In this document: piece after piece, positions 1-64,000 of the stretch | Position numbering within the stretch: position 1 is the first letter of the stretch | How the letters are laid out: each line of letters begins with the position of its first letter | From: a virus | Taxonomy: Duplodnaviria > Caudoviricetes | IMG/VR virus record: IMGVR_UViG_3300033121_000493 | Coordinates: 32,001-96,000 of that record | Direction: 5' to 3' (one strand) | DNA: 64,000 nucleotides | Translations under genes and position numbers: made by a program | Notes under the pieces: generated by a model | What the model was told of the DNA's origin: nothing | Seen by the model: only the letters and a program-made list of their open reading frames with translations | The model's database searches: none

Positions 1-154
1 TTGAAGCTAGCAACGCGGCATATGTCAGATACGCGTCTACAAAAAAATTCTTAGCTAAGTGCTCAGTAGTATCACCTGTAATTAACAAATCACTATCCAT
101 GAATGGATATGAGTTGTTTCTATTTGCTTCAAGCCAATCTATTCCAATTGCCAT
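1..154 (-). CDS. Partial tail/baseplate-associated protein (runs off window), paralog of 165..1088
   Basis: Hand translation MAIGIDWLEANRNNSYPFMDSD..., open to position 1; shares the DWLxxNxNxxYPFxD N-terminus with the neighbouring 307-aa ORF. Confidence 0.6.
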   Translation of the reverse strand, partial: MAIGIDWLEANRNNSYPFMDSDLLITGDTTEHLAKNFFVDAYLTYAALLAS

Positions 155-164
155 ATGGAGCTCA

Positions 165-1088
165 TTAGTTACATGGAACGATAGTACCAATCTTAGAAGT
201 AAGGATAACGTCTCTAAGCTGCTGAACAGTACCTAGCAGAGCCTCAGCTTGCGCACGCTGTGTAGCGGATTGCGCACCAAGCCTATTGAGCTCTTGGCGT
301 AGTACGTCTGTCTCAGCGCAGCCACAGCACGGTTCAGCACAAGTGTCAGTTAGTTTCAGACCATTAGTAATGGCCTCTATAGTTAAACAACCTTCGTCGG
401 CAAGAGTAAAGTTGCCCGCATTATCAGGCGGTACGTTATTTATGGTTTTGATACACGGTGCCGGAGAAGCATCTGGACAATTACACCCAACTTCAAAATC
501 AGGATTACTAACAGCGGATATCTTAATCTTGTTTGGCGATCCGCTTATTACTTCAAACTGTATATTAGCGCCAGGTATGAGCTCTATATCGCCTTGTAGA
601 TAATCACTGAATTCGCCATCTGCGTTGACTACTCTAACCGACGTTACACCACGTAGACTAGGGCGCATGACTGTTGGGAGCAATCTTGCGTTAGCTGTAG
701 AGAACGTATAAGCGCCGCCGTACTTTTTGATATTGGCTAGATTGCCGATTGATATACGCCCCACACTATCAGCAAAATCACCGCGCCCTTCAATATAGTA
801 AGTAGCGTATGGCGTATGTTCTGCATCTGTAATTGTCCTAGTTGCTATGGCCGTTCCGTTATACCCTATAGTAATAATAACGCCGCTATTGAACACTGTG
901 ATTTGCTGTACGTGAAACAGCGTAACATCGTACGACAAAGCGTGCACGGGAAATATCAAATCAACAATTAGGTCGTTAGGTATTGTCATAGTACCAGAAG
1001 CATCCACCAATGACGCTTCGTCAAAGAATGGATACTTTCTGTTACTATTTTCATTTAGCCAGTCATCGTGGATGATTGTGTTGGCCAT
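165..1088 (-). CDS. Tail/baseplate-associated structural protein with Cys-rich C-terminal region and coiled coil
   Basis: Lies downstream of the baseplate/fibre genes; beta-rich body, CNC..C..C..CAEPCCGC, then a heptad-like helix. Confidence 0.5.
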   Translation of the reverse strand: MANTIIHDDWLNENSNRKYPFFDEASLVDASGTMTIPNDLIVDLIFPVHALSYDVTLFHVQQITVFNSGVIITIGYNGTAIATRTITDAEHTPYATYYIEGRGDFADSVGRISIGNLANIKKYGGAYTFSTANARLLPTVMRPSLRGVTSVRVVNADGEFSDYLQGDIELIPGANIQFEVISGSPNKIKISAVSNPDFEVGCNCPDASPAPCIKTINNVPPDNAGNFTLADEGCLTIEAITNGLKLTDTCAEPCCGCAETDVLRQELNRLGAQSATQRAQAEALLGTVQQLRDVILTSKIGTIVPCN

Positions 1089-1089
1089 G

Positions 1090-2868
1090 TTAGCTCGCTC
1101 GTATTGTTCCGTATATGTTCACAATAGCCAACTCGCCAGCGTAGGAGTCTGAAGCACTTCTACCAATCTTAGCTAATACAATCTGGTTGCTATCAATACT
1201 TATGGTACTAGCCAGCACAGAGAAGTATGCTCCAGCGTCTTTTGCACCTAGCGTTTCCAAAGACAGATTTTCGTTGGAGCTCCAAGACGTTGGTAGTATG
1301 CGATCACCACCGCTGGACGACGACAGCCCATCAGCCGAGTCAATAATCATGTTGGCTATATATGTGTTTGCTGGTGGCGTGCCTGCGCCTGGAGTTGCAA
1401 CCCATAGAACTATATCCAGCACTGGGTTTGGAATCGATATATCAGGTATTCTAAATTTGACTGTGAAAGAAGTATTTCTTCCTTTTGGCAACCCGATATA
1501 CGGCAGAGCATACGCATACAGACTTTCAGTAGCCCCATCCAGCGCTACAACTTCTGGACTGATTTTTCTTGTTACTGCTGTAGGATCAACGCCAGTAACA
1601 GTAACTCTTCCAGCTTTATAGCCGGACGTAAGACTACGCGTACCAGTTACTTCAATAAGTCCATCGCCTTTAATACCCTCTACAACATAGCCGCGCTGTA
1701 ATGCGGAATTACCAGTCACGCTTTTTACTACAGCGTCGCCTTCATTGTTTTCAGCGTTAGTCCAGTTAAGGTCTAGATCAAGCGTAACACGTGATGCGCA
1801 ATAGCCACTAACGTCAGGATCTGTACAACCAGTAACAACAATTGGAGAATCCGTCGCTGGACGAATACCAGTCACGGCCGCTTGACTAGTCTTGGCTACC
1901 ATTTTGGTAAACCATATAGTCATTGTTCTTGCTATATCAGGGCAGTTAGCCACAGAGGACGAATCGTACGGTAGCGCGCTAGAGCTGCCACAAGACGTTC
2001 TCCACGGCGTGTGATCAATACAACTGGACAACCACCATATACCGTTTTCATCTACAAGCATTAGTTCTGGCGAGACGCCAACACCATTGAGCTCTACGTA
2101 TGCTGAGCCAACCGGCTGTGGTGGCCACACAGAAGCCAACGTTGCGTCTTTAGTCCAGTTGTAGCCGAACACTGCACCTCTAGGAGCTAAGCTTTGGAAT
2201 ATGGAATCATTAGCAGGTAGCCAGCCAAGTTTAGTGTTGTCTGCGTTAGAAATAGTAACCGTATCGCCCACACAAGCAGTATCACCTGCAGGGTTGGTCG
2301 CTAGATCAAACTTGTAATGGATATGTTCTTCCAGTACTTCACGTGGCGTAGGGGATACAAAGACGTCTGTTCCCATAACGGCGCAGACGTATATACCTAC
2401 GGCTGGTCTGCTCTTCGTTAGCTTACCCGCGTGCGTAGACGACAAGTAATAGTGGCCTGCTGTTAATGGGGTATTGGATTCGTCGTTAATCGTCAGGTTT
2501 CTAAAGAACCCATTAACCAATATATCTGCCGTGGATGTCGACAGTTTGCGTATGACAATACCACGTACGTACGCAGAATCTGCCGTACGCAGTTGACCCG
2601 TGTCGGAATCTACAGCCGACGCTATGGCTTGCTTGTACAGCTCTTTACTGAAATTCCAGTAAACCGCGTCACCAACATTGACAGCAGAGTCAATAGGTGC
2701 AGCGTAGACAACAACGCCCTCACCACGCGCATCGTTGTCTAGCCGTTCTTTCAGATACTCTGTACGTTCAGCCAACTCCTGTAGTGGCTTGTTAGTAACA
2801 ATAGCATCTACGGAGTCTGTTACATTTTTGATTAACGTTATATGTTTTCGCCAGTTAGCGCTCATCAT
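1090..2868 (-). CDS. Tail fibre / baseplate fibre-attachment protein
   Basis: N-terminal NKPLQELAERTEYLK resembles the fibre-attachment motif of contractile-tail fibres; follows the wedge genes. Confidence 0.6.
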   Translation of the reverse strand: MMSANWRKHITLIKNVTDSVDAIVTNKPLQELAERTEYLKERLDNDARGEGVVVYAAPIDSAVNVGDAVYWNFSKELYKQAIASAVDSDTGQLRTADSAYVRGIVIRKLSTSTADILVNGFFRNLTINDESNTPLTAGHYYLSSTHAGKLTKSRPAVGIYVCAVMGTDVFVSPTPREVLEEHIHYKFDLATNPAGDTACVGDTVTISNADNTKLGWLPANDSIFQSLAPRGAVFGYNWTKDATLASVWPPQPVGSAYVELNGVGVSPELMLVDENGIWWLSSCIDHTPWRTSCGSSSALPYDSSSVANCPDIARTMTIWFTKMVAKTSQAAVTGIRPATDSPIVVTGCTDPDVSGYCASRVTLDLDLNWTNAENNEGDAVVKSVTGNSALQRGYVVEGIKGDGLIEVTGTRSLTSGYKAGRVTVTGVDPTAVTRKISPEVVALDGATESLYAYALPYIGLPKGRNTSFTVKFRIPDISIPNPVLDIVLWVATPGAGTPPANTYIANMIIDSADGLSSSSGGDRILPTSWSSNENLSLETLGAKDAGAYFSVLASTISIDSNQIVLAKIGRSASDSYAGELAIVNIYGTIRAS

Positions 2869-2872
2869 TCAC

Positions 2873-3400
2873 CTAGTTGCTGAATTGTGTCTGCCACCGC
2901 ATTGCGATTCCACTAGCTGAAACGTCTTGTGGAGATCCAGGCGCAAAGGACGCGTACAACATATCCTTTGTATGATCATCCCAGTCTGGCGCTACTACCA
3001 AACCAAGTTTTTCAACATACGACGAATCGGAGAATGCAAGGTCGGACACAACGCCCGTCAACCCAACAGTAGCTATACAGTCAAACGAAGCTTTGTTTGT
3101 CGTAAAGTTAGCGCCACTAGATCCTGTAGTGCCGCCACGCATCTTTACACGCAAAAAATCTACAGTTCCATTAAGCGACAGATAGTCAGCCGCTGTATCC
3201 GTCAGTGCCGCAGTTCTCGCTACGCCTGCGCCGTCATTATTGAATTGGAAGTAGACGCAATTAATGCCACCCGCCAATTCGCCTGCTAGAATTTTACCTA
3301 GCGCGTCATAGCCTTCATACGTAACAAGATTGTGGCCCACAAGAAACGGCATTAAATCTTCTGGGCGGTATAGCTCAACTGTTCCTATGATTTTACTCAT
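2873..3400 (-). CDS. Putative baseplate/tail-collar protein
   Basis: NLVTYEGYDALGKILAG N-terminus; lies between wedge and fibre genes. Confidence 0.45.
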   Translation of the reverse strand: MSKIIGTVELYRPEDLMPFLVGHNLVTYEGYDALGKILAGELAGGINCVYFQFNNDGAGVARTAALTDTAADYLSLNGTVDFLRVKMRGGTTGSSGANFTTNKASFDCIATVGLTGVVSDLAFSDSSYVEKLGLVVAPDWDDHTKDMLYASFAPGSPQDVSASGIAMRWQTQFSN

Positions 3401-3408
3401 TGCATCCT

Positions 3409-5085
3409 CTATGAGCAGTCGTTAATCGAGAATATGATTGCGCCACCATCCGTAGCCGCTACAGTTTCAAGTCTGTTCCCAGCAATAGGGAAAGTGGTTA
3501 CGGTAGTTGTTGTAGCGAGCGGTAACGTCTCTTCTGCTTCCATATCAATAATAACCAGCAATAACTTATCAGGCTGGTAGACGCGGCGTACTACATCTAA
3601 GAACGTTAATCCCACAGCATCATGGCTAAATTTAGACGTACGCAAATGCAACACTACTGTATTGTTACGTAAAAACGCGTCTATTACAAATCCGGCCGGA
3701 TTAATTTTAGATAGTCCAGTGCCGTATAACTCTAGCCATGTTTTAGTAAGTACACCGTTTGTATGCACGTTAGTCCAGAATTTGTCTATGTCTTCTTGAG
3801 CTCCGTACACCTCGGTTATGGTGCCTTTAAGCCGTCCACTGGCATCCATCGTAGAAGTAATATTGCCCTCTATGTTAGCGTATAGCAATGATCCAGTGTA
3901 ACCATCGCCTAACAGGGACTTAGGTAAAACCATAGCACGTAACAGCGGACGCCCACTAGACTTAGGATACATCTTTGCCGTAGCGCGGTACGTAGCGTGT
4001 ACGTTAGCAGCGCCAGCCGATGAGCTATCTTGTGTGATATCACTATCCAACAGCAAACTTGTTACCAGGCTCTCTGCGTCTTTGTTATTTGCCAAATCAA
4101 ACACGCGCACAGTGTCTACCAATACATCGCCAGCAAATACTTCCTGCCCTACAACAACAGACGCTACAGCGTTCACAGGATAAATATAGCTATGTGAATT
4201 AGTAACTATGACTAGTCTGTCATTGTGTTTAAGAATTTTTTCTACTGTCTCTTTAGCGTCGACAACTACAGGAAGACCGGCAGCTGCAGCTGCAACCAGC
4301 AGTAAATCCCTATTGGACAAACCACCGACTATGCCGTTAAGCATAGCGTTGACCATACTTTTGTAGCTATCCGACGACCTTAGTCTTTTCCTGATAGCAA
4401 AAGCATAATGCTGGTATATGTACTCCCAGTCTTCCTGTGTGTTGTAGGCCCATAAAACGCATTCTCTATCAATTACTTTCCCGTTGCTGTCTACTACGTT
4501 TCTTAAAGGCACCCTCGTATCTGAAAACGGATTTAATCTCAGCGTTAGTAAATGGTCGCTGATACTGAAGTCTGTCCCCTGCACCAGGGTTAGGCTTGGT
4601 GCTAATATGTTGTTCATTAGCACGCTTACATTCTGTATCTCGTCTATCTTTACTGTGTGCAGCGAACTTTTTATCGGAACGCCATACCGATATCCTTCGC
4701 CGTATGTCGCGAACCCATCGTATTTCAGTATTGCCGGACCACTTGTGTTCATCGTACTTTCGCGGATTACAAGCGCGTACCAAACTCTTCGATGACTCAC
4801 CGGAACTGAAAAACGATTTACGCACGATACTGCCTCCAAATAATCAAGGTACGTCTGGACAGATAGCAACGCGCTACCTTCTATAAACGCTTCCAAGATA
4901 TCTTTAGATGAGAATTGCTGAGACCAGAAAGATCCTAGAGCGTAGACTACAGCTCTGGCAGTGTGGTCAGCCGGAGGACTTGTAAAATACAATTCATCAT
5001 TAAGCTCCGTAAATCCATCAGGCACCACAACAGCGCCAGAGGCTGATTTATCCAACGGTATCAGAGTATCAGATGCAAAAGACAA
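3409..5085 (-). CDS. Baseplate wedge protein (gpI/gp7-like, putative)
   Basis: 558 aa, immediately after the baseplate J-like gene; synteny. Confidence 0.5.
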   Translation of the reverse strand: MSFASDTLIPLDKSASGAVVVPDGFTELNDELYFTSPPADHTARAVVYALGSFWSQQFSSKDILEAFIEGSALLSVQTYLDYLEAVSCVNRFSVPVSHRRVWYALVIRESTMNTSGPAILKYDGFATYGEGYRYGVPIKSSLHTVKIDEIQNVSVLMNNILAPSLTLVQGTDFSISDHLLTLRLNPFSDTRVPLRNVVDSNGKVIDRECVLWAYNTQEDWEYIYQHYAFAIRKRLRSSDSYKSMVNAMLNGIVGGLSNRDLLLVAAAAAGLPVVVDAKETVEKILKHNDRLVIVTNSHSYIYPVNAVASVVVGQEVFAGDVLVDTVRVFDLANNKDAESLVTSLLLDSDITQDSSSAGAANVHATYRATAKMYPKSSGRPLLRAMVLPKSLLGDGYTGSLLYANIEGNITSTMDASGRLKGTITEVYGAQEDIDKFWTNVHTNGVLTKTWLELYGTGLSKINPAGFVIDAFLRNNTVVLHLRTSKFSHDAVGLTFLDVVRRVYQPDKLLLVIIDMEAEETLPLATTTTVTTFPIAGNRLETVAATDGGAIIFSINDCS

Positions 5086-5086
5086 A

Positions 5087-6745
5087 TTACACCTCTGGCG
5101 TATTAGCTTTTGTTACAGCCACATCAATGTCAGACGGTCGAACAAAGAATGCTACGGTACGTGTAGACACAGACTCTTCCATAGTTTTAGGTATCTCTAG
5201 TTCATCAGTACCGCTGACTATTTTTGTAGCACCGCTTGGCAGCGTAATCTTTGCCAACATACTAATTGGCATATTGATAATAGCCTGCTTATCCAATTGG
5301 CCTTGAGCTGCGTCCACTATAACAGATGCCGGTAAGTTACCTGTTGTAAACCCCAGGCTGTTTACACGGTTAGCCACAGCATTCTTGATAGCAGCTACGT
5401 CCACATTGCCAATGTCTTTTGTCACTACTTCAATACCTATATTGCACATAGCAGGAATAGGCGCTTTAACCAAGTAGTCACCAGCTGGGTTGCGCACAGA
5501 GCGCTCATTAATAGAATCCTGGATAGCCGCTATGTCAGGCATACGCAGTACGTATATATCAAACTCAGCCGTATCATTAATAGTTGTAAGCGCTGTGCCT
5601 TCTTCGATCACTTGGATACTAACCGTGCTGTAACGTGTAAACGCGGCTTCTGCATTGTTAGTTATGTCTGGAACAAATTCACCATTACTAGCCACGTTGT
5701 TATACGACCACGTAACATTCTCTATGCCTAAAGAATCTACAAACGTCGGTTCACTATTAGTTGAATCAACAAACGGTGTTTCGCCGCTTTTGTAAACGCC
5801 GAGTATCACGTATACACCGGCGGCTTGATCACGCGTCAGATTAATAGTAAATATCTTGTTTACTGTATCCGTCAACGCGCCAGCAACAGTAATCATCTCT
5901 TTAACCGGCGCATATTCAGACCTAACATATATATCTACTTTGCCGCCCTGACTGACGTTAAAGATATTATGTGCGTCTCTACGCATCTCAGGATCGCCAA
6001 ACCCAATAATCGATACAGCGCGTACATTAGGAAACTTGGACTTTATGAACGACTCAATGTGAACACGGCCACTCATTACTTTAGGCGCTAGCCCTAGCTG
6101 AGCCTTAGCAGCCAACGTAGCGTTATCGTCACCCGGTCTGCCATTGATAAAGTCACTGGCAGCCCATATATCTACTAGGCGCGGAATAGTCTCGTCTGTA
6201 GTAAATCGTGTGCCCTCTGCTACGTTGTACTCAGACCCTATAGCCTCAGCCTCAACATCGATAATAAACTCATATGTATTATCTGATCTGGCCACAATCA
6301 AACGTGAGCTGTCATTTACTACGTTGCCAGCACTGGTAACGCCAACAAAAGCACGCGTTGTTACAAACGTTAGTCCGTTGGCAAAGAACTTAGCTCCAGC
6401 ATCAATAGGCGTTACTACGTTAGACGAGATAATGATACGAAGACTACCATCGGCCACGGAACCAGCATCTCGCTCTAGCAGCAAGTTAGACAGTACGCCA
6501 GATACTATTGTGTCGTCGGCAAGTGTTGGATCTTGGCTTATCTGTTGCAATGACATACTACGCCGCAGTCTATCCATGTTGTCAGACGCATAGGCGTAAA
6601 ATAACGCAGCTGGACGTATCAATATATCGCGCAGAACGCGACCACGTGATAAATCCAAACTAGGATAAGAATCTTTTAGTAACTGCACCAAAAGATTCTC
6701 TGCCTGGTCTATTTCAGCTTTTGTTAAGTCTTTGATGCTAAGCAT
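5087..6745 (-). CDS. Baseplate J-like (gp6) wedge protein
   Basis: LDLSRGRVLRDILIRPAA, VEAEAIGSEYNV and GKVDIYV motifs typical of Baseplate_J; follows the gp25-like gene. Confidence 0.8.
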   Translation of the reverse strand: MLSIKDLTKAEIDQAENLLVQLLKDSYPSLDLSRGRVLRDILIRPAALFYAYASDNMDRLRRSMSLQQISQDPTLADDTIVSGVLSNLLLERDAGSVADGSLRIIISSNVVTPIDAGAKFFANGLTFVTTRAFVGVTSAGNVVNDSSRLIVARSDNTYEFIIDVEAEAIGSEYNVAEGTRFTTDETIPRLVDIWAASDFINGRPGDDNATLAAKAQLGLAPKVMSGRVHIESFIKSKFPNVRAVSIIGFGDPEMRRDAHNIFNVSQGGKVDIYVRSEYAPVKEMITVAGALTDTVNKIFTINLTRDQAAGVYVILGVYKSGETPFVDSTNSEPTFVDSLGIENVTWSYNNVASNGEFVPDITNNAEAAFTRYSTVSIQVIEEGTALTTINDTAEFDIYVLRMPDIAAIQDSINERSVRNPAGDYLVKAPIPAMCNIGIEVVTKDIGNVDVAAIKNAVANRVNSLGFTTGNLPASVIVDAAQGQLDKQAIINMPISMLAKITLPSGATKIVSGTDELEIPKTMEESVSTRTVAFFVRPSDIDVAVTKANTPEV

Positions 6746-6760
6746 TAATTGGTACCTGTT

Positions 6761-7222
6761 TTACTTAATAGCCAGTGACACAGGAAGGATTATATCACGT
6801 GAATCGCCAGCTAGCGTTGTTAGCTTGACTGAAAGTTTTACGTTTGTCTTATCCACAACAGAAAAGTCAAGCAACTCAACGGTATCTATAGTTTCGTCAT
6901 CCACAGCTGTGATATATAACCGCTGCTGGTCCAGTATGGTTTCAACGGCAACTCTGAACGAAATAGGTATAGCGCCACTTGTTATATTCGCCTGCCGAAG
7001 CTCAGTGAGAAACGTGGTACCAAAGTTACTGTCACCTTGGCGTGTTCCACTTTCCGTTAACAACAGCATAACAAACGTCTGAATAGCCTTCTGAATACCT
7101 GTTGTTAGTTGCCCTGCGTTATCGACAAACGACAGCGCTATATCTTGTTGGCCTTGGGGTTTAGCACCACCAAATATAAACAAGTCAACTGAGCGGCCTG
7201 TGTAATCAGTTTTAACTGCCAT
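6761..7222 (-). CDS. Baseplate gp25/gpW-like sheath initiator
   Basis: GIQKAIQ...LLTESGTRQGDSNFGT matches the gp25/GPW pattern (LxTxxGxRxxxPxFG). Confidence 0.8.
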   Translation of the reverse strand: MAVKTDYTGRSVDLFIFGGAKPQGQQDIALSFVDNAGQLTTGIQKAIQTFVMLLLTESGTRQGDSNFGTTFLTELRQANITSGAIPISFRVAVETILDQQRLYITAVDDETIDTVELLDFSVVDKTNVKLSVKLTTLAGDSRDIILPVSLAIK

Positions 7223-7224
7223 AG

Positions 7225-7653
7225 TTATTTCCCAGCTGACTCACGTTGAATTTGATACTGCATATACTGGAGTAACCCAGCGACAAAGATACCCACGTCA
7301 GACCCAGCATGTGACTTAGCTACGCTCTCATGTGCTAATCTGCGTATACGTGTTCTGTGCCGCATTCTGTAGTCGCGCTCGAACGAGCTCAACAGATCAC
7401 TAGCCAGCTTAGCTATAGCAGTTGTTTGTCTTTTGCCACTTGGGTTTTTAGCGTTAGCGTATTGCGCGGCAGCTTCAGCCCTATCAAACAACTCTTTGAT
7501 TTTGCTAAACTCAAACTTGCCAGGCGCGCCAGCTATTTCACTAAGTAGCCAGTGAAGCTGCACTTTACCTTTTAGATAGTCTCCCTGATTAGCACAATCT
7601 TTTTGTAGCTCGTCCAACAGTCTTTGTAGTTTTTCAGGGATAGCATTAGCCAT
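7225..7653 (-). CDS. Hypothetical protein
   Basis: 142-aa helical ORF coupled to its neighbours. Confidence 0.6.
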   Translation of the reverse strand: MANAIPEKLQRLLDELQKDCANQGDYLKGKVQLHWLLSEIAGAPGKFEFSKIKELFDRAEAAAQYANAKNPSGKRQTTAIAKLASDLLSSFERDYRMRHRTRIRRLAHESVAKSHAGSDVGIFVAGLLQYMQYQIQRESAGK

Positions 7654-8395
7654 ATTTAAGCGCCATACCTTGTAGTAGTTTGTTTTGAAGCTTAGTAGCG
7701 CGCTGCGTCACAGCCGACGACGATATGCGTAGCGCGCTAGCGATTTCATTGTTGGATTTAACCGGCCTTCCACCCAAACCAAATTTCCACTCCATAATCT
7801 TTTTATCAGTTGGGTCTGCGTCGTGATATACGTACTCCATCCACATCTTTGATCTATCTTGTCCACCTACAGCCGGATCACTGGAGTCTTCATTATCTAT
7901 GTCGTTGTACGCACCTACTATTGGTCTGCTGTACGCTCTGACTTTACCTATGGCTTTACGACTCCATCCCAACGTATCCGCCAGTTCTATGTCGCTTGGC
8001 TCTCTGCCGTATTTGTCATAAAAGTTACGCTCGGCTTCGTTGAGAAATTTAAGCTGCATCAGTTTACGCTCTGACATTTTTAAGGGCTGCGTAGACTGAT
8101 TCGAATAGCGCATTAACGGCTGCAGCTGCAACATAACGTGTGATCTGAGAGACGCTTTATTATTCCTGTCATACGACTGAATAGCTTTAGCCGCAAGTAC
8201 TTTAGCCCTGCCACGTATTATCGGTGAATCGCCCGTACCATATGTGTTAATAGCCGAGTTGATAGTGGGCTTCAGCTTGTCTACAACTTTGTATAAATAT
8301 TGAGGCGTCTTAGCCTTAGACCACATGTCATACGTAGACATTAAGTCTTTGTCATCATCACTCTTTGTTGGGTCTGGTAATACATTACGTAACAT
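7646..8395 (-). CDS. Sigma70-family (group 3-like) RNA polymerase sigma factor
   Basis: Region 2-like AAKAIQSYDRNNKASLRSHV; region 3 GREPSDIELADTLGWS; region 4 HTH KSNNEIASALRISSSAVTQR. ATG at 8395, just after the upstream stop, is preferred over the track start 8428. Confidence 0.85.
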   Translation of the reverse strand: MLRNVLPDPTKSDDDKDLMSTYDMWSKAKTPQYLYKVVDKLKPTINSAINTYGTGDSPIIRGRAKVLAAKAIQSYDRNNKASLRSHVMLQLQPLMRYSNQSTQPLKMSERKLMQLKFLNEAERNFYDKYGREPSDIELADTLGWSRKAIGKVRAYSRPIVGAYNDIDNEDSSDPAVGGQDRSKMWMEYVYHDADPTDKKIMEWKFGLGGRPVKSNNEIASALRISSSAVTQRATKLQNKLLQGMALKYG

Positions 8396-8396
8396 A

Positions 8397-10073
8397 TTAA
8401 ATCCCAATATCTTGTAGAACAGTACCACGCCACACGTCGGTATACATAGGATGCTTCTCTGATCCGTTCTCCCTTTCGTGCTCTCTGCGTATGTGCGATA
8501 GAGAAAACATAGTAGAAGCCGTAGCTGTGCTTGTGTCTACAAAGAACTCAACAGCTGTTACAGTTCCATATAAGTAACTATACTGCGCGGGGCTATCATA
8601 CAACTTACCGTCTAAATCTTCTAATGAAACAAATGATCCAGGGCCAATATCAAAGCGCAATTTGCCAGTCACGTTAGCTGTGTTGCCTTTGTACTGGTTC
8701 ATCCAGTACAGCCATTCAGCGTATTTTTTACCTATCGAGGAAGCTGTAGCGTACGCTTGGCCGTAGCTGGGCTGTAAGTTTTTGTTATTTACAGTGCTTG
8801 CGGTCTGCATGGTGTTATTAGGCTTGTCCAGTATGTCTTTAACTCTTAGTGCCTCAATAAGCAGCGAGTAGTAAGCTTGTGAGGCATACGGCGGCGCTGG
8901 AGCAAATTGTATAACACCTTTACTAGCGAGATCTCTTATATCGGCATCTAGTCTCAAATCCTCAGATGGAAAATAGCACCCAGCTGAACCAACAAAAGCC
9001 TTAGAGTCGTCTTGCGCTTGTGGGTTTAAATCCAGAGTTGCGTAGTTAGTTTGCCACTCGCTAACTATAACCATACCACGCCACATTCTGAACAGCGACT
9101 CACCTACGCTTATAGAGAAGCAATCATTAGCTTCTATTATTTTGTGTGTATTACCACCATTACCAACAGGGCAAAACGCTATAGGTGCGCACGTGGCACT
9201 TTCGACGGTTGGGACAATGGCAAAGCCAAGTAGCCCACCTAGCTGCTTCAGTCTGTCCCAGTATGTATTGCCAACAGACGCTGCGCCATTAGACATATAC
9301 GAGCCAATAGTCTGCTTTACTATGTCATTAAGCGTAACAGTAGCAGCCTTGGCATCATCTATGATTTTTAACTTACCGACTTCCACTTTCTTAGGTATAT
9401 CAAACGCATTCTCTGTGCCGTTGAATCTCTTGAGAGCTAAGTCGTTCTTTACCTTACCAGCGCCAAATCCTTTAATACATTCAATAGACGTTCCAGAGAA
9501 TGACTCATTACACAACTGGATAAACTTAGCCTTTATACCGCCTTGCCATATATCTTTGTCTATGTCTTTCATAGCTGGGTCATTGACAAAGCCAGCCAAA
9601 GTATCATACGCCAAGTTATATGGTAAAAACGCTGTTACAGGCGAGCCAGGCACTAATGATTCGCTAAAGGCTGAACTGCTGTCTAGGTCAATAAGCCAGT
9701 GTGTAGCCTGCACAACAAGGCCTATGCCACCTGCAGTTCTCTTTGTTGACGACGCTGTCACATAGCCAGAGAACACTTTGAATGGCTCTGTTGGCCAATC
9801 AGTATCTGCTTCAAATTTGCCTTCTAGCTGCAGCCACACATCTATTTGTCTATAGCGCCTAAACTCTTTGGCCAAATCTTTTATACGTAGCGTTTTTGTT
9901 TCAGTATCGCTATTAACGGGCGAACCTATTGGTATAACTATCTGGGCTGTGGGGATGGAGTTAAGAGCAAATGACGCGGCTATCGACGTAAGGGGCAATT
10001 TAGTATCGCCAATCATTACGTAGCCACGTACTTTAGTGTTTAGTATCGTCGCTGTTTTATTAACGGGCGTCAT
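8397..10073 (-). CDS. Baseplate hub protein (gp27/gpD-like, putative)
   Basis: Downstream of the tape measure; beta-rich with C-terminal TGKLRFDIGPGSFV...GTVTAVEF hub-like pattern. Confidence 0.6.
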   Translation of the reverse strand: MTPVNKTATILNTKVRGYVMIGDTKLPLTSIAASFALNSIPTAQIVIPIGSPVNSDTETKTLRIKDLAKEFRRYRQIDVWLQLEGKFEADTDWPTEPFKVFSGYVTASSTKRTAGGIGLVVQATHWLIDLDSSSAFSESLVPGSPVTAFLPYNLAYDTLAGFVNDPAMKDIDKDIWQGGIKAKFIQLCNESFSGTSIECIKGFGAGKVKNDLALKRFNGTENAFDIPKKVEVGKLKIIDDAKAATVTLNDIVKQTIGSYMSNGAASVGNTYWDRLKQLGGLLGFAIVPTVESATCAPIAFCPVGNGGNTHKIIEANDCFSISVGESLFRMWRGMVIVSEWQTNYATLDLNPQAQDDSKAFVGSAGCYFPSEDLRLDADIRDLASKGVIQFAPAPPYASQAYYSLLIEALRVKDILDKPNNTMQTASTVNNKNLQPSYGQAYATASSIGKKYAEWLYWMNQYKGNTANVTGKLRFDIGPGSFVSLEDLDGKLYDSPAQYSYLYGTVTAVEFFVDTSTATASTMFSLSHIRREHERENGSEKHPMYTDVWRGTVLQDIGI

Positions 10074-10857
10074 TTATGTAACTTTCGTGAAGCTTAAAGA
10101 TCAAAGCCAAAACTAACCCAGCTGTCTTTTCTGGAAGTGTTTTCTTGCTCCATAGATCTGCAAACGTTCTATATGGCTCTTTGTTACCAGCGCCGAATAG
10201 CCGCATGTCGTGCCCGGAGCTATTACCTATTGCGTAGATAACAGTAGATATGTCATCCGTTGGTCTGCCAAGGCCAGTGAGATTTATTACACCATTCCAA
10301 TCTCCAACATCTGTAGACGGCCCCTGTATGACAATCTCTGATAATTCTTTGGCTGGCAACTTAAACGGGTATGACACTGTACTAGCAGGATTACGTATAG
10401 TACCAGAATAACTGTTACCAGACACGAGCTCTTCTATAACTACATCTCCATTAGTTACTGTTATCTTCCACTGCCATTTCATACGGCCTTGCTTAGGATC
10501 TGCGTCTAGTTCACCAGCGCCAACAACGCGTAGCGCGCTAGAGGTGTTTTGTTCAAAGCCATATGTCTGCAGCGCAAAATCGCACGCCATGTTTGGAGCG
10601 TACGTTATGCGTTTATCGTGGTAGAACAAATACTTTTCATATGACGTAGCGTGAATTATTTGTAACAGACGCCGTGCTTGAAAGTTTAACCACGTGTTAT
10701 CTGGCTTGCTGCCAAACAGCAAAGTCCAGTAATGCTTAAGGTTGTTATCAAGAACTTGCCCCGCAAATGTCTCCGGTATGTACTCTTCACCTAATTCTGT
10801 TAATGCCTGCCCACCACCACGGCGATTCAGTAATAGTGTTCTAGCGTGGTTAATCAT
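10060..10857 (-). CDS. Hypothetical tail/baseplate protein
   Basis: 265-aa ORF within the tail operon. Confidence 0.55.
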   Translation of the reverse strand: MINHARTLLLNRRGGGQALTELGEEYIPETFAGQVLDNNLKHYWTLLFGSKPDNTWLNFQARRLLQIIHATSYEKYLFYHDKRITYAPNMACDFALQTYGFEQNTSSALRVVGAGELDADPKQGRMKWQWKITVTNGDVVIEELVSGNSYSGTIRNPASTVSYPFKLPAKELSEIVIQGPSTDVGDWNGVINLTGLGRPTDDISTVIYAIGNSSGHDMRLFGAGNKEPYRTFADLWSKKTLPEKTAGLVLALIFKLHESYINDAR

Positions 10858-10868
10858 GGGACTTTCCT

Positions 10869-11357
10869 TTATCTAAACGCTGCTGGAAGCGTTTTCAGTA
10901 ATAGTGAAAAGCTATGTATACCCGCTGACGGATCAGATGTATTAAGCGTCATAGCTATCAAATAGCCGTTAATTACTTCATCAGCCAACGTAACAGTTAT
11001 CTTATCAAAGTTATTGGATATACGCTTATCTTTGTAGAACTTAAGCAGATTAGATATACCATTACCAGAATCACACGTCCTAAAGAAAGCAAAGCCACTT
11101 ATAGTTAAGTCGCCAGGCTGATCGCCAAAAGAATACGCGTAGATAATATTCTCAAGACTCTGTTGGAATTGCGTATTGGTTCTCTGGCTGTAGGCTATGT
11201 TAGTGATTAGCACGCCGTCTATAACAGTTCTACTTTTAGATCCTACATTGTTAAACACCAACAGTTTAGCAGACCCTCTAATAGGCGGTAGCGCTACCAC
11301 CTTTAGCGCGCCAGCAGCAACACTGTCTTTGTAAAATATATCCATAGCGTATATCAA
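10869..11357 (-). CDS. Tail tube initiator / tube-like protein (putative)
   Basis: Directly after the tape measure; YAYSFGDQPGDLTISG pattern parallels YVAARPQGQMTISN in the tube gene. Confidence 0.55.
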   Translation of the reverse strand: MIYAMDIFYKDSVAAGALKVVALPPIRGSAKLLVFNNVGSKSRTVIDGVLITNIAYSQRTNTQFQQSLENIIYAYSFGDQPGDLTISGFAFFRTCDSGNGISNLLKFYKDKRISNNFDKITVTLADEVINGYLIAMTLNTSDPSAGIHSFSLLLKTLPAAFR

Positions 11358-11360
11358 CCT

Positions 11361-14300
11361 TTATACCGGCGGTACTGTGTTGTCGTTGTAGTTACGTGTA
11401 GCTGAGGTTGCAGCGGCTTTACCACCGTCACTCTTGCCAGACATAACCTTGATAATAACAGATCCAGATAACTTCTCACCTGTATCGCCATCAACAAATT
11501 CAACTTTCTGTTGCGACGCTTGTTCTTTAGCTTTATCACTCTCTGCCTTTTTAGCGTCTGCGTCTTTGAGCTTATCTGTTGTTTCTTCAAGTATCTTTGA
11601 ATAATCAAAATCTTTAAGATCCATACCGGCTTTAGCCATCGTATCAAACAAGGCTTTGAGATCTGACGCGCCGTCCAAACTCTCATCGCCTTCAGTGGCC
11701 ATGAATAGCTTGAGAGCGTCAGGATCAACGCGGTTATTCTTAAAGACGCCGCCTTTATCGTTTTGAATAATAGCTTTAAGGCTATTGATCAGCTCTGCTG
11801 TAGGCGCGTCTTTACGACTCTTGGATAACACAGCCTGTAGGCGCGTCATCGTGGTACGTACTTGCTGAGCACGTAGTCTAGGATCGTTAGCGCCTAAACC
11901 ACCTGGCACAGTGCCGTTGCGGATATTTAGTTTCTCTTCGTCAGTAAAGCTATACGGATTAGTTAGCGCATCAGTATTAAGCAACGCATTAGTTGAGATG
12001 CTCTTTTGGGCGTCGTCTACTTGCTCAGCCTTGTCTTCGTCACTGATCATTACAGCGCCAATATCATCACGCTGATTGAGCAAACTTTTCTGGATAGCGC
12101 TATTCTGACTGAGTATCTCGTCAGTACTTACACCTGCTAACATTTGGCCGTGAGCTATATCTTTTAACAACTCTTTACGTGGAGTAAACACACCACCTGG
12201 CCCCTTTTCATACAGGAGTTCAGTGTTTTGAGCTATTAGGTCTTTGAGCTCAATCAGCTTGGCTTTCTTCTCTTCTGGCGTTTGGGCGTTGGCAAACTCT
12301 CTCTTCTTCATTTCTATAGCGTTAAATGCTTCTGCAGCACTCTTGTACGAATATTCTTTGCCAGCACGTATCGCTGTCATGTAACTACTACGAGCGCGCT
12401 TAGTGATAAACTCAAGGTTACTAAACTGTGTCTTATACGGCAGCTCATTAAACTCTTTGCGTATGCTTTCACGCTCTTCAGGCGTAGATGCCATGTTGAA
12501 CTTAGCTTGTAGAGTTCTAAACTTTTCAGCCGTCTCTCTAGCTTCGCTCATGGCTACGTTGATAATTTCACCACTCTTACCCAATGGCTTAGTCGCCATA
12601 TCAATGTCATGCTGAGACATACTGGTTAGTCTGCCAGCTATTCTGCCTGCTGCCTCTATTCCAGTATCTGTGCCAGGTATATCGCGCATTGTGGCGATGT
12701 CTTTAAACATATCTCCCTGGTACATCTTGTTGATCATTTCGCCAGTAGCACCCATACCGCCTATGTTTGGCATTTGGCTGGCAATCTTACCTACAGCTTC
12801 GACAGCATTACCTAATTGCTCTTGATACTCAGCGTGCAGCGCCGGATCACTGGTCGTGTTCAAGAGGTTCATTAAGTTGGATATGCGCTCAATCCCACCA
12901 GTACCAAAAGCTTTCTCTACGTCTGCCGTCATAACAAAACCAGCGCCAGACATTACAGACTGCAGTGTCGTGTTGCCTCGCCCAATAGACCCCATAATCC
13001 TGGATATGACGTCTCCACGTGTTTTGAGATTAAGGCCACTTAGAATGGTTTGGCCTTCAACGCCTATTGCCACATTCTTTTGCTGCTCATCAATAGCTTT
13101 TTGCCTACCAGACGAAAACAATTGCATAAAGCCAGCAGCGTCTTTTACGTTGGCGGAATTAAATACTCTGGATACACCTTGATTAGTGTCCACAGTCTGC
13201 AGCAAACTATTAAGCTGATTAGTGTTTAGATTAAGGCCATTATTCTGTAACCACTCAGCACGTCCACCAGGTGTATTAGCTTCACTGAAAGATCTGGCTA
13301 CAAGCCCAGATACATCTTCAGCGCTCATTCCAGTATTGCGTAGCGCGCTACCGATAGCATCATTGGGGTCAGCCATGATAGACGACAGAACACCACGTGA
13401 TACCTGGCCTAGACGCGCTATGGCTTCGCCAGAGCTGGCACGCTGGATAGCAGAGATCATGTTTGGGTTTTGGGATATAAACTGCTGCACACCTGTATCA
13501 CTCATTAGAGCACTCATAGCTCTATTTTCACCAATACCAAGTGACGCTAGCTTTTGCTTTACTTCTGCCATACGGGCTGGTGTTATCTCTGCATTCTTAC
13601 CAGCAGCCATTAGCTCGTTGTATGTATTACGCTGATCGCCAGATAGCGACGCTAAATCTACGTTAGACAACAGCATTTGTGTCTGCGCCGACATACGCAT
13701 AGCCGGTGACATTACGTTACGTGCAAGAGTTTGGAATCTCAGATTACTTTCCTCGTCGGGGGACAGACGGCCAATGTATGCGCCAGGAAATGCTGTCTGG
13801 GATACAACTGTCGACATAGATGCTTGTTGGGCAATAGTAGATCCTATGTCCCCACGCATACCCATCTGCCTGGCCATGTTGGCACCAGACTTGGATATCT
13901 CCATCATCATTTCCATAGAGATGTTGGAGGCTTTAGCCATCTCCTTTACTTTGATAAGAGTGTTCTGCAGTGTGCTGGCACTAAACTCTTGGAATGCACC
14001 ACCTGTAAACTTTTGTATCTCAGCAATAAGTTGATCCACAGGCGCATCAGGCGAGCCAACAATCTCGCGCATTGTGGCGATTACTTCAGAGTAGCTTTTT
14101 AGCTGTTTACCTATGTTGGATGTTTGTGCTGTTCTACGTAGACCGGGCAACTCAGCTTCTTCTATTTTTACATCACCAAACACACCGCGCGAGTATTCAC
14201 GTGCGCCTGCATCTGATATAGGCCTAACGTCCAATAAGCCAGATGACGTTAGTCTAGACGCTAAACTACCTATATCTCCCAGCTTTAATCCACGTGTTAA

Positions 14301-14948
14301 TTCCATGCTGGGCATACCAGACGGCGCAAAGTAGTCCAGCATTCTATTTGTCATGGACAACGCGTCGCGTGACTGCATGCCCAGTGAATATCTATCACTT
14401 GTATAGTCGCGTACGTTTTGTGTTGCCATATACATGTTGCGGGCAAAGTCTATAGCAGACCCACCTGGCAACGTCATCCCAGCCATACCACTCATCCAAA
14501 GCGGCATCATGGCGCTTTCAGCTGTTGCGCGTGATACGCCGCCAGATAAGCCAGTTAGATTATGTATTACACCTGCCAATCTATTTTGATCTGACGAGAA
14601 ACCTATTGACATGGCTTGGCGTAAATTCTGCTCCATATTGCGGCCACGTAGAACATCAGCAACATTTACGCCAGCTGGAAAATACTGGTAGCCGTTATTA
14701 GCAGCAACCATTTCCATACCGTAGCCAAGTAGTCCACCTAATGGGCTGTTGCCAATAGAGAAGTGATATGGGCTATATAGCTGCGGTTGGAAGAAAGAGC
14801 CATTGGATAGAAAAGACGAACCAGGCTGCATAGCGTACATTTGTGGCAAATTGCCAAATGACGGGCCATATCCAGGAGTACCAAACGCGCTCGGAATACC
14901 TGACGCATTTAGCATTTGGTTGATTGCAGCCTGGTCCATTGGATTCAT
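11361..14948 (-). CDS. Tape measure protein
   Basis: 1195 aa, helical, Ala/Gly/Met-rich; directly follows the frameshifted chaperone pair. Confidence 0.8.
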   Translation of the reverse strand: MNPMDQAAINQMLNASGIPSAFGTPGYGPSFGNLPQMYAMQPGSSFLSNGSFFQPQLYSPYHFSIGNSPLGGLLGYGMEMVAANNGYQYFPAGVNVADVLRGRNMEQNLRQAMSIGFSSDQNRLAGVIHNLTGLSGGVSRATAESAMMPLWMSGMAGMTLPGGSAIDFARNMYMATQNVRDYTSDRYSLGMQSRDALSMTNRMLDYFAPSGMPSMELTRGLKLGDIGSLASRLTSSGLLDVRPISDAGAREYSRGVFGDVKIEEAELPGLRRTAQTSNIGKQLKSYSEVIATMREIVGSPDAPVDQLIAEIQKFTGGAFQEFSASTLQNTLIKVKEMAKASNISMEMMMEISKSGANMARQMGMRGDIGSTIAQQASMSTVVSQTAFPGAYIGRLSPDEESNLRFQTLARNVMSPAMRMSAQTQMLLSNVDLASLSGDQRNTYNELMAAGKNAEITPARMAEVKQKLASLGIGENRAMSALMSDTGVQQFISQNPNMISAIQRASSGEAIARLGQVSRGVLSSIMADPNDAIGSALRNTGMSAEDVSGLVARSFSEANTPGGRAEWLQNNGLNLNTNQLNSLLQTVDTNQGVSRVFNSANVKDAAGFMQLFSSGRQKAIDEQQKNVAIGVEGQTILSGLNLKTRGDVISRIMGSIGRGNTTLQSVMSGAGFVMTADVEKAFGTGGIERISNLMNLLNTTSDPALHAEYQEQLGNAVEAVGKIASQMPNIGGMGATGEMINKMYQGDMFKDIATMRDIPGTDTGIEAAGRIAGRLTSMSQHDIDMATKPLGKSGEIINVAMSEARETAEKFRTLQAKFNMASTPEERESIRKEFNELPYKTQFSNLEFITKRARSSYMTAIRAGKEYSYKSAAEAFNAIEMKKREFANAQTPEEKKAKLIELKDLIAQNTELLYEKGPGGVFTPRKELLKDIAHGQMLAGVSTDEILSQNSAIQKSLLNQRDDIGAVMISDEDKAEQVDDAQKSISTNALLNTDALTNPYSFTDEEKLNIRNGTVPGGLGANDPRLRAQQVRTTMTRLQAVLSKSRKDAPTAELINSLKAIIQNDKGGVFKNNRVDPDALKLFMATEGDESLDGASDLKALFDTMAKAGMDLKDFDYSKILEETTDKLKDADAKKAESDKAKEQASQQKVEFVDGDTGEKLSGSVIIKVMSGKSDGGKAAATSATRNYNDNTVPPV

Positions 14949-15403
14949 GTAGTTCTCTTTTGCTGACGTCGCTTCTTTTCTTCTTCGTAAGCGCGAACCA
15001 TTTTAACTAAACCACTGGGCGTAATACCAGTATCGCCTATCTCTTCGCCCTTATCTGCTATAACGTTACGCAATTCATTAAGTTGTTTGATTATATTAGG
15101 ACTGTCCCACGGCTCACGTAGCAATTTGAGTAGCTCTAAACTGTACTGCATACGAAGTTGACTAGCTTCAAACATCTTTGTTTGGACTGTTTCTCCCATA
15201 CCTGTTGTAAATATCTGGGCAGCGGCTTCGTCCAACTTCATTTTGTCCAGTGTTGTTTTTTCATCGTCCTGTCGCATTAGCTCTTTTAGAACATACGCTT
15301 CACGTATCAAATATATGGCGTTGATTGGACAGCCTGCACTTGTATCAAGCAGCCCACTGGCGGCTGCCCGTACTAAGAGGTGTGCCCAGCGGCTGCTGCC
15401 CAA
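14945..15403 (-). CDS. Tail assembly chaperone C-terminal extension (gpT-like, -1 frame)
   Basis: Lies in the -1 frame relative to 15373..16275 and begins at the slippery heptamer; ends overlapping the tape measure start. Confidence 0.7.
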   Translation of the reverse strand: MGSSRWAHLLVRAAASGLLDTSAGCPINAIYLIREAYVLKELMRQDDEKTTLDKMKLDEAAAQIFTTGMGETVQTKMFEASQLRMQYSLELLKLLREPWDSPNIIKQLNELRNVIADKGEEIGDTGITPSGLVKMVRAYEEEKKRRQQKRTT

Positions 15404-16275
15404 AAATTTGCGTCATGCGCCATTGACGTAAACCAATCATACAGCCTATCAAACTCAAGAAAGGCAGAAAACACGATACTATACATGGCACTAGCCGTGC
15501 CGTTGCCAAACACAGCTGCATGAACAGCGTCTGGGCTACTATCTGCTACTGCTATATATTTGGTAGTTGTGTTGTTAGTTTCTATGGAGTCAATAGCATT
15601 AGCACACATATACTTTTGGGCTAGAGCCGTAGCGTCAGCCGCACCAAGCTTATCTTTACCTGCTACCAACAATTCGCGTATGTGCTCAATAATCTTTGTC
15701 GTCTCGTCGATAGTTCTGGATCTGAGAGTTACTTTGACGGAACCATTGAACATTTCATACGTCTTGTAGAACCTACTACCTGGCGCGAATACATGGCGCA
15801 CAAACGCCAACTTGTCATCTTCTGTATATGGCGGCTCTTTGAATTGGTTACGTATGTCATACTTACAATGGTCGCATACAACAGGAAAGCTGCATGACTT
15901 AATAACTGTTGTAACTTGGCTTGGATTAAGATTGGTTAAATCCGTGCCACTTACAGTGTTAGGAGGATCTAGCGGCTTACCTATTTGTAGGCTTGGGTCT
16001 ACGTTGGTCTCGCTGCCGTGTACTTCTTGTTTAACAGCTTCCAGCTTACTGGCAATACCATCAGGATCATCCACCAACTCATCTATAGGAATAATGTTGG
16101 TTACTTTGTCTGGCGTAATCTTCTCTACGGCTTCATCTGTCAATTTGCCGTCAGGGCCAATTAATCCTTGGTAGCGCGCTACAGCGATCTCATACTCTGT
16201 TAGGCGTACGTCTTTATTAGCAAACTTACCCTTCATTGACGGGCAGCTCTTAATCTGTTCTTCTGTAAAACTCAC
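15373..16275 (-). CDS. Tail assembly chaperone (gpG-like)
   Basis: Upstream of the tape measure; ends ...DANFWAAAAGHTS across the slippery site. Confidence 0.7.
   Translation of the reverse strand: MSFTEEQIKSCPSMKGKFANKDVRLTEYEIAVARYQGLIGPDGKLTDEAVEKITPDKVTNIIPIDELVDDPDGIASKLEAVKQEVHGSETNVDPSLQIGKPLDPPNTVSGTDLTNLNPSQVTTVIKSCSFPVVCDHCKYDIRNQFKEPPYTEDDKLAFVRHVFAPGSRFYKTYEMFNGSVKVTLRSRTIDETTKIIEHIRELLVAGKDKLGAADATALAQKYMCANAIDSIETNNTTTKYIAVADSSPDAVHAAVFGNGTASAMYSIVFSAFLEFDRLYDWFTSMAHDANFWAAAAGHTS
15403..15409 (-). other. Programmed -1 frameshift slippery site A-AAT-TTT
   Basis: Coding strand GCA AAT TTT TGG fits X XXY YYZ; a -1 slip enters ...LGSSRWAHLL. Confidence 0.75.
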
Positions 16276-19040
16276 TTGTTCACCTTTCTTTGCAACGTGA
16301 CGTTATATCCGTCCTTCATATTCACAAACTTAGTCTTAGCCGGGCGAGTAACTGTCGTATCAAATGCTGTGCCTGTCACATGATCATAATTCTGCTGTTC
16401 CACAATAGTCATACTACTGGCGTTTACCCACGTGTCATAGCCAGGATACGGCATAGTTTTACGTATATCAGTTTCCTCCCACACAGCTGTAGACAAATCA
16501 TATGCTTTATTAGTCTCTTGCCAACGTGACTCGTACCATACAAAATCTTTATTAGTCCCATACTCTGTTGGCACACGGAATGAGAATGACGCGTTCTTAA
16601 CAATATCCGTGCTGGCGTATTGGCTGCCGTCGCCATATAGAGAGAAAATAATGTCTGTGACTATACTGTTATCTTCTAGTCTTTGCGACTGCAATGTAGA
16701 TTTAACTCTAACTTTATCACTATCCAACTGATCTTTACCTTGTGGCGGCTGTGCGGGTGGCGTTTGGTCTTTAGCTCTAAAGTCATCAGCTGTCTTGCCA
16801 ATAAACCCGTTGTTGTCATCAGACGCTATAGCTCGGCAAATAATAGAGCCAGCAAATATAGCCGAACCGCCTGTTTGCATATTGTGTTGAACAACCAAAC
16901 TACCACCAGCTAAAACAGACTCATCAAATATACCGTTCTTTGTTGCCAACACAGATCCATCTACATACAGATCGCCAAGTACTTCAACAGCTGTATTAAA
17001 GTCTTCATGCCCAAACGCAATTACAGATGCCCCAATAGTGGCGTAGTTAAGAGACTTACCGCCCAACACAAACTCATTAGGCCTAAAGTCCAATGACGCC
17101 GTATTCTCATCATTATTACCCGACGACCCAGTTATCACTTGGAAACTTCTGCTACATCTATGTACAGCGTCACCACCGTGTAAGAATAGATCGCCACCGC
17201 CACCGCCAGCATCTATATGAAATTCACTATTTATCTCAGTGCCTTCTTTTACACCAGATCTAAGGTATGCATTTTTGGATAGCGTAACTATGTTGGAATC
17301 CTTAGCCGCGATTAAAACACCACGGCTTTGTACCTGCTCCCCAACATTACTCCAGTCTGGTTTAGTATCATTTGTGGATTGTGATTCTATTAGAACACCA
17401 CGCTCAACAGCCACAGCCATTAGATTGCCTTGGGCTTTTATGCGTACATCACCAGTGCTGGCAGATAGATCCATAGAGCTACCAGCCTTTAGCACAATAT
17501 CATTTGGTGCCCAAATATGCCCAGATCTACCAGGCTGCATAATCACATCCAACCTAGCTGCCAGGATTATATTTCCATTCTCCATACGTATCTGTGAGCC
17601 AAAAGCATCCTCGATAAGAATGCTGCCATTATCCGACATCTTTATACAAGAGCGCCCACAGTAATATTTAACTTCTTGTTGTCTGTGATCTACTTTGATA
17701 GAACTGTGTTTTGGCATAGGCATCCAAAACGACGTAGGATCAAACTTCTTCTCTGGCTCATACCGAGCTTTATCCAACTTAAGCGTATGCATGTTGGAAT
17801 ATTCACTGGGTATAAACCAATCTCTCGTATGTCGTATAAACGGCATGTTTCTATACACGCTATACATAGCTGCGTGCATTTCCCAAGCCAACATAGCTGT
17901 TGAGCCTGGTTCATTAATTTCATATTCAGTTACGTCGTGTGTATCGCCAGATCCAAAAGTTCCAGCTGCTTTGTAATTTTGGTCATTATCCCCTGTTGGG
18001 TCATCAGGCAGCTTACGCTCAACAGGCAACCGTATACCCACTGACTTTTCAAGTACTATTTCTTTAGCAGCCCTTACAAAATATCCACCCCTGGAATCAT
18101 ACCCAACATCCAACACGCCAGGTTGTTTAGCTGCTCCATATGTATTTACTGCGCCTGTAATAGTGTCGTCATTGACTAAACCAACAAACGTTCTATTTAG
18201 ATTACCCAGATAGCCCTTAAACTCTTTTACTCTCCACAGACCATCCTGATCATCACGTACTGGCTCTCTAGCCGCTTTATCCGTATCCGTCGAGTTGCTA
18301 AATGTCTCTTTAGTAAAATCAGAAGACGACCTAACAACACCCCTCGTCTCCCACGGATAACAGCTCCACTTATACGTTTCGTTATATTCTCCCTCATCAT
18401 CCACATATCTATCTTCCCTACCAGCCGTATCTATTTCCATGTTGTAGCCGGTAAGTCTTAATAAATTATCTGCCCAAAAAGCCTCCACGCCACAAAAATG
18501 ACTGGCTCTAAGCCACGCCATCATTTTGCCTATACCATAAGAAACACCAAGCTCATTAATAACTCCATGATCACCAGGCAACTCATCACATGGTCTACCG
18601 TGTGTAAAAGCAGGTAATACATTCTTACCCCCTTTACTCTCAGTCATCATTTGGTGAACACGGTCAAAGAAATAGCCAGAATTACACCCAGGCACAATCC
18701 AATCAGGTTGTAGATTGAATTTAGGAGAGTGTGCTACTTCAGGAATACCATTAATAACAAAACAGAAATGGCTATTAGCAGGCTGATAGCACAACACTTT
18801 ACTGTGTATAGGATAAGCAGCACCTATATTACGTGCACCAATAATCCCATTTCCTATATTCGAAATAGGAATACCCTGCATAACTCCTTTAAGTGTTCCA
18901 CCCACATGCACAACACCTAAATGAGCAACATTATCTATCACTTCACCTATAAATAAAGAACCAGACGGTAATCCAATAACAGGATTTTGAACTCTATCTG
19001 CTGCTTCTGCTTTTACTAATTCTGGTATTCTGCCTAGCAT
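16272..19040 (-). CDS. Baseplate central spike (gp5/VgrG-like)
   Basis: N-terminal OB-like region, SILIEDAFGSQIRMENGNIIL and long Gly/Val beta-helix repeats. ATG at 19040 has a GGAG SD; the track start 19067 lies inside a terminator hairpin. Confidence 0.7.
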   Translation of the reverse strand: MLGRIPELVKAEAADRVQNPVIGLPSGSLFIGEVIDNVAHLGVVHVGGTLKGVMQGIPISNIGNGIIGARNIGAAYPIHSKVLCYQPANSHFCFVINGIPEVAHSPKFNLQPDWIVPGCNSGYFFDRVHQMMTESKGGKNVLPAFTHGRPCDELPGDHGVINELGVSYGIGKMMAWLRASHFCGVEAFWADNLLRLTGYNMEIDTAGREDRYVDDEGEYNETYKWSCYPWETRGVVRSSSDFTKETFSNSTDTDKAAREPVRDDQDGLWRVKEFKGYLGNLNRTFVGLVNDDTITGAVNTYGAAKQPGVLDVGYDSRGGYFVRAAKEIVLEKSVGIRLPVERKLPDDPTGDNDQNYKAAGTFGSGDTHDVTEYEINEPGSTAMLAWEMHAAMYSVYRNMPFIRHTRDWFIPSEYSNMHTLKLDKARYEPEKKFDPTSFWMPMPKHSSIKVDHRQQEVKYYCGRSCIKMSDNGSILIEDAFGSQIRMENGNIILAARLDVIMQPGRSGHIWAPNDIVLKAGSSMDLSASTGDVRIKAQGNLMAVAVERGVLIESQSTNDTKPDWSNVGEQVQSRGVLIAAKDSNIVTLSKNAYLRSGVKEGTEINSEFHIDAGGGGGDLFLHGGDAVHRCSRSFQVITGSSGNNDENTASLDFRPNEFVLGGKSLNYATIGASVIAFGHEDFNTAVEVLGDLYVDGSVLATKNGIFDESVLAGGSLVVQHNMQTGGSAIFAGSIICRAIASDDNNGFIGKTADDFRAKDQTPPAQPPQGKDQLDSDKVRVKSTLQSQRLEDNSIVTDIIFSLYGDGSQYASTDIVKNASFSFRVPTEYGTNKDFVWYESRWQETNKAYDLSTAVWEETDIRKTMPYPGYDTWVNASSMTIVEQQNYDHVTGTAFDTTVTRPAKTKFVNMKDGYNVTLQRKVNK

Positions 19041-19051
19041 GTTGTCTCCAC

Positions 19052-19088
19052 AAAAAATGGGTGGCATAACTTTACGCTATACCACCCA
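19052..19088 (-). terminator. Rho-independent terminator after the tail tube gene
   Basis: TGGGTGGTATAGC-GTAAA-GTTATGCCACCCA followed by TTTTTT. Confidence 0.8.
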
Positions 19089-19117
19089 CCGATCGCAAGG
19101 TGTTGAGCAAGTTTATT

Positions 19118-19615
19118 TTACGAACCTGTAGTGTTTCCACCATAGCTCGCCGAAGCGAAGATAAATGCCATGTTGTTACTGACAAGATAATCAGCAACAC
19201 TCATAGACACACTGGCAGATACCAAAACAGGTTGCGAAAAAGAGATAGACCCACCTTGCTTTTGGCACAGGCCTGTTTGGCCTTTACCTTCAATACTAAC
19301 CGTAATGTTCTTACCAGTTTCGGCAGAACACACATCGCCGTATTGCTGGGTGAAATCTACCATACCACCCAAATCTGTAATAACATTGCTTATTGTCATC
19401 TGGCCCTGTGGACGAGCAGCCACATAAGCCTGATAATCAGCATTCTCCAAATCAAACAATCTGGATACTTGCTGGGCGTAGTTAAATCCAATTTGCTGGA
19501 CCAACATAAACGTGTTATCACGTCCAGAGATAGCAATTTGGAAATTATCAGCGCTATAAGCTCTACGCACGCTTTGTGGTCTGCGTCCTAGAATATCATT
19601 AGCTGAACTTGGCAT
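19118..19615 (-). CDS. Tail tube protein
   Basis: 165 aa, directly after the sheath and followed by a terminator. Confidence 0.75.
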   Translation of the reverse strand: MPSSANDILGRRPQSVRRAYSADNFQIAISGRDNTFMLVQQIGFNYAQQVSRLFDLENADYQAYVAARPQGQMTISNVITDLGGMVDFTQQYGDVCSAETGKNITVSIEGKGQTGLCQKQGGSISFSQPVLVSASVSMSVADYLVSNNMAFIFASASYGGNTTGS

Positions 19616-19635
19616 GTTTTATCCCCTTTTTAAAC

Positions 19636-22428
19636 TTACGCCACAAGCGTTAGATCAATCACATTCAACGGATATGGGATCGTCAACGCTATGTTAATTA
19701 CAACTTGATCAGGATTTACGCTGTGGGCGCGTAGTTCTGTAATCTCAGCTGAAATTAACTGTGGGCCTAAATTAGGCGTAACACCTTGTGATTTTAGATA
19801 ATCGATCGATCCGAATATCTGACGTCTTAGCAGTACAAACAATCTTGGCTGAACATTAGCTCTACCAATATATGGCTTAAGCTGGTTGTAGAACGTATAG
19901 CTGATAGAGTCAACATTCTTCGTAACCATCAACTCGCGTGTATTAACATCTGTGCCCAGTGTGCTGAGCTCGTGACGCGAGTAGATAACACCAGTCGTCG
20001 GCTCTTGAGCAAGAATCCACACACCAGACTCTGCCATCGTATTCAGCTGATCAGACGAGAAGTATTGAGTGGTGCGGCTTACTTCGCTGAATCCACCAAT
20101 CTCTACATTCGTCAAACCTTGCTGTGGTACAACGCCAGAAACCAAACCAGCCAACGCAGCACAGGCAAAGTAACCTGGGATCTGGATACCAGCGCCGTCT
20201 TCAATAACATCTGGCCACACATAGAAAACTCTTCGGCTGGCAAAGCTGGCAGCCTTGGTTCCATATAGAGCAGCCTCTTCGTCCTTAGTAAGGCTACGTT
20301 GGATAGAGAACTTACGAGCTACGTTAATAGCCGCTGATGGACCAGATAGCAGCTTAAGGCGTTGATTAGATACAACACTATCAACAACATACTCATCATA
20401 CGACGAGTTACCAAAGCCATCGCCAGCGTAGTTGATTCTAAATATGTCACCAGCACGTACGCCTAGGTCATTAAAGCCACCACCAAATGGAGGCGTCCAG
20501 TCTACTAGTGTGTACTGCGTGCCAGAAGCATCTGGGTCATCAGTTACCGTGGCTACCAGATCATCTTCCGTATACTCTGTCGTACCGCCCAGTGGGTATA
20601 CCTCACCAAGATCCAACAGAGGATCAACCGAGCTCGACAGACCATTCAGGAACGTAATACGCCACTTATTAACTTCTGGAGCTGACATATTAGCTACGTG
20701 GCCAGCTACAGTATTCTGAATAGTTGCATCGCGCGTAAGAGGCACAATCGTATATACATCATCTCTTAGACTCGCTTTATCCAAAGCTGTGCTATAACCA
20801 GCATTGTCATTAGTAGGCACAGCCATAAACAACACTTCTGCACCAGCAGAATTACGCAGGGCATACCACACACCAAGCGCCAGTGGGTTATCCGTGGTTA
20901 CTGGACCTAGGGTGCTTTCAACGTCATCTATATTAGTAAGGCTGTGGATCGACGTAGCGTACGTCTGTAGCAAGCTTCTATACGTAACGTATACGATGCT
21001 CCACAGACCGCCTGAATCAGCACCAAGAGTAAGGACGCGCTTGTTGCCGCTGTTATCAAGGAATTCACTGTCATAAACAGTTACACCAGACTTCAGCGTA
21101 ATCTGCGTAGTACCCTGGTCCCAATTAGTATTAGGCGGATTAGTAACTCTGTCGGACGGCAGGCTGATTGTCTTCTTAACGTATAGCTCCAGATTCAAAT
21201 CTGCGCCGAAGAACGCCGAAGACGAATTCAAATTCTGCCCAACAGCCTGTAGCTCAGCAGGGAGGTTGTCAGCCAGGACCAAAGTTCTATACGCTTGCTC
21301 AGTCTTACCCGTGCAGGCAATATACCACTTTTCACCTTTAATGAGCTTAAGAGTTCCACCCGGCTCGTTGAAGTTGACAGTCACTCCCTTACTACCTATA
21401 GCTACGTCAGATAGCTCAGTAACTATATGTGGGCCGCTGATATCAATACCGTTCGTAGTGGAAATCGAAATTTCTGCAGACGTCGACGTACCGCCTTTTG
21501 TCACCTCAACAATATATGTAGTGTTGCTGTTACTAACAAAGCTACCACCGGCTGTAACCGTTGGCACAACGTAGTGAGTACGACAAGTTAGAACAAACTT
21601 GTCTCCCACATTCCACTCGCCGCTACCGCTCCAGTTAAACGTTGTACCGCGTGTGCCAATTGTTTGACCGCTGGCTGTCAGAGCTACATCTACGGCGTCA
21701 TCAGTACCGCTAGCGCTCGTCACTTTCGCTAAGCCGCCCACGCCGCTAACAGAAGCTGTAGTCACTTCAATAGTGTACGTCTCTGTTACGTGGCCAGACG
21801 CCAAACCGTTGTATGTGCTGGCTGTCGTAGCACCAATAGCGTTTGACCCTATCGAACGTGAACCGCCGCCTGTACCAGTATTGGATACGGCAGGGTTACC
21901 GCCTGATACGCCACCACTGTTATCTACGTCAGAGGCTGGCGACGTATCAATCGACGTAGACGATAGATCAGGAACAAGGTCTACGATACGCGACCACAGG
22001 TGATACGTAGTGCCGTCTACGTTAGCGTACACGTGGGCAATATCACCCACCTTTACATCGCGGTCATAAAAACCAGCGCTGCGGTCATAGCCATTGGCTG
22101 TTTTGAACACAACGCTGTTGGCGCGAATACGGTTGGGCTTGTAGTGGACAGCAGAAATATCATCTGCGCCACCAGACGCATTGCTGTAATACTTAAGCAA
22201 CGCATCTTTAACAGTAACACTGGTAAAGGTTTGGTCTACGACTCCACCAGCTGGACGGCCTGGCCAGTTGTAGGCAGCATCGCTAAGTGGGTTATACTGC
22301 CCAAGCTTACTTTGCGTTACAACATTGAAGTGTGGACCAACGACAAAAGCCCGCAGCGGATTAGCCACCGCAGCAGGTGTCGCAGCAAATTCTTGATGTA
22401 CTTTAACTTGTGGGACAGTATATGCCAT
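19636..22428 (-). CDS. Contractile tail sheath protein
   Basis: MAYTVPQVKVHQEF N-terminus; AALAGLVSG..QGLTN; C-terminal PYPLNVIDLTLV. Confidence 0.9.
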   Translation of the reverse strand: MAYTVPQVKVHQEFAATPAAVANPLRAFVVGPHFNVVTQSKLGQYNPLSDAAYNWPGRPAGGVVDQTFTSVTVKDALLKYYSNASGGADDISAVHYKPNRIRANSVVFKTANGYDRSAGFYDRDVKVGDIAHVYANVDGTTYHLWSRIVDLVPDLSSTSIDTSPASDVDNSGGVSGGNPAVSNTGTGGGSRSIGSNAIGATTASTYNGLASGHVTETYTIEVTTASVSGVGGLAKVTSASGTDDAVDVALTASGQTIGTRGTTFNWSGSGEWNVGDKFVLTCRTHYVVPTVTAGGSFVSNSNTTYIVEVTKGGTSTSAEISISTTNGIDISGPHIVTELSDVAIGSKGVTVNFNEPGGTLKLIKGEKWYIACTGKTEQAYRTLVLADNLPAELQAVGQNLNSSSAFFGADLNLELYVKKTISLPSDRVTNPPNTNWDQGTTQITLKSGVTVYDSEFLDNSGNKRVLTLGADSGGLWSIVYVTYRSLLQTYATSIHSLTNIDDVESTLGPVTTDNPLALGVWYALRNSAGAEVLFMAVPTNDNAGYSTALDKASLRDDVYTIVPLTRDATIQNTVAGHVANMSAPEVNKWRITFLNGLSSSVDPLLDLGEVYPLGGTTEYTEDDLVATVTDDPDASGTQYTLVDWTPPFGGGFNDLGVRAGDIFRINYAGDGFGNSSYDEYVVDSVVSNQRLKLLSGPSAAINVARKFSIQRSLTKDEEAALYGTKAASFASRRVFYVWPDVIEDGAGIQIPGYFACAALAGLVSGVVPQQGLTNVEIGGFSEVSRTTQYFSSDQLNTMAESGVWILAQEPTTGVIYSRHELSTLGTDVNTRELMVTKNVDSISYTFYNQLKPYIGRANVQPRLFVLLRRQIFGSIDYLKSQGVTPNLGPQLISAEITELRAHSVNPDQVVINIALTIPYPLNVIDLTLVA

Positions 22429-22441
22429 GACAAATCCTCAT

Positions 22442-23086
22442 TTATATTTTAGTGCCAAAAGCAAACCGCTTTAAGAACGGCCCTTCCGACTCTACTAACC
22501 ACGCTTCTGCATAGCGGTAGGCCAAGGTTATTGGAACGCCGAAATAGCCCGACGCTTCTTCCACCGAGAATATCTCGCCAATCGTAGTCAAGTTGAACTT
22601 TGAAAACCCAAGCTCCTGACGTATTGCCTGACCAAATTGTACAAGTTTTGTAGCTATCTCTCCCGCGAGTATCTCGGCCTCTCCCGGTATCATGGATAAA
22701 GCAAATATCGTATGACTGCCTGCACAACTTAATTGCATCTCCGTTTGGCCAGTCAAAGGTAACGTATCGTCGTCAAGATCCGTCACTGTGGCAGCTCCAT
22801 CACCAATAGCTACAGATTCATAGTTCAGTGCGTTTCGTTTAACAAGTATGGCAGGCCGTTTCTCACCGGTTTGTATTTTCCATTGCCACACATGTTGCAA
22901 CAAAATTTTACTTAGCTTGACGTCATTATTCCAAATATAGCCTTTTAATTGTGGATGCTGCACACTATCTGGATTGCTAAAATGAAACTGCAATATACCC
23001 ATTACTGCGCCTGTTAGACCTAAAGCTTGCTTGTCTACAGAGCACAAAGTACTTAGCTGGTCATCTACGTCGAATGGTCCATCCAC
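22442..23086 (-). CDS. Tail terminator / tail completion protein (putative)
   Basis: Immediately upstream of the sheath; KRPAILVKR pattern. Confidence 0.55.
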   Translation of the reverse strand: MDGPFDVDDQLSTLCSVDKQALGLTGAVMGILQFHFSNPDSVQHPQLKGYIWNNDVKLSKILLQHVWQWKIQTGEKRPAILVKRNALNYESVAIGDGAATVTDLDDDTLPLTGQTEMQLSCAGSHTIFALSMIPGEAEILAGEIATKLVQFGQAIRQELGFSKFNLTTIGEIFSVEEASGYFGVPITLAYRYAEAWLVESEGPFLKRFAFGTKI

Positions 23087-23218
23087 GATTTATCTCCGTG
23101 TCTTTACTAAGCATCTTATTGATGTCTTCTAGTGTAGGCGCAGGAAAATTAACCAAGCTTAAAGAAGGTATTAGCTTCTTTTTTTTAGGCGTCAGAGATT
23201 TCTTTGGTGCGCTTTCTT

Positions 23219-23449
23219 CTAGCACAGTTCGTCCTTTGTCACTTCTATAAACGCTGGAGCTACTTCGGTCGCTTCTACAGCTACAGACTCGTATGCCAGC
23301 AACCTACCAGTGATACGCACGGGACGGTTATTGTCTACTTCATTTAGATCAGTTGTAAACATCTTTAGATCAGTTATTTCCAGCTGCGTCTCTACGCCAT
23401 CTGGAGCTACGATAATAACACTATAGATTTCTGGGCTGGTCTGGTCCAT
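23219..23449 (-). CDS. Hypothetical protein
   Basis: 76-aa ORF with SD in the neck region. Confidence 0.5.
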   Translation of the reverse strand: MDQTSPEIYSVIIVAPDGVETQLEITDLKMFTTDLNEVDNNRPVRITGRLLAYESVAVEATEVAPAFIEVTKDELC

Positions 23450-23459
23450 TGTAATTTCC

Positions 23460-24302
23460 TTAACTGCTAGACGACTCGTCCGTAAGAGGCACGTTATAAA
23501 CAGAGTTATCCGGCTCTATGAGCTTTAGCTCTACCATCCATACAAGGGGTTTTCCTCTAACAGATGCCATCTCTTTCTTACCTTGTATAAACCACCGTTC
23601 GCCTGTCTCTGGAGCTACCCACACATCTCGTGATGTTAGATATGGGCAAGCTACGCCTTTCGCGTATATAGATCTGTCTGCAATAGTTCCTCTAGGCTCA
23701 ACGACAGTTTCTTTATGCTCACGTGGGGCTAGCTCAAGTAACAAAGGCATCGCCGGATAATAACCACCGACAAAACCAGTACCGTAACACACAGTACAGT
23801 TACTGTTTGTCGGCTCGCCAGTACCAAAATCTATGCAGTTAGTACACTCCGTTCCCCACGTTTTTCTGATCAGCAATTTTCCTTGGCTACCTACATATCT
23901 ATTCAATAGCATGAACTCTCTACGTACTATTTCTTTAGCTAGCAAATAGTCGTGTCTATTTAAGCTTCCAGTGCCTTCGACGTATGAGCTGTAGTACATG
24001 TTGGTATCTACTACAAGCTTAACTCTATACACGCTGTGCTTTGTTTTAGAGTAGATACGCCGCGCTGAATCCACTAATAAGTTTCCAGCAGTAGGGCCAG
24101 CAACTTGAATGAATGTAGCTGTGGGACTTTCAGCCCACTCTAAATAGAATTGAGGCGTAGTATTAAACTTCATGTAACGACGATCAATTTTCCAGGATAC
24201 TACAGAACCTCCCAATATGTCTACGTCAACAAGAACACGTTCAAACACACGATCGTGTTCATTAACACCTATTGGTTGTTTTGTAAGCCCGCCTGATGCC
24301 AT
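23460..24302 (-). CDS. Neck / head-closure protein with CxxC...CxxCxGTG zinc motif
   Basis: ECTNC...NCTVCYGTGFVGGY; located between capsid and sheath genes. Confidence 0.6.
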   Translation of the reverse strand: MASGGLTKQPIGVNEHDRVFERVLVDVDILGGSVVSWKIDRRYMKFNTTPQFYLEWAESPTATFIQVAGPTAGNLLVDSARRIYSKTKHSVYRVKLVVDTNMYYSSYVEGTGSLNRHDYLLAKEIVRREFMLLNRYVGSQGKLLIRKTWGTECTNCIDFGTGEPTNSNCTVCYGTGFVGGYYPAMPLLLELAPREHKETVVEPRGTIADRSIYAKGVACPYLTSRDVWVAPETGERWFIQGKKEMASVRGKPLVWMVELKLIEPDNSVYNVPLTDESSSS

Positions 24303-24304
24303 TG

Positions 24305-24484
24305 TTAAAGCCCTGGTTTTTGAACTTCCATTGTGTTAGTAGCAAGCTCTTTACTTTCCTGCCGCTGCTTTCGCTTTAACATAAAGCGTCTGTATTTTTC
24401 AGCGGCAGCTTGCTCTGGTGTCATTAGATCAGCTTTCTTCTCTTCGTGCGTAGCTATATAGCGACCATAATCAAACGGGTTCAT
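24305..24484 (-). CDS. Small hypothetical virion protein (59 aa, not in ORF track)
   Basis: MNPFDYGRYIATHEEKKADL...; fills the gap exactly and carries a K-x-A motif. Confidence 0.5.
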   Translation of the reverse strand: MNPFDYGRYIATHEEKKADLMTPEQAAAEKYRRFMLKRKQRQESKELATNTMEVQKPGL

Positions 24485-25360
24485 TTACCACATCCTCCAT
24501 CTATATGCGGATCTGCCAACAGACTTGAATCCGGCTTTCATATTCATACCGATTCTAGTTTGTTGCGCCCATAGTCTATACTGCTCTTCCAATCTGATAC
24601 CAATTTCAGCGTACTCTCTTGCTTTCTCTTGATCAGCAATAGTAACGCCACCACTAGAGTATTGTAGCGCGTTACGTCTGTATCTAAAAGCTATCATCTG
24701 CAGAAGAATACCAACTGTACCATTTATCCAATTAGCTCTATACGGAAAATTGTTATACGCATATGCGCCAACAGGCGGTGGCATTTCATTGTACATATCA
24801 ACAGCTTTTCGCATAGCGTGTACTATCTCATTGTCAGTAAACTCTAGTTCATCCAACAAGTAGTTGGCCCCTGGGCATACGTCCATGAGCTCCATTCTTA
24901 CTTCTGGCACTGTCAACGTAGCGTTCGAGTCCAGTGCGCTGAAGTTGTTTGGCATTATTTCCAAATATACTAGCTGCTGGAATACTAACTTATCACCTCT
25001 GAATATACCGATAGATCCTGTAAACATCCCAGAGTTGGTTGTTTCTGCTGTAGTGAACTTTATTTCTACCGTGCCCTCAGTGCCGTCTATGATAGTGCAG
25101 TCAATTGTGAATATGTTCTGTGACCCTAGCGTATTAGCAACTGCAAATTTAACTGATACTGTGTTGTCTGCTGACGATGAAGACCCAAGCCCATCAACAT
25201 CTGCACCTATTGAAGTTATGTCTATAGCTTCATTATCGTCATTTTTTATCTGATACTGGTACAGCACTGTTTGGCCCTGTGACAACCGTACAACAGGCGT
25301 GCCAGCATTACACGATGTTCTGTAGTATTGGCTATTGTCGAAAGGCATACGATTCTCCAA
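24485..25360 (-). CDS. Head-tail adaptor/neck protein with BppU-like N-terminal domain (putative)
   Basis: N-terminal Ig-like pattern (IDITS...CTIIDGTEGTVEIKFT) followed by a helical adaptor-like region. Confidence 0.55.
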   Translation of the reverse strand: MENRMPFDNSQYYRTSCNAGTPVVRLSQGQTVLYQYQIKNDDNEAIDITSIGADVDGLGSSSSADNTVSVKFAVANTLGSQNIFTIDCTIIDGTEGTVEIKFTTAETTNSGMFTGSIGIFRGDKLVFQQLVYLEIMPNNFSALDSNATLTVPEVRMELMDVCPGANYLLDELEFTDNEIVHAMRKAVDMYNEMPPPVGAYAYNNFPYRANWINGTVGILLQMIAFRYRRNALQYSSGGVTIADQEKAREYAEIGIRLEEQYRLWAQQTRIGMNMKAGFKSVGRSAYRWRMW

Positions 25361-25361
25361 T

Positions 25362-25400
25362 AAAAAAGGGGCGGCGGTATCAATATACCAACCGCCCCTC
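25362..25400 (-). terminator. Rho-independent terminator
   Basis: AGGGGCGGTTGGTAT-ATTG-ATACCGCCGCCCC followed by TTTTTT. Confidence 0.75.
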
Positions 25401-25423
25401 CCCCGGAACGAATAGCCCTTAGC

Positions 25424-25699
25424 TTACACGTAAGCAGACGACGATTCATCATACGTCTGGCCACACGTGGCATCCGGCGAATCAATGACTGCCAGATAGC
25501 CGTTGTCTACCAGCGCGTTAAAAGTATTGATAGCGCGAATGCCACCAATACCAGGATACTTCGCTGTCAGATAAGCGTAAACATTACCTGGAATATCGTA
25601 GGTCTCATTCTTATCGAGCGTGACACCAAACAACGCCAGAGTAAATTCGCTGTCCGACGCATTAGCGATGCGCGTAACATTACAGGCAGCAGCTGCCAT
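25424..25699 (-). CDS. Hypothetical virion protein
   Basis: 91 aa, strong SD, in the head module. Confidence 0.6.
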   Translation of the reverse strand: MAAAACNVTRIANASDSEFTLALFGVTLDKNETYDIPGNVYAYLTAKYPGIGGIRAINTFNALVDNGYLAVIDSPDATCGQTYDESSSAYV

Positions 25700-25711
25700 A
25701 TTAAATCCCCT

Positions 25712-26248
25712 TTATGACGAGTGCCTTTCGGCGATAATTACTTTTGAACCACTACCTAACCCAGTGTACACCGCAGCTTTATACCGACCGGCTGGTAGAT
25801 CAGTAAACATATATGCTATGGACTTATTGTCCACCTTATACGACGCTCCAGTTACAACCGGCCCTTCTAACTTCAGCAATGCCCAAGTCGAAGCTTGTGG
25901 GTAGCTTAGCGTACTATCAGGATCGCTAGGGGAATTAAGACTATTGCTGGAGCTAGAGTCGGTAAAAGAATTTAATTCCCCACCTAGCGTAACTTCCAGC
26001 CACAATGCAATCTTTGCGTCACCAGCGAGTGTTCCAGACTGTAATATTGCCACAATCAAAAGATCTTGGCCTCTTCCAATCTCAGTTTCACTTTCACCGA
26101 TACCAATAGTGGTGTCGAGAATAGCACCGTCGGCAACGCTACTGGCGTCAGTAATATTGCTGGTTTGTACATGAAGACCGCGTAGGCCGCTCATGTATCC
26201 CCAGTTATTAGGTGACTGCTTGCCATAACCCTTAACGATATTAGACAT
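25712..26248 (-). CDS. Hypothetical virion protein (beta-rich)
   Basis: 178 aa in the head module; contains a Ser run. Confidence 0.6.
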   Translation of the reverse strand: MSNIVKGYGKQSPNNWGYMSGLRGLHVQTSNITDASSVADGAILDTTIGIGESETEIGRGQDLLIVAILQSGTLAGDAKIALWLEVTLGGELNSFTDSSSSNSLNSPSDPDSTLSYPQASTWALLKLEGPVVTGASYKVDNKSIAYMFTDLPAGRYKAAVYTGLGSGSKVIIAERHSS

Positions 26249-26592
26249 TACTGATTACTCATTGTTCCAATAAACTCAGCGGCAGCGAGAGCATCTGCAT
26301 CCAGATTTAGTGTGCCAGCCAGCTTTACAATCTCATTAACGTTGCTAGCTTGGCTAGTACGCGTATTACCCAACGCAGCAGCGGCTACTTTATGAATACT
26401 CTTGGTAGCTTCATCCTTAGCTTGAGCTTGCTTCAAGACAGCTGCATTCTCAAGCGCGCTCCGCACATCTTCCTCAGAGCTAAACGTAATGCCATGCGCA
26501 GCGCACTTGTTAAGAAACGCAGGAACATATATATCCGCAAACAATTTATCTTGCGCTTGCTTAGCCAGAACCTGCAGATCGTTCGTTTCCAT
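26248..26592 (-). CDS. Hypothetical head-associated protein
   Basis: 114 aa with several K-x-A motifs. Confidence 0.6.
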   Translation of the reverse strand: METNDLQVLAKQAQDKLFADIYVPAFLNKCAAHGITFSSEEDVRSALENAAVLKQAQAKDEATKSIHKVAAAALGNTRTSQASNVNEIVKLAGTLNLDADALAAAEFIGTMSNQ

Positions 26593-26603
26593 TTTATAGC
26601 TCC

Positions 26604-26642
26604 ATAAACCACAGCGGTATTTATTACACCGCTGTGGTTTAT
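26604..26642. terminator. Perfect inverted repeat after the major capsid gene (terminator/mRNA stabiliser)
   Basis: ATAAACCACAGCGGT-N9-ACCGCTGTGGTTTAT. Confidence 0.7.
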
Positions 26643-26654
26643 ATATTCAGTAAG

Positions 26655-27590
26655 TTAGATAAAGTTAGCCTTGCAGACCGCAGCGAGATTCGCGATCGCA
26701 GCGCCAACCGACTCCCAAGCGAAGAACTTGAGCATGAACGCCTTACGCTCGATGTACATCGTCACATCGGTGAGCGTGCAGAACTTGCCGAAGAACTTAG
26801 GCTCAGCAAACATATACATCGTGTTATCAGGCACCAGGCGACGCTTGATGGTGATAATCCAACGCATGTTCATCATGTTACGCTCGGTAAAGCCATCTCG
26901 CAGAATGTCTTCTGAAAGATCGCCACCGACCTCATCGCGGCCCCACTTCTCGATATCCTTAGCCGTAACAGCATTAATCAAGCAGGTAGCCGCCTCAAGG
27001 CTCGACGGCGTCGATGGAAGGATCTTACGAGCTTCGGCGATCGACGCACGCGAGATACCACCGGCAATACTCTTATTCTGAACTGTACCAGTCTCACTGA
27101 CCGTCGAGTTCGCCGCGCCAAGCAGAGTATTGATCGTGGCAATAAACTTGCCATCCTCTTCTGCCTGAATATCCTTAATGGCATTATCGCTAGTTACCTG
27201 GCGAATGTCCATCTGATACGTACGCAGCTTATCAACGTCCTGCACGAACGCTGGCGACATAATACGATCGAAAGCAATCGAGTAGCGCGGACCTTCGATG
27301 ATCTTCGCTGTCGGTGCAGTACCAAAACCGATGGATACCGCAGCCGGGATGTTGTTTTCCTTATCGAGGATGATTATCGGCAAATCATGATCGATAGCAC
27401 GGGTCAGATCGCTGTTCTCAACCTGAATAGGAGGAAGAATCGAGCGAAGAAATCCGCGCTCGCGTAGACGCATACGCGTATACTCGGTAAGTGCGTCAGC
27501 AGCGTTTTTTTGCAGAACAGGATTGCCGCTTTCGATTTGCGACCAAAACTGCTCATTCGCTACTTTATCCATTGGGTTTTGTGTCAGCAT
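26655..27590 (-). CDS. Major capsid protein (HK97 fold)
   Basis: 311 aa following protease, scaffold and decoration genes; RLRERGFLRSIL...IQAEEDGKF...FFAWESVGAAIAN; GC3-shifted codon usage; followed by a hairpin. Confidence 0.8.
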   Translation of the reverse strand: MLTQNPMDKVANEQFWSQIESGNPVLQKNAADALTEYTRMRLRERGFLRSILPPIQVENSDLTRAIDHDLPIIILDKENNIPAAVSIGFGTAPTAKIIEGPRYSIAFDRIMSPAFVQDVDKLRTYQMDIRQVTSDNAIKDIQAEEDGKFIATINTLLGAANSTVSETGTVQNKSIAGGISRASIAEARKILPSTPSSLEAATCLINAVTAKDIEKWGRDEVGGDLSEDILRDGFTERNMMNMRWIITIKRRLVPDNTMYMFAEPKFFGKFCTLTDVTMYIERKAFMLKFFAWESVGAAIANLAAVCKANFI

Positions 27591-27623
27591 TATTTTACCC
27601 TTTTGTTTAAGTTACTTAGTTAA

Positions 27624-28187
27624 TTAGTGAACCTGGATCTTACTCGGCAAAAACCAAGTAACAAATCTAATAAGCTTCTGGCCGTGTTCACCTTCAAACG
27701 AACCGTTCGCCTGCTCACCCTTTTCAGAGATAATACCGACGATAGTATCCGTAGCTAGCGCGCCAGTTTTAATCACGCCGGTACCGCTCGAACCCGAGCC
27801 ATCATCCGATGTCAGATACGATCCGCAATCGTAGGTACCGTTAGCGTCAAACTCAGTCGATTCAAGCTCAAACGTACCAATCGCAAGCAGCGCGTTCAAT
27901 ACGCCACCAGAGATGTTACCCAGGTTTGGGTTAACGTCTGGGTCATTCTCGTTGGCAAACGCAAACGCAGGAATGCGGCAACGCGATGTGCTGTTGGCGT
28001 TGTTTACGCCGAGCTTATAGGTGTTGCTGTCAATATGAACTACGCGACCGCGATAAACGCGATTGCTTAGACCACTAGCAATAGGCAGAGCTTTCTCAAG
28101 AGGCAGGTCAAGACCAAGCGCCCAGCCCTTACGAGCATTCAGCGTGTGGTCATACACTTGGCCATAGTCTGTACGTGTTCCTGGCAT
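27624..28187 (-). CDS. Capsid decoration/cement protein (putative)
   Basis: 187 aa, beta-rich, directly upstream of the major capsid gene. Confidence 0.6.
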   Translation of the reverse strand: MPGTRTDYGQVYDHTLNARKGWALGLDLPLEKALPIASGLSNRVYRGRVVHIDSNTYKLGVNNANSTSRCRIPAFAFANENDPDVNPNLGNISGGVLNALLAIGTFELESTEFDANGTYDCGSYLTSDDGSGSSGTGVIKTGALATDTIVGIISEKGEQANGSFEGEHGQKLIRFVTWFLPSKIQVH

Positions 28188-28200
28188 TTTATTTCCTCAC

Positions 28201-28551
28201 TTAGTTTACACTGTTAAGTTTATTGTAGAAAGCGGTATCAGCTGCACTCGTATCGCTACGTTGGCTGCTGGCTTCCTTAGTAGCCGCCCGACCAAGACGA
28301 GGACGCGTGGCTAGTTGGTTAGAAAGCGAACTTACAAGCAACTGAAGATCAGCTACCGAAGCAAGCTTTTTCAGACTAGCGCCTTTGTCACTCGCATCAC
28401 AATGACCATTCTTTTGTAGTGTTTCAAAAAGCATCTCCGCGCTGGCTTCGGCCGCAGCGGCCTCTTTGGCAATAGCTTCACCAAGTTTACCAGCTTTAGC
28501 GATGCAATCTGTGGCTTCGCGTAAAACATCATCTGGAATAACGACGTTCAT
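28201..28551 (-). CDS. Hypothetical head assembly protein
   Basis: Helical, with K-x-A motifs. Confidence 0.55.
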   Translation of the reverse strand: MNVVIPDDVLREATDCIAKAGKLGEAIAKEAAAAEASAEMLFETLQKNGHCDASDKGASLKKLASVADLQLLVSSLSNQLATRPRLGRAATKEASSQRSDTSAADTAFYNKLNSVN

Positions 28552-28561
28552 ATATCACCCT

Positions 28562-29719
28562 TTACATGGTTGGAGGAGCATCCGCGCCCGCGCCAGCCGG
28601 TAGTCCAGCGGGCATACCTGCGTCAGCTGGCATCGCAGGAGCACCGCCACCAGCGGCATCTGCGCCGCTAGGCATACCACCACCGCCGCCTTGCAGCAGC
28701 GGCAACAGTTGTTTCAGCAATTCCATAAGCTGCGCTTCATCAAGGCCACCCAAACTTACACCGGCGTTCTCATCGTCCTGTGTCGGCATACCGCCGCTTG
28801 GCTTGCCTTCATCGCCGTCGCCATCACCACCAGCTAACTTATCTGCGCTATCCTCAGTCTTTTCCGACGGCTTATCGTCGGGCATCTGTGGCATGTCTTC
28901 AGCTTTCTTACGGGTATTTTTAATTACCTCGCTGGCGATAGCTTTGGCAAGTTTGCTAATGCTGGTCTTTGGTTTAGCGGGAGCTGGCTTTGGAGCAGAA
29001 GCCTTTTTGGCTTCATCGGCTAGACCGGCATAAAAGCTGATAAGCCGGTCAGCATCGTCTGACGCTTCTTTAACGACTTGGAAAACTACACTGTTAATAG
29101 CGTCAACATTTGGCTGGCTATTGGCTTGAGAAATTACAGCTTCAGCCGCAGCTTTACCCATTTCTACATCCTTATTCGTGTCAGGAGTAGTCACAGGTTG
29201 AGGCGCAGGAGTAGGAGCTGCAGCCGCTTTAGCAGGAGTTGGCTGTTCAGCTTTGATAGTCAAAGCAGCAAGCTTAGTAAGTACCATGTTTGCCGACTTA
29301 ACTACTTCGCTAGCCGCGCGAGCACGCGAATACTTTTCACCGAAAGCAGCACTAGCAGGATGCGACGTGTCGTCATCCTCCGGCTTGTCTTTAACCGAAG
29401 AAGTTTCAACCGACGGATCTTCACCAACAGCCGAAGCTGTTGTAAGAGGATTCACCGATTTGTTTTCCATATTCTCCGGCTTAGCGTTATCAGTGGAATT
29501 AGGACCAATCTGCGATTTCACATCCGACGTATTTTCAGCCGAACGCGCGCCTTCCGAAGCTGGCTGGGTACCGTCATCAACACTCTTAGATGGATGCGTT
29601 GTATCCGACGATCCCATATCATCTTCCGCACGCTTAGCGCTCGCTTGCTTAAGCAGTGCGTTAAGGCTTTCTAGTACAGTTTTAGCTCTTGTCTGACTCA
29701 TTAGTAAACTCCAATTCAC
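28562..29719 (-). CDS. Scaffolding-like protein (acidic, low complexity)
   Basis: Between protease and capsid genes; disordered D/E/P/G/M-rich; many K-x-A motifs. Confidence 0.6.
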   Translation of the reverse strand: MNWSLLMSQTRAKTVLESLNALLKQASAKRAEDDMGSSDTTHPSKSVDDGTQPASEGARSAENTSDVKSQIGPNSTDNAKPENMENKSVNPLTTASAVGEDPSVETSSVKDKPEDDDTSHPASAAFGEKYSRARAASEVVKSANMVLTKLAALTIKAEQPTPAKAAAAPTPAPQPVTTPDTNKDVEMGKAAAEAVISQANSQPNVDAINSVVFQVVKEASDDADRLISFYAGLADEAKKASAPKPAPAKPKTSISKLAKAIASEVIKNTRKKAEDMPQMPDDKPSEKTEDSADKLAGGDGDGDEGKPSGGMPTQDDENAGVSLGGLDEAQLMELLKQLLPLLQGGGGGMPSGADAAGGGAPAMPADAGMPAGLPAGAGADAPPTM

Positions 29720-29746
29720 TGTGGTTCAGTGTTTGTAACGTAAAAT

Positions 29747-31081
29747 TTACGCCAATGCTCGAAGCGATGTCAAATTTTGCACGAATTCACTACGGCTATT
29801 ATTTGTTCGACTAGCACTTGTAGCGAAGGAAACAAGATACGCGGCATACTCTGCCGCTACACTATCAGCCTTATACTCGTCGAGTGCTGAGGCTGATTTC
29901 ACTACTTGTTGAACTGGAGCAGGCGTAACTATAGCCTTACCTAGATCAACTCTATACAGACTACATCGTGCCGCTAACGAATCGATCGCGCTGGCCAGCT
30001 TAGGTGTTGGGATATCTTTGGATTTCCCATCGTAGCTACCATTGTTCATAACCTTACTGTCTTTGTTCTTTAGATACGCAACTATTTTTTTACGTATTGC
30101 AGATGTCTTTACATCTGCCTTTTTACCTAGACCAGCGATCTCTACAAAGTCACCAAGCGATAAACAGATACCAGCTTTATGTAACCGATCAAACAGACTA
30201 TCTTTGTCATCACAGGCTTTTAACATTTCAAGTTCGTTATCTGTGGCGTCTAATCCGTGTAGCGCGCTACAGTAGCCAGCCAGGTCTAGAGCTTTACTAA
30301 TCTTTTCCATAACTGGCGCTTTTAGATATACCACACTAGATATAGGCGTCGGGTATAGTGCAGCGCTTATAGCAAATGTTTCGGCTAGCTCAGCACCACT
30401 AATAACTTTACCAGCAGACGCAGCTTTATCCAATCGTCTGATAGTGTACGCTACTCTATCAGCAGGACGCCACACCTTAGATATGTCAAAGAAGTCTGGA
30501 TCTGGGTTAGCTACATAAACCTGACGCCCGTCATCCAGGATACTACCTAGCATATCACTGGCATGTTTGCAGTAATCTTTTCTGGTCTTAGCTTTGTTGT
30601 CACAGATAGAGCATATATCATGACTAACCAAGCAAGACATAGATACTGGAAAACTTCCATTCTTTTCCAGTTCGGCTAAGTCCTTAGCGCACTTGTTGTT
30701 ATCTAGTGCAACAATCAGCTCTACGCGACCCATTGGCCCGTTGTGGGCCGATGCCACTACTCTGCCTAAAGCTTTAGATTTATCTTTATTTTCATGATTG
30801 TGAAAATAGCCAGCCTTTAGAAACGTATTGTGCCGCGTTTGATTTACATTGCGGCTGAAGTAATCGCCGTTTCTATTAGCACCAGTAGTTTCACCGTCGC
30901 CCAAAGCCAGCAGGTGAATTAAAGTTTCTTTGTCGTCTGAAGCGTACTTGCTGAAATCAAATAAATGTGAGGCAGCCCGCTTAACTAGCCAAGATGAGTC
31001 TACGCCACGACGATGCATAGGCACGAGAGCAGCTTCTGCTTCGTTAAAGCCGAAAGACCCAGATAGAATACTCTTAAACAT
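29747..31081 (-). CDS. Prohead maturation protease
   Basis: ANRNGDYF...HNHEN...GRVVAS...VSMSC..DICSIC..C motif set of HK97-type large-phage head proteases. Confidence 0.8.
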   Translation of the reverse strand: MFKSILSGSFGFNEAEAALVPMHRRGVDSSWLVKRAASHLFDFSKYASDDKETLIHLLALGDGETTGANRNGDYFSRNVNQTRHNTFLKAGYFHNHENKDKSKALGRVVASAHNGPMGRVELIVALDNNKCAKDLAELEKNGSFPVSMSCLVSHDICSICDNKAKTRKDYCKHASDMLGSILDDGRQVYVANPDPDFFDISKVWRPADRVAYTIRRLDKAASAGKVISGAELAETFAISAALYPTPISSVVYLKAPVMEKISKALDLAGYCSALHGLDATDNELEMLKACDDKDSLFDRLHKAGICLSLGDFVEIAGLGKKADVKTSAIRKKIVAYLKNKDSKVMNNGSYDGKSKDIPTPKLASAIDSLAARCSLYRVDLGKAIVTPAPVQQVVKSASALDEYKADSVAAEYAAYLVSFATSASRTNNSRSEFVQNLTSLRALA

Positions 31082-31099
31082 TACACACCTTAGCTGTTA

Positions 31100-32476
31100 T
31101 TACTGATCCTGCCCTAGTCCATGTTCCAAAATACTACTGATGTACGGCCATACATGTGGACCAACAGTCGTTAGTGCCGCGCCGGTTGCAGCCGCTGGAC
31201 CAATCCACTTCAACTTTGGAGCGCCAAATCTAGGCGGTGACATATGCGCATCCAGCGCCCTATCTATCATACCATTCCAGTTTACTTCTATTGGTGGTAT
31301 TGGTTCGCCGACTGGAATCACACGACGTTGTGTTTTTGGTAACAGCGTTTCTGGTAACATGTCAACCATATGCTTGTGGGGGTTTACGTCAGCTTCACGC
31401 AACGTATTGTCTAAAATTTTACGAATACCGGCGGTCGGCGTACTAAATCCATCGCCCATTAGGCCAAGGCGGCTAAACCAATTAGCTCCCGGCGGTGCAT
31501 TAACCTTTACTGGGGGGGTTTTGCCGCCAAGAAACCGACGAGCTATACGCGATGTATTGTCTAAAATCTTACGCATACCGGTGATCGGTGCGCTCAACTC
31601 ATCGCCCATCAGGCCGTGGCGTCTGAACCAATTAGCTTCTGGCAGCGCTTTGCCGTCTATTGTGGTTGTACCGCCACGAAACCAGCGCGCGATAGAATCG
31701 TCGACGACATTATTTGCTAGGACGGGAGTATTAGCTCTTAACTTGGTCCGTAACGCGCCGAGTTGTTCATCTACCTTAGACAATTGGTTTGCAGCATTTT
31801 CGTTACCTGCATTCATTAAGGCACTTAGCCTCGAACGGGTAGTTGTCAAGTTTTCCAATGAATTTAGATCAGCTTTATGCTGAGCTAAACTAGTATATAT
31901 TGCATTTGGATTTTTATGGAATTCAGCTGCAAGTTCTTGTAGTTTAGGTATACGACCCGCCGTCATGTTATGCATACCTTGCGCGGCATATCCCAACCCA
32001 GCGCCAGACAAGCCACCAACTGCACCTTGACCTAGCATGTCCTGTACGTAGTCTGGATTAGCAGCAGTAATAGCGTGCTGTATGTCATTTGGATCAACGT
32101 TGGCGTTAGGAGGAGCTATATCACCTTTATACTTGCGATACAAATTAGACCCGGCATAGCCACCAATACCACCTAGCGCGCTACCAAGTAAAGCATCTGC
32201 TAATGGACTAGCCCCACCAGTTAACAATGACGCCGCACCCATACCCGCGCCACCAGCCAGCGATGAAATAAGAGCAGCCTTGGCATCCGGCGATAGTTGG
32301 TTATACGCTGCAAGCAATCTAGCTTTTAGATCGCTGGCACCAGACATCATGCTATTTCCAACGTTACTAGCGCCAGATGCTAATTGATCTTTAAGTCCAG
32401 CTATAGTGGACATAAAGTCGGCTTTCTTAGTTAAAGCCAGTTTAGCTAATTCTTTTGCTAGTGGTTTGGTATCCAC
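31100..32476 (-). CDS. Putative internal/ejection protein with glycine-zipper segments
   Basis: LAGGAGMGAASLL, LLGSALGGIGGYAG; N-terminal K-x-A motifs; internal duplication with 50-codon period. Confidence 0.5.
   Translation of the reverse strand: MDTKPLAKELAKLALTKKADFMSTIAGLKDQLASGASNVGNSMMSGASDLKARLLAAYNQLSPDAKAALISSLAGGAGMGAASLLTGGASPLADALLGSALGGIGGYAGSNLYRKYKGDIAPPNANVDPNDIQHAITAANPDYVQDMLGQGAVGGLSGAGLGYAAQGMHNMTAGRIPKLQELAAEFHKNPNAIYTSLAQHKADLNSLENLTTTRSRLSALMNAGNENAANQLSKVDEQLGALRTKLRANTPVLANNVVDDSIARWFRGGTTTIDGKALPEANWFRRHGLMGDELSAPITGMRKILDNTSRIARRFLGGKTPPVKVNAPPGANWFSRLGLMGDGFSTPTAGIRKILDNTLREADVNPHKHMVDMLPETLLPKTQRRVIPVGEPIPPIEVNWNGMIDRALDAHMSPPRFGAPKLKWIGPAAATGAALTTVGPHVWPYISSILEHGLGQDQ
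31404..31637. repeat. Intragenic direct repeat (~84 bp, 150-bp period)
   Basis: ANWFRRHGLMGDELSAPITGMRKILDNT versus ANWFSRLGLMGDGFSTPTAGIRKILDNT. Confidence 0.8.
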
Positions 32477-32478
32477 GT

Positions 32479-33669
32479 TTATTCTCCGGGCTGATCGAGC
32501 TTCTTAATCTTAGTTTCTGTATCAATTAACTGTCCAGCTTCAAACGGATCTATATGACCTAGCTCAAGTTGGCGTCGTAATACAGCTCGCATAAGTTCTG
32601 GTCGGTCATTGAGTCGTGGAGATAGGCTAGACAGTGAATTAAACACAGTAATAACATCACCAGGCTTATGCTTTGAAATAACAGGGTCGCTAGCTATCCA
32701 CGAATTCAGCGACGATTTCATATTGATTGCGCGTATGCGCTTATCATAATCCGTGGCTTTGGAAAAATCCGAGTTAGTAAACTCGTCTTCGTCGTTATCG
32801 CTAGCGTTTGGATTTAGAAGCCCACCTAACTCCTTATACATAGGCATCTTAGGTAATACCTTGTCTTCGATAAATCCTGCAGCTTTTGTTATTGCATCAA
32901 TATCAGCCTGGATACTATCAGCCTTATGTTTATTAGCTGCGTATACAGCGGCTTCATCCATAGCTTTCTTAATAAGAACGTATGGCTTAGCACTAACATC
33001 AAACGCTACAGATACCTTTGCACTGGCTCTCTTTACGTTGTTACTTATACCAGCAGCCACCATATCAAGTACTGGCTTAATGGCATCACCGTACGTAGCA
33101 ACAGCGTTTGCTTCTACAACATCAAATGGAATTGCATTAAACCCGGCAAAATACTCTGTAGCCGATTTAACAAAATCCACAATTCTAGATTTAGCAGCCA
33201 GCGTATCTATATCTGCGCGTGCTTTAGCCTCTTTTAACGAACGCCGCTCGGTGTAAGCAGCTTCTAGTATCTTAGCTGGATCTAGCTTTACAAGTTTGGG
33301 CGGGATAAGAAACGCAGCTTTTGCCATAGGCTCAGCTATGTTATCCGTATCAAATGTTTGTGGAGTCTCAAACCCGACAGACTTAGTGGCCGTAGCGGCT
33401 TTTGTCACTTTTGGCCAAATAGTATCAATGGCTTTTTGCGCATCAGCTAATGGAAAAGAACTACCTTTCTCCATAGGATCTGCCGTTTGAAAATGCGATA
33501 GTACCTTGCTGGTGTTATATACTTCAGCCAAACGTCTAACAAACTCAGGCGACAAATTATTACTTACGGCAGCTTTGCATAGAGCGTCCGTAGGATCTGC
33601 GCCATTGTTTGTAGCCTCTATAACGCCTGTTACAGCGTTGACTACTTTAGCTTCATTAGTATTAGCCAC
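32479..33669 (-). CDS. Hypothetical head-associated protein
   Basis: 396 aa, helical, many K-x-A motifs. Confidence 0.6.
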   Translation of the reverse strand: MANTNEAKVVNAVTGVIEATNNGADPTDALCKAAVSNNLSPEFVRRLAEVYNTSKVLSHFQTADPMEKGSSFPLADAQKAIDTIWPKVTKAATATKSVGFETPQTFDTDNIAEPMAKAAFLIPPKLVKLDPAKILEAAYTERRSLKEAKARADIDTLAAKSRIVDFVKSATEYFAGFNAIPFDVVEANAVATYGDAIKPVLDMVAAGISNNVKRASAKVSVAFDVSAKPYVLIKKAMDEAAVYAANKHKADSIQADIDAITKAAGFIEDKVLPKMPMYKELGGLLNPNASDNDEDEFTNSDFSKATDYDKRIRAINMKSSLNSWIASDPVISKHKPGDVITVFNSLSSLSPRLNDRPELMRAVLRRQLELGHIDPFEAGQLIDTETKIKKLDQPGE

Positions 33670-33689
33670 GCGTCACCTACTTTATTAGT

Positions 33690-34613
33690 TTAAAATCCGC
33701 GAACGGAGTTATTGAACGCCTGCATCGCGGCCATGTTTTGCAGCCACGTTTGTACCGTTTTCTTAAGATATTCGTTATTAGCGGCACCTGGCGAATTCAC
33801 GTAATGCATAAGCGACGACATTAATTGCGGGTTCTGCATCAATGAATCAGACGGTAGTGCTTGCAACATTTGCGCAAACTGATTGGCAGCTTGTTCAGCG
33901 CCAAGGTTTTGTTGGTTTTTACTGAAATCGTTGTACTGGTCGTAGCCCCATTTTCCACCAGCCAAAGCACCAGCTCCGGCTAAAGCAGATAGTCCGTGTC
34001 TTACGTATGGATTACCGCTTGCTTGCCCGGCAAATTGCCCTATCCGATTACCTACGCTTGGTGCGTTTCTAATTACACTACCAGTCATTGCATTTGTTGC
34101 GCCACGTAACTTTGAACCAATCTGACCCACGCCTTCTACCACACGACCAAATATATTGCCCAAAGGTGCTGCTCTTTTTGCCATGTTTATGCCAGCACTA
34201 AAAAGACTAGCCTTTTTAACGAGAGCATTACACAAAGCTTTATCTTCTGGGCTACCGTCATGAAGCTCATTCATAACGCCAAGCGCAACCTTGGCCAACT
34301 CAGCCTCTTTGGTAAATCTAGTCTTTAGTTCCGCTAGAGTATCAGACGCCGATTTAACGTTGGGCTTCTTAATCTTAGACAGCGCAAGTTTAACCAGGTC
34401 TTCAGTAGACAAGCCACTAAGCCGTTCAGTGGCACTCGCAAACTTAATAAGTTCGTCATTTACGCAATTTTGGCCAAACTTAGCCACGCACGTATCAATA
34501 AATCCCCGCACAAATGGCGAGTAATTATTATTCACTTGATTTTCGGATTTCACCGTGCTCATTAGTTTCTCGCTTTTGGGCATTTTGTAGCCGTTGTAGT
34601 AATTCTGGCGCAT
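33690..34613 (-). CDS. Putative internal virion protein (true start probably MSTVKSEN, ~34563)
   Basis: K-x-A-rich N-terminus; hydrophobic LSALAGAGALAGG segment. Confidence 0.55.
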   Translation of the reverse strand: MRQNYYNGYKMPKSEKLMSTVKSENQVNNNYSPFVRGFIDTCVAKFGQNCVNDELIKFASATERLSGLSTEDLVKLALSKIKKPNVKSASDTLAELKTRFTKEAELAKVALGVMNELHDGSPEDKALCNALVKKASLFSAGINMAKRAAPLGNIFGRVVEGVGQIGSKLRGATNAMTGSVIRNAPSVGNRIGQFAGQASGNPYVRHGLSALAGAGALAGGKWGYDQYNDFSKNQQNLGAEQAANQFAQMLQALPSDSLMQNPQLMSSLMHYVNSPGAANNEYLKKTVQTWLQNMAAMQAFNNSVRGF

Positions 34614-35445
34614 GTGCTAGTGCCGTAGTCACCTCAACTGACGACACTCCAGTATTATCAATCGGAGCAAGACAAAATTGTATCGAACTGAGTATCGAAG
34701 CTACAAATTGTTTAACGTCTGCATTTTCACCACTACCACCACTTGGCATGGATTTCTGAACTTCAAACTCAGTTCGCTTCGTCTCAAGATACTCTTCTAT
34801 TACTTCATGAGCGTTGAATTGGTTGATATCCCTAACGTTCAACGCCTTAATAGCCTGTCGCCGTATCTGTGATGTGAAGATATCATCCAGCTTGTTTATG
34901 TCAGACTTTTCTAGGGCACCATCATTCCATAGTGCCATTACTGCATTAGTACCACAAGATAGGGCTACTTGCTTCCAAAACGGATCAGGGTCTAAATCTC
35001 TATTACCACGGTCTCTTATTTTAGAACCTATGTACGTTTTGATAGCGCCTGGCTTGTCCAAATGCTGTCGTACGTCGAAGAAGCACAACTCATACGTAGT
35101 TATTACTGAAGTCGGTAAGCCAAGATAATTGGCTATTTCTTCGGTTTCCATTCCCGCTATTACTAATGCTTCTATGTGAAATCTTGGACCTCTATACTCG
35201 CGCGTGAATATGTCATACGCCCAGTATATATCTTGAAATGTTGTTTCCAGTCGTTCTTGCTCAGCTTCAGTTGTTTCACGCCAAGCTTCTATAAACCTGG
35301 TTAACTCAACAACCAACGCGTCTTTCTCTGTAATAAAGAACTTGATACCTGAGTCTACTAGTTTCACGGCACGAGAATACCGCCATTGCGGATCTAATAA
35401 AGACCGCAGTGACGGTATTCTTGATTGGATAGCCGCTTTTTCCAT
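34528..35445 (-). CDS. Hypothetical protein
   Basis: 305-aa ORF coupled to its neighbours. Confidence 0.6.
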   Translation of the reverse strand: MEKAAIQSRIPSLRSLLDPQWRYSRAVKLVDSGIKFFITEKDALVVELTRFIEAWRETTEAEQERLETTFQDIYWAYDIFTREYRGPRFHIEALVIAGMETEEIANYLGLPTSVITTYELCFFDVRQHLDKPGAIKTYIGSKIRDRGNRDLDPDPFWKQVALSCGTNAVMALWNDGALEKSDINKLDDIFTSQIRRQAIKALNVRDINQFNAHEVIEEYLETKRTEFEVQKSMPSGGSGENADVKQFVASILSSIQFCLAPIDNTGVSSVEVTTALAHAPELLQRLQNAQKRETNEHGEIRKSSE

Positions 35446-37740
35446 TTACACTCGGGCACCTAGATTCAGCTCAAGTCCATCCAGCGACGACCCAGAGCTA
35501 ATTCTACGTTGCTTCAAGAATAGGATCAGATCACCCAGCGCGCTAGATACGTTCTTTAGCTGATCTTCTAATTCTGGCAAGTTCTCATTACCATATCGCT
35601 CTTTGAACTTATCTCCGAACCAGTAGTAGATACACATGATACGGTTTACACGGTCAAGGCCAAGAATCAGATCGCCTAGATACTTACCAATTAAGTCATC
35701 GTTATCGATGGTCTTGATAAGCGAAGCGATGGCCGACGTATCGAAGACTTCTTTTTGACCAGTCTGTGCGGCCTGCATCATCTGTTCTTTTTCGGCTTTA
35801 CCTAGATACGCTTCTGGATTAGCGTCCATCTGAGGTGACTGCATAAGTGCGTTCATCTCATATTGTTCTGGTACGCCAGCATACGAATCAAACCCCATAC
35901 CAGGCTCTGGAATAGGAGGAGCGTAGTCAGCACTAAGTTTCATCAGATACTCAGCCGACTTACCAGGAGCAATATCTACAAGACTATCAGCATCTTTTGC
36001 CGAAGCTCCAGACTTCTTTATCGCAGCTAGAACAACGCGCTGCCGACTAAATGGACCTGTACCGTTAACAAAGTAGCTGTTACTATAGTCACGGCTTACC
36101 TTCACAACACTCATACCAGACTTCATTAGCCCCATCTCAAAAGAGATGAGTGAACCTGGGTCTATAGACGACCACGTATTAACGTTGTCTTTATTTGCAG
36201 ACTTAGCGAGCTTTATGACCTTAGCCGAATTAGGCACAAACAGCGTATTACCCACACATTTGATAGCTATATCTCGGTCTACAATAACTATCTGAGTCAC
36301 ATTCCAGTTACCAACAGTTGGATATGAGCTATCACTACTTTCTGGTAGCGGACTGGATACGTGCATACCGTTTATACCACGTGTCCCTGTGTACTTGGTG
36401 TAATCGCTGGCTGGGTTTCTGGCAAAAGCTTTGCTATTGTCAGACTCAACCCATCCACGTCCTTCGTGGTTTTGCTCAAACGTGCGTAATGGGTTGGCTA
36501 CACTAGGTTCAGCGGTCATGGGACAAACAATTACACGCGTAGTACCATCTTTATCCGTTAGCTTGTTTTCAACTTTGAACGCTACCGTAGCAGCCATTCT
36601 GTTAGTAGCGATCACGTAGTTGTTACCAGTTGTCATGGAAGTGACATCGTCAAGCTTGTCCATAGCTTCAAGATTTTCAGCTCTGTCACCTTCCATCGGC
36701 TTACACCACAATAGTGTAGGCCACTGATAGAAGAACTCGTTATCTTTGTCTAGGTTAACAACTAGTGCAGCTCTGGATACACCCTCGCCAATAGGATGCG
36801 GGGCTATAAACACCCACACATTGACAAATGTGTTCTTGTCCGTAAGCAGTTCATACTTACCACTGATAGTAGGATTTACCAGATTGTACGAACCACGTTT
36901 ATAAATACCGTTATGCTCAGAGCGGTTATCGCGTACGATTATTTCACCGCGCATCAGTGCTTCACGGTCTTTATCGAAGATGGCATCCGCCGCAGCTTCC
37001 TTACCAAAGATTACTTTTACAGTATTGGTAGATCTGTCAATGGCTCTAGCTGCTTTAAAGACATTGAAATCTTTTTCAGCTGCGGTATTTGGATTAAACT
37101 TCTTTGAGTTATCTAACGCACGCTTAGTAATGAGCTTATCTAGCGAGTAGTAATTGGTTACGGCGGCATTGAACCGCTCATCCTTTTTCATAGCGTCCAG
37201 CATCATTACTACTGTGCCGCAGTTGGCTGTCTTCTCTAAGAATTCAGGCAACTGTAGCGCGCTACCGTTTCGTGTCGTAAATACTTTTGGTAGTTCACCA
37301 AGATCACTGGCCGATCGAACGTTGAACAACTCCAACCCAGGACGTCCAGCTCTACCCGTAATACCTCTAATGTCTGGTGACATGACACCTAGCTGTTGTT
37401 CAGTTCTAGGTTCTTTCTCGCCAAGCTTAAACGGTCTACGATTAAGTAGAAACGAAATCCAATTATCCGCCAGCGGAAGGAAAAGATCCTGTTCTTTCAA
37501 ATACATGAAATTACATTTGAGCTCACCGTTCAAATAGAAGCACGGCACAAGTATCAGCTGCTCGCCAACTTTAAACCCAAATACACCAAGTGCGTGAGTT
37601 TGATCGTCGTTTGCGTCGACTATCTCAAACCCCAACATGTAATCCATTAATGACGGAGCTTTATCGCGCAACTGAGCGTGCGATAAATTTGCAAGTGTTA
37701 GTTCAAAATCACTATCTGGAGATTGTGCTATAGACGCCAC
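35446..37740 (-). CDS. Large hypothetical virion/head assembly protein
   Basis: 764 aa in the head module; K-x-A motifs. Confidence 0.55.
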   Translation of the reverse strand: MASIAQSPDSDFELTLANLSHAQLRDKAPSLMDYMLGFEIVDANDDQTHALGVFGFKVGEQLILVPCFYLNGELKCNFMYLKEQDLFLPLADNWISFLLNRRPFKLGEKEPRTEQQLGVMSPDIRGITGRAGRPGLELFNVRSASDLGELPKVFTTRNGSALQLPEFLEKTANCGTVVMMLDAMKKDERFNAAVTNYYSLDKLITKRALDNSKKFNPNTAAEKDFNVFKAARAIDRSTNTVKVIFGKEAAADAIFDKDREALMRGEIIVRDNRSEHNGIYKRGSYNLVNPTISGKYELLTDKNTFVNVWVFIAPHPIGEGVSRAALVVNLDKDNEFFYQWPTLLWCKPMEGDRAENLEAMDKLDDVTSMTTGNNYVIATNRMAATVAFKVENKLTDKDGTTRVIVCPMTAEPSVANPLRTFEQNHEGRGWVESDNSKAFARNPASDYTKYTGTRGINGMHVSSPLPESSDSSYPTVGNWNVTQIVIVDRDIAIKCVGNTLFVPNSAKVIKLAKSANKDNVNTWSSIDPGSLISFEMGLMKSGMSVVKVSRDYSNSYFVNGTGPFSRQRVVLAAIKKSGASAKDADSLVDIAPGKSAEYLMKLSADYAPPIPEPGMGFDSYAGVPEQYEMNALMQSPQMDANPEAYLGKAEKEQMMQAAQTGQKEVFDTSAIASLIKTIDNDDLIGKYLGDLILGLDRVNRIMCIYYWFGDKFKERYGNENLPELEDQLKNVSSALGDLILFLKQRRISSGSSLDGLELNLGARV

Positions 37741-37753
37741 AGGTTATTACCCC

Positions 37754-37990
37754 TTACATTATTTTGGTAGTTGATTGGTTTAACCCTTTTGCCGGATTAG
37801 TCATAGGCTTTATAGGCATACTGATCGGCTTAGTACCAGCCGGTTTATTACCAAGTCCTATACCACCCATTCCAGTTAAACCACGCATACCAACACCTTG
37901 CGTTGATTGCATTGGACCTATGCTGGGTATACCAGTGGCTAACGCCTGCTTATACAATTCAACGCCTAGGTTATATGCAAAATCATTCAT
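37754..37990 (-). CDS. Small hypothetical virion protein
   Basis: MNDFAYNLGVELYKQA followed by a G/P/M-rich tail. Confidence 0.55.
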   Translation of the reverse strand: MNDFAYNLGVELYKQALATGIPSIGPMQSTQGVGMRGLTGMGGIGLGNKPAGTKPISMPIKPMTNPAKGLNQSTTKIM

Positions 37991-38029
37991 GGCTTATGTT
38001 ACCTTATAGTAGTGGCATCCGCCAAAAAG

Positions 38030-40834
38030 TTAATAGACACCTTTAGTTTCTAAATCTTTACCAAATGTAGTGCCTTCTGCCAGCGCGTGTCCAAAGTTAG
38101 GTCCGTGTATTTGTGAACTAGATCCACGTCGAGCAGCGTCCATAAATCCTTTGCCTACATAAAATCCTTGAAGGCGCTTGAACCAATCTTTGTCATATAT
38201 GGTTGATTCAAGTGCTCTTGTCATGTACGGTTCAAATGGTGGTGGTTCTGTATGCGCAGTTATAGAATTTACACTGTGCTTATTAAGTGTCTTGGCAACA
38301 CTAGGAGTTATACGCGTACCAATAGAGTAATGTAACACTGGCTGTTCTAAGAACTTACCTACAGACTTATCTGGCTTATCAGTAACACTACCGTGGCGCG
38401 GCTTCCATCGGCTAGCCAGGTCGTCATAGGAAATGATGTCGTCTGGTATTAGATTTTCTCCAGCGTCAAAGTCTGTCACTTTAACGTGGTTTAATAGACC
38501 GCGCGCCATAATCTCTATGTTACGACGGTTTACTTTTATACCACTGTTAGCCAACGTTTCTCTTAGTGTCTTCATAAAGTAACGTCGACCTTCGCCTACG
38601 TGCTTAAAGCGTACTACTTCAGCAGGATTAGCTATACCTGTAGATAAAGCGTCACCAGCCTCTACAGTATCACCGACCTTAACTTTTAATGTTGCCTCTG
38701 GTGGCACGTAATGCTTTTCACCGTCAACTAGTACATAGTTACCGCCCTGCGGCGCTGCCTCTACACTTTCCACTCTACCGTCTTGTGAAGCTAAAGTAGC
38801 AGCCCCAACGAAAGTACTTGGAACACTGACAAGCTGTTCTATAGCTCTAAACCCAGACAGCCCAGTCTCATGCGACGAACCTATAACGCCCGCGCCGTGC
38901 TTAGCGCTATTAGATACTATTAGACCATTGGCCAATACAAACAAATGGTCTTCATGATCTACTTCTATGTCCATCGTGTTAAGTTGGCCGACGTCATGTG
39001 CAAACCAAAATTTTAATGTGTAATCGGCGTGTTTCCCACTTTCATATACAACAACCCGCTGTTTATCTACATCGCCAACTGGCATTACAACGTGATCGTC
39101 TTCATTATTTGATACAAGGATTTTATGATCTTTGGTGGATACAACAGCAATCTCGTGGCCACTGTATTTAGCAAATACAGATTTAATACACGGACGAATC
39201 CCGTTGTTGTACTTGTTCAATACTCTAACTGGGAAAACGTTACCAAACTTGTTAGCTCCCAGCACTAACTCCTGTAACTCTATGTCTTTAAGTTTCTTTA
39301 CAGACCCGTCAGCCATGCGAACTTCAGTATTCTCATCCAAGCATAACTGAGACTGGCTAAGTGGCTCACTTATAGCCTGCGCGGCAGATATACCTACGTT
39401 ATCACCAATCGCACTACGACCTCTATCACGCATTCCTGCAGCTAGTCTAGGCACACCAATCCCACCAGCAGATATAGGAGAATGGATTAGTATCTCGTCG
39501 TTGTCTTTTCTCAACTCTTTAAGTATCGACGGTGTTATTGTCGTACCGGCTTTGAACTTGCCGTAATCTCTGGCTAGCGCAGCTCCAACACTATCGTCAT
39601 CGTCTGTGTCTACTGGCAAACCAGTTCCAGCGCCTGGCTCTTCATCAGTTACTATCAGTCTGGCATTGGCGTTGGCCAAAAGTTTGCCTAGATAACCGGC
39701 ATCGGCAGTCGAGTTTGAAACGATTAAACCGTTCTCCAACACGAATAGATGGTCCTCATTTGCCACTTCTATATCAAAAGTATCAACAGTGCCAACTGCT
39801 ATTTTTTCAATGGCACGCGATGTTTTACGGTACGCTTTTGTATCACGTGTATTATCAAGTAGCTGCGCGACGCAAGCAGAAAAATTGTTCTTGTGTGGGT
39901 TTGCCCAGAATTTTGCACGGCTTAACGGCTGGATACTAAAAGATCTATCCCAGTGTACTGTTTTATTTGCGCGAGTAATACTACAAAGGATTTTATGATC
40001 CTCTGTGCAGATAAGCTCTAGTGTGTTATTTTCGTGTTCTAGCTTGAGCTTTCGTCCGTTTCTGAATTTAAACTTGTAGCACTCACGCGGCCCATTCGCG
40101 AATACTTTAGTAACCAGTGTTGGAAAAGTTTGACCGGCTTTATTTGCCCCTAGCACCCAGTCACCAGGTTGTATGGCTTCAATTGGCTTTACTGTAAAGT
40201 CCGCCATGCGTACTTTGGTACCTACTGAAACGCATCGCTTGGTGGATATGATGCCCTTTCGTGTTCCATAGCTCGTTGCAAAGTATTCAGCAGGAGATAG
40301 CCCCTCTGAATAGTTACTTAAAATAGGAATAGGTATAGGCTTATCGTTATGGTCGGCAACTAACAAATCAGCCGCTCTTAGAGTACTAAGGTTAGCCGCA
40401 CTACCTCTAGCGCCAGATTTGATCGCCATAGCAAAGTTATTGCCTTCGTCGAGACTTTCTTTGTATGTAGCGTCGCGTAAAGGATCTATCTTACTCATCA
40501 GAAAACTGATTAGCTGTTGATTCCTGGTTTTCTCATCTAGCCGCTTGTCAGCAAACAACTTAGATACATGCTCTTTTATTTGCTGAATAATTGGTTCTTT
40601 AGCTTTTGCAGTTTCTAGGTCTTTCAGCGACAGCGATGTACCAGATGAAAACGCTACATCAGCGCCTACCTTAGAAAGATTATGTACTATCTCTTTATAT
40701 TTGTCCGGATAACGCTGCTGCACTTCTCGTAGTACATTCATCATGGTCTTTTTGTCCATGACTCTATCGTAGTCCCGCATGTCTTCGGGAAGTGCTTCAT
40801 TAACCATTAATTTGCCAAGAGTAGTTGTTAACAT
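38030..40834 (-). CDS. rpoC: DNA-directed RNA polymerase beta' subunit, C-terminal part, with two inteins
   Basis: SGARGS; NYSEGLSPAEYF; bridge helix GTRKG..[intein]STADAGYL; trigger loop AAQAISEPLSQSQL[intein]SAKHG; RRNIEIMAR. Confidence 0.92.
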   Translation of the reverse strand: MLTTTLGKLMVNEALPEDMRDYDRVMDKKTMMNVLREVQQRYPDKYKEIVHNLSKVGADVAFSSGTSLSLKDLETAKAKEPIIQQIKEHVSKLFADKRLDEKTRNQQLISFLMSKIDPLRDATYKESLDEGNNFAMAIKSGARGSAANLSTLRAADLLVADHNDKPIPIPILSNYSEGLSPAEYFATSYGTRKGIISTKRCVSVGTKVRMADFTVKPIEAIQPGDWVLGANKAGQTFPTLVTKVFANGPRECYKFKFRNGRKLKLEHENNTLELICTEDHKILCSITRANKTVHWDRSFSIQPLSRAKFWANPHKNNFSACVAQLLDNTRDTKAYRKTSRAIEKIAVGTVDTFDIEVANEDHLFVLENGLIVSNSTADAGYLGKLLANANARLIVTDEEPGAGTGLPVDTDDDDSVGAALARDYGKFKAGTTITPSILKELRKDNDEILIHSPISAGGIGVPRLAAGMRDRGRSAIGDNVGISAAQAISEPLSQSQLCLDENTEVRMADGSVKKLKDIELQELVLGANKFGNVFPVRVLNKYNNGIRPCIKSVFAKYSGHEIAVVSTKDHKILVSNNEDDHVVMPVGDVDKQRVVVYESGKHADYTLKFWFAHDVGQLNTMDIEVDHEDHLFVLANGLIVSNSAKHGAGVIGSSHETGLSGFRAIEQLVSVPSTFVGAATLASQDGRVESVEAAPQGGNYVLVDGEKHYVPPEATLKVKVGDTVEAGDALSTGIANPAEVVRFKHVGEGRRYFMKTLRETLANSGIKVNRRNIEIMARGLLNHVKVTDFDAGENLIPDDIISYDDLASRWKPRHGSVTDKPDKSVGKFLEQPVLHYSIGTRITPSVAKTLNKHSVNSITAHTEPPPFEPYMTRALESTIYDKDWFKRLQGFYVGKGFMDAARRGSSSQIHGPNFGHALAEGTTFGKDLETKGVY
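38909..39343 (-). mobile_element. Mini-intein 2 (145 aa) in the RNAP trigger loop
   Basis: Starts CLDENTEVRMADG; block B STKDHKIL; ends HLFVLANGLIVSN with Ser at +1. Confidence 0.9.
39713..40234 (-). mobile_element. Mini-intein 1 (174 aa) in the RNAP bridge helix
   Basis: Starts CVSVGTKVRMAD; block B CTEDHKIL; ends HLFVLENGLIVSN with Ser at +1. Confidence 0.9.
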
Positions 40835-40835
40835 A

Positions 40836-41054
40836 TTATTTCAATGATGTTACTTGCACGTTTTGCTTAATACCCATTTGCGCCGCAAGTCTATTAAAAT
40901 CTTCTTCACCGGCCCTAGACACAGCGATGAAACCTTGATCGCTTTCCCACATTATAACAAGCAAATAGCCGTCGTTGTCGTAGACGGCTATTTGCTTTAC
41001 TTTTTCAGTTTCTTCGACTGTGTGTAGCGCGCTACGCTCAAACACACATTTCAT
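40836..41054 (-). CDS. Hypothetical protein
   Basis: 72 aa, coupled to the beta'(C) gene. Confidence 0.55.
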   Translation of the reverse strand: MKCVFERSALHTVEETEKVKQIAVYDNDGYLLVIMWESDQGFIAVSRAGEEDFNRLAAQMGIKQNVQVTSLK

Positions 41055-41058
41055 GACA

Positions 41059-41685
41059 TCACTCTTTTTTAGTTATGGCCTTAGCATACTTCGCTGCTGC
41101 GCTGACAGTCATACCAGAACCTGGCATACCGGCTGGCATAGTTGTACCTTGCGCGCCAAACGGTTGAGTCATTTGGCTAGGAGATACACCAGGCGCTGGC
41201 GGTTGTCCGCCTGCCTGGCTTGGATCAGCTACGCCTAATTGCGTCGCAATACTCTGCAGCAATTGAAGTACCTTGTCTCCACCACCAGCAGCGGCTGCTC
41301 CACCGCCGCCACCACGTTTACTACCACCACCCCCAGCAGCTAAGAAACCATCAATCTTACCTATCAGCTGGTCCAGTTTAGAATTTAAAGCAGCTAGTGG
41401 ATCTGGGCCAGCAGGCGCTGGTGCTGGTGCTGGTGGCATACCGCCACCCATAGACGGATCACCGCCAGGAGGCATACCACCCATAGATGGGTCACCGCCA
41501 GGCGGCATTGGAGCTCCACCCGGTGGCATGCCCGGAGGCATACCACCCATAGACGGATCACCGCCAGGAGGCGCACCACCTGGCGGCATTACGCCTGATG
41601 CGTCAGCTGGTACAAACGCTACTTTATGAGCTCTATCTAAATTAGCGTGTACCAAATCTGCCAATCTGTCATTAAACAGTTTCAT
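41059..41685 (-). CDS. Pro/Gly/Met-rich low-complexity protein
   Basis: Three PPGGDPSMGG repeats, a central short helix and an HKVA motif. Confidence 0.65.
   Translation of the reverse strand: MKLFNDRLADLVHANLDRAHKVAFVPADASGVMPPGGAPPGGDPSMGGMPPGMPPGGAPMPPGGDPSMGGMPPGGDPSMGGGMPPAPAPAPAGPDPLAALNSKLDQLIGKIDGFLAAGGGGSKRGGGGGAAAAGGGDKVLQLLQSIATQLGVADPSQAGGQPPAPGVSPSQMTQPFGAQGTTMPAGMPGSGMTVSAAAKYAKAITKKE
41445..41575. repeat. Three imperfect copies of CACCCATAGAYGGRTCACCGCCAGG
   Basis: Encode the GGDPSMGG repeats. Confidence 0.75.
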
Positions 41686-41702
41686 AGTTTGTCCTACAGT
41701 CT

Positions 41703-41927
41703 TTATGGTCTTGGCGTAACAGTCTGCTTCGCCGCATCGCCACGGCCCATATACCCATTGTAGTCGGTCGTGTGTACCACTGTAACTTCAGCTGGCGCGC
41801 CTGGCAATCCACCTCTACGCATATCGGACGAGGTACTAGCTTTATCCACGCCGCCATTAGGATTACTGTCCTGATGCTGCACTGTACGACTGGCGAAATT
41901 TGGCAGCACATCTACTCTATCAGACAT
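41703..41927 (-). CDS. Small hypothetical protein
   Basis: AAGGAG SD, 74 aa. Confidence 0.55.
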   Translation of the reverse strand: MSDRVDVLPNFASRTVQHQDSNPNGGVDKASTSSDMRRGGLPGAPAEVTVVHTTDYNGYMGRGDAAKQTVTPRP

Positions 41928-41939
41928 TGGATATCTCCT

Positions 41940-42188
41940 TTATCTATGATCATTCAAAGCTGGATCAAACGGAGCTCCAGCAGGGTTTGTTATATAGTTA
42001 CTGCGCATAGTATCAGCAGACCGTTCCAAAATATTTGGATACGGATTGCCGATCACAGCATTCATTCTTAGATCTGTCAGACCTAATAGTTCCTTTGCCG
42101 TTGTCGGCACGTTGTGAGGAATACCGTACGCCGGTGGATAGTATTTACCGGCAAAATAAACACCAGCAAAATACTTATGTGAAAACAT
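41940..42188 (-). CDS. Small hypothetical virion protein
   Basis: TAATG coupling to the upstream gene; YFAG repeat. Confidence 0.55.
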   Translation of the reverse strand: MFSHKYFAGVYFAGKYYPPAYGIPHNVPTTAKELLGLTDLRMNAVIGNPYPNILERSADTMRSNYITNPAGAPFDPALNDHR

Positions 42189-42766
42189 TAGTCACCGCCG
42201 TTCACAGTAACCGCCGTACGGTTACCGTTTGCATCAACTGTAGCTGTAATGCGCGTTACCGTATTGTTGATGTCCTTAAACGTAATCGAATTTCCTTCAG
42301 CGCCTGCAACGCGACCAGTTAGCGCAGCCAAAATAAGGCGCAAGCTCTGAATAACGTTGAAGTCGGTTTCTACGGTAGCATAATTGTGATTGTAGCGGTT
42401 TTCTAGTGAAAACGTACCAACTAGCATGCCGTCAGCAGTAACGCCGCCAATAAGACCTGCGTCCACAATTACAGCGTAGTCTTCTCCAGTAGAGAAGAAT
42501 GCGTCACTAGTATCAATATAGGCTGTGTTAAACCCAGTGTAGCTTTCTGTGTTTTCATTGATAACCACACTGGTTGAGTTTCGTAGCAAGCCGGTAACAG
42601 CATCAATTCCAACCGCCGAACTTAGGTTGTTAATCTCATTAGCACCAACCTTGATAACAGCTAAAGTTGGCGTAGAATCAAACGCCGCTGCAGCTTTTGT
42701 AACAGGGTTAATGGAGTTAAACGGAATAGCTACTATAGAGTTAGCCTTAAAATCGCCTACGTACAT
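42188..42766 (-). CDS. Putative virion structural protein
   Basis: Beta-rich; C-terminal LRLILAALTG...RITATVDANGNRTAV. Confidence 0.55.
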   Translation of the reverse strand: MYVGDFKANSIVAIPFNSINPVTKAAAAFDSTPTLAVIKVGANEINNLSSAVGIDAVTGLLRNSTSVVINENTESYTGFNTAYIDTSDAFFSTGEDYAVIVDAGLIGGVTADGMLVGTFSLENRYNHNYATVETDFNVIQSLRLILAALTGRVAGAEGNSITFKDINNTVTRITATVDANGNRTAVTVNGGD

Positions 42767-42769
42767 TTG

Positions 42770-43918
42770 TTAGCTCCTGATTAAAACGCTATCAAGCAGA
42801 CCAGCGTTCTGAATGTCTATTTGTGATATCATTGGAATAACTGGATAGATACGAGCGCCGGTAGCTGAGTAATCAGTCCACGTCAATCCGCTCGTAGCTG
42901 TAGTACCGCAGAAAGAACTATCGTAGCCCACCAGACTGGCAAGCCCCAGATTAGCCGTAGAATCTGCAATTAACCCGTTAGCAAACGAACTTGGGTTATT
43001 CACCGTAGTAGGTTCTAGGTACACGCGTACTGTATCGCCTTTATTAAAAGTGGCGTCTATAGGCAATATACCGATTGCTGGAGAAGGGTTGCCGGAATCG
43101 TAGTTAGGATCAGTCATAAGCTGGCTGACGTCAATTGCGTAGTTAGTATCGACAGAACTGTTATTTGGCGCAGTCACGCGTACATGTACTTTAAAATCCC
43201 AGTTTGTACCTGGATCTAATGTGCCGACGTATACGCCACCTATTTTACCACTAAACCCAGGTACCCATTTATTGCCACGGTGAAGCGCAGTGCTACCGCT
43301 GTTCCACGTAGAATTGGACGTTACAGCCGAGTACACAGTAGTACCGCGTGCCCATTTCAGAGGAAACGCGTGCGTACCATCAAACGCACCATCGCAGTAA
43401 GCTATGTTCGGTCGAATAGTATTACTGGTAGTCCACGAACTTGCAGTCATAGTGCCAGTTTTGGCAACCAATGAAACCACATTACTCGGCGACTTCTGTA
43501 CTGCGGTATATCCGTACGAGATGGTGGCGTTGTTTGAGCCGTCGATTGTCCCAGACTGATACTTGATCACAATAGCAAATGGCTGACCAGCTGTAGGTGT
43601 AGCTGGCGCTGTAAAGTACGCATTATTCGTGCCAACTGCTACTTGCATATCAGCGAACGCATTAGCGGTTACAGGCGTAGCTGTAGGTAAGCCAGACGTA
43701 TCGACTGTGTAGCATCCAACACGATAAGTAGGTGACGTACCAGTCTTAGAAGCATAAAATGATACGCCAGTTATACTTATATCGGCTGGGGCAACAAAAA
43801 CAGCGCAAACAGCTTTAGTGCTAGCGTCTATGGCAAACGTAGAAAGAGCTACGTTTGTTGGTAAGCGGTTTATATCTATTAGGGGAACAAGTCCTATATC
43901 TAGCATAATAGCCTCCAA
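42770..43918 (-). CDS. Putative virion surface protein (Thr/Ser-rich beta-sandwich domains)
   Basis: Composition and position; likely start MLDIGL after a GGAGG SD. Confidence 0.5.
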   Translation of the reverse strand: MEAIMLDIGLVPLIDINRLPTNVALSTFAIDASTKAVCAVFVAPADISITGVSFYASKTGTSPTYRVGCYTVDTSGLPTATPVTANAFADMQVAVGTNNAYFTAPATPTAGQPFAIVIKYQSGTIDGSNNATISYGYTAVQKSPSNVVSLVAKTGTMTASSWTTSNTIRPNIAYCDGAFDGTHAFPLKWARGTTVYSAVTSNSTWNSGSTALHRGNKWVPGFSGKIGGVYVGTLDPGTNWDFKVHVRVTAPNNSSVDTNYAIDVSQLMTDPNYDSGNPSPAIGILPIDATFNKGDTVRVYLEPTTVNNPSSFANGLIADSTANLGLASLVGYDSSFCGTTATSGLTWTDYSATGARIYPVIPMISQIDIQNAGLLDSVLIRS

Positions 43919-43978
43919 AAAAGATATTCACGCTATTGGACTCGAAACGTATAGTTTAGTCAAATTTCACTGATACCT

Positions 43979-44019
43979 AAAAAAAAGACCCCACACAACA
44001 AATAGTTGTGTAGGGTCTT
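43979..44019 (-). terminator. Rho-independent terminator
   Basis: AAGACCCTACACAAC-TATTT-GTTGTGTGGGGTCTT followed by a T run. Confidence 0.8.
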
Positions 44020-44128
44020 GGTGTATCGTATAAAAACACGCAGCGAGTCACAATCCAATAGTCCGGTAGACTAAAGAACCATAACCCGCTGGTAGCTCAA
44101 AGCGCCGATACTGAGTTTAGCTCAGTAT

Positions 44129-44656
44129 TTAGTCGCGAGCGCGACGCTGCTTCTCGTCCATGTCCACGGTACGCTGGAATCGAATCGCGTACACGCCAGG
44201 AGGCAACACGAACGCGCCGTGCTCGGGGTGATTCAGCGTGCGCTTCTTCTCCAGCGCCAGAATCGCCCCATCGTACTCGTTGGCCTCGGCCAGGGTGTAC
44301 ATGGTCACACCTTCTCCCGAGTCCAGGATGTGTCGCGAGCCGGGAGTGTTACCCGGAGCGAGCTGCAGATTGACGGTATCCATCTTGCGGATACCGACCT
44401 TTCCTTCCTTGCTGTCGCGGATGACGTGCTTCTTGCCTTCCATCTGAGCACGCAGGATCATCACATCACCCTGGCGAACGAAATCGCCAACGCTGGCAGC
44501 CTCGGGAAAGTTCTGCGGCTTACGGCGATCGATGACCTCGCCGGGGCGCACGGGAACCTTGCAGCTGGCCACTTCCTTGCCGCGATTGATCACGGTCTCG
44601 ACAGCACGAGCGGCGGCAACAGCGGCGGGAGTCTTCAGAGTAGCAGTGGTCGACAT
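44129..44656 (-). CDS. RQGD-motif protein with His cluster (usual partner of DUF6745-like genes)
   Basis: VRQGDV...LAPGNTPGSRH...NHPEHG..LPPGVYAIRFQR; GC-rich; ATG at 44656 after AAGGA. Confidence 0.65.
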   Translation of the reverse strand: MSTTATLKTPAAVAAARAVETVINRGKEVASCKVPVRPGEVIDRRKPQNFPEAASVGDFVRQGDVMILRAQMEGKKHVIRDSKEGKVGIRKMDTVNLQLAPGNTPGSRHILDSGEGVTMYTLAEANEYDGAILALEKKRTLNHPEHGAFVLPPGVYAIRFQRTVDMDEKQRRARD

Positions 44657-44836
44657 TTGTCTTTTTCCTTGTCTTGGTTTCGGATTCAGAAACAGGTCAC
44701 AGCGATACAATCGTTATATACAGCTTAGTAAAAGTCTACGGCCTACAGGCACAATACCCAAACAAAGTTTGTATTTTTATTATCTATATGCTCATACTAA
44801 CGCGTACTTTTAGATTATCAACTGTAGATCACTAAA

Positions 44837-46099
44837 TTACGAAGTTGCGAGGCACTTGCCCTGGGACGTAGCGCCGCCAGGCAAATTGGCCATCCAGGTC
44901 TGGGCGTCCACGCACTTGACGACTTCACGCCCAACACGAATGGGGTAAGTACGTCCAGTTGACGAGCAAGCGCAGATCATTACGGTACCGTCGCGGTCGC
45001 CGCAATCAAACAGCACTTCATGCGTTTTGTCAATCGGGTTCTCGCGCTCGTCGATGATCTTGGCTTCCACCAGCTGAACGTAGTTTGGCCAGCCGTACTG
45101 CTGGATCATGATACGGCGAACTTCTTCGTCGCTGGCGTCATTGAAGTCTTTGATCGTCAGCGTCTCTGGGCGCATAACGATCTGTTCGGTGACCGGATTG
45201 CCTTCGATGCAGTAGATCTTCCAGCCATCACGGAATGCCAGCGCAGGACCAGTTGTGTTGTGCAATTGGCCTTCAGCTGTAATGTGGATCTCGCTGGGGC
45301 GCTCACAGAGAATGATGAAATGCGTGTTCAGCCACGCATACCCGCCAAACTCAGACGCCTCTTCGAAATCGCGTGCGATCGGCGCGATTTCCATACCGAG
45401 GATGTCGCGGCAAAACGATGTGTACGCGGGCCAGGCATCCCACAACGGAATACCCTGACAAACGTGCCAGTTCTGCTTCTGCAGCGCTGTGACGGTAGCC
45501 GACACATCTTCTTTGTCGTTCTTGGTGGTTGTCGAGCCCTTTTTCAGGTCGCTCGGTACCAGCGGCGCGATCGCCTTGAACGAGAGCTCGACAATCGCCT
45601 TGATGGATTTGTCGATGAGATCTGTGCTGAGATCGATGTCGTTCTTGTGCATGCGGTCAGCGAGCAGCTTGGTGTACCACTCCTCGCCTCGCCGCCAGAC
45701 AGCCGTCACTGCGTCTTCAGAGTTAATCAGAGCTTTTGTGAACGCCGCCGCCAGAGTACCGACGACAGGCGACTGCACATGAATGATTGCGTGTTCGGGC
45801 CACGGGAGCTCAACTTCCCAGAACGTATTACGATACGCCGTTGCGGTGCGCTCGAAGTCGACGGGTTCGGTCGACAGTGAGATGTCCTGCCAACGCTTCT
45901 CGTGCGCGTCGCGTAGTTTGTTTTGCTCGGGGGTCAGTGACTCGACGGACGGGGCGCTCACCGGCGAGTATGTAGAACTTTTTCGGCGCGGCTGGCCAGT
46001 CACAGGGTCGAGGGGGTGGTAGGCGGCTACCGCCGGTGCTGGCGTTTCAACGGTGGTTTTCTTGGACGCGGGCTTGGCTTTTTTGATTTGTTTGGCCAC
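44837..46099 (-). CDS. DUF6745-like protein
   Basis: ILCERPSEIH...GQLHNTTGPALAFRDGW...EEVRRIMI...CSSTGRTY; GTG at 46099 after a GGAG SD; GC-rich. Confidence 0.7.
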   Translation of the reverse strand: MAKQIKKAKPASKKTTVETPAPAVAAYHPLDPVTGQPRRKSSTYSPVSAPSVESLTPEQNKLRDAHEKRWQDISLSTEPVDFERTATAYRNTFWEVELPWPEHAIIHVQSPVVGTLAAAFTKALINSEDAVTAVWRRGEEWYTKLLADRMHKNDIDLSTDLIDKSIKAIVELSFKAIAPLVPSDLKKGSTTTKNDKEDVSATVTALQKQNWHVCQGIPLWDAWPAYTSFCRDILGMEIAPIARDFEEASEFGGYAWLNTHFIILCERPSEIHITAEGQLHNTTGPALAFRDGWKIYCIEGNPVTEQIVMRPETLTIKDFNDASDEEVRRIMIQQYGWPNYVQLVEAKIIDERENPIDKTHEVLFDCGDRDGTVMICACSSTGRTYPIRVGREVVKCVDAQTWMANLPGGATSQGKCLATS

Positions 46100-46216
46100 A
46101 GAGTGCTCCTTGAGCTGATGATTGGTTTCCAGGGAAGACAGAACAAGACACGACACTATAGACATAGTGTATAAAGATATGCCTAGACAAATGTGTAGCG
46201 CGCTACAGCCTAGTTA

Positions 46217-46798
46217 TTACTTGTTGGAAGCTCTGTTATTTTCAGCAATAACGTAAGCCAGAAAATTGTTTAACGGCGCAGCAATGATTGCAGTGCCATC
46301 GTACGGCATTGATATTTTATGATTGCAATTGTGGCACTGCGCCAGATACTGGCCAGGATTGATTGGATCAACCAAATATCTGTGTGCCGTAGCCAGAATT
46401 AGACCGCCGCACGTGTGACACGAAGCCTGACCTATTGTGATGAACACATTGCCGTTTAACTTTACAGGAGCGTCACAAAGACCTCCATCGCCAAAGTAGA
46501 TCGATTCTCCGCGATTTGCTGGAGTAAACGCGCCGCTATTGAGCACGCTTACCCACAGTCTCGAAATACAGTTCTGACAACCAAAAACTAGTTCTTTACC
46601 GATATAAATACCGCCAATAATAGGCCGGTTACACGTAATGCTTTTTGCTGGAATGCCAGTGCAGCGCTCATGCTGCAGGACATTCTGAATCGCCTCTTTG
46701 CCCAGCGCGTTATCTTCTGGCGCGGCAAATATCGTTTCAAGGTGGGCTATCGCGCTGGAAATAGCCAAAGGATTTGGTACTGGGAGTTCTGGCAACAT
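46217..46798 (-). CDS. Cys-rich putative zinc-binding protein
   Basis: CQNC, CHTC and CHNC motifs. Confidence 0.6.
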   Translation of the reverse strand: MLPELPVPNPLAISSAIAHLETIFAAPEDNALGKEAIQNVLQHERCTGIPAKSITCNRPIIGGIYIGKELVFGCQNCISRLWVSVLNSGAFTPANRGESIYFGDGGLCDAPVKLNGNVFITIGQASCHTCGGLILATAHRYLVDPINPGQYLAQCHNCNHKISMPYDGTAIIAAPLNNFLAYVIAENNRASNK

Positions 46799-46839
46799 AC
46801 GCTTTCTCCTTTGTCTGTCTGCTTGTGCTCGGTATTATA

Positions 46840-47505
46840 TCATAGCATATCTAAATCCTCATAGCTTGGTTTACGTGCCATAGCTATAACATTTACAATT
46901 TGTTGAATCTGATCTAAGTTGTTGTTGGCAACAGCCTGCGTGTACGCACCGAATAACTCTTCAAATATCTTGCTCTTCTGTTTATAGTTTACATGTAAAC
47001 TTACACCGCACTTAAACAAGCCGCCTAGCTTGTTTTGGCGTTCTTTATCTGGTATTTCGCCTACGTCTATGTTACTGATCGTTTCAATCATCAAACGAGG
47101 CCAGTACAGACGTGAAGCACTGTGATCGTTTTGTGTATAAGCTCCTGAAATCTGCGGCAAGGATTTTATCAGTAGCGCATAAAGCCAAAAAGGATTAAAA
47201 CCAATATAAGGACGTAAAACAACGTATTGCTTATAGCAGTGTTTGTGTTCACCGTCAGGCAAAGTATCGACTATGCCAACACCTAAATTTTTATAGTAAA
47301 ATGGCATTGTTAACGAGAGCACGCCGTATACCAACACTGTATCGTTTAATTTGACATCTAATCTCCCACGCTCACGACTGTCCACAGGGTCATTAGTGTA
47401 CTTAAATCCGTACTTATTAAAGTTTTTAAGGCTTATTGTACGCGAAGTGGGATCATCTACACCTGATCCTGATAATAAAAGTTGGTACAAATGGCCTAGT
47501 TTCAT
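46840..47505 (-). CDS. Type I restriction specificity subunit (HsdS)-like, single TRD
   Basis: MKLGHL..LLSG; VKLNDTVLV; GVGIV; YVVLRP...NPFWLYALL; ISNIDVGEIPDKERQNKLG followed by a helix. Confidence 0.55.
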   Translation of the reverse strand: MKLGHLYQLLLSGSGVDDPTSRTISLKNFNKYGFKYTNDPVDSRERGRLDVKLNDTVLVYGVLSLTMPFYYKNLGVGIVDTLPDGEHKHCYKQYVVLRPYIGFNPFWLYALLIKSLPQISGAYTQNDHSASRLYWPRLMIETISNIDVGEIPDKERQNKLGGLFKCGVSLHVNYKQKSKIFEELFGAYTQAVANNNLDQIQQIVNVIAMARKPSYEDLDML

Positions 47506-47684
47506 TTGTCATCAAAAAATAAGAGACGTACAATATTTAATTGTTTAAACACAGTCCAGTGTGTCACGCTACGCACATTAGTTGCAGGGTTGCGTAACTC
47601 CATTGCGTAGTGTAAAGGTCTGTAGAAACCCATTTGACTACAAATATCCTTTCTCAGTTCACTGACAGTGATGTGTCTAGGCAT
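47502..47684 (-). CDS. Small hypothetical protein (array edge)
   Basis: Coupled ORF. Confidence 0.4.
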   Translation of the reverse strand: MPRHITVSELRKDICSQMGFYRPLHYAMELRNPATNVRSVTHWTVFKQLNIVRLLFFDDK

Positions 47685-47921
47685 TTAATAGCAATCTTTT
47701 AACGTCTCAAAAATATATTGTATGTGTGATATGTTGCGTGTACAGCGGCTTAACAAAACAGTATGAATGATTCTGCTATAGGCAAACATACGTTTTAGCC
47801 GTATAATATGGATACTAAAATAAGAACGCGCAAACGACTTAGGATAAATTGAATAATGTAATATATGAGTGAATCGGTGGTGTATGTTAATATGCTTAGA
47901 TTCATGCCATCTACGCGCCAC
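47685..47921 (-). CDS. Small paralog-array protein
   Basis: GGAGG SD; ESKHINI motif. Confidence 0.55.
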   Translation of the reverse strand: MARRWHESKHINIHHRFTHILHYSIYPKSFARSYFSIHIIRLKRMFAYSRIIHTVLLSRCTRNISHIQYIFETLKDCY

Positions 47922-47949
47922 GTTACCTCCTAAGATTAAACCTGGCTAG

Positions 47950-48150
47950 CTATATAGCATAAAGCGTTTTTGAAATCACTGATTTAATTACATCGGCGCT
48001 TCTGCTGTTAATAATCCCTTGTTGCGCAGAAAATTTTGTAATAACTGAATCAAATTCTTCTGCAAGAACATCAAAATCATAGCATACAGAATTGTTATAT
48101 TGCTTTACCCAGTCTGAACAGCTAAATTGTATAGCGTAACTATTTGCCAT
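47950..48150 (-). CDS. Small paralog-array protein
   Basis: NSYAIQF motif. Confidence 0.55.
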   Translation of the reverse strand: MANSYAIQFSCSDWVKQYNNSVCYDFDVLAEEFDSVITKFSAQQGIINSRSADVIKSVISKTLYAI

Positions 48151-48388
48151 ATAGAATATGCCCTAACCGCATTCGTACAGCGTTGCCTTGCTCTTCTGCA
48201 TGAACAAAGACCATAGCTTGTGCGGCTGAGTTGTTGAATGCTACGTAGTTATGCCGAAAATGATAGTGTACAAGTGAAATATTACACCAACATTTATATT
48301 TGGTATGCCAGACGATAAACACGCCACCAGATACGCGACAGTTAATCTCACAACTGCGATCAGTCTGTATTGCCATACATGACGTCAT
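48140..48388 (-). CDS. Small paralog-array protein (QTD subfamily)
   Basis: MAIQTDRSCEINC. Confidence 0.6.
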   Translation of the reverse strand: MTSCMAIQTDRSCEINCRVSGGVFIVWHTKYKCWCNISLVHYHFRHNYVAFNNSAAQAMVFVHAEEQGNAVRMRLGHILYGK

Positions 48389-48611
48389 CCATTATGGTTA
48401 GTAAGGCGTCCTCCAATACGTCGTAAACATTGCGTACAGCACTGGAATTCCCCCAAAATCTAATACTAAACTTATCCATACGATGTTTATTAATTTTGGC
48501 AATTTCAGTGCTACTTATATCGTCTTCTAAATAATAGCTTATAGCTTTAAAGTTCACACTAAATACGACGCCGCGCGACAAATCAGTCTGCATTGCTATA
48601 CACCACGTCAC
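48360..48611 (-). CDS. Small paralog-array protein (QTD subfamily)
   Basis: MQTDLSRGVVF; recent duplicate of 48583..48834. Confidence 0.65.
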   Translation of the reverse strand: MTWCIAMQTDLSRGVVFSVNFKAISYYLEDDISSTEIAKINKHRMDKFSIRFWGNSSAVRNVYDVLEDALLTIMDDVMYGNTD

Positions 48612-48834
48612 TGAATACGTTACGTAGCACTGAGTCTAAAGTAGTGCGAATACTACGCGCGGTGCTGTGGCTTGGCACAAGCTTACTGATAAACTTATTA
48701 CAAAAATCATACATGCGGCGTCTGTGAATTTTGACAATTTCAGTGTTATTTATGTCGTCGTCTAGATAGTAGCCTATAGCTTTAAAGCATACGGCAAATA
48801 CGATACTGCGGGATAGATCAGTCTGTATTGCCAT
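48583..48834 (-). CDS. Small paralog-array protein (QTD subfamily)
   Basis: MAIQTDLSRSIVF. Confidence 0.65.
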   Translation of the reverse strand: MAIQTDLSRSIVFAVCFKAIGYYLDDDINNTEIVKIHRRRMYDFCNKFISKLVPSHSTARSIRTTLDSVLRNVFSDVVYSNAD

Positions 48835-48835
48835 A

Positions 48836-49072
48836 CTAGGTGTCCTCTGTTGGGTCGTATAGTGAGCTACGTATTGTATAGCCTATACGCTGTATAACGT
48901 TACCAGTTATCTCCCTGCGAGATCTATTATTTTTTGTTTGCAGCTCTATAAAGGCTGACAACAATTTATTAGGGGTTAAAAGCGAGAATACGTGGCCGTG
49001 TTTGGGCGTATTCGGGAATATTGGAGCGAAAGTTATGAAACTGATATAAACCGCAACTTCAAAGCTAGTCAT
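48836..49072 (-). CDS. Small paralog-array protein
   Basis: MTSFEVAVYI. Confidence 0.55.
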   Translation of the reverse strand: MTSFEVAVYISFITFAPIFPNTPKHGHVFSLLTPNKLLSAFIELQTKNNRSRREITGNVIQRIGYTIRSSLYDPTEDT

Positions 49073-49293
49073 AATGAAATACAGCCGTACACAGTACTAC
49101 GAAACACATGCAGAGTCTTATCTCTAACGACGTTACATAAATTTCTATTGCGGCTTTGTAAATCTACAAATCTACGCAATAGACTACTAGAAGATAAAGT
49201 AATGCTGTGGCAGCGACGCCGTGTTAATCCGACATTTATTACACCTATATGCGTAGTACCACAGACAAATTCTAATTCAACGCTAACTGTCAC
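49069..49293 (-). CDS. Small paralog-array protein
   Basis: VSVELEF; similar to its neighbour (LLRRFVDLQSRN versus LLSAFIELQTKN). Confidence 0.55.
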   Translation of the reverse strand: MTVSVELEFVCGTTHIGVINVGLTRRRCHSITLSSSSLLRRFVDLQSRNRNLCNVVRDKTLHVFRSTVYGCISL

Positions 49294-49498
49294 AACGGAC
49301 CTCTAGCAGTATGGTTATTAGTTTGTCTAGCTGTATATAGCTAGCCGCAGACCGGTCTCTAATACCAAATACTCTATTTTCCAACTTACACGGCGGTGTA
49401 AATATTTGCCACGATAAAAGCAATTTCTTGTTATTTCTTTCGGCTGATTTAATGTATAGTCTAGTAGAGTATCCGCTAATGTAGATTGGTGTGGCCAC
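49283..49498 (-). CDS. Small hypothetical array protein
   Basis: Coupled ORF. Confidence 0.45.
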   Translation of the reverse strand: MATPIYISGYSTRLYIKSAERNNKKLLLSWQIFTPPCKLENRVFGIRDRSAASYIQLDKLITILLEVRCDS

Positions 49499-49501
49499 GC
49501 T

Positions 49502-49774
49502 TTACTCAGTAAACCAATTAACCGCTAGCACGGCTAAAATATTCATAAGTCTATTTCTTAAACCCGTAGCTCGTATCGCGTACGTACCTAGTTTGGTACG
49601 CAGTAGGATATCTTCATCGGGCTTTGCGGTTTCTGTTAACCCAATAAAACGAGCTTTTACTCCGTCCCTGTCATCCACGAAAAAGCATAAAGCGTAAACG
49701 TTATTTTTACGCGTAGAATAACCCTCTTGCAAGATAATCGCGCTAGATCTGGTTAATGATTTGTTATTTAACAA
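49502..49774 (-). CDS. Small paralog-array protein
   Basis: RSSAIIL motif; coupled. Confidence 0.5.
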   Translation of the reverse strand: MLNNKSLTRSSAIILQEGYSTRKNNVYALCFFVDDRDGVKARFIGLTETAKPDEDILLRTKLGTYAIRATGLRNRLMNILAVLAVNWFTE

Positions 49775-49982
49775 TGCTACCGCTTCGCGTGATCGCGTAC
49801 GAGCAAACTTGCACTAGGTCATAGCCACGGACAGGTGCTGTGTATCTAAACAAGCGCTTATCCATACATGTAACGAGCCGTAAAATATGCCGAGTACAGC
49901 AGTTGTTACGCGCTATTAGAGCTATCTCATTATTGAATCTACGTTCTGGTAAAAAATCACATGACCTTGATTCGCTACTCAC
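49764..49982 (-). CDS. Small paralog-array protein
   Basis: ESRSCDF motif. Confidence 0.5.
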   Translation of the reverse strand: MSSESRSCDFLPERRFNNEIALIARNNCCTRHILRLVTCMDKRLFRYTAPVRGYDLVQVCSYAITRSGSIVK

Positions 49983-50185
49983 TTAGCGTGGTATCCCCAT
50001 TGAAATGTCGAGCGGTGTACTGGTTCGTAGACACGCATAAGCTCTCTACGTAACGCCCGCAGCATTACTCCTGTCCTTGGGAATCTCATAGGCATACTGT
50101 AACTTTCTGGCGCAAATATATCGAAAACTTCGTTCTGTGAAAGATCATGTGGCGTTAAGTCTCTACTTTCTGCTTGCGTTTGCAT
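49979..50185 (-). CDS. Small paralog-array protein starting immediately after tRNA-Val
   Basis: MQTQAESRDL; the track start (50233) lies inside the tRNA. Confidence 0.5.
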   Translation of the reverse strand: MQTQAESRDLTPHDLSQNEVFDIFAPESYSMPMRFPRTGVMLRALRRELMRVYEPVHRSTFQWGYHAK

Positions 50186-50187
50186 AC

Positions 50188-50261
50188 TCGGCGCGACAGG
50201 ACTCGAACCTGCGACCCCCTGGGTGTAAACCAAGTGCTCTAGCCAGCTGAGCTACGCGCCA
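50188..50261 (-). tRNA. tRNA-Val(UAC), CCA not encoded
   Basis: Cloverleaf with D arm AGCTCAGCTGGCTAGAGC, anticodon arm CTTGG-TTTACAC-CCAGG, T arm GGTTCGAGTCC. Confidence 0.92.
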
Positions 50262-50265
50262 TTAG

Positions 50266-50340
50266 TCTAGGTAACTGGATTCGAACCAGCGGCCTCCTGA
50301 CCCCAAATCAGGCGCTCTAGCCAGACTGAGCTATACCTAG
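50266..50340 (-). tRNA. tRNA-Pro(UGG), CCA not encoded
   Basis: CTAGGTA/TACCTAG acceptor stem, anticodon arm CCTGA-TTTGGGG-TCAGG, T arm GGTTCGAATCC. Confidence 0.92.
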
Positions 50341-50368
50341 ATATCGAAGCACAATACAGCACATGTTG

Positions 50369-50638
50369 TTAAGCGTATACCTTACGCGACTGTACAGCAG
50401 ACAGTACAGCATCTTCTATCTCATCGCACAAGCTTATTATCATGTCATCCATTGTAGGGCTTATCTTCCAGGACAAGAGCCAATTCAACTTTGGCATTAA
50501 CCTATTTAATGACGCAGTGTGCGCGGCATATACCATTACTATGTCATACGCTCTAACGGTTTCTCGAAGTTGTAAGCTTGCCTGAAACGGGCTAGCATCA
50601 TACGCAAAGCGTACACCGAGACAGTTGTCAGCAGGCAA
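50369..50638 (-). CDS. Small paralog-array protein
   Basis: NCLGVRF motif; GGAG SD. Confidence 0.5.
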   Translation of the reverse strand: MPADNCLGVRFAYDASPFQASLQLRETVRAYDIVMVYAAHTASLNRLMPKLNWLLSWKISPTMDDMIISLCDEIEDAVLSAVQSRKVYA

Positions 50639-51112
50639 TTACATATCTCCAGCAACCAAGTGAAACCACGTCTAAGATAAACCGCCGCACAGCCACCATA
50701 TAAAAACAGCAATTGTAATTATCATTATAGCTATAAGTGCGTCAGCACATTTTGCCGCTAGACGATTATTACGCTCATCGTCTGTCACGGGATGTTATCC
50801 TTGTGATCCAAAAATATCAATTCCAAATATCCCCAACTGGACATTTATGATTTCTCTGATCAGATAGTACCAGAAATCCGGCATAGGGTGCGTTTGCATT
50901 TGTGTCTCCTTACGCGTAGCGCGCTACCGCTTTGGAAAACGGCGAATTCCAAAAACATGTGTATGCAATTTATCAACGACAGAGTCAATCTTAGTTTTGT
51001 CTTGAGTATCGTAGTTACCGTTAGCAATATCGCTCTGAATCTTAGCCACCATTGCTCGGCGAGTCACCAGTACGTCTGACATACGCACATCGCGTTTCAT
51101 ACTGACTCCTTT

Positions 51113-51595
51113 TTACAGATAACTGCTGTCTTGCCCGCGTTTGCGCTGCTGCAGTTTGACAATTTCAAGCATCAATTCTGCAATTTCATCGGCTGACAAC
51201 TTATCAATAGCTTCCAAAATACCGGCAGCGGCAGTCTTGCATTCCGCAGACCTGCACGTCTCTTCAGTTGAGTTTAGCAAATTACTAACTACATTACCAA
51301 GTGTAGAAAAGCAAGTTTTGTACTCGCTGTCACCTTCAATAGTAAATGTCCACTCGATACCTTTGTTTGTTACTTTGCCTACAGCGGCCTTCAAGTCGAT
51401 GCTGGATATGAACATTACTACTGCGCCACAAGGTAGCTCAACTGGCTTTCGCGTGTCCAGGAATCTACCTTCAAAGTCAAACCCTGTCTTTGCCGGAAGC
51501 TTAACGGCAGTGATATGCCGGTAGTAGTATTTATGAAGACCTTTACCCATGATATTTTGGGCATACGGACAAGGGTCAAGTTGGATTTTCGGCAC
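51113..51595 (-). CDS. Hypothetical phage protein
   Basis: 160 aa with TGFDFEGRFL; not an array-family member. Confidence 0.65.
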   Translation of the reverse strand: MPKIQLDPCPYAQNIMGKGLHKYYYRHITAVKLPAKTGFDFEGRFLDTRKPVELPCGAVVMFISSIDLKAAVGKVTNKGIEWTFTIEGDSEYKTCFSTLGNVVSNLLNSTEETCRSAECKTAAAGILEAIDKLSADEIAELMLEIVKLQQRKRGQDSSYL

Positions 51596-51599
51596 AGGT

Positions 51600-51896
51600 T
51601 TAGCCTTTTGTCTTGGGCTTTGTGTGTTTTTTGCGTGGACGTACTGTCATATAGGTACTGACGTTAGGCGAGAACTGGCGTAGCTTGTCGTTCACAATAT
51701 GATCCATTGATTGAGTATTCATACGCATATGAATAGACCTAGACATACCGCCAGCATACGAAAAATGCATTAGATCACTTATTTTTATGGCTATCGCAAA
51801 CGATATATCCTTGGCAATAAAAATTGGTATAGAATAATAGTCGGCATAGCTACATCTACTTAGGGCAGAACGCAGATAGTGAGGGACGTTACTCAC
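51600..51896 (-). CDS. Small hypothetical protein
   Basis: VPHYL N-terminus shared with neighbour VPYYL. Confidence 0.5.
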   Translation of the reverse strand: MSNVPHYLRSALSRCSYADYYSIPIFIAKDISFAIAIKISDLMHFSYAGGMSRSIHMRMNTQSMDHIVNDKLRQFSPNVSTYMTVRPRKKHTKPKTKG

Positions 51897-52137
51897 GACT
51901 GAATAGCCCAGGATATTCGAATTTACACCAAACCTTAAACAGTTGCCTGTGCATAGTACTAATTACATGTGCCCTACGGCGAGATGTTAATTGCTTATTT
52001 ATATCCATCACCCGATAAACATTCAGTTGCACTTGAATCGATGTTTGTTTGGCAGCAGGACCGTCGATAGCTGCTTTAATGACATCCACTTCGTACGCTG
52101 TGTGCTGTAGATAATAGGGAACTATAGCGGAGCTCAC
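51889..52137 (-). CDS. Small hypothetical protein
   Basis: GTGA coupling to the HAD gene. Confidence 0.5.
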   Translation of the reverse strand: MSSAIVPYYLQHTAYEVDVIKAAIDGPAAKQTSIQVQLNVYRVMDINKQLTSRRRAHVISTMHRQLFKVWCKFEYPGLFSRE

Positions 52138-52547
52138 TGGCCACTAGACTCTTCATACGTTTTTTTACGCTGCTGCAATTTTTGCATTAATAGTGGCCCA
52201 ATAACTTCCCAATCTGCGCCAGGTCTAGCGCCGAGTCTGGGCAGTTCTCTCAAAGGACAACCTACGGCAGCATCGTCCACGTACAGGTTAGCAAATGCTT
52301 TAGGGCTGCTTGACCAGCTCTGTTGCGGGTTTTTGTTAACGCCCCACAGCTGGATACCGTTAGCCTCACACCATTTGACTGCGTCATCTAGTTCTTTACC
52401 AGAGCGCATAGTCCACAGGATTAACTTCGCACCGGCTGTTTGTAGCTTCACGCACCACTCAACAGCGCCCGGTATAGCTGCGCCGATATCTGGATAAACG
52501 TGGTCAACCAGCGTGCCGTCAAAATCAATAGCAACTATGAACTGCAT
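52134..52547 (-). CDS. HAD-superfamily hydrolase/phosphatase (capless)
   Basis: Motif I IDFDGTL, motif II LILWTMR, PK, motif IV YVDD. Confidence 0.85.
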   Translation of the reverse strand: MQFIVAIDFDGTLVDHVYPDIGAAIPGAVEWCVKLQTAGAKLILWTMRSGKELDDAVKWCEANGIQLWGVNKNPQQSWSSSPKAFANLYVDDAAVGCPLRELPRLGARPGADWEVIGPLLMQKLQQRKKTYEESSGQ

Positions 52548-52581
52548 TCGACATCTCCGTGTGGCGCGTTGTAGAAATTTA

Positions 52582-52806
52582 CTAGACTAGAATACATTGT
52601 GTAGCCCGCCGTAAAATGCGACCTAACGTTATGTTTAAGGGAAGATAGGTAGTACTATATTGCGTATCCACAGGTTGCACGAATTCTTGATAGAGGGGTA
52701 CACGGTGTATTGATGCGTGTGATGTGTAATACTTATGTAACACCTCGCCGCTTATCTCGGTCACGTAGATCGCTACTTCATAACTTTTGCTGGGCTTTGT
52801 CCTCAT
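52582..52806 (-). CDS. Small paralog-array protein (PSKSYE subfamily)
   Basis: PSKSYEVAIYVT...YLPLNITLG. Confidence 0.65.
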   Translation of the reverse strand: MRTKPSKSYEVAIYVTEISGEVLHKYYTSHASIHRVPLYQEFVQPVDTQYSTTYLPLNITLGRILRRATQCILV

Positions 52807-53041
52807 GAGTTACCTCTGGTGTACTCAACTTAGCAATGCTACGCCGTAAAACGTGACCTAACGTTCTGTTTAAAGGAAGATAGGTATTACTATACCGCGT
52901 CCCTGTAGGCGATGCTATGTTTGGGCAGACGCGTATATAGTAGATTATTATGTCCGATATCTCGTGTAGATACCATGTAATTTCGCCTACATTGGTCACG
53001 TAGATTGCTATTTCATAACTTTTGCTGGGCATTGTCCCCAT
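52778..53041 (-). CDS. Small paralog-array protein (PSKSYE subfamily)
   Basis: PSKSYEIAIYVT...YLPLNRTLG. Confidence 0.65.
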   Translation of the reverse strand: MGTMPSKSYEIAIYVTNVGEITWYLHEISDIIIYYIRVCPNIASPTGTRYSNTYLPLNRTLGHVLRRSIAKLSTPEVTHEDKAQQKL

Positions 53042-53261
53042 GAGTTGCCTCTGGTGTACTCAACTTAGCAACGATACGCCGTGTAATAGTGAACATTAAA
53101 GGTGCGTATAACTGATCTATCCGCATACGAACAGCACTACGCCAATCCCACGACGTTATAATCCTACATGCAAATGATCGATTGGCAAATCGGCTCTTAA
53201 CGACGGCTGCAGGTACGTGGCTTGAATCGTATATTACAAAAACGAGACTATCGCTTAGCAC
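53013..53261 (-). CDS. Small paralog-array protein
   Basis: Shares the AKLSTPE.TH.D.AQQKL tail with 52778..53041. Confidence 0.6.
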   Translation of the reverse strand: MLSDSLVFVIYDSSHVPAAVVKSRFANRSFACRIITSWDWRSAVRMRIDQLYAPLMFTITRRIVAKLSTPEATHGDNAQQKL

Positions 53262-53490
53262 CTAGGTACCTTGCAACCTTAGTCCATAACCTGTATGTGG
53301 CGTTTGATAATCTACTGGCTATTGGTGTACCTGTCCTAACGTTGCCTATTGCACATAGGTGCTCGAATGATGTACCCAATACAATACCAATTAATATACA
53401 GTCATTATTAGTACTGCTAATGGTCGCTGAACCGCTAGAGTAGTAGAAGACATTAAACACTACCCCACGTGAGTTAGACGACTTAGTCAA
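53248..53490 (-). CDS. Small paralog-array protein
   Basis: NSRGVVFNV. Confidence 0.6.
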   Translation of the reverse strand: MTKSSNSRGVVFNVFYYSSGSATISSTNNDCILIGIVLGTSFEHLCAIGNVRTGTPIASRLSNATYRLWTKVARYLGAKR

Positions 53491-53713
53491 GTTTACGTTT
53501 GAACCCCTTTTTTACACGCAGTTCGAGCCTGTATAGCGTTGGTAATAGCAAGTCGCGCGTAGAGCTGTTAAGTGAATTATGACGATACAACTTTGAAAAA
53601 GAGTATGCGGCAGCAACATGTACTGCGATTGACTTAGAGTTACTATACTTACGCATATATCTGTTAACCGGAGCAAATGCCAATACGTTGAACTCAACTC
53701 CTTTGGATTTCAT
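53483..53713 (-). CDS. Small paralog-array protein
   Basis: KSKGVEFNV. Confidence 0.6.
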   Translation of the reverse strand: MKSKGVEFNVLAFAPVNRYMRKYSNSKSIAVHVAAAYSFSKLYRHNSLNSSTRDLLLPTLYRLELRVKKGFKRKLD

Positions 53714-53979
53714 CGAAATCTGGCTATAAGCAATTGGCAGCTATATAGTATAATAGTATTCGCTCTAAACGCCATACGCAACGTACGACCTATAACCCGT
53801 GAGTACATTGGTACCACAGCTGGCGTATCACAAAACGATACCCAATATTCTACGATTCGGCAAGCTGGATAGTCTTCTTTACCTGTGCTACGCTCTCCTG
53901 CAGCAGCGAAAAATTTAACACATAGACTAGCGTGAGGCACAGTGCAATATCCCCGCACATACGGATACAATACAAGCAC
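53710..53979 (-). CDS. Small paralog-array protein
   Basis: ASLCVKF; true start probably internal. Confidence 0.5.
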   Translation of the reverse strand: MLVLYPYVRGYCTVPHASLCVKFFAAAGERSTGKEDYPACRIVEYWVSFCDTPAVVPMYSRVIGRTLRMAFRANTIILYSCQLLIARFR

Positions 53980-54202
53980 TTGCGTTATTAACTATAGTTA
54001 ATATATTCCACGCCGCTAAGCTATGGCCGTCGCCATCAAACCCATGAGCTAGCGAACACGATATAATCCACACATGTTTATTGCGGATTACTAATACAAC
54101 ACCAGTATTAGGCTCTTCAGTCCAGTTATCTCGTACCGCCGCTCGTATTTCTAAAGTATTAGCTGCGCAGCTCGTCAATAGCACTCCCGTTTCTAAACTC
54201 AT
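53927..54202 (-). CDS. Small hypothetical array protein
   Basis: Coupled ORF. Confidence 0.45.
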   Translation of the reverse strand: MSLETGVLLTSCAANTLEIRAAVRDNWTEEPNTGVVLVIRNKHVWIISCSLAHGFDGDGHSLAAWNILTIVNNASACIVSVCAGILHCASR

Positions 54203-54419
54203 ACCTCAAATAGTCTATTAGTCGTATGACTAGCCGCCTGTAGCCGCTATATACATTTATCGAAACATCGCTAAATATAAAATTTGTTGGATAGTAGGCT
54301 ATAGCGTACACGACGCCAGTAGTTTGCCAATACCAAGTATGTATTGGGCTAACACTATCACCGATTCTTTGATATCGTACGCGGAATTGAACTGTTAACG
54401 ATTTACTATGCACGGCCAC
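54159..54419 (-). CDS. Small paralog-array protein
   Basis: SKSLTVQF. Confidence 0.55.
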   Translation of the reverse strand: MAVHSKSLTVQFRVRYQRIGDSVSPIHTWYWQTTGVVYAIAYYPTNFIFSDVSINVYSGYRRLVIRLIDYLRYEFRNGSAIDELRS

Positions 54420-54706
54420 ACTACGGTTGTATAGATAGCTTTTAGGACATTTAGCAACAATAAATATTGATTATGCCATTGCCGGTCAGCTGCGATCTGT
54501 ATATTTGTTTGCCGGTACCAGTTAGATTTCAAAATCGGATTTACGTCTACCAAAATGTCATAATTTTTATTAACTGTTATAAACAATAACACGCGCATAT
54601 ACGGGCAAAAACCAAACACAACTACGCGCGACTTTCTCAATGTGACCAGCCCCGTCTCGTACCAGTATAGACGTCTTCCATAACCCGTAATTCTTGCCAA
54701 CGCCAC
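54395..54706 (-). CDS. Small paralog-array protein
   Basis: RKSRVVVF; true start probably ~54640. Confidence 0.5.
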   Translation of the reverse strand: MALARITGYGRRLYWYETGLVTLRKSRVVVFGFCPYMRVLLFITVNKNYDILVDVNPILKSNWYRQTNIQIAADRQWHNQYLLLLNVLKAIYTTVVWPCIVNR

Positions 54707-54873
54707 TCTTGCTTATCAATTGTAAACTGTACCCACCTGGACATATACAAAGTAAACACTTTAACTGGAGTTGCACGTGTCCTAACGGTACCATCCACAT
54801 TAGTTACTTTAATCATATCAACAGCATAATTATATCCATTAAGTTCAAATACGATTGGCTGTGATTTTACCAA
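54637..54873 (-). CDS. Small paralog-array protein
   Basis: KSQPIVF. Confidence 0.55.
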   Translation of the reverse strand: MVKSQPIVFELNGYNYAVDMIKVTNVDGTVRTRATPVKVFTLYMSRWVQFTIDKQEWRWQELRVMEDVYTGTRRGWSH

Positions 54874-55118
54874 TTTAACACTACGCTATCATGCGCACGA
54901 GTCATACAGTCATTAAGCAAATTTCTACTAGCTACGAACCATTGGAAACTAAGCACCCGGTAATATACTGATACGTCATCTACGACGAGTATTGGCTTAA
55001 AGCTCAGCTCACAGTATTCATCGCTTAGTTCGCTGTACTGACCAACTTTTAGGATAACTCTGTGTACAGGCTTAAAAACAACCAGCGGTACAAATATTAC
55101 GCTGAGTGACTTATTCAT
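54867..55118 (-). CDS. Small paralog-array protein
   Basis: NKSLSVIF; AAGGA SD. Confidence 0.6.
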   Translation of the reverse strand: MNKSLSVIFVPLVVFKPVHRVILKVGQYSELSDEYCELSFKPILVVDDVSVYYRVLSFQWFVASRNLLNDCMTRAHDSVVLNW

Positions 55119-55121
55119 TCC

Positions 55122-55349
55122 TTATCGTTTTCTATTAAACGATATACGATTTACACCACGCCGCACCAGGCGCTTAGCCAGCCAACGCATAGACGCAGCG
55201 CACATGTCCACAAAGAAAAATAGTGTGGCGCAGTTAAACACGAATGACGTAAAACCAGAGTAGGACAGCACGTACGACGCTAGAAAAAAACCAAGGCCTA
55301 GCACAACAAGCGCGGTTACATACTCACAGTCATGCATTTGCGGCTCCAT
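55122..55349 (-). CDS. Small membrane protein
   Basis: Two hydrophobic stretches and a basic tail. Confidence 0.5.
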   Translation of the reverse strand: MEPQMHDCEYVTALVVLGLGFFLASYVLSYSGFTSFVFNCATLFFFVDMCAASMRWLAKRLVRRGVNRISFNRKR

Positions 55350-55557
55350 AGACGGGGCAAGCTACGCCGGTTGCAATAGCTAAGGATAAACGATGAAACA
55401 AAGCCAAAGGAAACATAGGTAAATTGCAAAAACACGGCTTAAGTAGAGCGTATGTATAGTTAAAGCGAAATACGCGGGCATAGCTACAAGAATGACGTCC
55501 GGAGGCGTCACCCCAGCGTAAGCTAAACGTTACGTCGAGAGATTTATCTACCGGCAT
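55330..55557 (-). CDS. Small paralog-array protein
   Basis: DKSLDVTF. Confidence 0.55.
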   Translation of the reverse strand: MPVDKSLDVTFSLRWGDASGRHSCSYARVFRFNYTYALLKPCFCNLPMFPLALFHRLSLAIATGVACPVYGAANA

Positions 55558-55802
55558 AACGAGATGCGCAATAGCCTAAGCCATGTTTTATTCTCTACAA
55601 TGAAATAAGGCGATCCTCTTACGACAATCTTCATATCAAACATGCTAAGACTTACTGTATTAAGTAAACACACTAGGTATCTATGGTCACTCCCATGAAA
55701 TGGGTAACCTGTTTTAGAAATTGTCGACGGGGAGGCGCGGTGCACATTAGGTATATCAAACTTAATCTCTTTACTGTGCATCTGACAGGCTGTCTGATTC
55801 AA
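55548..55802 (-). CDS. Small paralog-array protein
   Basis: HSKEIKF. Confidence 0.55.
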   Translation of the reverse strand: MNQTACQMHSKEIKFDIPNVHRASPSTISKTGYPFHGSDHRYLVCLLNTVSLSMFDMKIVVRGSPYFIVENKTWLRLLRISLCR

Positions 55803-56043
55803 TAAAAGATCTACAAAGTTTTTTCACTGTAATAACAACTACATAATACACACGGCGCGTGACCAATGTAAAACTAGCAAAAAGCGAGCCCATAGACACT
55901 TTCTCCCAGAGTAAATGGTAACCACCGCTTACAACTGCACTACGGAATTTAGAATTAGACATCAAACACTCCGGCAGCCATGCATTTTTCACGAAGTATT
56001 TTATACTGACTATATATTGTGTTTTCAACGCGCGCTTGAACAT
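55771..56043 (-). CDS. Small hypothetical array protein
   Basis: True start probably MSNSKF. Confidence 0.45.
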   Translation of the reverse strand: MFKRALKTQYIVSIKYFVKNAWLPECLMSNSKFRSAVVSGGYHLLWEKVSMGSLFASFTLVTRRVYYVVVITVKKLCRSFIESDSLSDAQ

Positions 56044-56215
56044 GGTGTCTTGTGATGTAAACTCTGTCTGGCGCGTGTATATCGCACAGATTTAACGGTA
56101 AAATTCGCCAAGTGTTAGAAAAAACTAGACCGTCAGGTACTACTAGCATGGTTTGCAATTCGTGTAGTTTTAGATCAAACCGTAGAGAGAACCCAACACC
56201 ACAGCACTTAGGCAT
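55955..56215 (-). CDS. Small paralog-array protein
   Basis: KCCGVGFSLR, compare KSLDVTFSLR. Confidence 0.55.
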   Translation of the reverse strand: MPKCCGVGFSLRFDLKLHELQTMLVVPDGLVFSNTWRILPLNLCDIHAPDRVYITRHHVQARVENTIYSQYKILREKCMAAGVFDV

Positions 56216-56437
56216 TTATCCCATACCATTCGTCATGTGCCATAAAATATTATGACACTCGTCAAATAATGATATAAGGTTACGGGTCACAATGTTTAAG
56301 CGAATAGTGCTGTACGTAAGAACCTTTACATCAATCCAGAAGCTGCCAGTGCGTGGATCAGGATCACACGCTACTGCAGCGCCAACATATGAATACCCAA
56401 GGACGATGTATATCTCTTGATTACAAAACTTAGCCAT
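56216..56437 (-). CDS. Small paralog-array protein (QEI subfamily)
   Basis: Recent duplicate of 56430..56648. Confidence 0.7.
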   Translation of the reverse strand: MAKFCNQEIYIVLGYSYVGAAVACDPDPRTGSFWIDVKVLTYSTIRLNIVTRNLISLFDECHNILWHMTNGMG

Positions 56438-56648
56438 TCGTCATGCGCCATAAAATATTATGACACTCGTCAAATAATGGTCTATAGTTACGGGTCACAA
56501 TGTTTAAGCGAATAGCGTTGTACGGAAGAACCCTTACATCAATCCAAAGGACGCCAGTGCGTGGATCAGGACCGCATACTACTCCAGCACGGCCAACATA
56601 TGAATACGCAAGGACGGCGTATATCTCTTGACTATAAAACCTAGCCAT
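56430..56648 (-). CDS. Small paralog-array protein (QEI subfamily)
   Basis: YSQEIYAV...WIDV...MTNG. Confidence 0.7.
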   Translation of the reverse strand: MARFYSQEIYAVLAYSYVGRAGVVCGPDPRTGVLWIDVRVLPYNAIRLNIVTRNYRPLFDECHNILWRMTNG

Positions 56649-56850
56649 TCGTCATAAACCGTATAGCGGCGTTACACTTACGGACTACTAGACTATTGTT
56701 ACGGTCCGCAATGTCTAAGCGGGCAGAGAAACAATAAGACTTAAATAAACGCACATCAATCCATAGGCAGCCAATGTCCGGCGTGCAGCCAAAGTCCACT
56801 GTAGCATCATTAGAGCCTATAACGGTAATGGCTATCTCTTGACTCTTAAT
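56641..56850 (-). CDS. Small paralog-array protein (QEI subfamily), ATT start, not in ORF track
   Basis: GGAG-N6-ATT AAG AGT CAA GAG ATA; ...LWIDVR...RLDIADRN...MTNG. Confidence 0.6.
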   Translation of the reverse strand: MKSQEIAITVIGSNDATVDFGCTPDIGCLWIDVRLFKSYCFSARLDIADRNNSLVVRKCNAAIRFMTNG

Positions 56851-57106
56851 GAGCTTCTCCTAACGACTTTGTCAATAGGCGAATATAGCGTCCAAGTGTC
56901 CTGGTAATAGGCGAAAATTCATTAAAAGCCCAATCCCAGTCAAACATATTATTTGCGCGTATACAGTTCCGTACAATATGAAATATGCCTAATGAACAGT
57001 CATCCCACGAATATACGCTACCATTAAACCCCAAACCACCACCATGCTGAGTATATGTGGCACCGCCAACGTTAAGCATAATTTCACAACTGGTAAATGA
57101 TGGCAA
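56846..57106 (-). CDS. Small paralog-array protein
   Basis: FTSCEIML. Confidence 0.55.
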   Translation of the reverse strand: MPSFTSCEIMLNVGGATYTQHGGGLGFNGSVYSWDDCSLGIFHIVRNCIRANNMFDWDWAFNEFSPITRTLGRYIRLLTKSLGEAH

Positions 57107-57326
57107 TCAGCCTCCTAGCTGCCATTCTAGCGAGTGGAATTACATCTCTATACGTGTGTGGAGTAATATTCATACCAAATCTAATATCTAACGTGCGAAC
57201 TATAGGCCTTACGTCAATGATGTATAGACTATCGTCGTAAGAGGCTGTCGCTAATGACAATACGCGCGGCGCTGTAATCGTAGGGTACAGCGTACATGTA
57301 ACCTCACACGACTTAAAATTTGTCAC
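57084..57326 (-). CDS. Small paralog-array protein
   Basis: FKSCEVTC...YIIDVR. Confidence 0.55.
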   Translation of the reverse strand: MTNFKSCEVTCTLYPTITAPRVLSLATASYDDSLYIIDVRPIVRTLDIRFGMNITPHTYRDVIPLARMAARRLIAIIYQL

Positions 57327-57543
57327 TAATCTGCTTCCACACGTCTATGAAAACACTACTACAAGTATCTACGTTATCCGGTCGTATGAATCTTGTTTGT
57401 AAATCACTCCAACAAACAAGCTCTAGCTGTACAAAGTAACTATCGATATAGTAACCGCGCCAGGTGTGTACTACTCGCACCCATCGTTCTGTAGAAGCAT
57501 ATAGCCGCCGTACGGCGATATCACGACTAGACCCGTCAGCCAT
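57313..57543 (-). CDS. Small paralog-array protein
   Basis: SSRDIAV. Confidence 0.55.
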   Translation of the reverse strand: MADGSSRDIAVRRLYASTERWVRVVHTWRGYYIDSYFVQLELVCWSDLQTRFIRPDNVDTCSSVFIDVWKQISDKF

Positions 57544-57847
57544 ATAGCTGTCCAGTATTACGGAATTGGATACGACAAGCGGCAGAAGACATATGTGCTG
57601 CTATTGCCCTACCATAAAAATCGGCAAACAAATTACTAAACGCTATACATTGTAACGAGACAAGTAGTGCCGGTGGCGCTGTACGGTAGATGTCAACAAT
57701 CGGTGGCCGTATAGTACAATCATCCTCTGGCTCTGATACTAACATTTGTATTCGTAGCACAAGGCTACAAAATTTATTTCCAGCGTCTGGTTGCACCCAC
57801 CAAGCCCCAAAAAAGGATTCGATCAAGAATACTACGAAAGCTTGCAC
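57536..57847 (-). CDS. Small hypothetical array protein
   Basis: True start probably internal (near KFCSLVLRI). Confidence 0.4.
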   Translation of the reverse strand: MQAFVVFLIESFFGAWWVQPDAGNKFCSLVLRIQMLVSEPEDDCTIRPPIVDIYRTAPPALLVSLQCIAFSNLFADFYGRAIAAHMSSAACRIQFRNTGQLYG

Positions 57848-57992
57848 TCAGTGGTGCGTTGTCAAACAAATCACTTCTAGTCATATACTCCATAGCTATA
57901 TACATTCTTTCTTCGTTGTCGTGACTGCGATCACGCTTTACAAAAAAACTATTATTAGCGGCCCTAACAGCGTAACTGCGGCATTTATGCAT
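57774..57992 (-). CDS. Small paralog-array protein
   Basis: KCRSYAV. Confidence 0.5.
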   Translation of the reverse strand: MHKCRSYAVRAANNSFFVKRDRSHDNEERMYIAMEYMTRSDLFDNAPLSASFRSILDRILFWGLVGATRRWK

Positions 57993-58221
57993 AAAGTTTA
58001 AGCCACATAGCCTTTGTTACCCTGCCACACAACATAGTAACAGTAGGCGTTATCGCCTCGGGTAGATCTTCATCAAAGAAGACATCGACGACTGTGCGCC
58101 GTCCTATTAAAATGGTCTTTGTGGCAAAAGGATGTGCCTGCCAAAGAGCAACTGCGGGCTGATCAATACGGTGTACTTCCAGTATCAATGCAGTAACGTC
58201 ACAACTAGGGTTAAAGCTCAA
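57985..58221 (-). CDS. Small paralog-array protein
   Basis: PSCDVTAL; GGGGAG SD. Confidence 0.55.
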   Translation of the reverse strand: MSFNPSCDVTALILEVHRIDQPAVALWQAHPFATKTILIGRRTVVDVFFDEDLPEAITPTVTMLCGRVTKAMWLKLYA

Positions 58222-58430
58222 GGCTCCCCTCGTATATGCGTCTCAATATGATACATAGTGAGTTCTCGGTGCGGATAGGACGGTTGTTAATTAGAGATCT
58301 TGGGGATGGTACACAATAAACCACACAGAACACGCCTAGTATCAAGGTTTTGTGTTCGTATTTGTATACGCCTACAGTATCGTCAGAGGCGAAGCCTGAT
58401 CTAGTATATATTGCGACGCCGTGTTAACAT
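58211..58430 (-). pseudogene. Degraded array member
   Basis: Open frame HGVAIYTRSG...ILRRIYEGSLEL* preceded by an in-frame TAA; the nearest ATG is out of frame. Confidence 0.45.
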
Positions 58431-58682
58431 TCTTTTTAGTAAAATCTCTATCATATATTCTGTCATAGTCAGGAGGTGTGGGACTGGTCGCCACTTAGAA
58501 TTTGAAACGCATATTTCAATTGCCACATACTTGAAATCCATATTCACGTAAAAATAGCACTGGCGTCTATTACGCTCTGCGCCGTCATTTTTGTATATGA
58601 GGTCGTGGTATACGTCTACACATAAACTAGTTTTACGAGCTCTGCGGCTGCGCAAATAGTCTTCCAGTGTTTTCGTCGCCGT
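58401..58682 (-). CDS. Array protein (extended subfamily), probable ACG start
   Basis: GGGAG-N6-ACG GCG ACG AAA; TKTLEDYL...KTSLCVDV. Confidence 0.5.
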   Translation of the reverse strand, partial: TATKTLEDYLRSRRARKTSLCVDVYHDLIYKNDGAERNRRQCYFYVNMDFKYVAIEICVSNSKWRPVPHLLTMTEYMIEILLKRMLTRRRNIY

Positions 58683-58708
58683 ATTGTTCTCCCGGCTGCA
58701 GCAGGTGC

Positions 58709-58975
58709 TTAGCGGTGAGGCCGTAAAGTCACGTACGCACAATCACATACTTTACTAGCTACACGTCCTACGGCAATCATAACATTTAATGAGGCGATGG
58801 GTTTCAAAAGAAAACCACCGCGTAGATGATTCATTTTAATTACTACATTATCTCTAGTTGCTTGTGCGTAAGTAAAATACGCACCACGAACCATCTCCCG
58901 CCACTCAGCTGTGCTAACAGTACGCCAATCGACTGGAAAAACAATATCAACGCCTACGCTACGTTCATAGCACAA
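58709..58975 (-). CDS. Small paralog-array protein
   Basis: RSVGVDI. Confidence 0.5.
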   Translation of the reverse strand: MCYERSVGVDIVFPVDWRTVSTAEWREMVRGAYFTYAQATRDNVVIKMNHLRGGFLLKPIASLNVMIAVGRVASKVCDCAYVTLRPHR

Positions 58976-58981
58976 AAGGGT

Positions 58982-59269
58982 TTAGTCCTTTGATAGGATA
59001 CACCGCTTTACACTGTCTAGTACAGCACGCTCAGGCTGCAGCGACTCAATCAGATAGTTGCGTACAATTTCGCGAAATAGCGTAAAGCGATTGGGTATGT
59101 CTATAGCTGTTATTTCAATATAAAAAATAGCATTCAGTGGGGTGAGATGCACCGCTGTTGTAGTCACCGAGGTAACACAACGTACTCTATGTATATAGAC
59201 AGGTGTTGCTTTTTCAAACGGTCGTTTAGATAAATATGCACGTAGTCTTTTTATACTAGTCATCGGCAA
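58982..59269 (-). CDS. Array protein (extended subfamily)
   Basis: IKRLRAYL...YIEITAI. Confidence 0.55.
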   Translation of the reverse strand: MPMTSIKRLRAYLSKRPFEKATPVYIHRVRCVTSVTTTAVHLTPLNAIFYIEITAIDIPNRFTLFREIVRNYLIESLQPERAVLDSVKRCILSKD

Positions 59270-59532
59270 CTAAGAAAATTGTTTAAACAATAGTCTGTGC
59301 TATCTAATACCGCGATACACCGCCTTCTTATCAAGTGGTTAATTTGCCGCAAATAACTAGGCCTTGTGCCGCCACCTACACAACAATGTAGTCTAATCGT
59401 TATTTCGCCAAACACGCTTACGTCTCCGATGCATGCTGTAGCCGGATATGGTAGCCACGCGCTGTATACCACGTCTATTGGACCAACTTTTCTAGGTGTA
59501 GATAAAAAATTTTTTAGTTGCGGTGTTTGCAT
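59260..59532 (-). CDS. Array protein (MQT subfamily)
   Basis: MQTPQLK; TGATG coupling. Confidence 0.6.
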   Translation of the reverse strand: MQTPQLKNFLSTPRKVGPIDVVYSAWLPYPATACIGDVSVFGEITIRLHCCVGGGTRPSYLRQINHLIRRRCIAVLDSTDYCLNNFLSCR

Positions 59533-59807
59533 CAATTTCTTTTTGGCTGTTTTAAGCACTGTAAAGCAGATTTTGCTACATCAGCACATACAGAGCGTAG
59601 CCTATTTGTAATCCGCCGCGCGACGCTAACCCTGACAAAGTTGACACCCGTCCAGCGTAGCTTGATTACGAACACTTGTCGAAGCATATATACGCGCGTA
59701 GAACTAGTGTCCGCATAAGTTATGGAATTGTTTAATTCTTGCGAAGCACTTATTTCGATAGACTCTCTGTGCACAGGCTGAAAAGATTTTAATGCTGGTG
59801 ATTGCAT
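59532..59807 (-). CDS. Array protein (MQT subfamily)
   Basis: MQSPALK; TGATG coupling. Confidence 0.6.
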   Translation of the reverse strand: MQSPALKSFQPVHRESIEISASQELNNSITYADTSSTRVYMLRQVFVIKLRWTGVNFVRVSVARRITNRLRSVCADVAKSALQCLKQPKRN

Positions 59808-60088
59808 CAATCGTGTCTGTAGTCCCGCAAACATCGATACATACTTTCTATTATGTCTCCGCATAAATTATGTATGTAACGTGTATATGAAACCGTCGAC
59901 GAATAGTAGTAATCGTTTATGCAGTATAACGTAATTTCTATCCTGGTATTATACGGGTCTATAGTACCGACGCATCCATTATTTTTGCATTCTCGTAACG
60001 TCGGACGAACAGTATAGGCGATGTCTATCACTAACGATTTTTTCCACTGCGGATTAGACATATAGCGCTTTAATGCCAGCGTTTGCAT
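59807..60088 (-). CDS. Array protein (MQT subfamily)
   Basis: MQTLALKRY...WKKSLVIDI...IEITLYC. Confidence 0.6.
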   Translation of the reverse strand: MQTLALKRYMSNPQWKKSLVIDIAYTVRPTLRECKNNGCVGTIDPYNTRIEITLYCINDYYYSSTVSYTRYIHNLCGDIIESMYRCLRDYRHD

Positions 60089-60096
60089 TACTCTTC

Positions 60097-60360
60097 TTAC
60101 AACTCGTAGAAGTCGGGGTCTATACGTTTTACTAAATTTCGGCACCAAGTGCGTAAAGTACTCATAGCCTGTCGATTCCTGGACCGTAAAATGTAACGAT
60201 CCAAACAGTATAGCTTAATTATTAATCTACTGCTACGAAATCCGTCTATATCGCCAATACACGAAAACCGAATATCCCTACGCGCAGACTCGCAGATAAC
60301 CTGTATATCCCAAGACTTTTTGCCATTAGCCCTGTAGTATTTTAATTCTGGTGTCTGCGT
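60097..60360 (-). CDS. First array member, overlapping the RNAP 3' end, ACG start (not in ORF track)
   Basis: GGAG-N6-ACG CAG ACA CCA GAA TTA AAA, i.e. (M)QTPELKYY..GKKSWDIQV...LIIKLYC. Confidence 0.55.
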   Translation of the reverse strand, partial: TQTPELKYYRANGKKSWDIQVICESARRDIRFSCIGDIDGFRSSRLIIKLYCLDRYILRSRNRQAMSTLRTWCRNLVKRIDPDFYEL

Positions 60361-63300
60361 TTATTTCTCCACGTCTGAACGCCGCTATAGCGTCCGCTTT
60401 GGTAGCAAATGTTTTTGCTTCATGTGCGCTTTGATCGTGAGTAGCCCTAAATAGCCCGTGCAAAAATTCCTGGATAGGTGCATAGTGCACGTCAAAATTT
60501 CTAGCACTGAGTAAATTAGCGCTAGGCATAAGCTTACGCTTAGCTTCACTGACAGCTTCATCACTGACAGGCACGTGGAACTGCATTCTGTCACCGTCGA
60601 AATCAGCGCCGTAGCCACTGACGATTGTAGGGCTTAGCTGCATGGTTTGCGTTTTAGCCAACACAGGCCACGCAGCCATTATTCCGAACTTGTGTAGCGT
60701 AGGAGCTCGGTTGATGAGTACCGGACGCACTTTCATTTCTTCAATCAAAGCGTCCTTAGCAATTCTATCTTTGTTGGCAACCATATTAACAGCCTGTACG
60801 GCAGGAGTACCCCGTCTGACCAACGACCTAATGATAAATGGTCGGTATAGAGTCCATGCTTTCTCTTCTGGCAAACCTACTTGATCCATGTCTAGCGACG
60901 GGTTTGGCGTAATAACAGCGCTACCGACCATGTCAGTTGTGCTGCCTATGATCTTACGCTGAAACACTGAAAACTTTGGCGACGACCGCAGTCCTAGCGC
61001 ATGCGACAAAATGCCTTTTATGTTCTTCTCTTGTAACTTTGGCTGCAGCGGATCTGACAATCCGACCAGTGCCTTGAACGAGCTGTACAACGCTAAACGC
61101 TCGTCACCTGCGGCTTCGTGGCCTAACGTATCTGTTACGTCCTTTACGTTGTTGTTAGCACGTATGATCTCTTTGTACAAGTAGTTAGGGTCACTAACTA
61201 TTGTCATACCTTTAGGCCCAGTTGCGATAGGCCGATACTGAGGCGGCATAATAGGTACTTTAGTCAGCATCAGCTCTTCTGGCTTAATGCCTGTTTTCTT
61301 TAGCATTGTAAAAACGCGCAACCGCTTAATAGCGTCGTCGCGGTTTGTTTTTGATCCATTAGTGACTAGATCTTTTAGTCGATCAATCTCGCTGTGTACG
61401 TTGAGAGACTGTAGCGCGCTACGCAATGCTTCCGGCCCTGTCTTTTCTTTAAGCATGCGTTTACCGGCTATAACATCTTCCAACTGACCTTCAGTAAGCC
61501 CCAGCACTTTACGGATAGAATCTTCGAAAACAGGATTTGGTAATGGGTGATTAAGATTAACGTGCGTAAACCCTGTCCCTTCAGGACCACCAGTTAAACC
61601 TATATCAAACAACCCACCACTTATCGGCTTCATCGTATCGAAATCAAGAGTATCGTCGCTCTTGACTTCGCCTCTAGACATCTTGTCTATGTCTTTATCA
61701 GTCAAAGCCATGATGTTTACGAAGTTACCGGTCTTGCTAACATTGATGCCAGCAGACCTTAAATCGTCCATAAACTTCTTGTACACGAATGGTGCTTCTG
61801 GTGTTGGCGGCGGATACCCCAAACGAAACGCACGCCAGAAATCGTCATTTCGCTGCCCGCGTATGAGCTTAGCATCACGCAGTACTTCAGTAGCACCAGC
61901 AGACAATAATGACATTGTCTCTAGCCCACCTATACGCTTGGCAGAGCCTTCACCACCTTTAGCAGGAACTTTGTCAATAGTGTATGAACCGTCGTCTGCA
62001 CGAGCGTCGGCTTTGTCTTCTGCAGTATGGTGTAGTTTCATCCAGTACTGCACGCCAGACAACACATTATTCACATTAGCGTTTCTATTTGGATCAAATA
62101 GAGTTTCAGTATCCTTTATGCCGTATTTCTTTAGCTCGTCCTGTACAGTCTTTAGATTACTTCCATCTTGGAAAGACGGTACAACATATTTTTTACCTAA
62201 CTTAGCTGCTACCTTACCAAGCGCGAGCTCAAGTATGGCCGCAGGGTTAGATCGAGAGATAGTACCAAACGGATGGATTAGCAACTCTAGCGGATTTTTA
62301 TCACTATCGTGCGGCATTTGATCATCAGGTACTATTGATGAAATAACACCTTTACCGCCGAAGCGCATCGTTAGCTTATCACCAACCACACATGGTCGGT
62401 ACGCTTTTACGATAACGTTTACATCTTTTGGTCCGGCATGTACATCTGTAACTATTCCGTCGTCATCGTATTCCCACACGTGCGACGAATCCATAAATCT
62501 AGCTTTGCTACTGCGCGTTAATACGCCTTGACCCTTAGCAGATTTTTCAGAAATACTAAGAATCAGGGGATCACCCTTCTTCACAACAGTTCCTGGTTTG
62601 ATTAAACCGTTGTCTGTAAAGTTCGCTAGCTGAGCTTTATTGTACGTTGTAGGAAACGCGCTGATAAATGCATTCCTACTAACTTTCTGCCCAGGCTCAA
62701 TGTCCATTGAATGCTGGTACATATGCTCAGACGCCATTTTCTTAGCGGCGCTCTCGCTAACAACAATGGCATCTTCTACGGTAAGACCTTTGAACGGTAA
62801 GTAAGCAGTGCGTAAATTTTTGCCTAACGCCAACTCACCTTCGTCATTTGTGAAATTTGTTTTAGCCAGTAACTGGCCAGGTTTGACATAGTCACCTGGC
62901 TTTACCATAGGTGTATTGTTTACAAACCCACGTCGATTATACGGAAAATTATCGTACAGTTCGTAGCGTTTAATGCCGTTGGGAGTTTTGATACTGATGC
63001 TATCTTTATCCAACTTAGTAACTATTCCAGTTGCATCAGATCTGACTATGCCAGTTTTGCTGCCTAAGAATCTTTCAAAAGAATCATTAGGCTCACCAGA
63101 TGGCCTGCTTGTCTGAACAAACGGTGCTTCGCCGTCTTTGATCGCTAGAGCTTGCGTTGCCATTCTGGCTACCATGTTAGTTCTGTGGCCCTTGATGGAC
63201 GACAGAAACGGCACAAGGTGCGCCAACGTAGACATCATGTGCTCTGGATGCGGGAGCTCGTAGTCAACTTTGCTTGGATCTACGTACTTAATGCGACCGC

Positions 63301-63991
63301 GTACTAATGCTTGTGCCGGTCTATTCTCAGCTATAGCTTTTTTCAACTCACCTGGAAAAGCAATAACGGATCTAGTCGCATCCGTAGATGGTACAAAGAT
63401 CTTTTTGCCGGTCTTATCCAAAAACTGTGAGTACAGTTTACCGTCACTACCACGGTGAACGTTGTACGCAGTTCTATTGTCTACACCGGCTTTCTCAGAT
63501 TCTGCTGTACGAACTACGTCGATGAAACCCATATACGAAGGCTGCACGGCACGTGACTCGTCAGGAATAGCGTCTGTATCTGGAATACCACCATAGCCAA
63601 GTCGAGACACACGCTGCAACTGATCATAGATGTCTAGAGGATTTGATTCCTCCAGCGGCATACCAAGACCGGAACTAAGCAGAACAGATTCCAATTGTTT
63701 GTTACGTTGCTGGTGATTAAGTATAGGATTAAGTGACCTGGCGTATGTAGCTTTCCACAGAGCTCGTCTAGCCACACCACCAACGTCAGCTTTAATACGC
63801 TCAGCCAGCATCTCTGCCGGACCAATCACCTTCTGATACGAGATGTTGTCACGGTCATCTGTATCCATTTCACCTTTACGAATCTTCAGCAACTTATGTG
63901 TAGCGGCCAGTATTGCCTGCGGGCTAACCGTATCGAAGCGTGTACCAAGAGTTTCCTCTGTAATATTGGGGTCTAGCTTCATAGCAGCCAT
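60326..63991 (-). CDS. rpoBC: DNA-directed RNA polymerase beta-beta'(N-terminal) fusion; frame open at the window edge, so probably 5'-partial
   Basis: Beta motifs DDRDN, EDAIVVSE, GDKLTMRFGGKGV, MKLHH, GSAKRIGGLE; beta' motifs GGLFD, PPQYRP, NRAPTLH and catalytic GADFDGD. Confidence 0.93.
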   Translation of the reverse strand: MAAMKLDPNITEETLGTRFDTVSPQAILAATHKLLKIRKGEMDTDDRDNISYQKVIGPAEMLAERIKADVGGVARRALWKATYARSLNPILNHQQRNKQLESVLLSSGLGMPLEESNPLDIYDQLQRVSRLGYGGIPDTDAIPDESRAVQPSYMGFIDVVRTAESEKAGVDNRTAYNVHRGSDGKLYSQFLDKTGKKIFVPSTDATRSVIAFPGELKKAIAENRPAQALVRGRIKYVDPSKVDYELPHPEHMMSTLAHLVPFLSSIKGHRTNMVARMATQALAIKDGEAPFVQTSRPSGEPNDSFERFLGSKTGIVRSDATGIVTKLDKDSISIKTPNGIKRYELYDNFPYNRRGFVNNTPMVKPGDYVKPGQLLAKTNFTNDEGELALGKNLRTAYLPFKGLTVEDAIVVSESAAKKMASEHMYQHSMDIEPGQKVSRNAFISAFPTTYNKAQLANFTDNGLIKPGTVVKKGDPLILSISEKSAKGQGVLTRSSKARFMDSSHVWEYDDDGIVTDVHAGPKDVNVIVKAYRPCVVGDKLTMRFGGKGVISSIVPDDQMPHDSDKNPLELLIHPFGTISRSNPAAILELALGKVAAKLGKKYVVPSFQDGSNLKTVQDELKKYGIKDTETLFDPNRNANVNNVLSGVQYWMKLHHTAEDKADARADDGSYTIDKVPAKGGEGSAKRIGGLETMSLLSAGATEVLRDAKLIRGQRNDDFWRAFRLGYPPPTPEAPFVYKKFMDDLRSAGINVSKTGNFVNIMALTDKDIDKMSRGEVKSDDTLDFDTMKPISGGLFDIGLTGGPEGTGFTHVNLNHPLPNPVFEDSIRKVLGLTEGQLEDVIAGKRMLKEKTGPEALRSALQSLNVHSEIDRLKDLVTNGSKTNRDDAIKRLRVFTMLKKTGIKPEELMLTKVPIMPPQYRPIATGPKGMTIVSDPNYLYKEIIRANNNVKDVTDTLGHEAAGDERLALYSSFKALVGLSDPLQPKLQEKNIKGILSHALGLRSSPKFSVFQRKIIGSTTDMVGSAVITPNPSLDMDQVGLPEEKAWTLYRPFIIRSLVRRGTPAVQAVNMVANKDRIAKDALIEEMKVRPVLINRAPTLHKFGIMAAWPVLAKTQTMQLSPTIVSGYGADFDGDRMQFHVPVSDEAVSEAKRKLMPSANLLSARNFDVHYAPIQEFLHGLFRATHDQSAHEAKTFATKADAIAAFRRGEINADTRIKILQG

Positions 63992-64000
63992 AGCTTTAGC

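Follow-up and report, generated by a model that had tools for sequence, protein, structure and literature searches.

Two predicted class-1 mini-inteins interrupt the bridge helix and trigger loop of a phage RNA polymerase

What are the two in-frame inserts that interrupt both bridge helix and trigger loop of an RNA polymerase (RNAP) gene in an uncultured phage, and how did they come to occupy the same gene? The gene lies in a window of 64,000 nucleotides, the whole stretch of DNA analysed here, and belongs to a phage genome of ~200 kb with a single multisubunit RNAP (Table 1). Its product was identified as RNAP beta' by Pfam matches to RNA_pol_Rpb1_5 (4e-14) and Rpb1_4 and by matches to beta' chains in the PDB (1e-28). 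Taking out both inserts leaves a 616-aa extein, the predicted mature product, which is ~60% identical to intein-free alleles of 615-616 aa and aligns with them without a gap at either junction. One such intein-free allele (P0017) can be aligned unbroken to solved beta' chains across both sites. With E. coli beta' numbering as the anchor (PMC3077646), the bridge-helix site falls between L788, the counterpart of the end of the N-extein, and K789, whose position is taken by the Ser+1 residue; the trigger-loop site falls between M932 and R933, and His646 of the C-extein corresponds to the catalytic trigger-loop His (E. coli H936). These alignments bear out at both sites the first-pass annotation, which had placed the inserts in the bridge helix and trigger loop, and its coordinates and sizes (174 and 145 aa) match the ORF analysis exactly.

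Table 1. Parts of the intein-containing beta' gene and the partner RNAP gene in the window
Feature	Residues	Position in window	Strand	Remarks
Precursor gene, RNAP beta' C-terminal half	934 aa	38030..40834	(-)	ORF and translation
N-extein	aa 1-200	40235..40834	(-)	Ends within the bridge helix at ...GTRKGIISTKR
Intein 1	aa 201-374 (174 aa)	39713..40234	(-)	Between ISTKR and STADAGYL; between extein positions 200 and 201
Middle extein	aa 375-497	39344..39712	(-)	Remainder of the bridge helix to the first arm of the trigger loop (...AQAISEPLSQSQL)
Intein 2	aa 498-642 (145 aa)	38909..39343	(-)	Between SQSQL and SAKHG; between extein positions 323 and 324
C-extein	aa 643-934 and stop codon	38030..38908	(-)	SAKHG at start
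Partner RNAP gene, beta fused to beta' N-terminal part		60326..64000	(-)	Pfam Rpb2_6 (3e-49), Rpb1_2, Rpb1_1

Judged by sequence, fold and comparison, both inserts are canonical class-1 HINT mini-inteins that are predicted to be self-splicing. They are missing from orthologues, with seamless junctions, and each carries the expected series of splicing residues: intein 1 has Cys1, TEDH and DIEV..EDHLFVLENGLIVSN followed by Ser, and intein 2 has Cys1, TKDH and DIEV..EDHLFVLANGLIVSN followed by Ser. The block-F Asp is present in both, and both end in ...IVSN, that is, in a terminal Asn with Ser at +1. As the first-pass annotation had pointed out, the usual penultimate His of block G is replaced by Ser in both inteins. 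Natural inteins with other penultimate residues are documented, with Gly-Asn termini in Pno RPA2, Cre RPB2 and Ceu ClpP (PMC1635734), and for this reason the penultimate Ser is compatible with class-1 membership. At the profile level, the precursor scored 42.1 bits with PF05203 (cut-off 32.1) and 29.9 with PF01079 (cut-off 29.7); the NCBIfam C-terminal intein model intein_Cterm (TIGR01443) gave 20.2 and 18.8, above its cut-off of 15.6, and the N-terminal intein model TIGR01445 gave 17.6, under its cut-off of 24.5. The annotation of both as mini-inteins without a homing endonuclease also holds, as Pfam detected neither LAGLIDADG nor HNH in either one, and intein 1 has a Hom_end_hint match without an endonuclease domain.

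The AlphaFold2 model of intein 2 has a HINT fold (pLDDT 93, pTM 0.87), and Foldseek matched it to many solved inteins with a probability of 1.00 (E 4e-8). The alignment for the structure work was assembled from four loci. The HINT folds of Npu DnaE (4kl5), the Mtu RecA splicing domain (2in0, 3ifj) and Npu DnaB (4o1r) align with this model at TM 0.77-0.83. These inteins share Cys1, the block-B TxxH, the block-F Asp and the terminal Asn with the two inteins studied here; however, sequence identity is only 19-24%, and in the phage inteins Ser replaces the penultimate His and the +1 residue is Ser.

A phmmer search against 1.84 billion representatives returned 420 matches, and 357 copies of the family were mapped; the mapping covered 233 proteins, and the family has hundreds of further members. 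Among 119 new top phmmer matches, 117 were in the same C-terminal beta' protein (beta'C), and the family is, to judge from these matches, almost private to the beta'C gene. Insert positions were determined by pairwise alignment with cheap gap extension, combined with HMMs of the intein termini; hmmalign to the extein HMM misplaced long inserts. The occupied extein positions (185, 195, 196, 199, 200, 208, 314, 318, 320, 323, 324, 327 and 347) amount to at least 13 exact sites across hundreds of related phages; all of the sites fall in either the bridge helix or the trigger loop, and one protein can hold as many as four inteins. The two elements span ~25-35 residues each, and the shortest spacers are of four residues (sites 323 with 327, and 196 with 200); the adjacent sites 323 and 324 were never occupied together in the sample. 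The splicing residues are highly conserved across the 357 copies: Cys1 in 99%, the block-B Thr and His in 97% and 99%, the block-F Asp in 100%, His133 in 95%, the penultimate Ser in 90% and the terminal Asn in 99%. Wherever a site is occupied, the +1 residue is Ser in nearly all copies and Thr in the others; alleles that lack an intein at that site have Ala, Gly or Ser there. Of the copies, 160 are large inteins (342-418 aa), in which LAGLIDADG was confirmed wherever a scan was made, and 191 are mini-inteins; endonuclease-bearing and endonuclease-less forms were found at each major site. On balance we lean towards the view, with fairly limited confidence, that this phage RNAP clade has, in its bridge helix and trigger loop, a hotspot for inteins that is exceptionally dense and so far unreported, in which one near-private LAGLIDADG-intein family was retargeted to at least 13 exact positions.

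From the sequences, the fold model and the comparison with relatives, the two inserts are best read as canonical class-1 mini-inteins of a selfish kind, in the late part of the homing cycle when the endonuclease is gone, that belong to a beta'C family with repeated jumps and derive each from an allele of its own site (probability about 0.9). The 934-aa precursor would be translated whole, and each HINT domain would then excise itself by the standard route, which begins with an N-S acyl shift at Cys1; the N-extein then moves to the Ser+1 side chain, the terminal Asn cyclises and an O-N shift completes splicing. After splicing, bridge helix and trigger loop would again be continuous in the 616-aa subunit, and an active polymerase would therefore need both splices. 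One LAGLIDADG-intein family, almost confined to this gene, has probably jumped repeatedly among at least 13 positions that precede Ser or Thr in a large clade of ~200-kb uncultured phages. Intein 1 probably goes back to a full-length homing intein that lost ~217 residues, including the endonuclease, and each of the two copies would trace to an allele of its own site and not to the other copy.

Empty alleles, which the first-pass annotation had suggested looking for, are common: inteins are present in only 22 of 119 relatives that were sampled by extein similarity alone, and ~80% are empty. On the extein tree, site 200 requires 33 state changes for 49 occupied alleles and site 323 requires 45 for 87. 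All stages of the homing cycle were found, namely empty alleles, large LAGLIDADG inteins and mini-inteins, and such frequent gain and loss fits a selfish homing cycle. The annotation had also raised the idea of a conditional switch; in a domesticated form of it, the inteins would be kept since redox state, temperature or metals time the maturation of the polymerase via splicing. Both splices would be obligatory for activity under the mechanism above, conditional splicing has a precedent in mycobacterial DnaB, a protein with two inteins (PMC6195587), and many members of the family have a second Cys at position 52. However, rapid turnover of occupancy, with dozens of flips on the extein tree and most relatives lacking an intein, the presence of endonuclease-bearing forms at the same sites and the lack of any conserved regulatory feature found in the family all speak against the switch, which we regard as unlikely. 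Cys52, the cysteine of the 'NG.R.C' motif, is present in both inteins and was considered as a redox partner; this role has little support, as only 67% of family copies have Cys there. Its replacement by Val, Ile or Leu in the remaining copies suggests a buried structural position.

The two inteins clearly resemble each other, as had been noted from their shared motifs, with 34% identity overall (BLASTP, E 3e-24, far above chance) and 41-43% over the splicing core. This raises the possibility that they are recent siblings, one copied from the other inside this genome by intragenic ectopic duplication. They do share a family and many motifs, and the family is missing from all other genes of the genome, where the only Hint matches are the two inteins of this precursor (P0001). 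Nevertheless, their 43% core identity is at the level of random family members, given family medians of 43.7% within sites and 40.4% between sites, and they rank only 78th and 53rd in each other's lists among 169 relatives. The nearest kin of intein 1 is the same-site intein of the closest relative (P0003), which is 390 aa long and carries LAGLIDADG; the two inteins are 67% identical and form a pair on the intein tree with 100% support. Residues 1-123 of intein 1 are collinear with residues 1-123 of that intein (65% identity) and residues 125-174 with residues 341-390 (68%); intein 1 lacks the stretch from 124 to 340, the part that contains PF14528. The divergence between these two same-site inteins equals that of their exteins (67% identity). 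At the nucleotide level, the conserved blocks of the two inteins in this gene are only 53-67% identical, repeats between them are 69-79% identical and at most 49 nt long, and their longest common exact word is 15 nt. Recent duplication within this genome thus appears very improbable, and 'siblings' is true at the family level only. Recombination between the intein copies with deletion of the intervening segment, which had been put forward for such siblings, is likewise unlikely given the same block identity and the 15-nt word.

The reading of separate descent at each site is most detailed for intein 1. The history of intein 2 is less clear because close database alleles are missing, the nearest having only 48% core identity. 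On the intein trees, the site labels cluster, yet they require 30-42 changes of site against a minimum of 9, a number of switches that is approximate because the trees rest on 138-242 columns and FastTree. The earlier proposal that one lineage moved ectopically within the same gene is upheld in its general form, by a near-private family at 13 or more sites, but not as direct copying between these two inteins, given their core identity and reciprocal ranks.

Large permanent trigger-loop insertions exist in bacteria, for example SI3 in E. coli. The inserts could by analogy be HINT-derived, non-splicing domains fixed in the bridge helix and trigger loop, but residues needed for splicing alone (Cys1, the terminal Asn and Ser+1) are all conserved, an insert midway along the bridge helix would disrupt an essential continuous helix and the majority of orthologues are insert-free, so that this explanation can practically be discarded.

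The polymerase itself is distant from those of cultured phages. The partner gene, whose frame leaves the window and is 1499 aa long in the genome, is the sole Rpb2_6 locus there, and no intein was found in this gene for beta and the N-terminal part of beta'. Megablast of the intein-containing gene against 50,697 phage records gave no match and tblastn relatives had at most 29% identity over substantial stretches of the query; thus no close cultured relative is available among these records. The cultured phage with the closest RNAP is Salmonella phage Arash (25% identity by tblastn), which is likewise large and tailed and encodes its own beta (gp206) and beta' (gp216), polymerase subunits that are abundant in purified virions (PMC10585845). 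The metagenomic mReC phages (PMC7481178) share only such general features, being large and tailed with their own beta and beta'. Inteins are mentioned in neither the Arash paper (PMC10585845) nor the mReC paper (PMC7481178), and no report of inteins in a phage beta' subunit was found among open-access papers, an absence that is not proof.

Inteins in other RNAPs offer the closest parallels. They are known in archaeal largest subunits (Mja rPol A', Mja rPol A'' and Nph rPol A''; PMC1635734) and in the largest and second-largest subunits of Nucleocytoviricota and eukaryotes (PMC1635734, PMC10710043). As in this phage, they occupy highly conserved positions near the active site, with several non-allelic sites per gene, and splicing is required before assembly, as it would be here. 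In contrast, the host protein here is a phage-encoded fragment of bacterial-type beta', and a single family occupies 13 or more sites within two short elements. In the haloarchaeal MCM helicase, four intein sites lie near one another (PMC10643990). This case is similar in that an essential gene has close sites, variable occupancy and interplay between neighbouring inteins, but the sites here are at least 13, with four-residue spacers, and lie in a phage RNAP and not in a cellular helicase.

As far as the window alone is concerned, the main gain is clarity, as its inteins appear to be ordinary selfish ones, neither a special switch nor a recent duplicate pair. The wider family pattern may be more useful. 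Intein moves to ectopic sites are poorly documented, because in most host genes with multiple sites the inteins are unrelated to one another. In this gene a single family provides hundreds of copies at neighbouring sites, in both endonuclease states and with empty alleles, so that comparison and simple assays of splicing and cleavage could be used to study how copies switch site, how the endonuclease is retargeted and how adjacent inteins interfere with one another, as well as the +1 Ser 'footprint'. For annotators, beta' genes in these phages vary from ~610 to >1600 aa purely from intein load. If the hotspot reading is true, these phages would provide a natural series on how inteins and their endonucleases reach new sites.

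The 934-aa precursor encoded in the window is beta'C, the C-terminal half of the RNA polymerase (RNAP) beta' subunit, because Pfam identifies RNA_pol_Rpb1_5 and Rpb1_4 domains in it and phmmer aligns it with bacterial beta' among PDB chains from approximately residue 550-660 onward. Hom_end_hint and Hint matches in the same protein both exceed their Pfam cut-offs. The source IMG/VR record (202,582 bp, rated complete by CheckV; the window covers its bases 32001-96000) encodes only one multisubunit RNAP, composed of beta'C and a beta-beta'N fusion, whose intein-free gene is located ~20 kb away, and no Hint domains were found in the whole genome outside the two beta'C inteins. Around the region are genes resembling those for tail sheath, baseplate J and prohead protease, which places the beta'C gene within the late (structural) module of a phage with a contractile tail; the spliced enzyme may be packaged in the virion. 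The protein encoded directly downstream, P0002, has no Pfam or PHROG family; in the related contigs L009, L018 and L019 a 704-828-aa gene follows beta'C, and the pairing with a gene of P0002 size looks syntenic.

Location of the RNAP genes, inteins and neighboring genes in the window
Feature	Position (nt)	Strand	Product
beta'C precursor ORF	38030..40834	-	934 aa
Intein 1 (bridge helix)	39713-40234	-	aa 201-374, 174 aa
Intein 2 (trigger loop)	38909-39343	-	aa 498-642, 145 aa
beta-beta'N fusion	60326-64000, past window end	-	beta (Rpb2 domain 6) + N-terminal beta' (Rpb1 domains 1-2); 1499-aa frame in genome
Tail sheath-like gene	19636-22428	-	
Baseplate J-like gene	5087-6745	-	
Prohead protease-like gene	29747-31081	-	
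P0002 gene	35446-37740	-	764 aa

The first-pass annotation described two sibling mini-inteins here, and its coordinates agree exactly with the translated ORF. Both inserts start with Cys, end with Ser-Asn and are followed by Ser; as was also claimed, Ser replaces the penultimate His and neither copy contains an endonuclease domain. Excision of both leaves an extein of 616 aa. Intein 2 (extein site 323) is equivalent to E. coli beta' M932|R933, three residues ahead of the catalytic His, with the well-known residues M932, R933 and H936 as trigger-loop anchors. Intein 1 (site 200) is equivalent to L788|K789, the labile center of the bridge helix, where Ser+1 replaces K789; numbering of this helix was anchored on F773, D785-T790 and V801/D802 (PMC3077646).

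The two beta'C inserts are inteins, as annotated. In an alignment built first from 13 mini-inteins of five phages and then from 357 family members, the conserved splicing residues are Cys1 (99% of copies), block-B Thr (97%) and His (99%), block-F Asp (100%), His133 (95%), the penultimate Ser (90%) and the terminal Asn (99%). Absence of the penultimate His is a trait of the family, and such exceptions are documented elsewhere, e.g. Gly-Asn termini (PMC1635734). The AlphaFold2 model of intein 2 (pLDDT 93) matches the Npu DnaE, Mtu RecA and Npu DnaB inteins in Foldseek at TM 0.77-0.83. Sequence matches to solved inteins are marginal (PI-SceI at E 0.007); NCBIfam intein_Cterm exceeds its cut-off in both inteins, and intein_Nterm falls short of its own. 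Occupied sites almost always have Ser at +1, else Thr, and empty ones have Ala, Gly or Ser; at site 200, all 49 occupied alleles have Ser, compared with Ala in 87, Ser in 33 and Gly in 22 of the empty ones.

Empty alleles, for which the annotation had proposed a search, are common. Among 5.8 billion proteins, more than 1,000 beta'C homologues were found, with stepwise lengths: 608-633 aa without insert (~60% identical), ~750-830 aa with one mini-insert, ~920-1050 aa with two minis or one large insert, and up to 1633 aa. Junctions are gap-free in pairwise alignments to the spliced extein. No interruption is seen at either site when P0017, an allele free of inteins, is aligned with solved beta' chains, its bridge helix (...kmstanagflgkql...) pairing with ...alrtadsgyltrrl... 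and its trigger loop (...episqsqlsakhgagv...) with ...epgtqltmrtfhtggv... Among 119 relatives sampled by the C-terminal extein alone, 22 carry any intein.

Inteins 1 and 2 are siblings only as members of one family. They match each other by BLASTP (E 3e-24), but their splicing-core identity of 43% is family background (medians 43.7% within and 40.4% between sites), and they rank 78th or 53rd of 169 among each other's relatives. Intein 1 instead pairs, at 100% support, with its counterpart at site 200 of P0003, whose host gene is the most closely related one. It is collinear with this 390-aa intein (residues 1-123 at 65% identity; residues 125-174 versus 341-390 at 68%), and the 217 residues that it lacks hold the LAGLIDADG domain. 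Extein identity between the two phages is 67%, so intein and host gene diverged in step; the best reading of intein 1 is an allele that was inherited vertically and has lost its endonuclease by deletion. Intein 2 lacks a close allele; the match nearest to it, at the same site, is 48% identical.

The family map comprises 357 inteins in 233 beta'C proteins, at 13 exact sites with at least two proteins behind each: six in the bridge helix (extein 185, 195, 196, 199, 200 and 208; E. coli F773 to T797), six in the first trigger-loop arm (314, 318, 320, 323, 324 and 327; I923 to just past H936) and site 347; sites 197 and 269 are singletons. Each major site holds mini (116-227 aa, n=191) and large (342-418 aa, n=160) forms, the latter with LAGLIDADG in those scanned. 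The maximum is four inteins per protein (P0012 at L017:501-4160; P0027), with adjacent ones 4-9 extein residues apart, as in P0027 ...N|SSKH|C...; across the family, spacers can be 4 (323+327, and 196+200 in other genes with two inteins), 8 (200+208) or 9 residues (314+323), and sites 323 and 324 are never occupied together among the mapped proteins. Against 1.84 billion cluster representatives, intein 2 gave only 420 phmmer matches; the best 150 include 119 new proteins, and 117 of those are beta'C. The one other host gene among the 119 is a metagenomic T4-type terminase large subunit (P0232, 858 aa), whose Walker A loop (GSNQ|SGKT) is interrupted by a 356-aa LAGLIDADG form of the family. Six beta'C homologues (P0010, P0028, P0050, P0083, P0108, P0130) have long C-terminal tails or inserts of ~100-540 aa near extein 606 that do not look intein-like; P0130 (2577 aa) additionally has a NUDIX domain.

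Site labels are strongly clustered on both the splicing-core and endonuclease-domain trees (30-42 changes versus ~97-99 when shuffled). They still fall well short of a single clade for each site, which would need a minimum of 9 changes, and several switches are forced by well-supported branches alone, which bears out the suggested ectopic movement within the gene. Mapped onto the extein tree, the state of site 200 switches 33 times (49 occupied alleles) and that of site 323 switches 45 times (87 occupied alleles). The pattern is the classic homing cycle, in which empty alleles are invaded and fixation, endonuclease decay, loss and reinvasion follow; superimposed on it is repeated ectopic retargeting within a single gene.

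As beta'C is part of the only multisubunit RNAP of the genome and the inserts occupy catalytic positions, both splices are presumably needed for any phage-encoded transcription. The conditional switch proposed on such grounds is argued against by the rapid turnover of occupancy, by the empty majority of relatives and by a second cysteine that just 67% of copies have; no conserved sensing feature was found in the intein family. Recombination between the two copies, also suggested earlier, is unlikely, as their longest common exact word is 15 nt and 123 essential residues would be lost. That the inserts are non-splicing insertion domains is contradicted by the conservation of residues required only in splicing.

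In archaea (Mja rPol A', Mja rPol A'', Nph rPol A''; PMC1635734) as well as in giant viruses and eukaryotes (PMC10710043), the largest RNAP subunit is already known to harbor inteins, and genes with several intein sites are known too, e.g. haloarchaeal MCM (PMC10643990). No paper on phage beta' inteins was found in the open-access literature, and those on the likely relatives mReC (PMC7481178) and Arash (PMC10585845) do not mention inteins. The two inteins of the window add new members to a known type of element, and the family hotspot merits its own study.

What the first reader, a model, noticed from the sequence alone, without database searches (positions are those of the whole stretch)
38030..63991. 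Re-partitioned multisubunit RNA polymerase: beta fused to beta'-N, with beta'-C encoded ~19.5 kb away
Seen: one ORF runs from beta motifs straight into beta' through the catalytic DFDGD and stops shortly after. The remainder of beta' (funnel, bridge helix, trigger loop, jaw) is a separate gene at the start of the head module. Established: cyanobacteria split beta' at a similar point and Helicobacter/Wolbachia fuse beta-beta'; here both occur together in a phage, with easily recognisable bacterial-like motifs. Inference: the halves may be expressed at different times, gating assembly. No alpha or omega subunit is seen in the window.
Basis: partly seen in the sequence, partly recalled or inferred. 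Interest (0 to 1): 0.75.

Follow-up and report, generated by a model that had tools for sequence, protein, structure and literature searches.

The report
Fused-and-split phage RNA polymerase with inteins
This uncultured 203-kb wastewater phage encodes its only RNA polymerase as two proteins (all of beta joined to the front of beta-prime, and the back of beta-prime made separately and interrupted by two self-splicing inteins); hundreds of phages share the layout, but I found no paper that describes it.

Summary
One minus-strand ORF joins a complete beta to beta-prime through GADFDGD and stops 87 residues later. It runs off the window: the true gene is about 1463 aa, ending at window-equivalent 64717. 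The rest of beta-prime is a 934-aa gene at 38030-40834, 19.5 kb downstream.

One (174 aa) sits in the bridge helix and one (145 aa) in the trigger loop. The spliced product would be 615 aa.

The layout is not peculiar to this phage. Salmonella phage Arash, Vibrio phage D69 and at least 462 protein clusters share the fusion junction. The 19.5-kb distance is peculiar: relatives have 0.6-4.8 kb. Here the gap holds an expanded array of small genes, so timed expression of the halves has no support.

The genome has one polymerase set and no alpha or omega detectable by Pfam models. It has one sigma-like gene (7646-8428), and a complex model docks that protein on the clamp helices.

Best reading: a two-chain, sigma-dependent, alpha-less enzyme, probably carried in the virion. 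Earlier reports of this scan found the same family on other DNA. I found no paper describing it.

The parts
61712..64000 (-). Beta part of the fusion gene (residues ~30-1031 of the 1492-codon ORF). It continues beyond the window to about window-equivalent 64717 (GTG) or 64804 (TTG). It is a complete beta that lacks the E. coli lineage inserts SI1 and SI2. The catalytic lysines are K810 and K818.
60326..61711 (-). Beta'-N part of the same ORF (residues 1032-1492 plus the stop). It is joined to the end of beta by about 8 residues. The zinc ribbon (E. coli C70-C88) is deleted. The clamp helices lie at about 61079-61204 and GADFDGD at 60590-60610. The chain ends at E. coli beta' ~553.
38030..40834 (-). 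Beta'-C precursor gene, 934 aa (P0001): funnel, bridge helix, trigger loop and C-terminal part. It would be 615 aa after removal of both inteins.
39713..40234 (-). Mini-intein 1 (174 aa, residues 201-374), inserted in the bridge helix between the equivalents of E. coli beta' L788 and K789. It has Cys1, TEDH (block B) and ends ...IVSN, followed by Ser+1. It has no endonuclease domain.
38909..39343 (-). Mini-intein 2 (145 aa, residues 498-642), inserted in the trigger loop between the equivalents of E. coli beta' M932 and R933. It has Cys1, TKDH and ends ...IVSN, followed by Ser+1. It is 33% identical to intein 1.
7646..8428 (-). Sigma-70-family-like gene. The ORF is 260 aa, but the family mode is ~233 aa, so the real start is probably near 8350. 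It is the only copy in the genome and is the homologue of Arash gp10.
47502..60325 (-). Filler between the two polymerase genes: an array of about 45 small co-oriented ORFs plus tRNA-Val and tRNA-Pro. Relatives lack it at this size. It is not part of the enzyme.
43985..44019 (-). The only strong intrinsic-terminator-like hairpin between the two genes (15-bp stem followed by a T run).

Best explanation
The phage encodes one bacterial-type, double-psi-beta-barrel RNA polymerase whose catalytic core consists of two polypeptides.

Chain 1 (~1463 aa) is a complete beta joined almost directly to beta' residues ~23-553. It carries the clamp helices and the Mg-binding GADFDGD, and it lacks the beta' zinc ribbon.

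Chain 2 is the rest of beta'. It is translated as a 934-aa precursor. To rebuild a continuous bridge helix and trigger loop (615 aa), it must excise two class-1 mini-inteins. Until then the enzyme cannot be active. This step is inferred.

The core probably assembles without alpha or omega, with the covalent beta-beta' link replacing the alpha-dimer assembly platform. This is also inferred.

The core is probably directed to promoters by the phage's own sigma-like protein, docked on the clamp helices. A model supports this; binding has not been shown.

By analogy with phage Arash, enzyme and sigma are probably made late, packed into the virion and injected to start transcription. This too is inferred.

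The 19.5-kb spacing of the two genes is an accident of gene-array expansion, not a regulatory device.
For: Domain content and alignments to solved bacterial beta and beta' support the two-chain core.

Conserved catalytic features: K810/K818, D1401/D1403/D1405, and the equivalent of H936 in ...SAKHGAG.

The junction and the zinc-ribbon deletion are conserved in Arash and in metagenomic relatives. The junction is spanned in one stretch by all of the top 150 representatives, among 462 clusters with E<=1e-30.

Intein-free homologues of beta'C are 608-633 aa. Removing residues 201-374 and 498-642 gives 615 aa.

Intein signatures pass the curated cut-offs. The same C...SN|S signature recurs at the same two sites in dozens of homologues.

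The genome holds a single polymerase set, with no alpha or omega by Pfam, and one sigma-like gene.

Complex model of beta'-N 1033-1492 with the sigma-like protein: ipSAE 0.80 against a best control of 0.00. That mark was reached by 58 of 80 solved complexes and 2 of 110 mismatched pairs. The three runs share at least 66% of their contacts, and the partner's pLDDT is at least 70. The interface is fusion residues 1201-1242 (clamp helices) against sigma-like residues 66-81 (region-2-like). This resembles solved holoenzymes, so the pass may only reflect that likeness.

Arash gp206, gp216 and sigma gp10 are among the most abundant proteins in virion mass spectrometry, with 3516, 1210 and 467 spectra (PMC10585845).

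Both polymerase genes lie between the portal and the prohead protease and major capsid genes, on the same strand.
Against: No biochemistry exists for any member of the family.

The Arash virion preparation also contained ribonucleotide reductases and ligases, so carry-over of abundant proteins is possible.

Absence of alpha and omega rests on Pfam models only. A diverged or host-supplied subunit is not excluded.

The penultimate intein residue is Ser, not the usual His, and splicing has not been shown.

The sigma-like protein lacks a Pfam Sigma70_r2 hit and lacks the two tryptophans used for -10 melting.

I found no shared promoter motif.
Confidence: 0.68

Rival explanations
1. One reading: the two halves are transcribed at different times, and the late arrival of beta'-C gates assembly of the enzyme.
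For: In this genome 19.5 kb lie between the genes, and a strong terminator-like hairpin at 43985-44019 lies between them. Beta'-C lies just upstream of head genes.
Against: In relatives the genes are 0.64-4.8 kb apart, and co-oriented in three of the four cases examined. In this phage all genes of the region share one strand. The fusion gene itself lies downstream of the portal gene, inside the virion gene region. RNA-library contigs cannot show timing.
Confidence: 0.08
2. Hybrid enzyme: the phage core recruits host alpha (and omega), as a bacterial core does. The fusion and the split would then be neutral rearrangements.
For: The core is bacterial in type, and the genome encodes no alpha or omega.
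Against: A virion-carried enzyme would have to work before or without host subunits. Identity to cellular beta and beta' is only about 25-30%, far below the NCBIfam equivalog cut-offs. This makes conserved alpha-docking surfaces doubtful, though I did not test them.
Confidence: 0.17
3. Decaying gene: the endonuclease-less inteins with Ser-Asn ends no longer splice, so beta'-C is dead and the phage relies on the host polymerase.
For: Both inteins are mini-inteins without a homing endonuclease and lack the penultimate His.
Against: Both reading frames are intact. Cys1, TxxH, the terminal Asn and Ser+1 are all kept. The same Ser-Asn end occurs in almost all of the ~140 inteins resolved in the family. 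All catalytic residues of the polymerase are kept. It is the only beta'-C gene in the genome.
Confidence: 0.04
4. Assembly artefact: the fusion, the split or the long gap is a chimeric contig.
For: The genome is a metagenomic assembly, and the public contigs that could be laid on it are short.
Against: The same fusion and split occur in sequenced isolates and in hundreds of independent assemblies. Independent sludge (2018) and river (2024) DNA runs cover every bin of 40500-60400 at mostly 99% identity or more, with no conflicting long-range joints.
Confidence: 0.02

Closest known systems
RNA polymerase genes of Salmonella phage Arash (gp206, 1525 aa; gp216, 606 aa; sigma gp10; OQ632216, PMC10585845) and of Vibrio phages D69, D181 and D148
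   Same: Same layout: beta joined to beta'-N in one gene, beta'-C in a second gene, a sigma-like gene in the virion module, and the same junction and zinc-ribbon deletion. Identities are 31% (fusion), 24-25% (beta'-C) and 28% (sigma).
   Different: In those phages the two genes are 0.64-4.8 kb apart, and beta'-C carries no intein. Here the gap is 19.5 kb and beta'-C carries two inteins. The Arash paper calls the proteins beta and beta' and does not mention the fusion. The D69 genes are annotated as hypothetical.
Cyanobacterial and plastid split beta' (rpoC1 gamma plus rpoC2 beta')
   Same: Beta' is broken in the same surface region between the pore and funnel domains. The break here is about 20-40 residues upstream of the cyanobacterial one.
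   Different: In cyanobacteria beta is a separate protein, alpha and omega are present, and the trigger loop carries the large SI3 insert. None of this holds here. Scores lie far below the equivalog cut-offs (183 against 976 bits; 70 against 467 bits).
Helicobacter/Wolbachia-type rpoBC fusion (NCBIfam PRK09603, PRK14844)
   Same: The C-terminus of beta is joined to the N-terminus of beta' in one chain.
   Different: Those fusions carry the whole of beta' (about 2,850-2,900 aa) and work with alpha and omega. Here the chain stops at beta' ~553 and scores 357 against a cut-off of 5372 bits.
Multisubunit-RNAP-encoding Caudovirales, 'mReC' (Weinheimer & Aylward 2020, PMC7481178)
   Same: Tailed phages with readily alignable, bacterial-like beta and beta'.
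   Different: mReC phages have separate, mostly adjacent beta (1009-1563 aa) and beta' (903-1038 aa) genes, with NADxDGD required in the beta' protein. They have a gp23-type capsid protein (PF07068) and a PF03237 terminase. Here the capsid protein has no Pfam hit and the terminase is PF05876. The paper mentions no such fusion, split or intein.
phiKZ/AR9-type virion and non-virion multisubunit RNA polymerases
   Same: Phage-encoded multisubunit enzymes without alpha or omega. One of them is virion-packed.
   Different: Those phages have two enzyme sets, each of 4-5 highly diverged split subunits, and no sigma factor (PMC7824862). Here there is one set, two chains, bacterial-like sequence and a sigma-like protein.
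Class-1 inteins in catalytic RNA polymerase subunits (from memory, unchecked here: the Methanocaldococcus jannaschii RpoA' and RpoA'' inteins)
   Same: HINT-fold self-splicing elements inserted in the most conserved catalytic segments of the largest subunit.
   Different: Here they sit in a phage enzyme. Two related copies lie in one gene. They have a Ser-Asn rather than a His-Asn end, and they belong to a family-wide hotspot with at least five sites within ~130 residues.

Membership tests
Bacterial-type multisubunit RNA polymerase core (beta/beta') | Beta double-psi barrel with the two catalytic lysines (E. coli K1065, K1073) | tested here: met
   K810 and K818 align to them and are invariant in 61 homologues
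Bacterial-type multisubunit RNA polymerase core (beta/beta') | Beta' NADFDGD metal-binding loop, bridge helix and trigger loop with the catalytic His | tested here: met
   GADFDGD at 1399-1405. [quoted passage not shown]
Bacterial-type multisubunit RNA polymerase core (beta/beta') | Alpha dimer and omega subunits | tested here: not met
   PF01000, PF01193 and PF01192 find nothing in the whole genome at E<=1, while the controls ring in 14 of 14 genomes. Host-supplied subunits cannot be tested here
Bacterial-type multisubunit RNA polymerase core (beta/beta') | Beta' N-terminal zinc ribbon (C70, C72, C85, C88) | tested here: not met
   It is deleted here, in Arash and in the metagenomic relatives aligned
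Bacterial-type multisubunit RNA polymerase core (beta/beta') | Score above the NCBIfam rpoB/rpoC equivalog cut-offs | tested here: not met
   285 against 896 bits (rpoB); 228 and 174 against 963.5 bits (rpoC)
Arash-like fused-and-split phage RNA polymerase (unnamed family) | Beta joined to beta'-N in one protein of ~1460 aa, with the junction spanned in one stretch | tested here: met
Arash-like fused-and-split phage RNA polymerase (unnamed family) | Separate beta'-C of ~610 aa once inteins are removed | tested here: met
   615 aa after removal; intein-free homologues are 608-633 aa
Arash-like fused-and-split phage RNA polymerase (unnamed family) | Cognate sigma-like protein of ~233 aa | tested here: met
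   Window 7646-8428, 28% identical to Arash gp10. Sigma70_r3 scores 26.9 bits against a cut-off of 25.3. 51 homologues were found
Arash-like fused-and-split phage RNA polymerase (unnamed family) | Enzyme present in the virion | not testable with these tools
   Only the Arash mass-spectrometry data and the gene position among virion genes bear on this
Cyanobacterial split beta' (gamma plus beta') | Break at the rpoC1/rpoC2 boundary, with beta as a separate protein | tested here: not met
   The break is about 20-40 residues upstream of the cyanobacterial one, and beta is fused
rpoBC full fusion (Helicobacter/Wolbachia type) | Whole beta and whole beta' in one chain | tested here: not met
   The chain stops at E. 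coli beta' ~553; it scores 357 against 5372 bits
mReC (Weinheimer & Aylward 2020) | Separate beta and beta' genes; gp23-type capsid protein (PF07068); PF03237 terminase | tested here: not met
   The subunits are fused and split here. The capsid protein has no Pfam hit and the terminase is PF05876
Class-1 intein (HINT) | Cys/Ser at position 1, TxxH in block B, C-terminal Asn, and Cys/Ser/Thr at +1 | tested here: met
   Both inteins have C1, TEDH or TKDH...SN and S+1. Hom_end_hint scores 42.1 bits against a cut-off of 32.1; intein_Cterm scores 34.5 against 15.6, each with two stretches
Class-1 intein (HINT) | Penultimate His in block G | tested here: not met
   It is Ser in both, as in nearly all inteins of this polymerase family
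Class-1 intein (HINT) | Actual protein splicing | not testable with these tools
   Needs expression of the precursor

The most novel reading that the evidence does not exclude
The two inteins are more than parasites. [quoted passage not shown] The polymerase would stay inert while it is made and packed, and would mature only under the right conditions.
Probability: 0.06. Interest if true: 0.85.

Novelty: new variant of a known kind. Interest (0 to 1): 0.62.

Why it matters
If the two-chain enzyme works with only its own sigma-like factor, it would be the simplest sigma-dependent bacterial-type RNA polymerase known. It would show that a covalent beta-beta' link can replace the alpha-dimer assembly platform.

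It would also be a third kind of phage multisubunit polymerase, beside the phiKZ type and the crAss/YonO type, and much closer to the cellular enzyme than either. It is widespread (at least 462 clusters at 50% identity) and present in culturable phages (Arash, D69), so it is open to experiment.

Its rifampicin pocket is diverged (D516E, H526Q equivalents). Infection may therefore be insensitive to rifampicin.

Tried and rejected
Promoter motif. I compared k-mer enrichment in 76 crude intergenic stretches of the genome with the whole genome. Only a weak GTGGTTTA signal appeared (6 of its 12 genomic copies) and no convincing promoter. The sigma-70 consensus scan of 37000-48000 gave 24 sites against 17 +/- 4.3 expected.

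Sigma region 2. PF04542 finds nothing in the genome. phmmer of the sigma-like protein against PDB also finds nothing. Its sigma nature rests on region 3, NCBIfam RpoD C-terminal hits, PHROG 351 and the family alignment.

The conserved 764-aa neighbour (35446-37740). It has no Pfam or PHROG hit and no usable Atlas hit. Its role is unknown.

T7-type polymerase (PF00940). Nothing was found, but the control genomes did not ring either, so the result is uninformative.

RNA-library contigs. They cover the whole 40500-60400 stretch, but contigs cannot show transcription, strand or timing, so I draw no conclusion on expression.

Literature. Six full-text searches, and a reading of the mReC paper, two jumbo-phage reviews and the Arash paper, found no description of the fusion, the split or these inteins. 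I could trace that only to the Arash annotation.

No phylogeny against cellular, mReC and phiKZ enzymes was built.

Full report
WHERE THE WINDOW LIES. The window is bases 32001-96000 of a 202,582-bp virus record that CheckV rates complete. Almost all genes lie on the minus strand (277 of 302 crude calls). tblastn with proteins of Salmonella phage Arash finds distant homologues of its large terminase, portal, prohead protease (gp222), major capsid protein, sigma factor gp10 and both polymerase proteins, at 24-39% identity. The phage is therefore a distant relative of Arash.

THE FUSION GENE. The minus-strand ORF ending at 60326 is open at the window's edge. In the genome it extends to window-equivalent 64804, giving 1492 codons from a TTG.
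- There is no ATG in the first 120 codons. A GTG at codon 30 follows GGAG and gives 1463 aa, which is the modal length of more than 70 homologues.
- Pfam finds Rpb2 domain 6 (E 4e-49) and weaker Rpb2 domains 2 and 3. The same chain then carries Rpb1 domains 1 and 2.
- phmmer against PDB aligns residues ~60-1055 with bacterial beta (for example cyanobacterial beta 39-1057) and residues 1118-1489 with E. coli beta' 176-550.
- An alignment with E. coli rpoB and rpoC, Arash gp206 and eight metagenomic homologues places the end of beta (LRSAGINV, against E. coli IRSLGINIELEDE) about eight residues before beta' residue ~23.
- The beta' zinc ribbon (C70-C88) is missing in every family member shown. 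The E. coli beta inserts SI1 and SI2 are absent.
- K810 and K818 match the catalytic lysines. GADFDGD is at 1399-1405. The chain ends at RIKILQG, equal to E. coli beta' 547-553.
- The rifampicin pocket is diverged (D516E, H526Q equivalents).

THE SECOND GENE AND ITS INTEINS. The ORF 38030-40834 (934 aa) starts at the equivalent of E. coli beta' ~572. It carries the funnel, bridge helix, trigger loop and C-terminal domains. Pfam also reports a Hint domain with two stretches, and NCBIfam reports two intein C-terminal regions above cut-off.
- The sequence shows two insertions. Residues 201-374 are CVSVGT...LIVSN followed by S. Residues 498-642 are CLDENT...LIVSN followed by S.
- The first interrupts GTRKGIISTKR|STADAGYLGKLL, between the L788 and K789 equivalents in the middle of the bridge helix.
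- The second interrupts AAQAISEPLSQSQL|SAKHGAG, between the M932 and R933 equivalents, four residues before the catalytic His of the trigger loop.
- Both have Cys1, a TxxH block B, a terminal Asn and Ser+1. Both have Ser rather than His before the Asn, and neither has an endonuclease domain.
- They are 33% identical to each other (E 9e-23), so they are related but not recent copies.
- Removing them leaves 615 aa. Arash gp216 is 606 aa, and twelve close homologues are 608-633 aa.

THE FAMILY.
- The 120 best homologues of the fusion protein (45-69% identity) all carry beta and beta' domains in one chain. Most are ~1460 aa; the rest are longer through inserts.
- A 201-aa query spanning only the junction finds 462 clusters (50% identity level) at E<=1e-30 and 997 at E<=1e-10. 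All of the top 150 match it in one stretch.
- Of the 120 best beta'-C homologues, 12 have no insert, 57 have one, 45 have two and 6 have three.
- Resolved boundaries fall at recurrent sites: two in the bridge helix (after consensus positions 199 and 207), one in AAQAV|SEP, and two or three in the trigger loop (after 323/324 and 327). Almost all show C...SN|S. Sizes are either ~135-230 aa, or ~375-400 aa with a LAGLIDADG domain.
- The two inteins of this phage sit at the two commonest sites, 199 and 323.
- The fusion protein is also invaded in relatives, at a dozen or more sites including just after DFDGD. It carries non-intein inserts near consensus position 240-260. The copy in this window is free of them.

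SPACING OF THE TWO GENES. The stop of the fusion gene and the start of beta'-C are 19,491 bases apart. In Vibrio phage D69 the gap is 0.64 kb, in two metagenomic relatives 2.1 and 2.8 kb, and in Arash 4.8 kb.
- The local order is kept: a small gene, then beta'-C, then a small gene, then a protein of ~760 aa.
- Here a 72-aa ORF ends one base before the beta'-C start codon.
- The extra distance is filled by about 45 small co-oriented ORFs, two tRNA genes and a few larger genes, one of them in a GC-rich island.
- One strong terminator-like hairpin lies at 43985-44019.
- Independent DNA runs from sludge (2018) and river water (2024) cover all bins of 40500-60400 at mostly 99% identity or more, with no conflicting long joints, though only as short contigs.
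- The long gap is therefore real but lineage-specific, and it gives no ground for a timing mechanism.

OTHER SUBUNITS. Pfam models of the alpha N-terminal domain and of omega find nothing in the genome, while their controls ring in 14 of 14 genomes. Beta and beta' models each find only the genes described.
- The homologue of Arash gp10 lies at 7646-8428. It passes the Sigma70_r3 cut-off narrowly (26.9 against 25.3 bits), hits PHROG 351, and hits the RpoD C-terminal and SigK/SigE models weakly. It has 51 homologues of ~233 aa, some with Sigma70_r4.
- Their alignment shows a region-2.1/2.2-like segment (RAKxLAAxAFxxYDPxxGxKLRTHLMTQLQPL) but not the tryptophan pair used for -10 melting.
- It is the only copy in the genome.
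- A complex model of fusion residues 1033-1492 with this protein scored 0.80 (runs 0.82, 0.80, 0.79) against 0.00 for the best of three controls. That mark was reached by 58 of 80 solved complexes and 2 of 110 mismatched pairs. The runs agree in at least 66% of contacts, and the partner's pLDDT is at least 70.
- The confident contacts join the clamp helices (1201-1242) to residues 66-81 of the sigma-like protein. This is the classical sigma-2/clamp-helix contact, so the pass may reflect likeness to solved holoenzymes. It supports binding but does not show it.

VIRION ASSOCIATION. In the Arash paper, gp206 is the protein with most spectra in virion preparations (3516). gp216 has 1210 and sigma gp10 has 467, against 1333 for the major capsid protein. 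The authors also found reductases and ligases and considered carry-over (PMC10585845).
- Here both polymerase genes lie between the portal gene and the prohead protease and capsid genes. The sigma-like gene lies further down the same virion-gene block.
- Packaging is thus a reasonable inference, not a result.

COMPARISON WITH WHAT IS KNOWN.
- Cyanobacterial beta' break: it lies about 20-40 residues downstream of this one.
- Helicobacter-type fusions: they carry the whole of beta'.
- mReC phages of Weinheimer and Aylward: they have separate beta and beta' genes and different capsid and terminase families.
- phiKZ-type enzymes: they are far more diverged, come in two sets and lack sigma.
- Literature: none of the papers I searched or read describes this layout or these inteins.
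- This scan: earlier reports found the same family on other genomes and named the same closest relatives. My tests agree with them. What this window adds is an intein-free fusion gene, two related mini-inteins at the two hottest beta'-C sites, and an unusually long gap.

VERDICT. The enzyme is a new variant of a known kind. It is well established at the sequence level and untested biochemically.

Noticed in passing
window 50188-50340 (-): tRNA-Val(TAC) and tRNA-Pro(TGG) lie side by side in the middle of the small-ORF array. They explain a depth spike and many loose ends in the public runs laid on the stretch.
   Followed up: partly
window 44001-46000; gene 44837-46165 (-): A GC-rich island (55% against ~44% elsewhere) contains a 442-aa DUF6745 protein (E 1e-19). 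It looks like a recent acquisition within the gap between the polymerase genes.
   Followed up: no
window 35446-37740 (-): A 764-aa protein follows beta'-C after one small gene. The same order, with a 758-759-aa protein, is kept in two distant relatives. It has no Pfam, PHROG or Atlas hit. It could be a polymerase partner or a head protein.
   Followed up: partly
Homologues of the fusion protein (e.g. P0026, P0037, P0046, P0082): Some relatives carry non-intein domain inserts (GNAT acetyltransferase, SET domain, PF22547) at one variable spot of beta near consensus position 240-260. Inteins occur at a dozen or more other sites, one directly after DFDGD.
   Followed up: partly
L013 (Vibrio phage D181, OZ196140) 4317-5265: In D181 and D148 the fusion gene is cut in two by a ~950-base insert that encodes a homing endonuclease. 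D69 has the uninterrupted gene. This is probably a self-splicing intron.
   Followed up: no
L003:5613-6707 (-) and L011:13220-14815 (-), upstream of the fusion gene outside the window: A radical SAM protein lies just upstream of the fusion gene. A 531-aa protein with a 2'-5' RNA ligase-superfamily domain lies between it and the portal gene.
   Followed up: no
window 62300-63700 (beta rifampicin region, residues ~374-445): The rifampicin-binding pocket is strongly diverged (D516E and H526Q equivalents). The enzyme may be insensitive to rifampicin.
   Followed up: no
phages collection hits H5-H19: Several records named as Listeria, Staphylococcus, Enterococcus, Acinetobacter or Salmonella 'phage' hold ordinary adjacent rpoB and rpoC genes. 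They look like bacterial DNA filed as phage.
   Followed up: no

Follow-up and report, generated by a model that had tools for sequence, protein, structure and literature searches.

A lineage-specific block of small, tandemly copied orphan genes beside the RNA polymerase of a large phage

A multigene family specific to this phage lineage has its largest block at positions 47502-60360 of the phage DNA analyzed here and extends beyond this interval. We counted 34 members among ~48 tiling ORFs in the 13-kb interval, which is interrupted by two tRNAs and by a few genes outside the family. The 202-kb genome as a whole has at least 53 members, with at least 19 beyond this interval, at 102.4-110.2 kb, 120.3 kb, and 193.1-197.3 kb. 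One orphan scaffold takes up ~6% of the genome, in copies that range from 88% nucleotide identity to unrecognizable. Judged by its sequence, the array is a large-phage orphan family without a known homolog or a described system. As an explanation of the whole we favor, with slightly better than even confidence, a fast-evolving family of orphan small proteins that was made by tandem copying and has a putative binder role. Small orphan genes abound in large phages, and where they come from and what they are for has long been asked; the array makes testable how new phage genes are born and expand, whether their diversity tracks that of host defense, and what a minimal strand-plus-helix scaffold targets.

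Gene content, setting, and expression of the array

The window (the whole stretch of 64,000 nucleotides that was analyzed) contained the array and all of the features given below on its minus strand. Open stretches of at least 60 codons numbered 56 on that strand of 47502-60360 and covered 97.1% of the region, versus 17 covering 29.6% on the plus strand, while 200 first-order Markov simulations gave 15.9 ± 3.5 open stretches and a coverage of 26% (maximum, 41%). The head-to-tail array of small ORFs, ~13 kb long, that had been described in the first-pass annotation is therefore real, and a public gene caller independently predicted most of its genes. The codon signal of the array ORFs was weak, with a mean codon-usage margin in the called frame of +0.027 (54 ORFs) versus -0.20 for spurious ORFs and +0.096 for true genes; 38 of the 54 were above 99% of the codon-usage null.

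Directly upstream of the array is a gene for a phage RNA polymerase (RNAP) beta and beta'-N fusion (60326..63991, cut by the window end). The downstream partner of this split polymerase, the beta'-C gene with a Hint intein (38030..40834), is 19.5 kb away; the two RNAP genes are 0.6-5 kb apart in Vibrio phage D69 and Salmonella phage Arash. A DUF6745 gene (44837..46165; 36% identity to L010:19191-20369) served as the downstream synteny anchor, and a non-family gene of 160 aa inside the array (51113..51595; 36% identity to L010:16184-16510) as an internal one. In L010, the closest relative (RNAP 70% identical), the anchors are orthologous and the distance from RNAP to DUF6745 is 3.2 kb, versus 14.2 kb here. 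No family members were found at this syntenic locus of L010, which represents a syntenic 'before' state without the family. A relative with a 62% identical RNAP has an analogous array just upstream of the RNAP gene, made up of 23 basic ORFs of ~85 aa.

Other non-family elements of the array were tRNA-Val(TAC) and tRNA-Pro(TGG), together at 50188..50340, and a HAD-like phosphatase (52134..52547; phrog_1238, E 1.9e-28), the only one of the array genes that matched profiles; the small ORFs had no sequence match in Pfam, PHROG, or the PDB, including to known anti-defense families. Nor was any homolog detected among 1.84 billion representative proteins, so that no relative outside this phage was found, and, as the earlier failure to recognize the array suggested, this is not a described system.

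Recognizable Shine-Dalgarno sites were present for 28% of members versus 46-60% of long genes, and most members overlap a neighboring gene; given both observations, most are probably translated by coupling in long polycistronic mRNAs. We infer that the array genes are translated because their frames stay open, their motif serine (see below) switches between AGY and TCN codons, and one pair is under purifying selection. Promoter-like and terminator-like sites in the array occurred at shuffle level only, and the single strand, the overlapping genes, and the lack of a terminator excess are compatible with co-transcription behind the RNAP gene.

Shared protein features and family membership

Members are basic proteins of 75-95 aa (median pI 9.3), with a body rich in beta-forming residues. 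In 34 of the ~48 tiling ORFs, manual anchoring placed S-x-x-[V/I]-x-[F/I/V], or a one-residue variant of it, within about 10 residues of the start; in fuller form this first-strand motif reads [K/R]-S-x-[E/D/G/..]-[V/I]-x-F, 2-9 residues past the start. Counting S-x-x-[VI]-x-[FIV] at most 25 codons from the upstream stop and followed by at least 45 open codons, we found 20 occurrences in the 12.9-kb array versus about one per 5-kb bin across most of the rest of the genome. The motif was enriched ~8-fold at ORF starts and, as first proposed, is common to most of the ORFs. Its serine was encoded by AGY and TCN codons in comparable numbers (53 members), two sets that no single mutation interconverts, and the DNA upstream of the 53 anchored genes held ~0 bits of information. 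Since both codon sets are used and no upstream DNA is conserved, selection acts on the protein.

The length from motif to stop was 74.4 ± 5.0 aa. Over the last 32 aa, the helical hydrophobic moment gave a mean z of 1.07 against shuffles (p 3e-8), and the last third of the proteins had a net charge of +1.7, which supports the basic amphipathic C-terminal helix noted previously. This helix and a mid-protein Arg column align across members. In amino-acid composition, however, members are nearer to random translation than to the proteome of their own phage, with 8.4% Arg.

The all-versus-all profile comparison suggested at the outset succeeded locally but not globally: jackhmmer iteration joined four local clusters without uniting them with one another. 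Because profile iteration leaves the clusters apart, the common descent of all 34 rests on motif, length, and helix. When HMMs were built with one cluster left out, members of that cluster had a median rank of 58 of 1120 decoys, which is an enrichment without significant scores; with the motif removed, the median rank was 140 of 1120 (KS p 9e-9). About 13 of the tiling ORFs were not demonstrable as members and had decoy-like scores with the family HMM, so that the ~45 paralogs originally claimed reduce to about 34.

These results bear on whether the interval is an ordinary hyperplastic region in which several unrelated families of small early genes converged on a motif that is a generic first beta-strand. 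The limited reach of jackhmmer, the 13 or so non-members, and the interspersed non-family genes and tRNAs would fit such a region. We nevertheless consider it extremely improbable, as the motif is not only enriched but confined to arrays, the length from motif to stop varies little (SD, 5 aa), the Arg column and helix align, and left-out tails without the motif still rank far above decoys. A single family amplified by serial tandem duplication, as initially proposed, is supported by the motif, its two serine codon sets, the tight length, the helix, and the four groups of neighboring paralogs, whose units measure 208-275 nt.

A shared N-terminal peptide could alternatively mark proteins packaged in the virion and injected, with the motif as a tag for capsid targeting or protease processing and the variable bodies as effectors. 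Internal proteins IPI-IPIII of T4 are small, basic, and hypervariable, keep a short N-terminal peptide, and are encoded at a polymorphic locus, with at least one, IPI*, being an anti-restriction protein; only a tag of ~10 aa is common to them, and their bodies differ in size and fold. The array proteins resemble these in being small, basic, and hypervariable behind a short shared N-terminal peptide, and in their variable locus. Many copies also read S-x-E, similar to S/A/G-x-E, the consensus at which the phiKZ-type prohead protease cleaves, and a structural module lies on the same strand just downstream of the array. Yet only some members have E as the third motif residue (D, G, S, T, P, A, C, and V occur as well), and outside the arrays the motif was absent from proteins that are larger or of another kind, for which reason it seems to behave more as part of one domain than as a portable tag. 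Unlike in the T4 proteins, length and the C-terminal helix are conserved too, and the copies outnumber those proteins by an order of magnitude. We therefore regard packaging and injection as unlikely.

Family members also lie outside of the duplicate clusters. At the downstream edge of the array is a member at 47950..48150, and two single members are at 48836-49072 and 49069-49293; a diverged one, in which Cys replaces the motif Ser, adjoins the tRNAs (50369..50638). A run of single diverged members was at 53248-53490, 53483-53713, 53710-53979, 54159-54419, 54395-54706, 54637-54873, 54867-55118, 55330-55557, and 55548-55802, a stretch that also includes non-members at 53927-54202 and 55122-55349, the latter a predicted membrane protein. 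The diverged member at 55955..56215 has a degenerate motif. Beyond it were single diverged members at 56846-57106, 57084-57326, 57313-57543, 57985-58221, 58401-58742, and 58709-58975, together with ORFs that were not demonstrably members (57536-57847, 57774-57992, and 58214-58423).

Duplicate clusters and divergence of copies

Pairwise identities, DNA repeats, and jackhmmer verified all four of the recent-duplicate clusters that had been flagged. The youngest pair belongs to cluster D (56216-56437, 56430-56648, and 56641-56859), in which the first two copies share 74% of their amino acids and 88% of their nucleotides and the third is without a canonical start. In cluster A (48140..48834), 48360-48611 and 48583-48834 share 46% amino-acid identity, and 48140-48388 matches at the N-terminus only. 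Cluster E consists of three paralogs (52582-52806, 52778-53041, and 53013-53261), the first two being 46% identical and the third having the C-terminus in common; its gene junction (99 nt) is 89% identical versus 67% for the gene bodies. Cluster F has four paralogs (59260-59559, 59532-59864, 59807-60148, and 60097-60360; gene-caller products P0002-P0005), of which the first three are 22-27% identical. The fourth, which was added by jackhmmer, has no in-frame ATG, GTG, or TTG upstream of the motif. Together with 58982-59269 and 58401-58742, cluster F forms a subfamily with an extra N-terminal helix (M-Q-T-x-x-L-K-x-[YF]-L) ahead of the motif.

Adjacent duplicates and DNA repeats had a period of one gene, 208-275 nt, and identities of paralog pairs spanned from 74% down to undetectable. 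That neighbors are more alike than distant members, as had been asserted, was true in the four clusters but not elsewhere, as no distance trend was left once the clusters were collapsed (p 0.58). The single-gene units were duplicated in tandem repeatedly, in the variable gap between the halves of the split RNAP gene, and most copies have since diverged past sequence recognition.

The youngest pair, 56216/56430, differed by 4 synonymous and 21 non-synonymous changes, indistinguishable from neutrality (p 0.63), whereas 48360/48583 had a dN/dS of 0.32 with synonymous change in excess (p 0.0016), that is, purifying selection. Neutral-like rates in two of three paralog pairs are what would be expected if the array were mostly non-functional DNA, in which a duplicated, perhaps de novo, ORF had spread as filler or selfish repeats and frames stayed open only owing to a recent origin, to gene conversion, or to a few copies being weakly selected. 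The near-random composition, the weak codon signal with few Shine-Dalgarno sites, the two copies without a start codon, and the lack of the family in the closest relative point the same way. We consider this very unlikely, however, because most copies have diverged to saturation, yet frames of at least 60 codons cover 97% of the region, the motif Ser persists in two codon families that lie more than one mutation apart, length variance is small, and one pair is under purifying selection. Were the copies inert, the array would clearly illustrate how a viral genome of limited size can tolerate repeats as long as a gene.

Candidate roles and comparison with known systems

Structure prediction did not establish the single small fold proposed at first: two AlphaFold2 runs were of low confidence (pLDDT 64 and 53). 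The ESM Atlas model of P0002 was confident (pTM 0.83, pLDDT 0.85), while that of another member was poor (pLDDT 0.49). In the P0002 model, a beta sheet is followed by a C-terminal helix, a predicted layout like that of small beta-rich CcdB/MazF-like folds, in which a C-terminal helix accompanies an SH3-like beta barrel, and of unnamed viral clusters (TM by query 0.58-0.64); against a PemK cluster the TM was 0.63 by query and 0.33 by target. For proteins this short, such TM values are too low to assign a fold. The array proteins differ from CcdB/MazF in that they have no antitoxin-like partner and no sequence similarity.

The median pI of 9.3, the clustering of positive charge in the C-terminal helix, and the position of arrays beside RNAP genes both here and in the relative with 62% RNAP identity would fit small proteins that bind nucleic acids or modulate the polymerase, possibly oligomeric via the N-terminal strand, and that tune phage RNAP transcription or coat DNA or RNA. 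Such a role appears improbable to us: no DNA- or RNA-binding family was matched, regulators seldom require 50 diverged copies, and a basic pI is also expected from a near-random composition with 8.4% Arg. The most likely role, held with less than even confidence, would be that diversified variants on one scaffold bind or inhibit host components, in counter-defense or host takeover. Rather doubtful, in our estimation, is the broader proposal that over 50 versions of a single miniature scaffold, lineage-born and possibly de novo, form a candidate combinatorial binder library aimed at host targets that vary, defense systems for example. If the copies were counter-defense proteins, many new inhibitors could be drawn from this one compact array.

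T4-like hyperplastic regions comprise small, lineage-variable genes of unknown function between conserved core genes and differ in content among relatives; most of the genes are unrelated, and shuffling is mediated by the promoter/stem-loop (PeSL) cassettes on either side of each gene (PMC4122927, PMC2839356). The locus described here is similar in its variable small genes between core anchors, as reflected in the 14.2 versus 3.2 kb, but has one dominant family, overlapping genes, and no conserved intergenic DNA in place of PeSL-flanked unrelated genes. Shuffling by PeSL cassettes was rejected given the ~0 bits upstream of 53 genes, promoter- and terminator-like sites at shuffle level, and repeats confined to paralog clusters, and the prior observation that no cassette repeat is visible holds. 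It had likewise been noted that no reverse transcriptase is present, and PF00078 was without a match across the whole 202,582-bp genome (control genomes were positive); with DNA repeats consisting only of whole-gene tandem copies, and hence no template/variable repeat pair with adenine-specific differences, a diversity-generating retroelement was rejected too.

The family may instead have evolved by birth-and-death, like multigene families of large eukaryotic DNA viruses, and the binder library, if true, would be a bacteriophage counterpart of their immune-evasion families. The ASFV families MGF110/360/505 and the 'genomic accordions' of poxviruses are tandem, diverged paralogs in variable regions, with young duplicates next to old ones, that evolve by birth-and-death and are tied to host range and immune evasion; the viruses concerned infect eukaryotes, their proteins are larger, and copy number varies between strains. 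Like those families, the array has tandem paralogs of differing ages and occupies a variable part of the genome. The copies of this phage that were found, in four metagenomic samples, were all 99.98-100% identical. A Logan contig breaks at 56268, inside the youngest duplicate.

Coding potential of the array

That the minus-strand interval 47502-60360 holds a real, orphan, tandemly amplified family of small proteins is established. The 56 open stretches of at least 60 codons on this strand covered 97% of the DNA, compared with 17 such stretches and 30% coverage on the plus strand and 15.9 ± 3.5 stretches and 26% coverage in Markov-simulated sequence. When codon usage was scored with models built from the long genes of this phage, stop codons being disregarded, the called frames averaged +0.027, against -0.20 for spurious ORFs inside real genes and +0.096 for true genes, a weak but clearly coding-like signal. 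A public gene caller also called most array genes on further assemblies of this phage, and since the frames are already open under table 11, no alternative genetic code is needed. The share of genes with a Shine-Dalgarno-like site was 28% among members and 46-60% among long genes, with 9.5% for random windows, while promoter-like and terminator-like sites were not enriched in the array. We strongly infer that the members are translated, which would occur mainly by coupling within a polycistronic RNA.

Two members lacked a canonical start. The first in the array (60097-60360, minus strand) had no in-frame ATG, GTG, or TTG ahead of its N-terminal motif; here, the stop codon of the upstream RNA polymerase (RNAP) gene overlaps an out-of-frame ATG (TAATG) and is followed by a run of A (GCAAAAAG), so that this ATG lies one base off the member's frame. 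Possibly this copy is dead; alternatively, ribosomes might enter it through a -1 slip or by reinitiation. In the second (56641-56859, minus strand), the third copy of the youngest cluster, an ATT overlaps the TAA stop of the upstream gene, and the public gene caller passed over this ORF.

A protein-level motif and the extent of the family

The first-pass annotation had described an N-terminal motif, S-x-x-[VI]-x-[FIV], in most ORFs of the array, and this was indeed concentrated in the interval, with 20 occurrences just after ORF starts versus about one in most other 5-kb bins of the genome. After anchoring, the motif or a one-residue variant was found in 34 ORFs, 2-9 codons past the nearest start codon. 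Its serine was encoded by AGY and TCN codons, two sets that no single mutation interconverts, in comparable numbers, and the 45 nt upstream of members had no information content; conservation therefore acts at the protein level. The codon split and the unconserved flanks rule out a motif acting in the DNA or RNA itself, be it a promoter, a ribosome-binding site, or an RNA element. Protein-level conservation at this position could also mark an N-terminal tag carried by proteins packaged in the virion, although we consider this rather unlikely.

Other features were also held in common. The distance from motif to stop was 74.4 ± 5.0 residues, median pI was 9.3 (6.3 for long proteins), and MAFFT alignments revealed a mid-protein hydrophobic-x-hydrophobic-Arg strand and a C-terminal helix. 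The last third of the proteins was rich in helix formers, carried most of the net positive charge, and had a helical hydrophobic moment exceeding that of shuffles (mean z 1.07, p 3e-8), bearing out the basic amphipathic C-terminal helix that had been proposed.

All-versus-all comparison using blastp and jackhmmer recovered all four sets of recent duplicates proposed earlier (48140-48834, 52582-53261, 56216-56850, and 59260-60360), but joined nothing beyond these clusters of adjacent genes, namely those at 48360 and 48583 (with 48140 in part), at 52582, 52778, and 53013, at 56216, 56430, and 56641, and at 59260, 59532, 59807, and 60097. DNA repeats were likewise confined to these clusters, with a period of one gene (208-275 nt). 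The earlier claim that neighbors resemble each other more than distant members stood only within the clusters; similarity did not decay with distance once these were collapsed. When HMMs were built with one cluster left out, the median rank of the excluded members was 58 against 1120 decoy ORFs, and 140 of 1120 with the motif cut off (KS p 9e-9), with no single left-out member scoring significantly. We regard a mixture of several unrelated families as highly improbable.

About 13 tiling ORFs of the interval scored at decoy level, so that 34 members are demonstrable, rather than the roughly 45 counted initially. Among these non-members are a HAD-like phosphatase (52134-52547), a gene of 160 aa (51113-51595) that is conserved in the closest relative, and a predicted membrane protein of 75 aa (55122-55349, minus strand) with a two-helix appearance and a basic tail. 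Two tRNAs also lie in the array (50188-50340).

The same architecture recurred at three other loci of this genome (L007, L008, and L009; genome coordinates 102.4-110.2 kb, at least 10 copies; 120.3 kb, one copy; and 193.1-197.3 kb, at least eight copies). These two further arrays and one isolated copy contribute at least 19 members, for a genome-wide total of at least 53, or about 6% of the DNA. Four longer ORFs bearing the same N-terminal motif (genome coordinates 103538-103921, 108283-108897, 195918-196292, and 197213-197716) may be extended or fused copies.

Structure predictions gave a mixed picture. With a 53-row family alignment, AlphaFold2 reached a pLDDT of 64 and was confident only at the C-terminal helix (50-75) and the first 10 residues; with six rows from the subfamily comprising the last cluster, 58982-59269, and 58401-58742, pLDDT was 53. 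Homodimer prediction for 53486-53713 yielded no verdict (score 0.01), which speaks neither for binding nor against it. The ESM Atlas model of one member was poor (pLDDT 0.49), but that of P0002, a gene-caller product of the subfamily, was confident (pTM 0.83, pLDDT 0.85). The neighbors of the latter model (TM 0.55-0.64) were unnamed viral clusters, a PemK/MazF cluster, and an RNase-H-like cluster. Feature searches of the ESM Atlas with two members produced no usable match. As a lead, the P0002 model points to a sheet-plus-C-terminal-helix fold.

Distribution and the polymerase neighborhood

Members had no match in Pfam or PHROGs, and PDB sequence searches with both family profiles returned nothing below E 0.7. 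None of 50,697 phage records matched the array in a megablast search, and an IMG/VR scan with RNAP peptide patterns yielded no confirmed relative. In 5.8 billion protein clusters, a word-indexed search with the 48360-48611 protein matched nothing but the query, which occurred in four samples on contigs 99.98-100% identical to the window. Similarly, when 1.84 billion representatives were searched exhaustively with an HMM of the six-member subfamily, the only proteins retrieved were the phage's own four (P0002-P0005) and a spurious 12-repeat protein (P0006).

The virus record, of which the window covers bases 32001-96000, is a single contig of 202,582 bp (45% G+C), rated complete, with almost every gene on the minus strand. 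The array separates the fused RNAP beta/beta'-N gene (60326-63991) from the beta'-C gene (38030-40834, minus strand), and makes up most of the 19.5 kb between them. This spacing is 0.6-5 kb in the nearest cultured relatives, which are very distant (RNAP identity 32% for Salmonella phage Arash and ~31% for Vibrio phages D69, D181, and D148). The rest of the gap (40834-47505, minus strand) holds larger orphan genes of 221, 193, 193, 382, 192, and 208 aa and a DUF6745 protein; apart from DUF6745, these genes had only weak PHROG matches of unknown function. The beta'-C gene contains a Hint intein (PF05203, Hint/homing-endonuclease-associated, E 1.3e-10), and its product is 934 aa long versus ~616 aa in the closest relatives.

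RNAP searches assigned the phage to a large clade of phages from metagenomes, and several members of this clade lie on ~200 kb contigs. In the closest relative (L010, 70% RNAP identity), RNAP and DUF6745 are 3.2 kb apart, with eight ordinary small genes, none bearing the motif, compared with 14.2 kb here. In a second relative (L012, 62% RNAP identity, 39.5% G+C), the stretch directly upstream of the RNAP gene (2036-9525, plus strand) is occupied by 23 overlapping ORFs, which encode proteins of ~85 aa with a pI of ~9.3 and a composition similar to that of the family here. These ORFs had neither the motif nor HMM similarity to the family, and against the loci of three relatives (L010-L012) the family HMM scored no better than against decoys. 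One internal paralog pair (2987-3292 and 3253-3501) was seen in L012. Comparison among relatives thus revealed an analogous array, which may or may not belong to the same family. Given the arrays in L012 and here, the clade seems to be characterized by runs of small, basic, rapidly evolving genes next to the polymerase, while the family itself looks confined to one lineage.

Proteins so placed, and basic, could be modulators of nucleic acid or of the polymerase, a role that we likewise rate as having a small chance. Our preferred, tentative reading is that the members may form a diversified repertoire of binders or inhibitors aimed at the host, by analogy based on rapid lineage-specific expansion, the variable locus, and small size. 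Diversification by a DGR-type mechanism is excluded, as the genome has no template repeat and, in line with what had been noted for the array, no reverse transcriptase anywhere.

Selection and duplication

Synonymous changes were in significant excess (p 0.0016) in the pair at 48360 and 48583, for which dN/dS was 0.32. For 52582 and 52778, dN/dS was 0.81, not distinguishable from neutrality, and the youngest pair (56216 and 56430) differed at 4 synonymous and 21 non-synonymous positions, which is indistinguishable from neutral change (p 0.63) and lends no support to positive selection in this pair. In amino-acid composition, members resembled random translation more than they did the proteome of the phage. 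Taken with the scarcity of Shine-Dalgarno-like sites and the two missing starts, these results depict rapid birth-and-death evolution under loose constraint. Neutral-like pairs and near-random composition would suit duplicated, largely inert DNA, but the synonymous excess at 48360/48583 and the 97% open-frame coverage would not, and we hold that explanation to be distinctly unlikely.

In the 52582-53261 cluster, a gene junction (one gene's end and the next gene's start; 52749-52847 versus 52984-53082) retained 89% identity over 99 nt, compared with ~67% for gene bodies, which suggests unequal crossing-over or gene conversion centered on junctions. Finally, the same phage is represented by a Logan contig of 156 kb (SRR32380191) that stops exactly inside the youngest duplicate pair (window position 56268). 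Such an end would be expected if short-read assembly fails at the repeat, and copy number at this site could vary unseen between samples.
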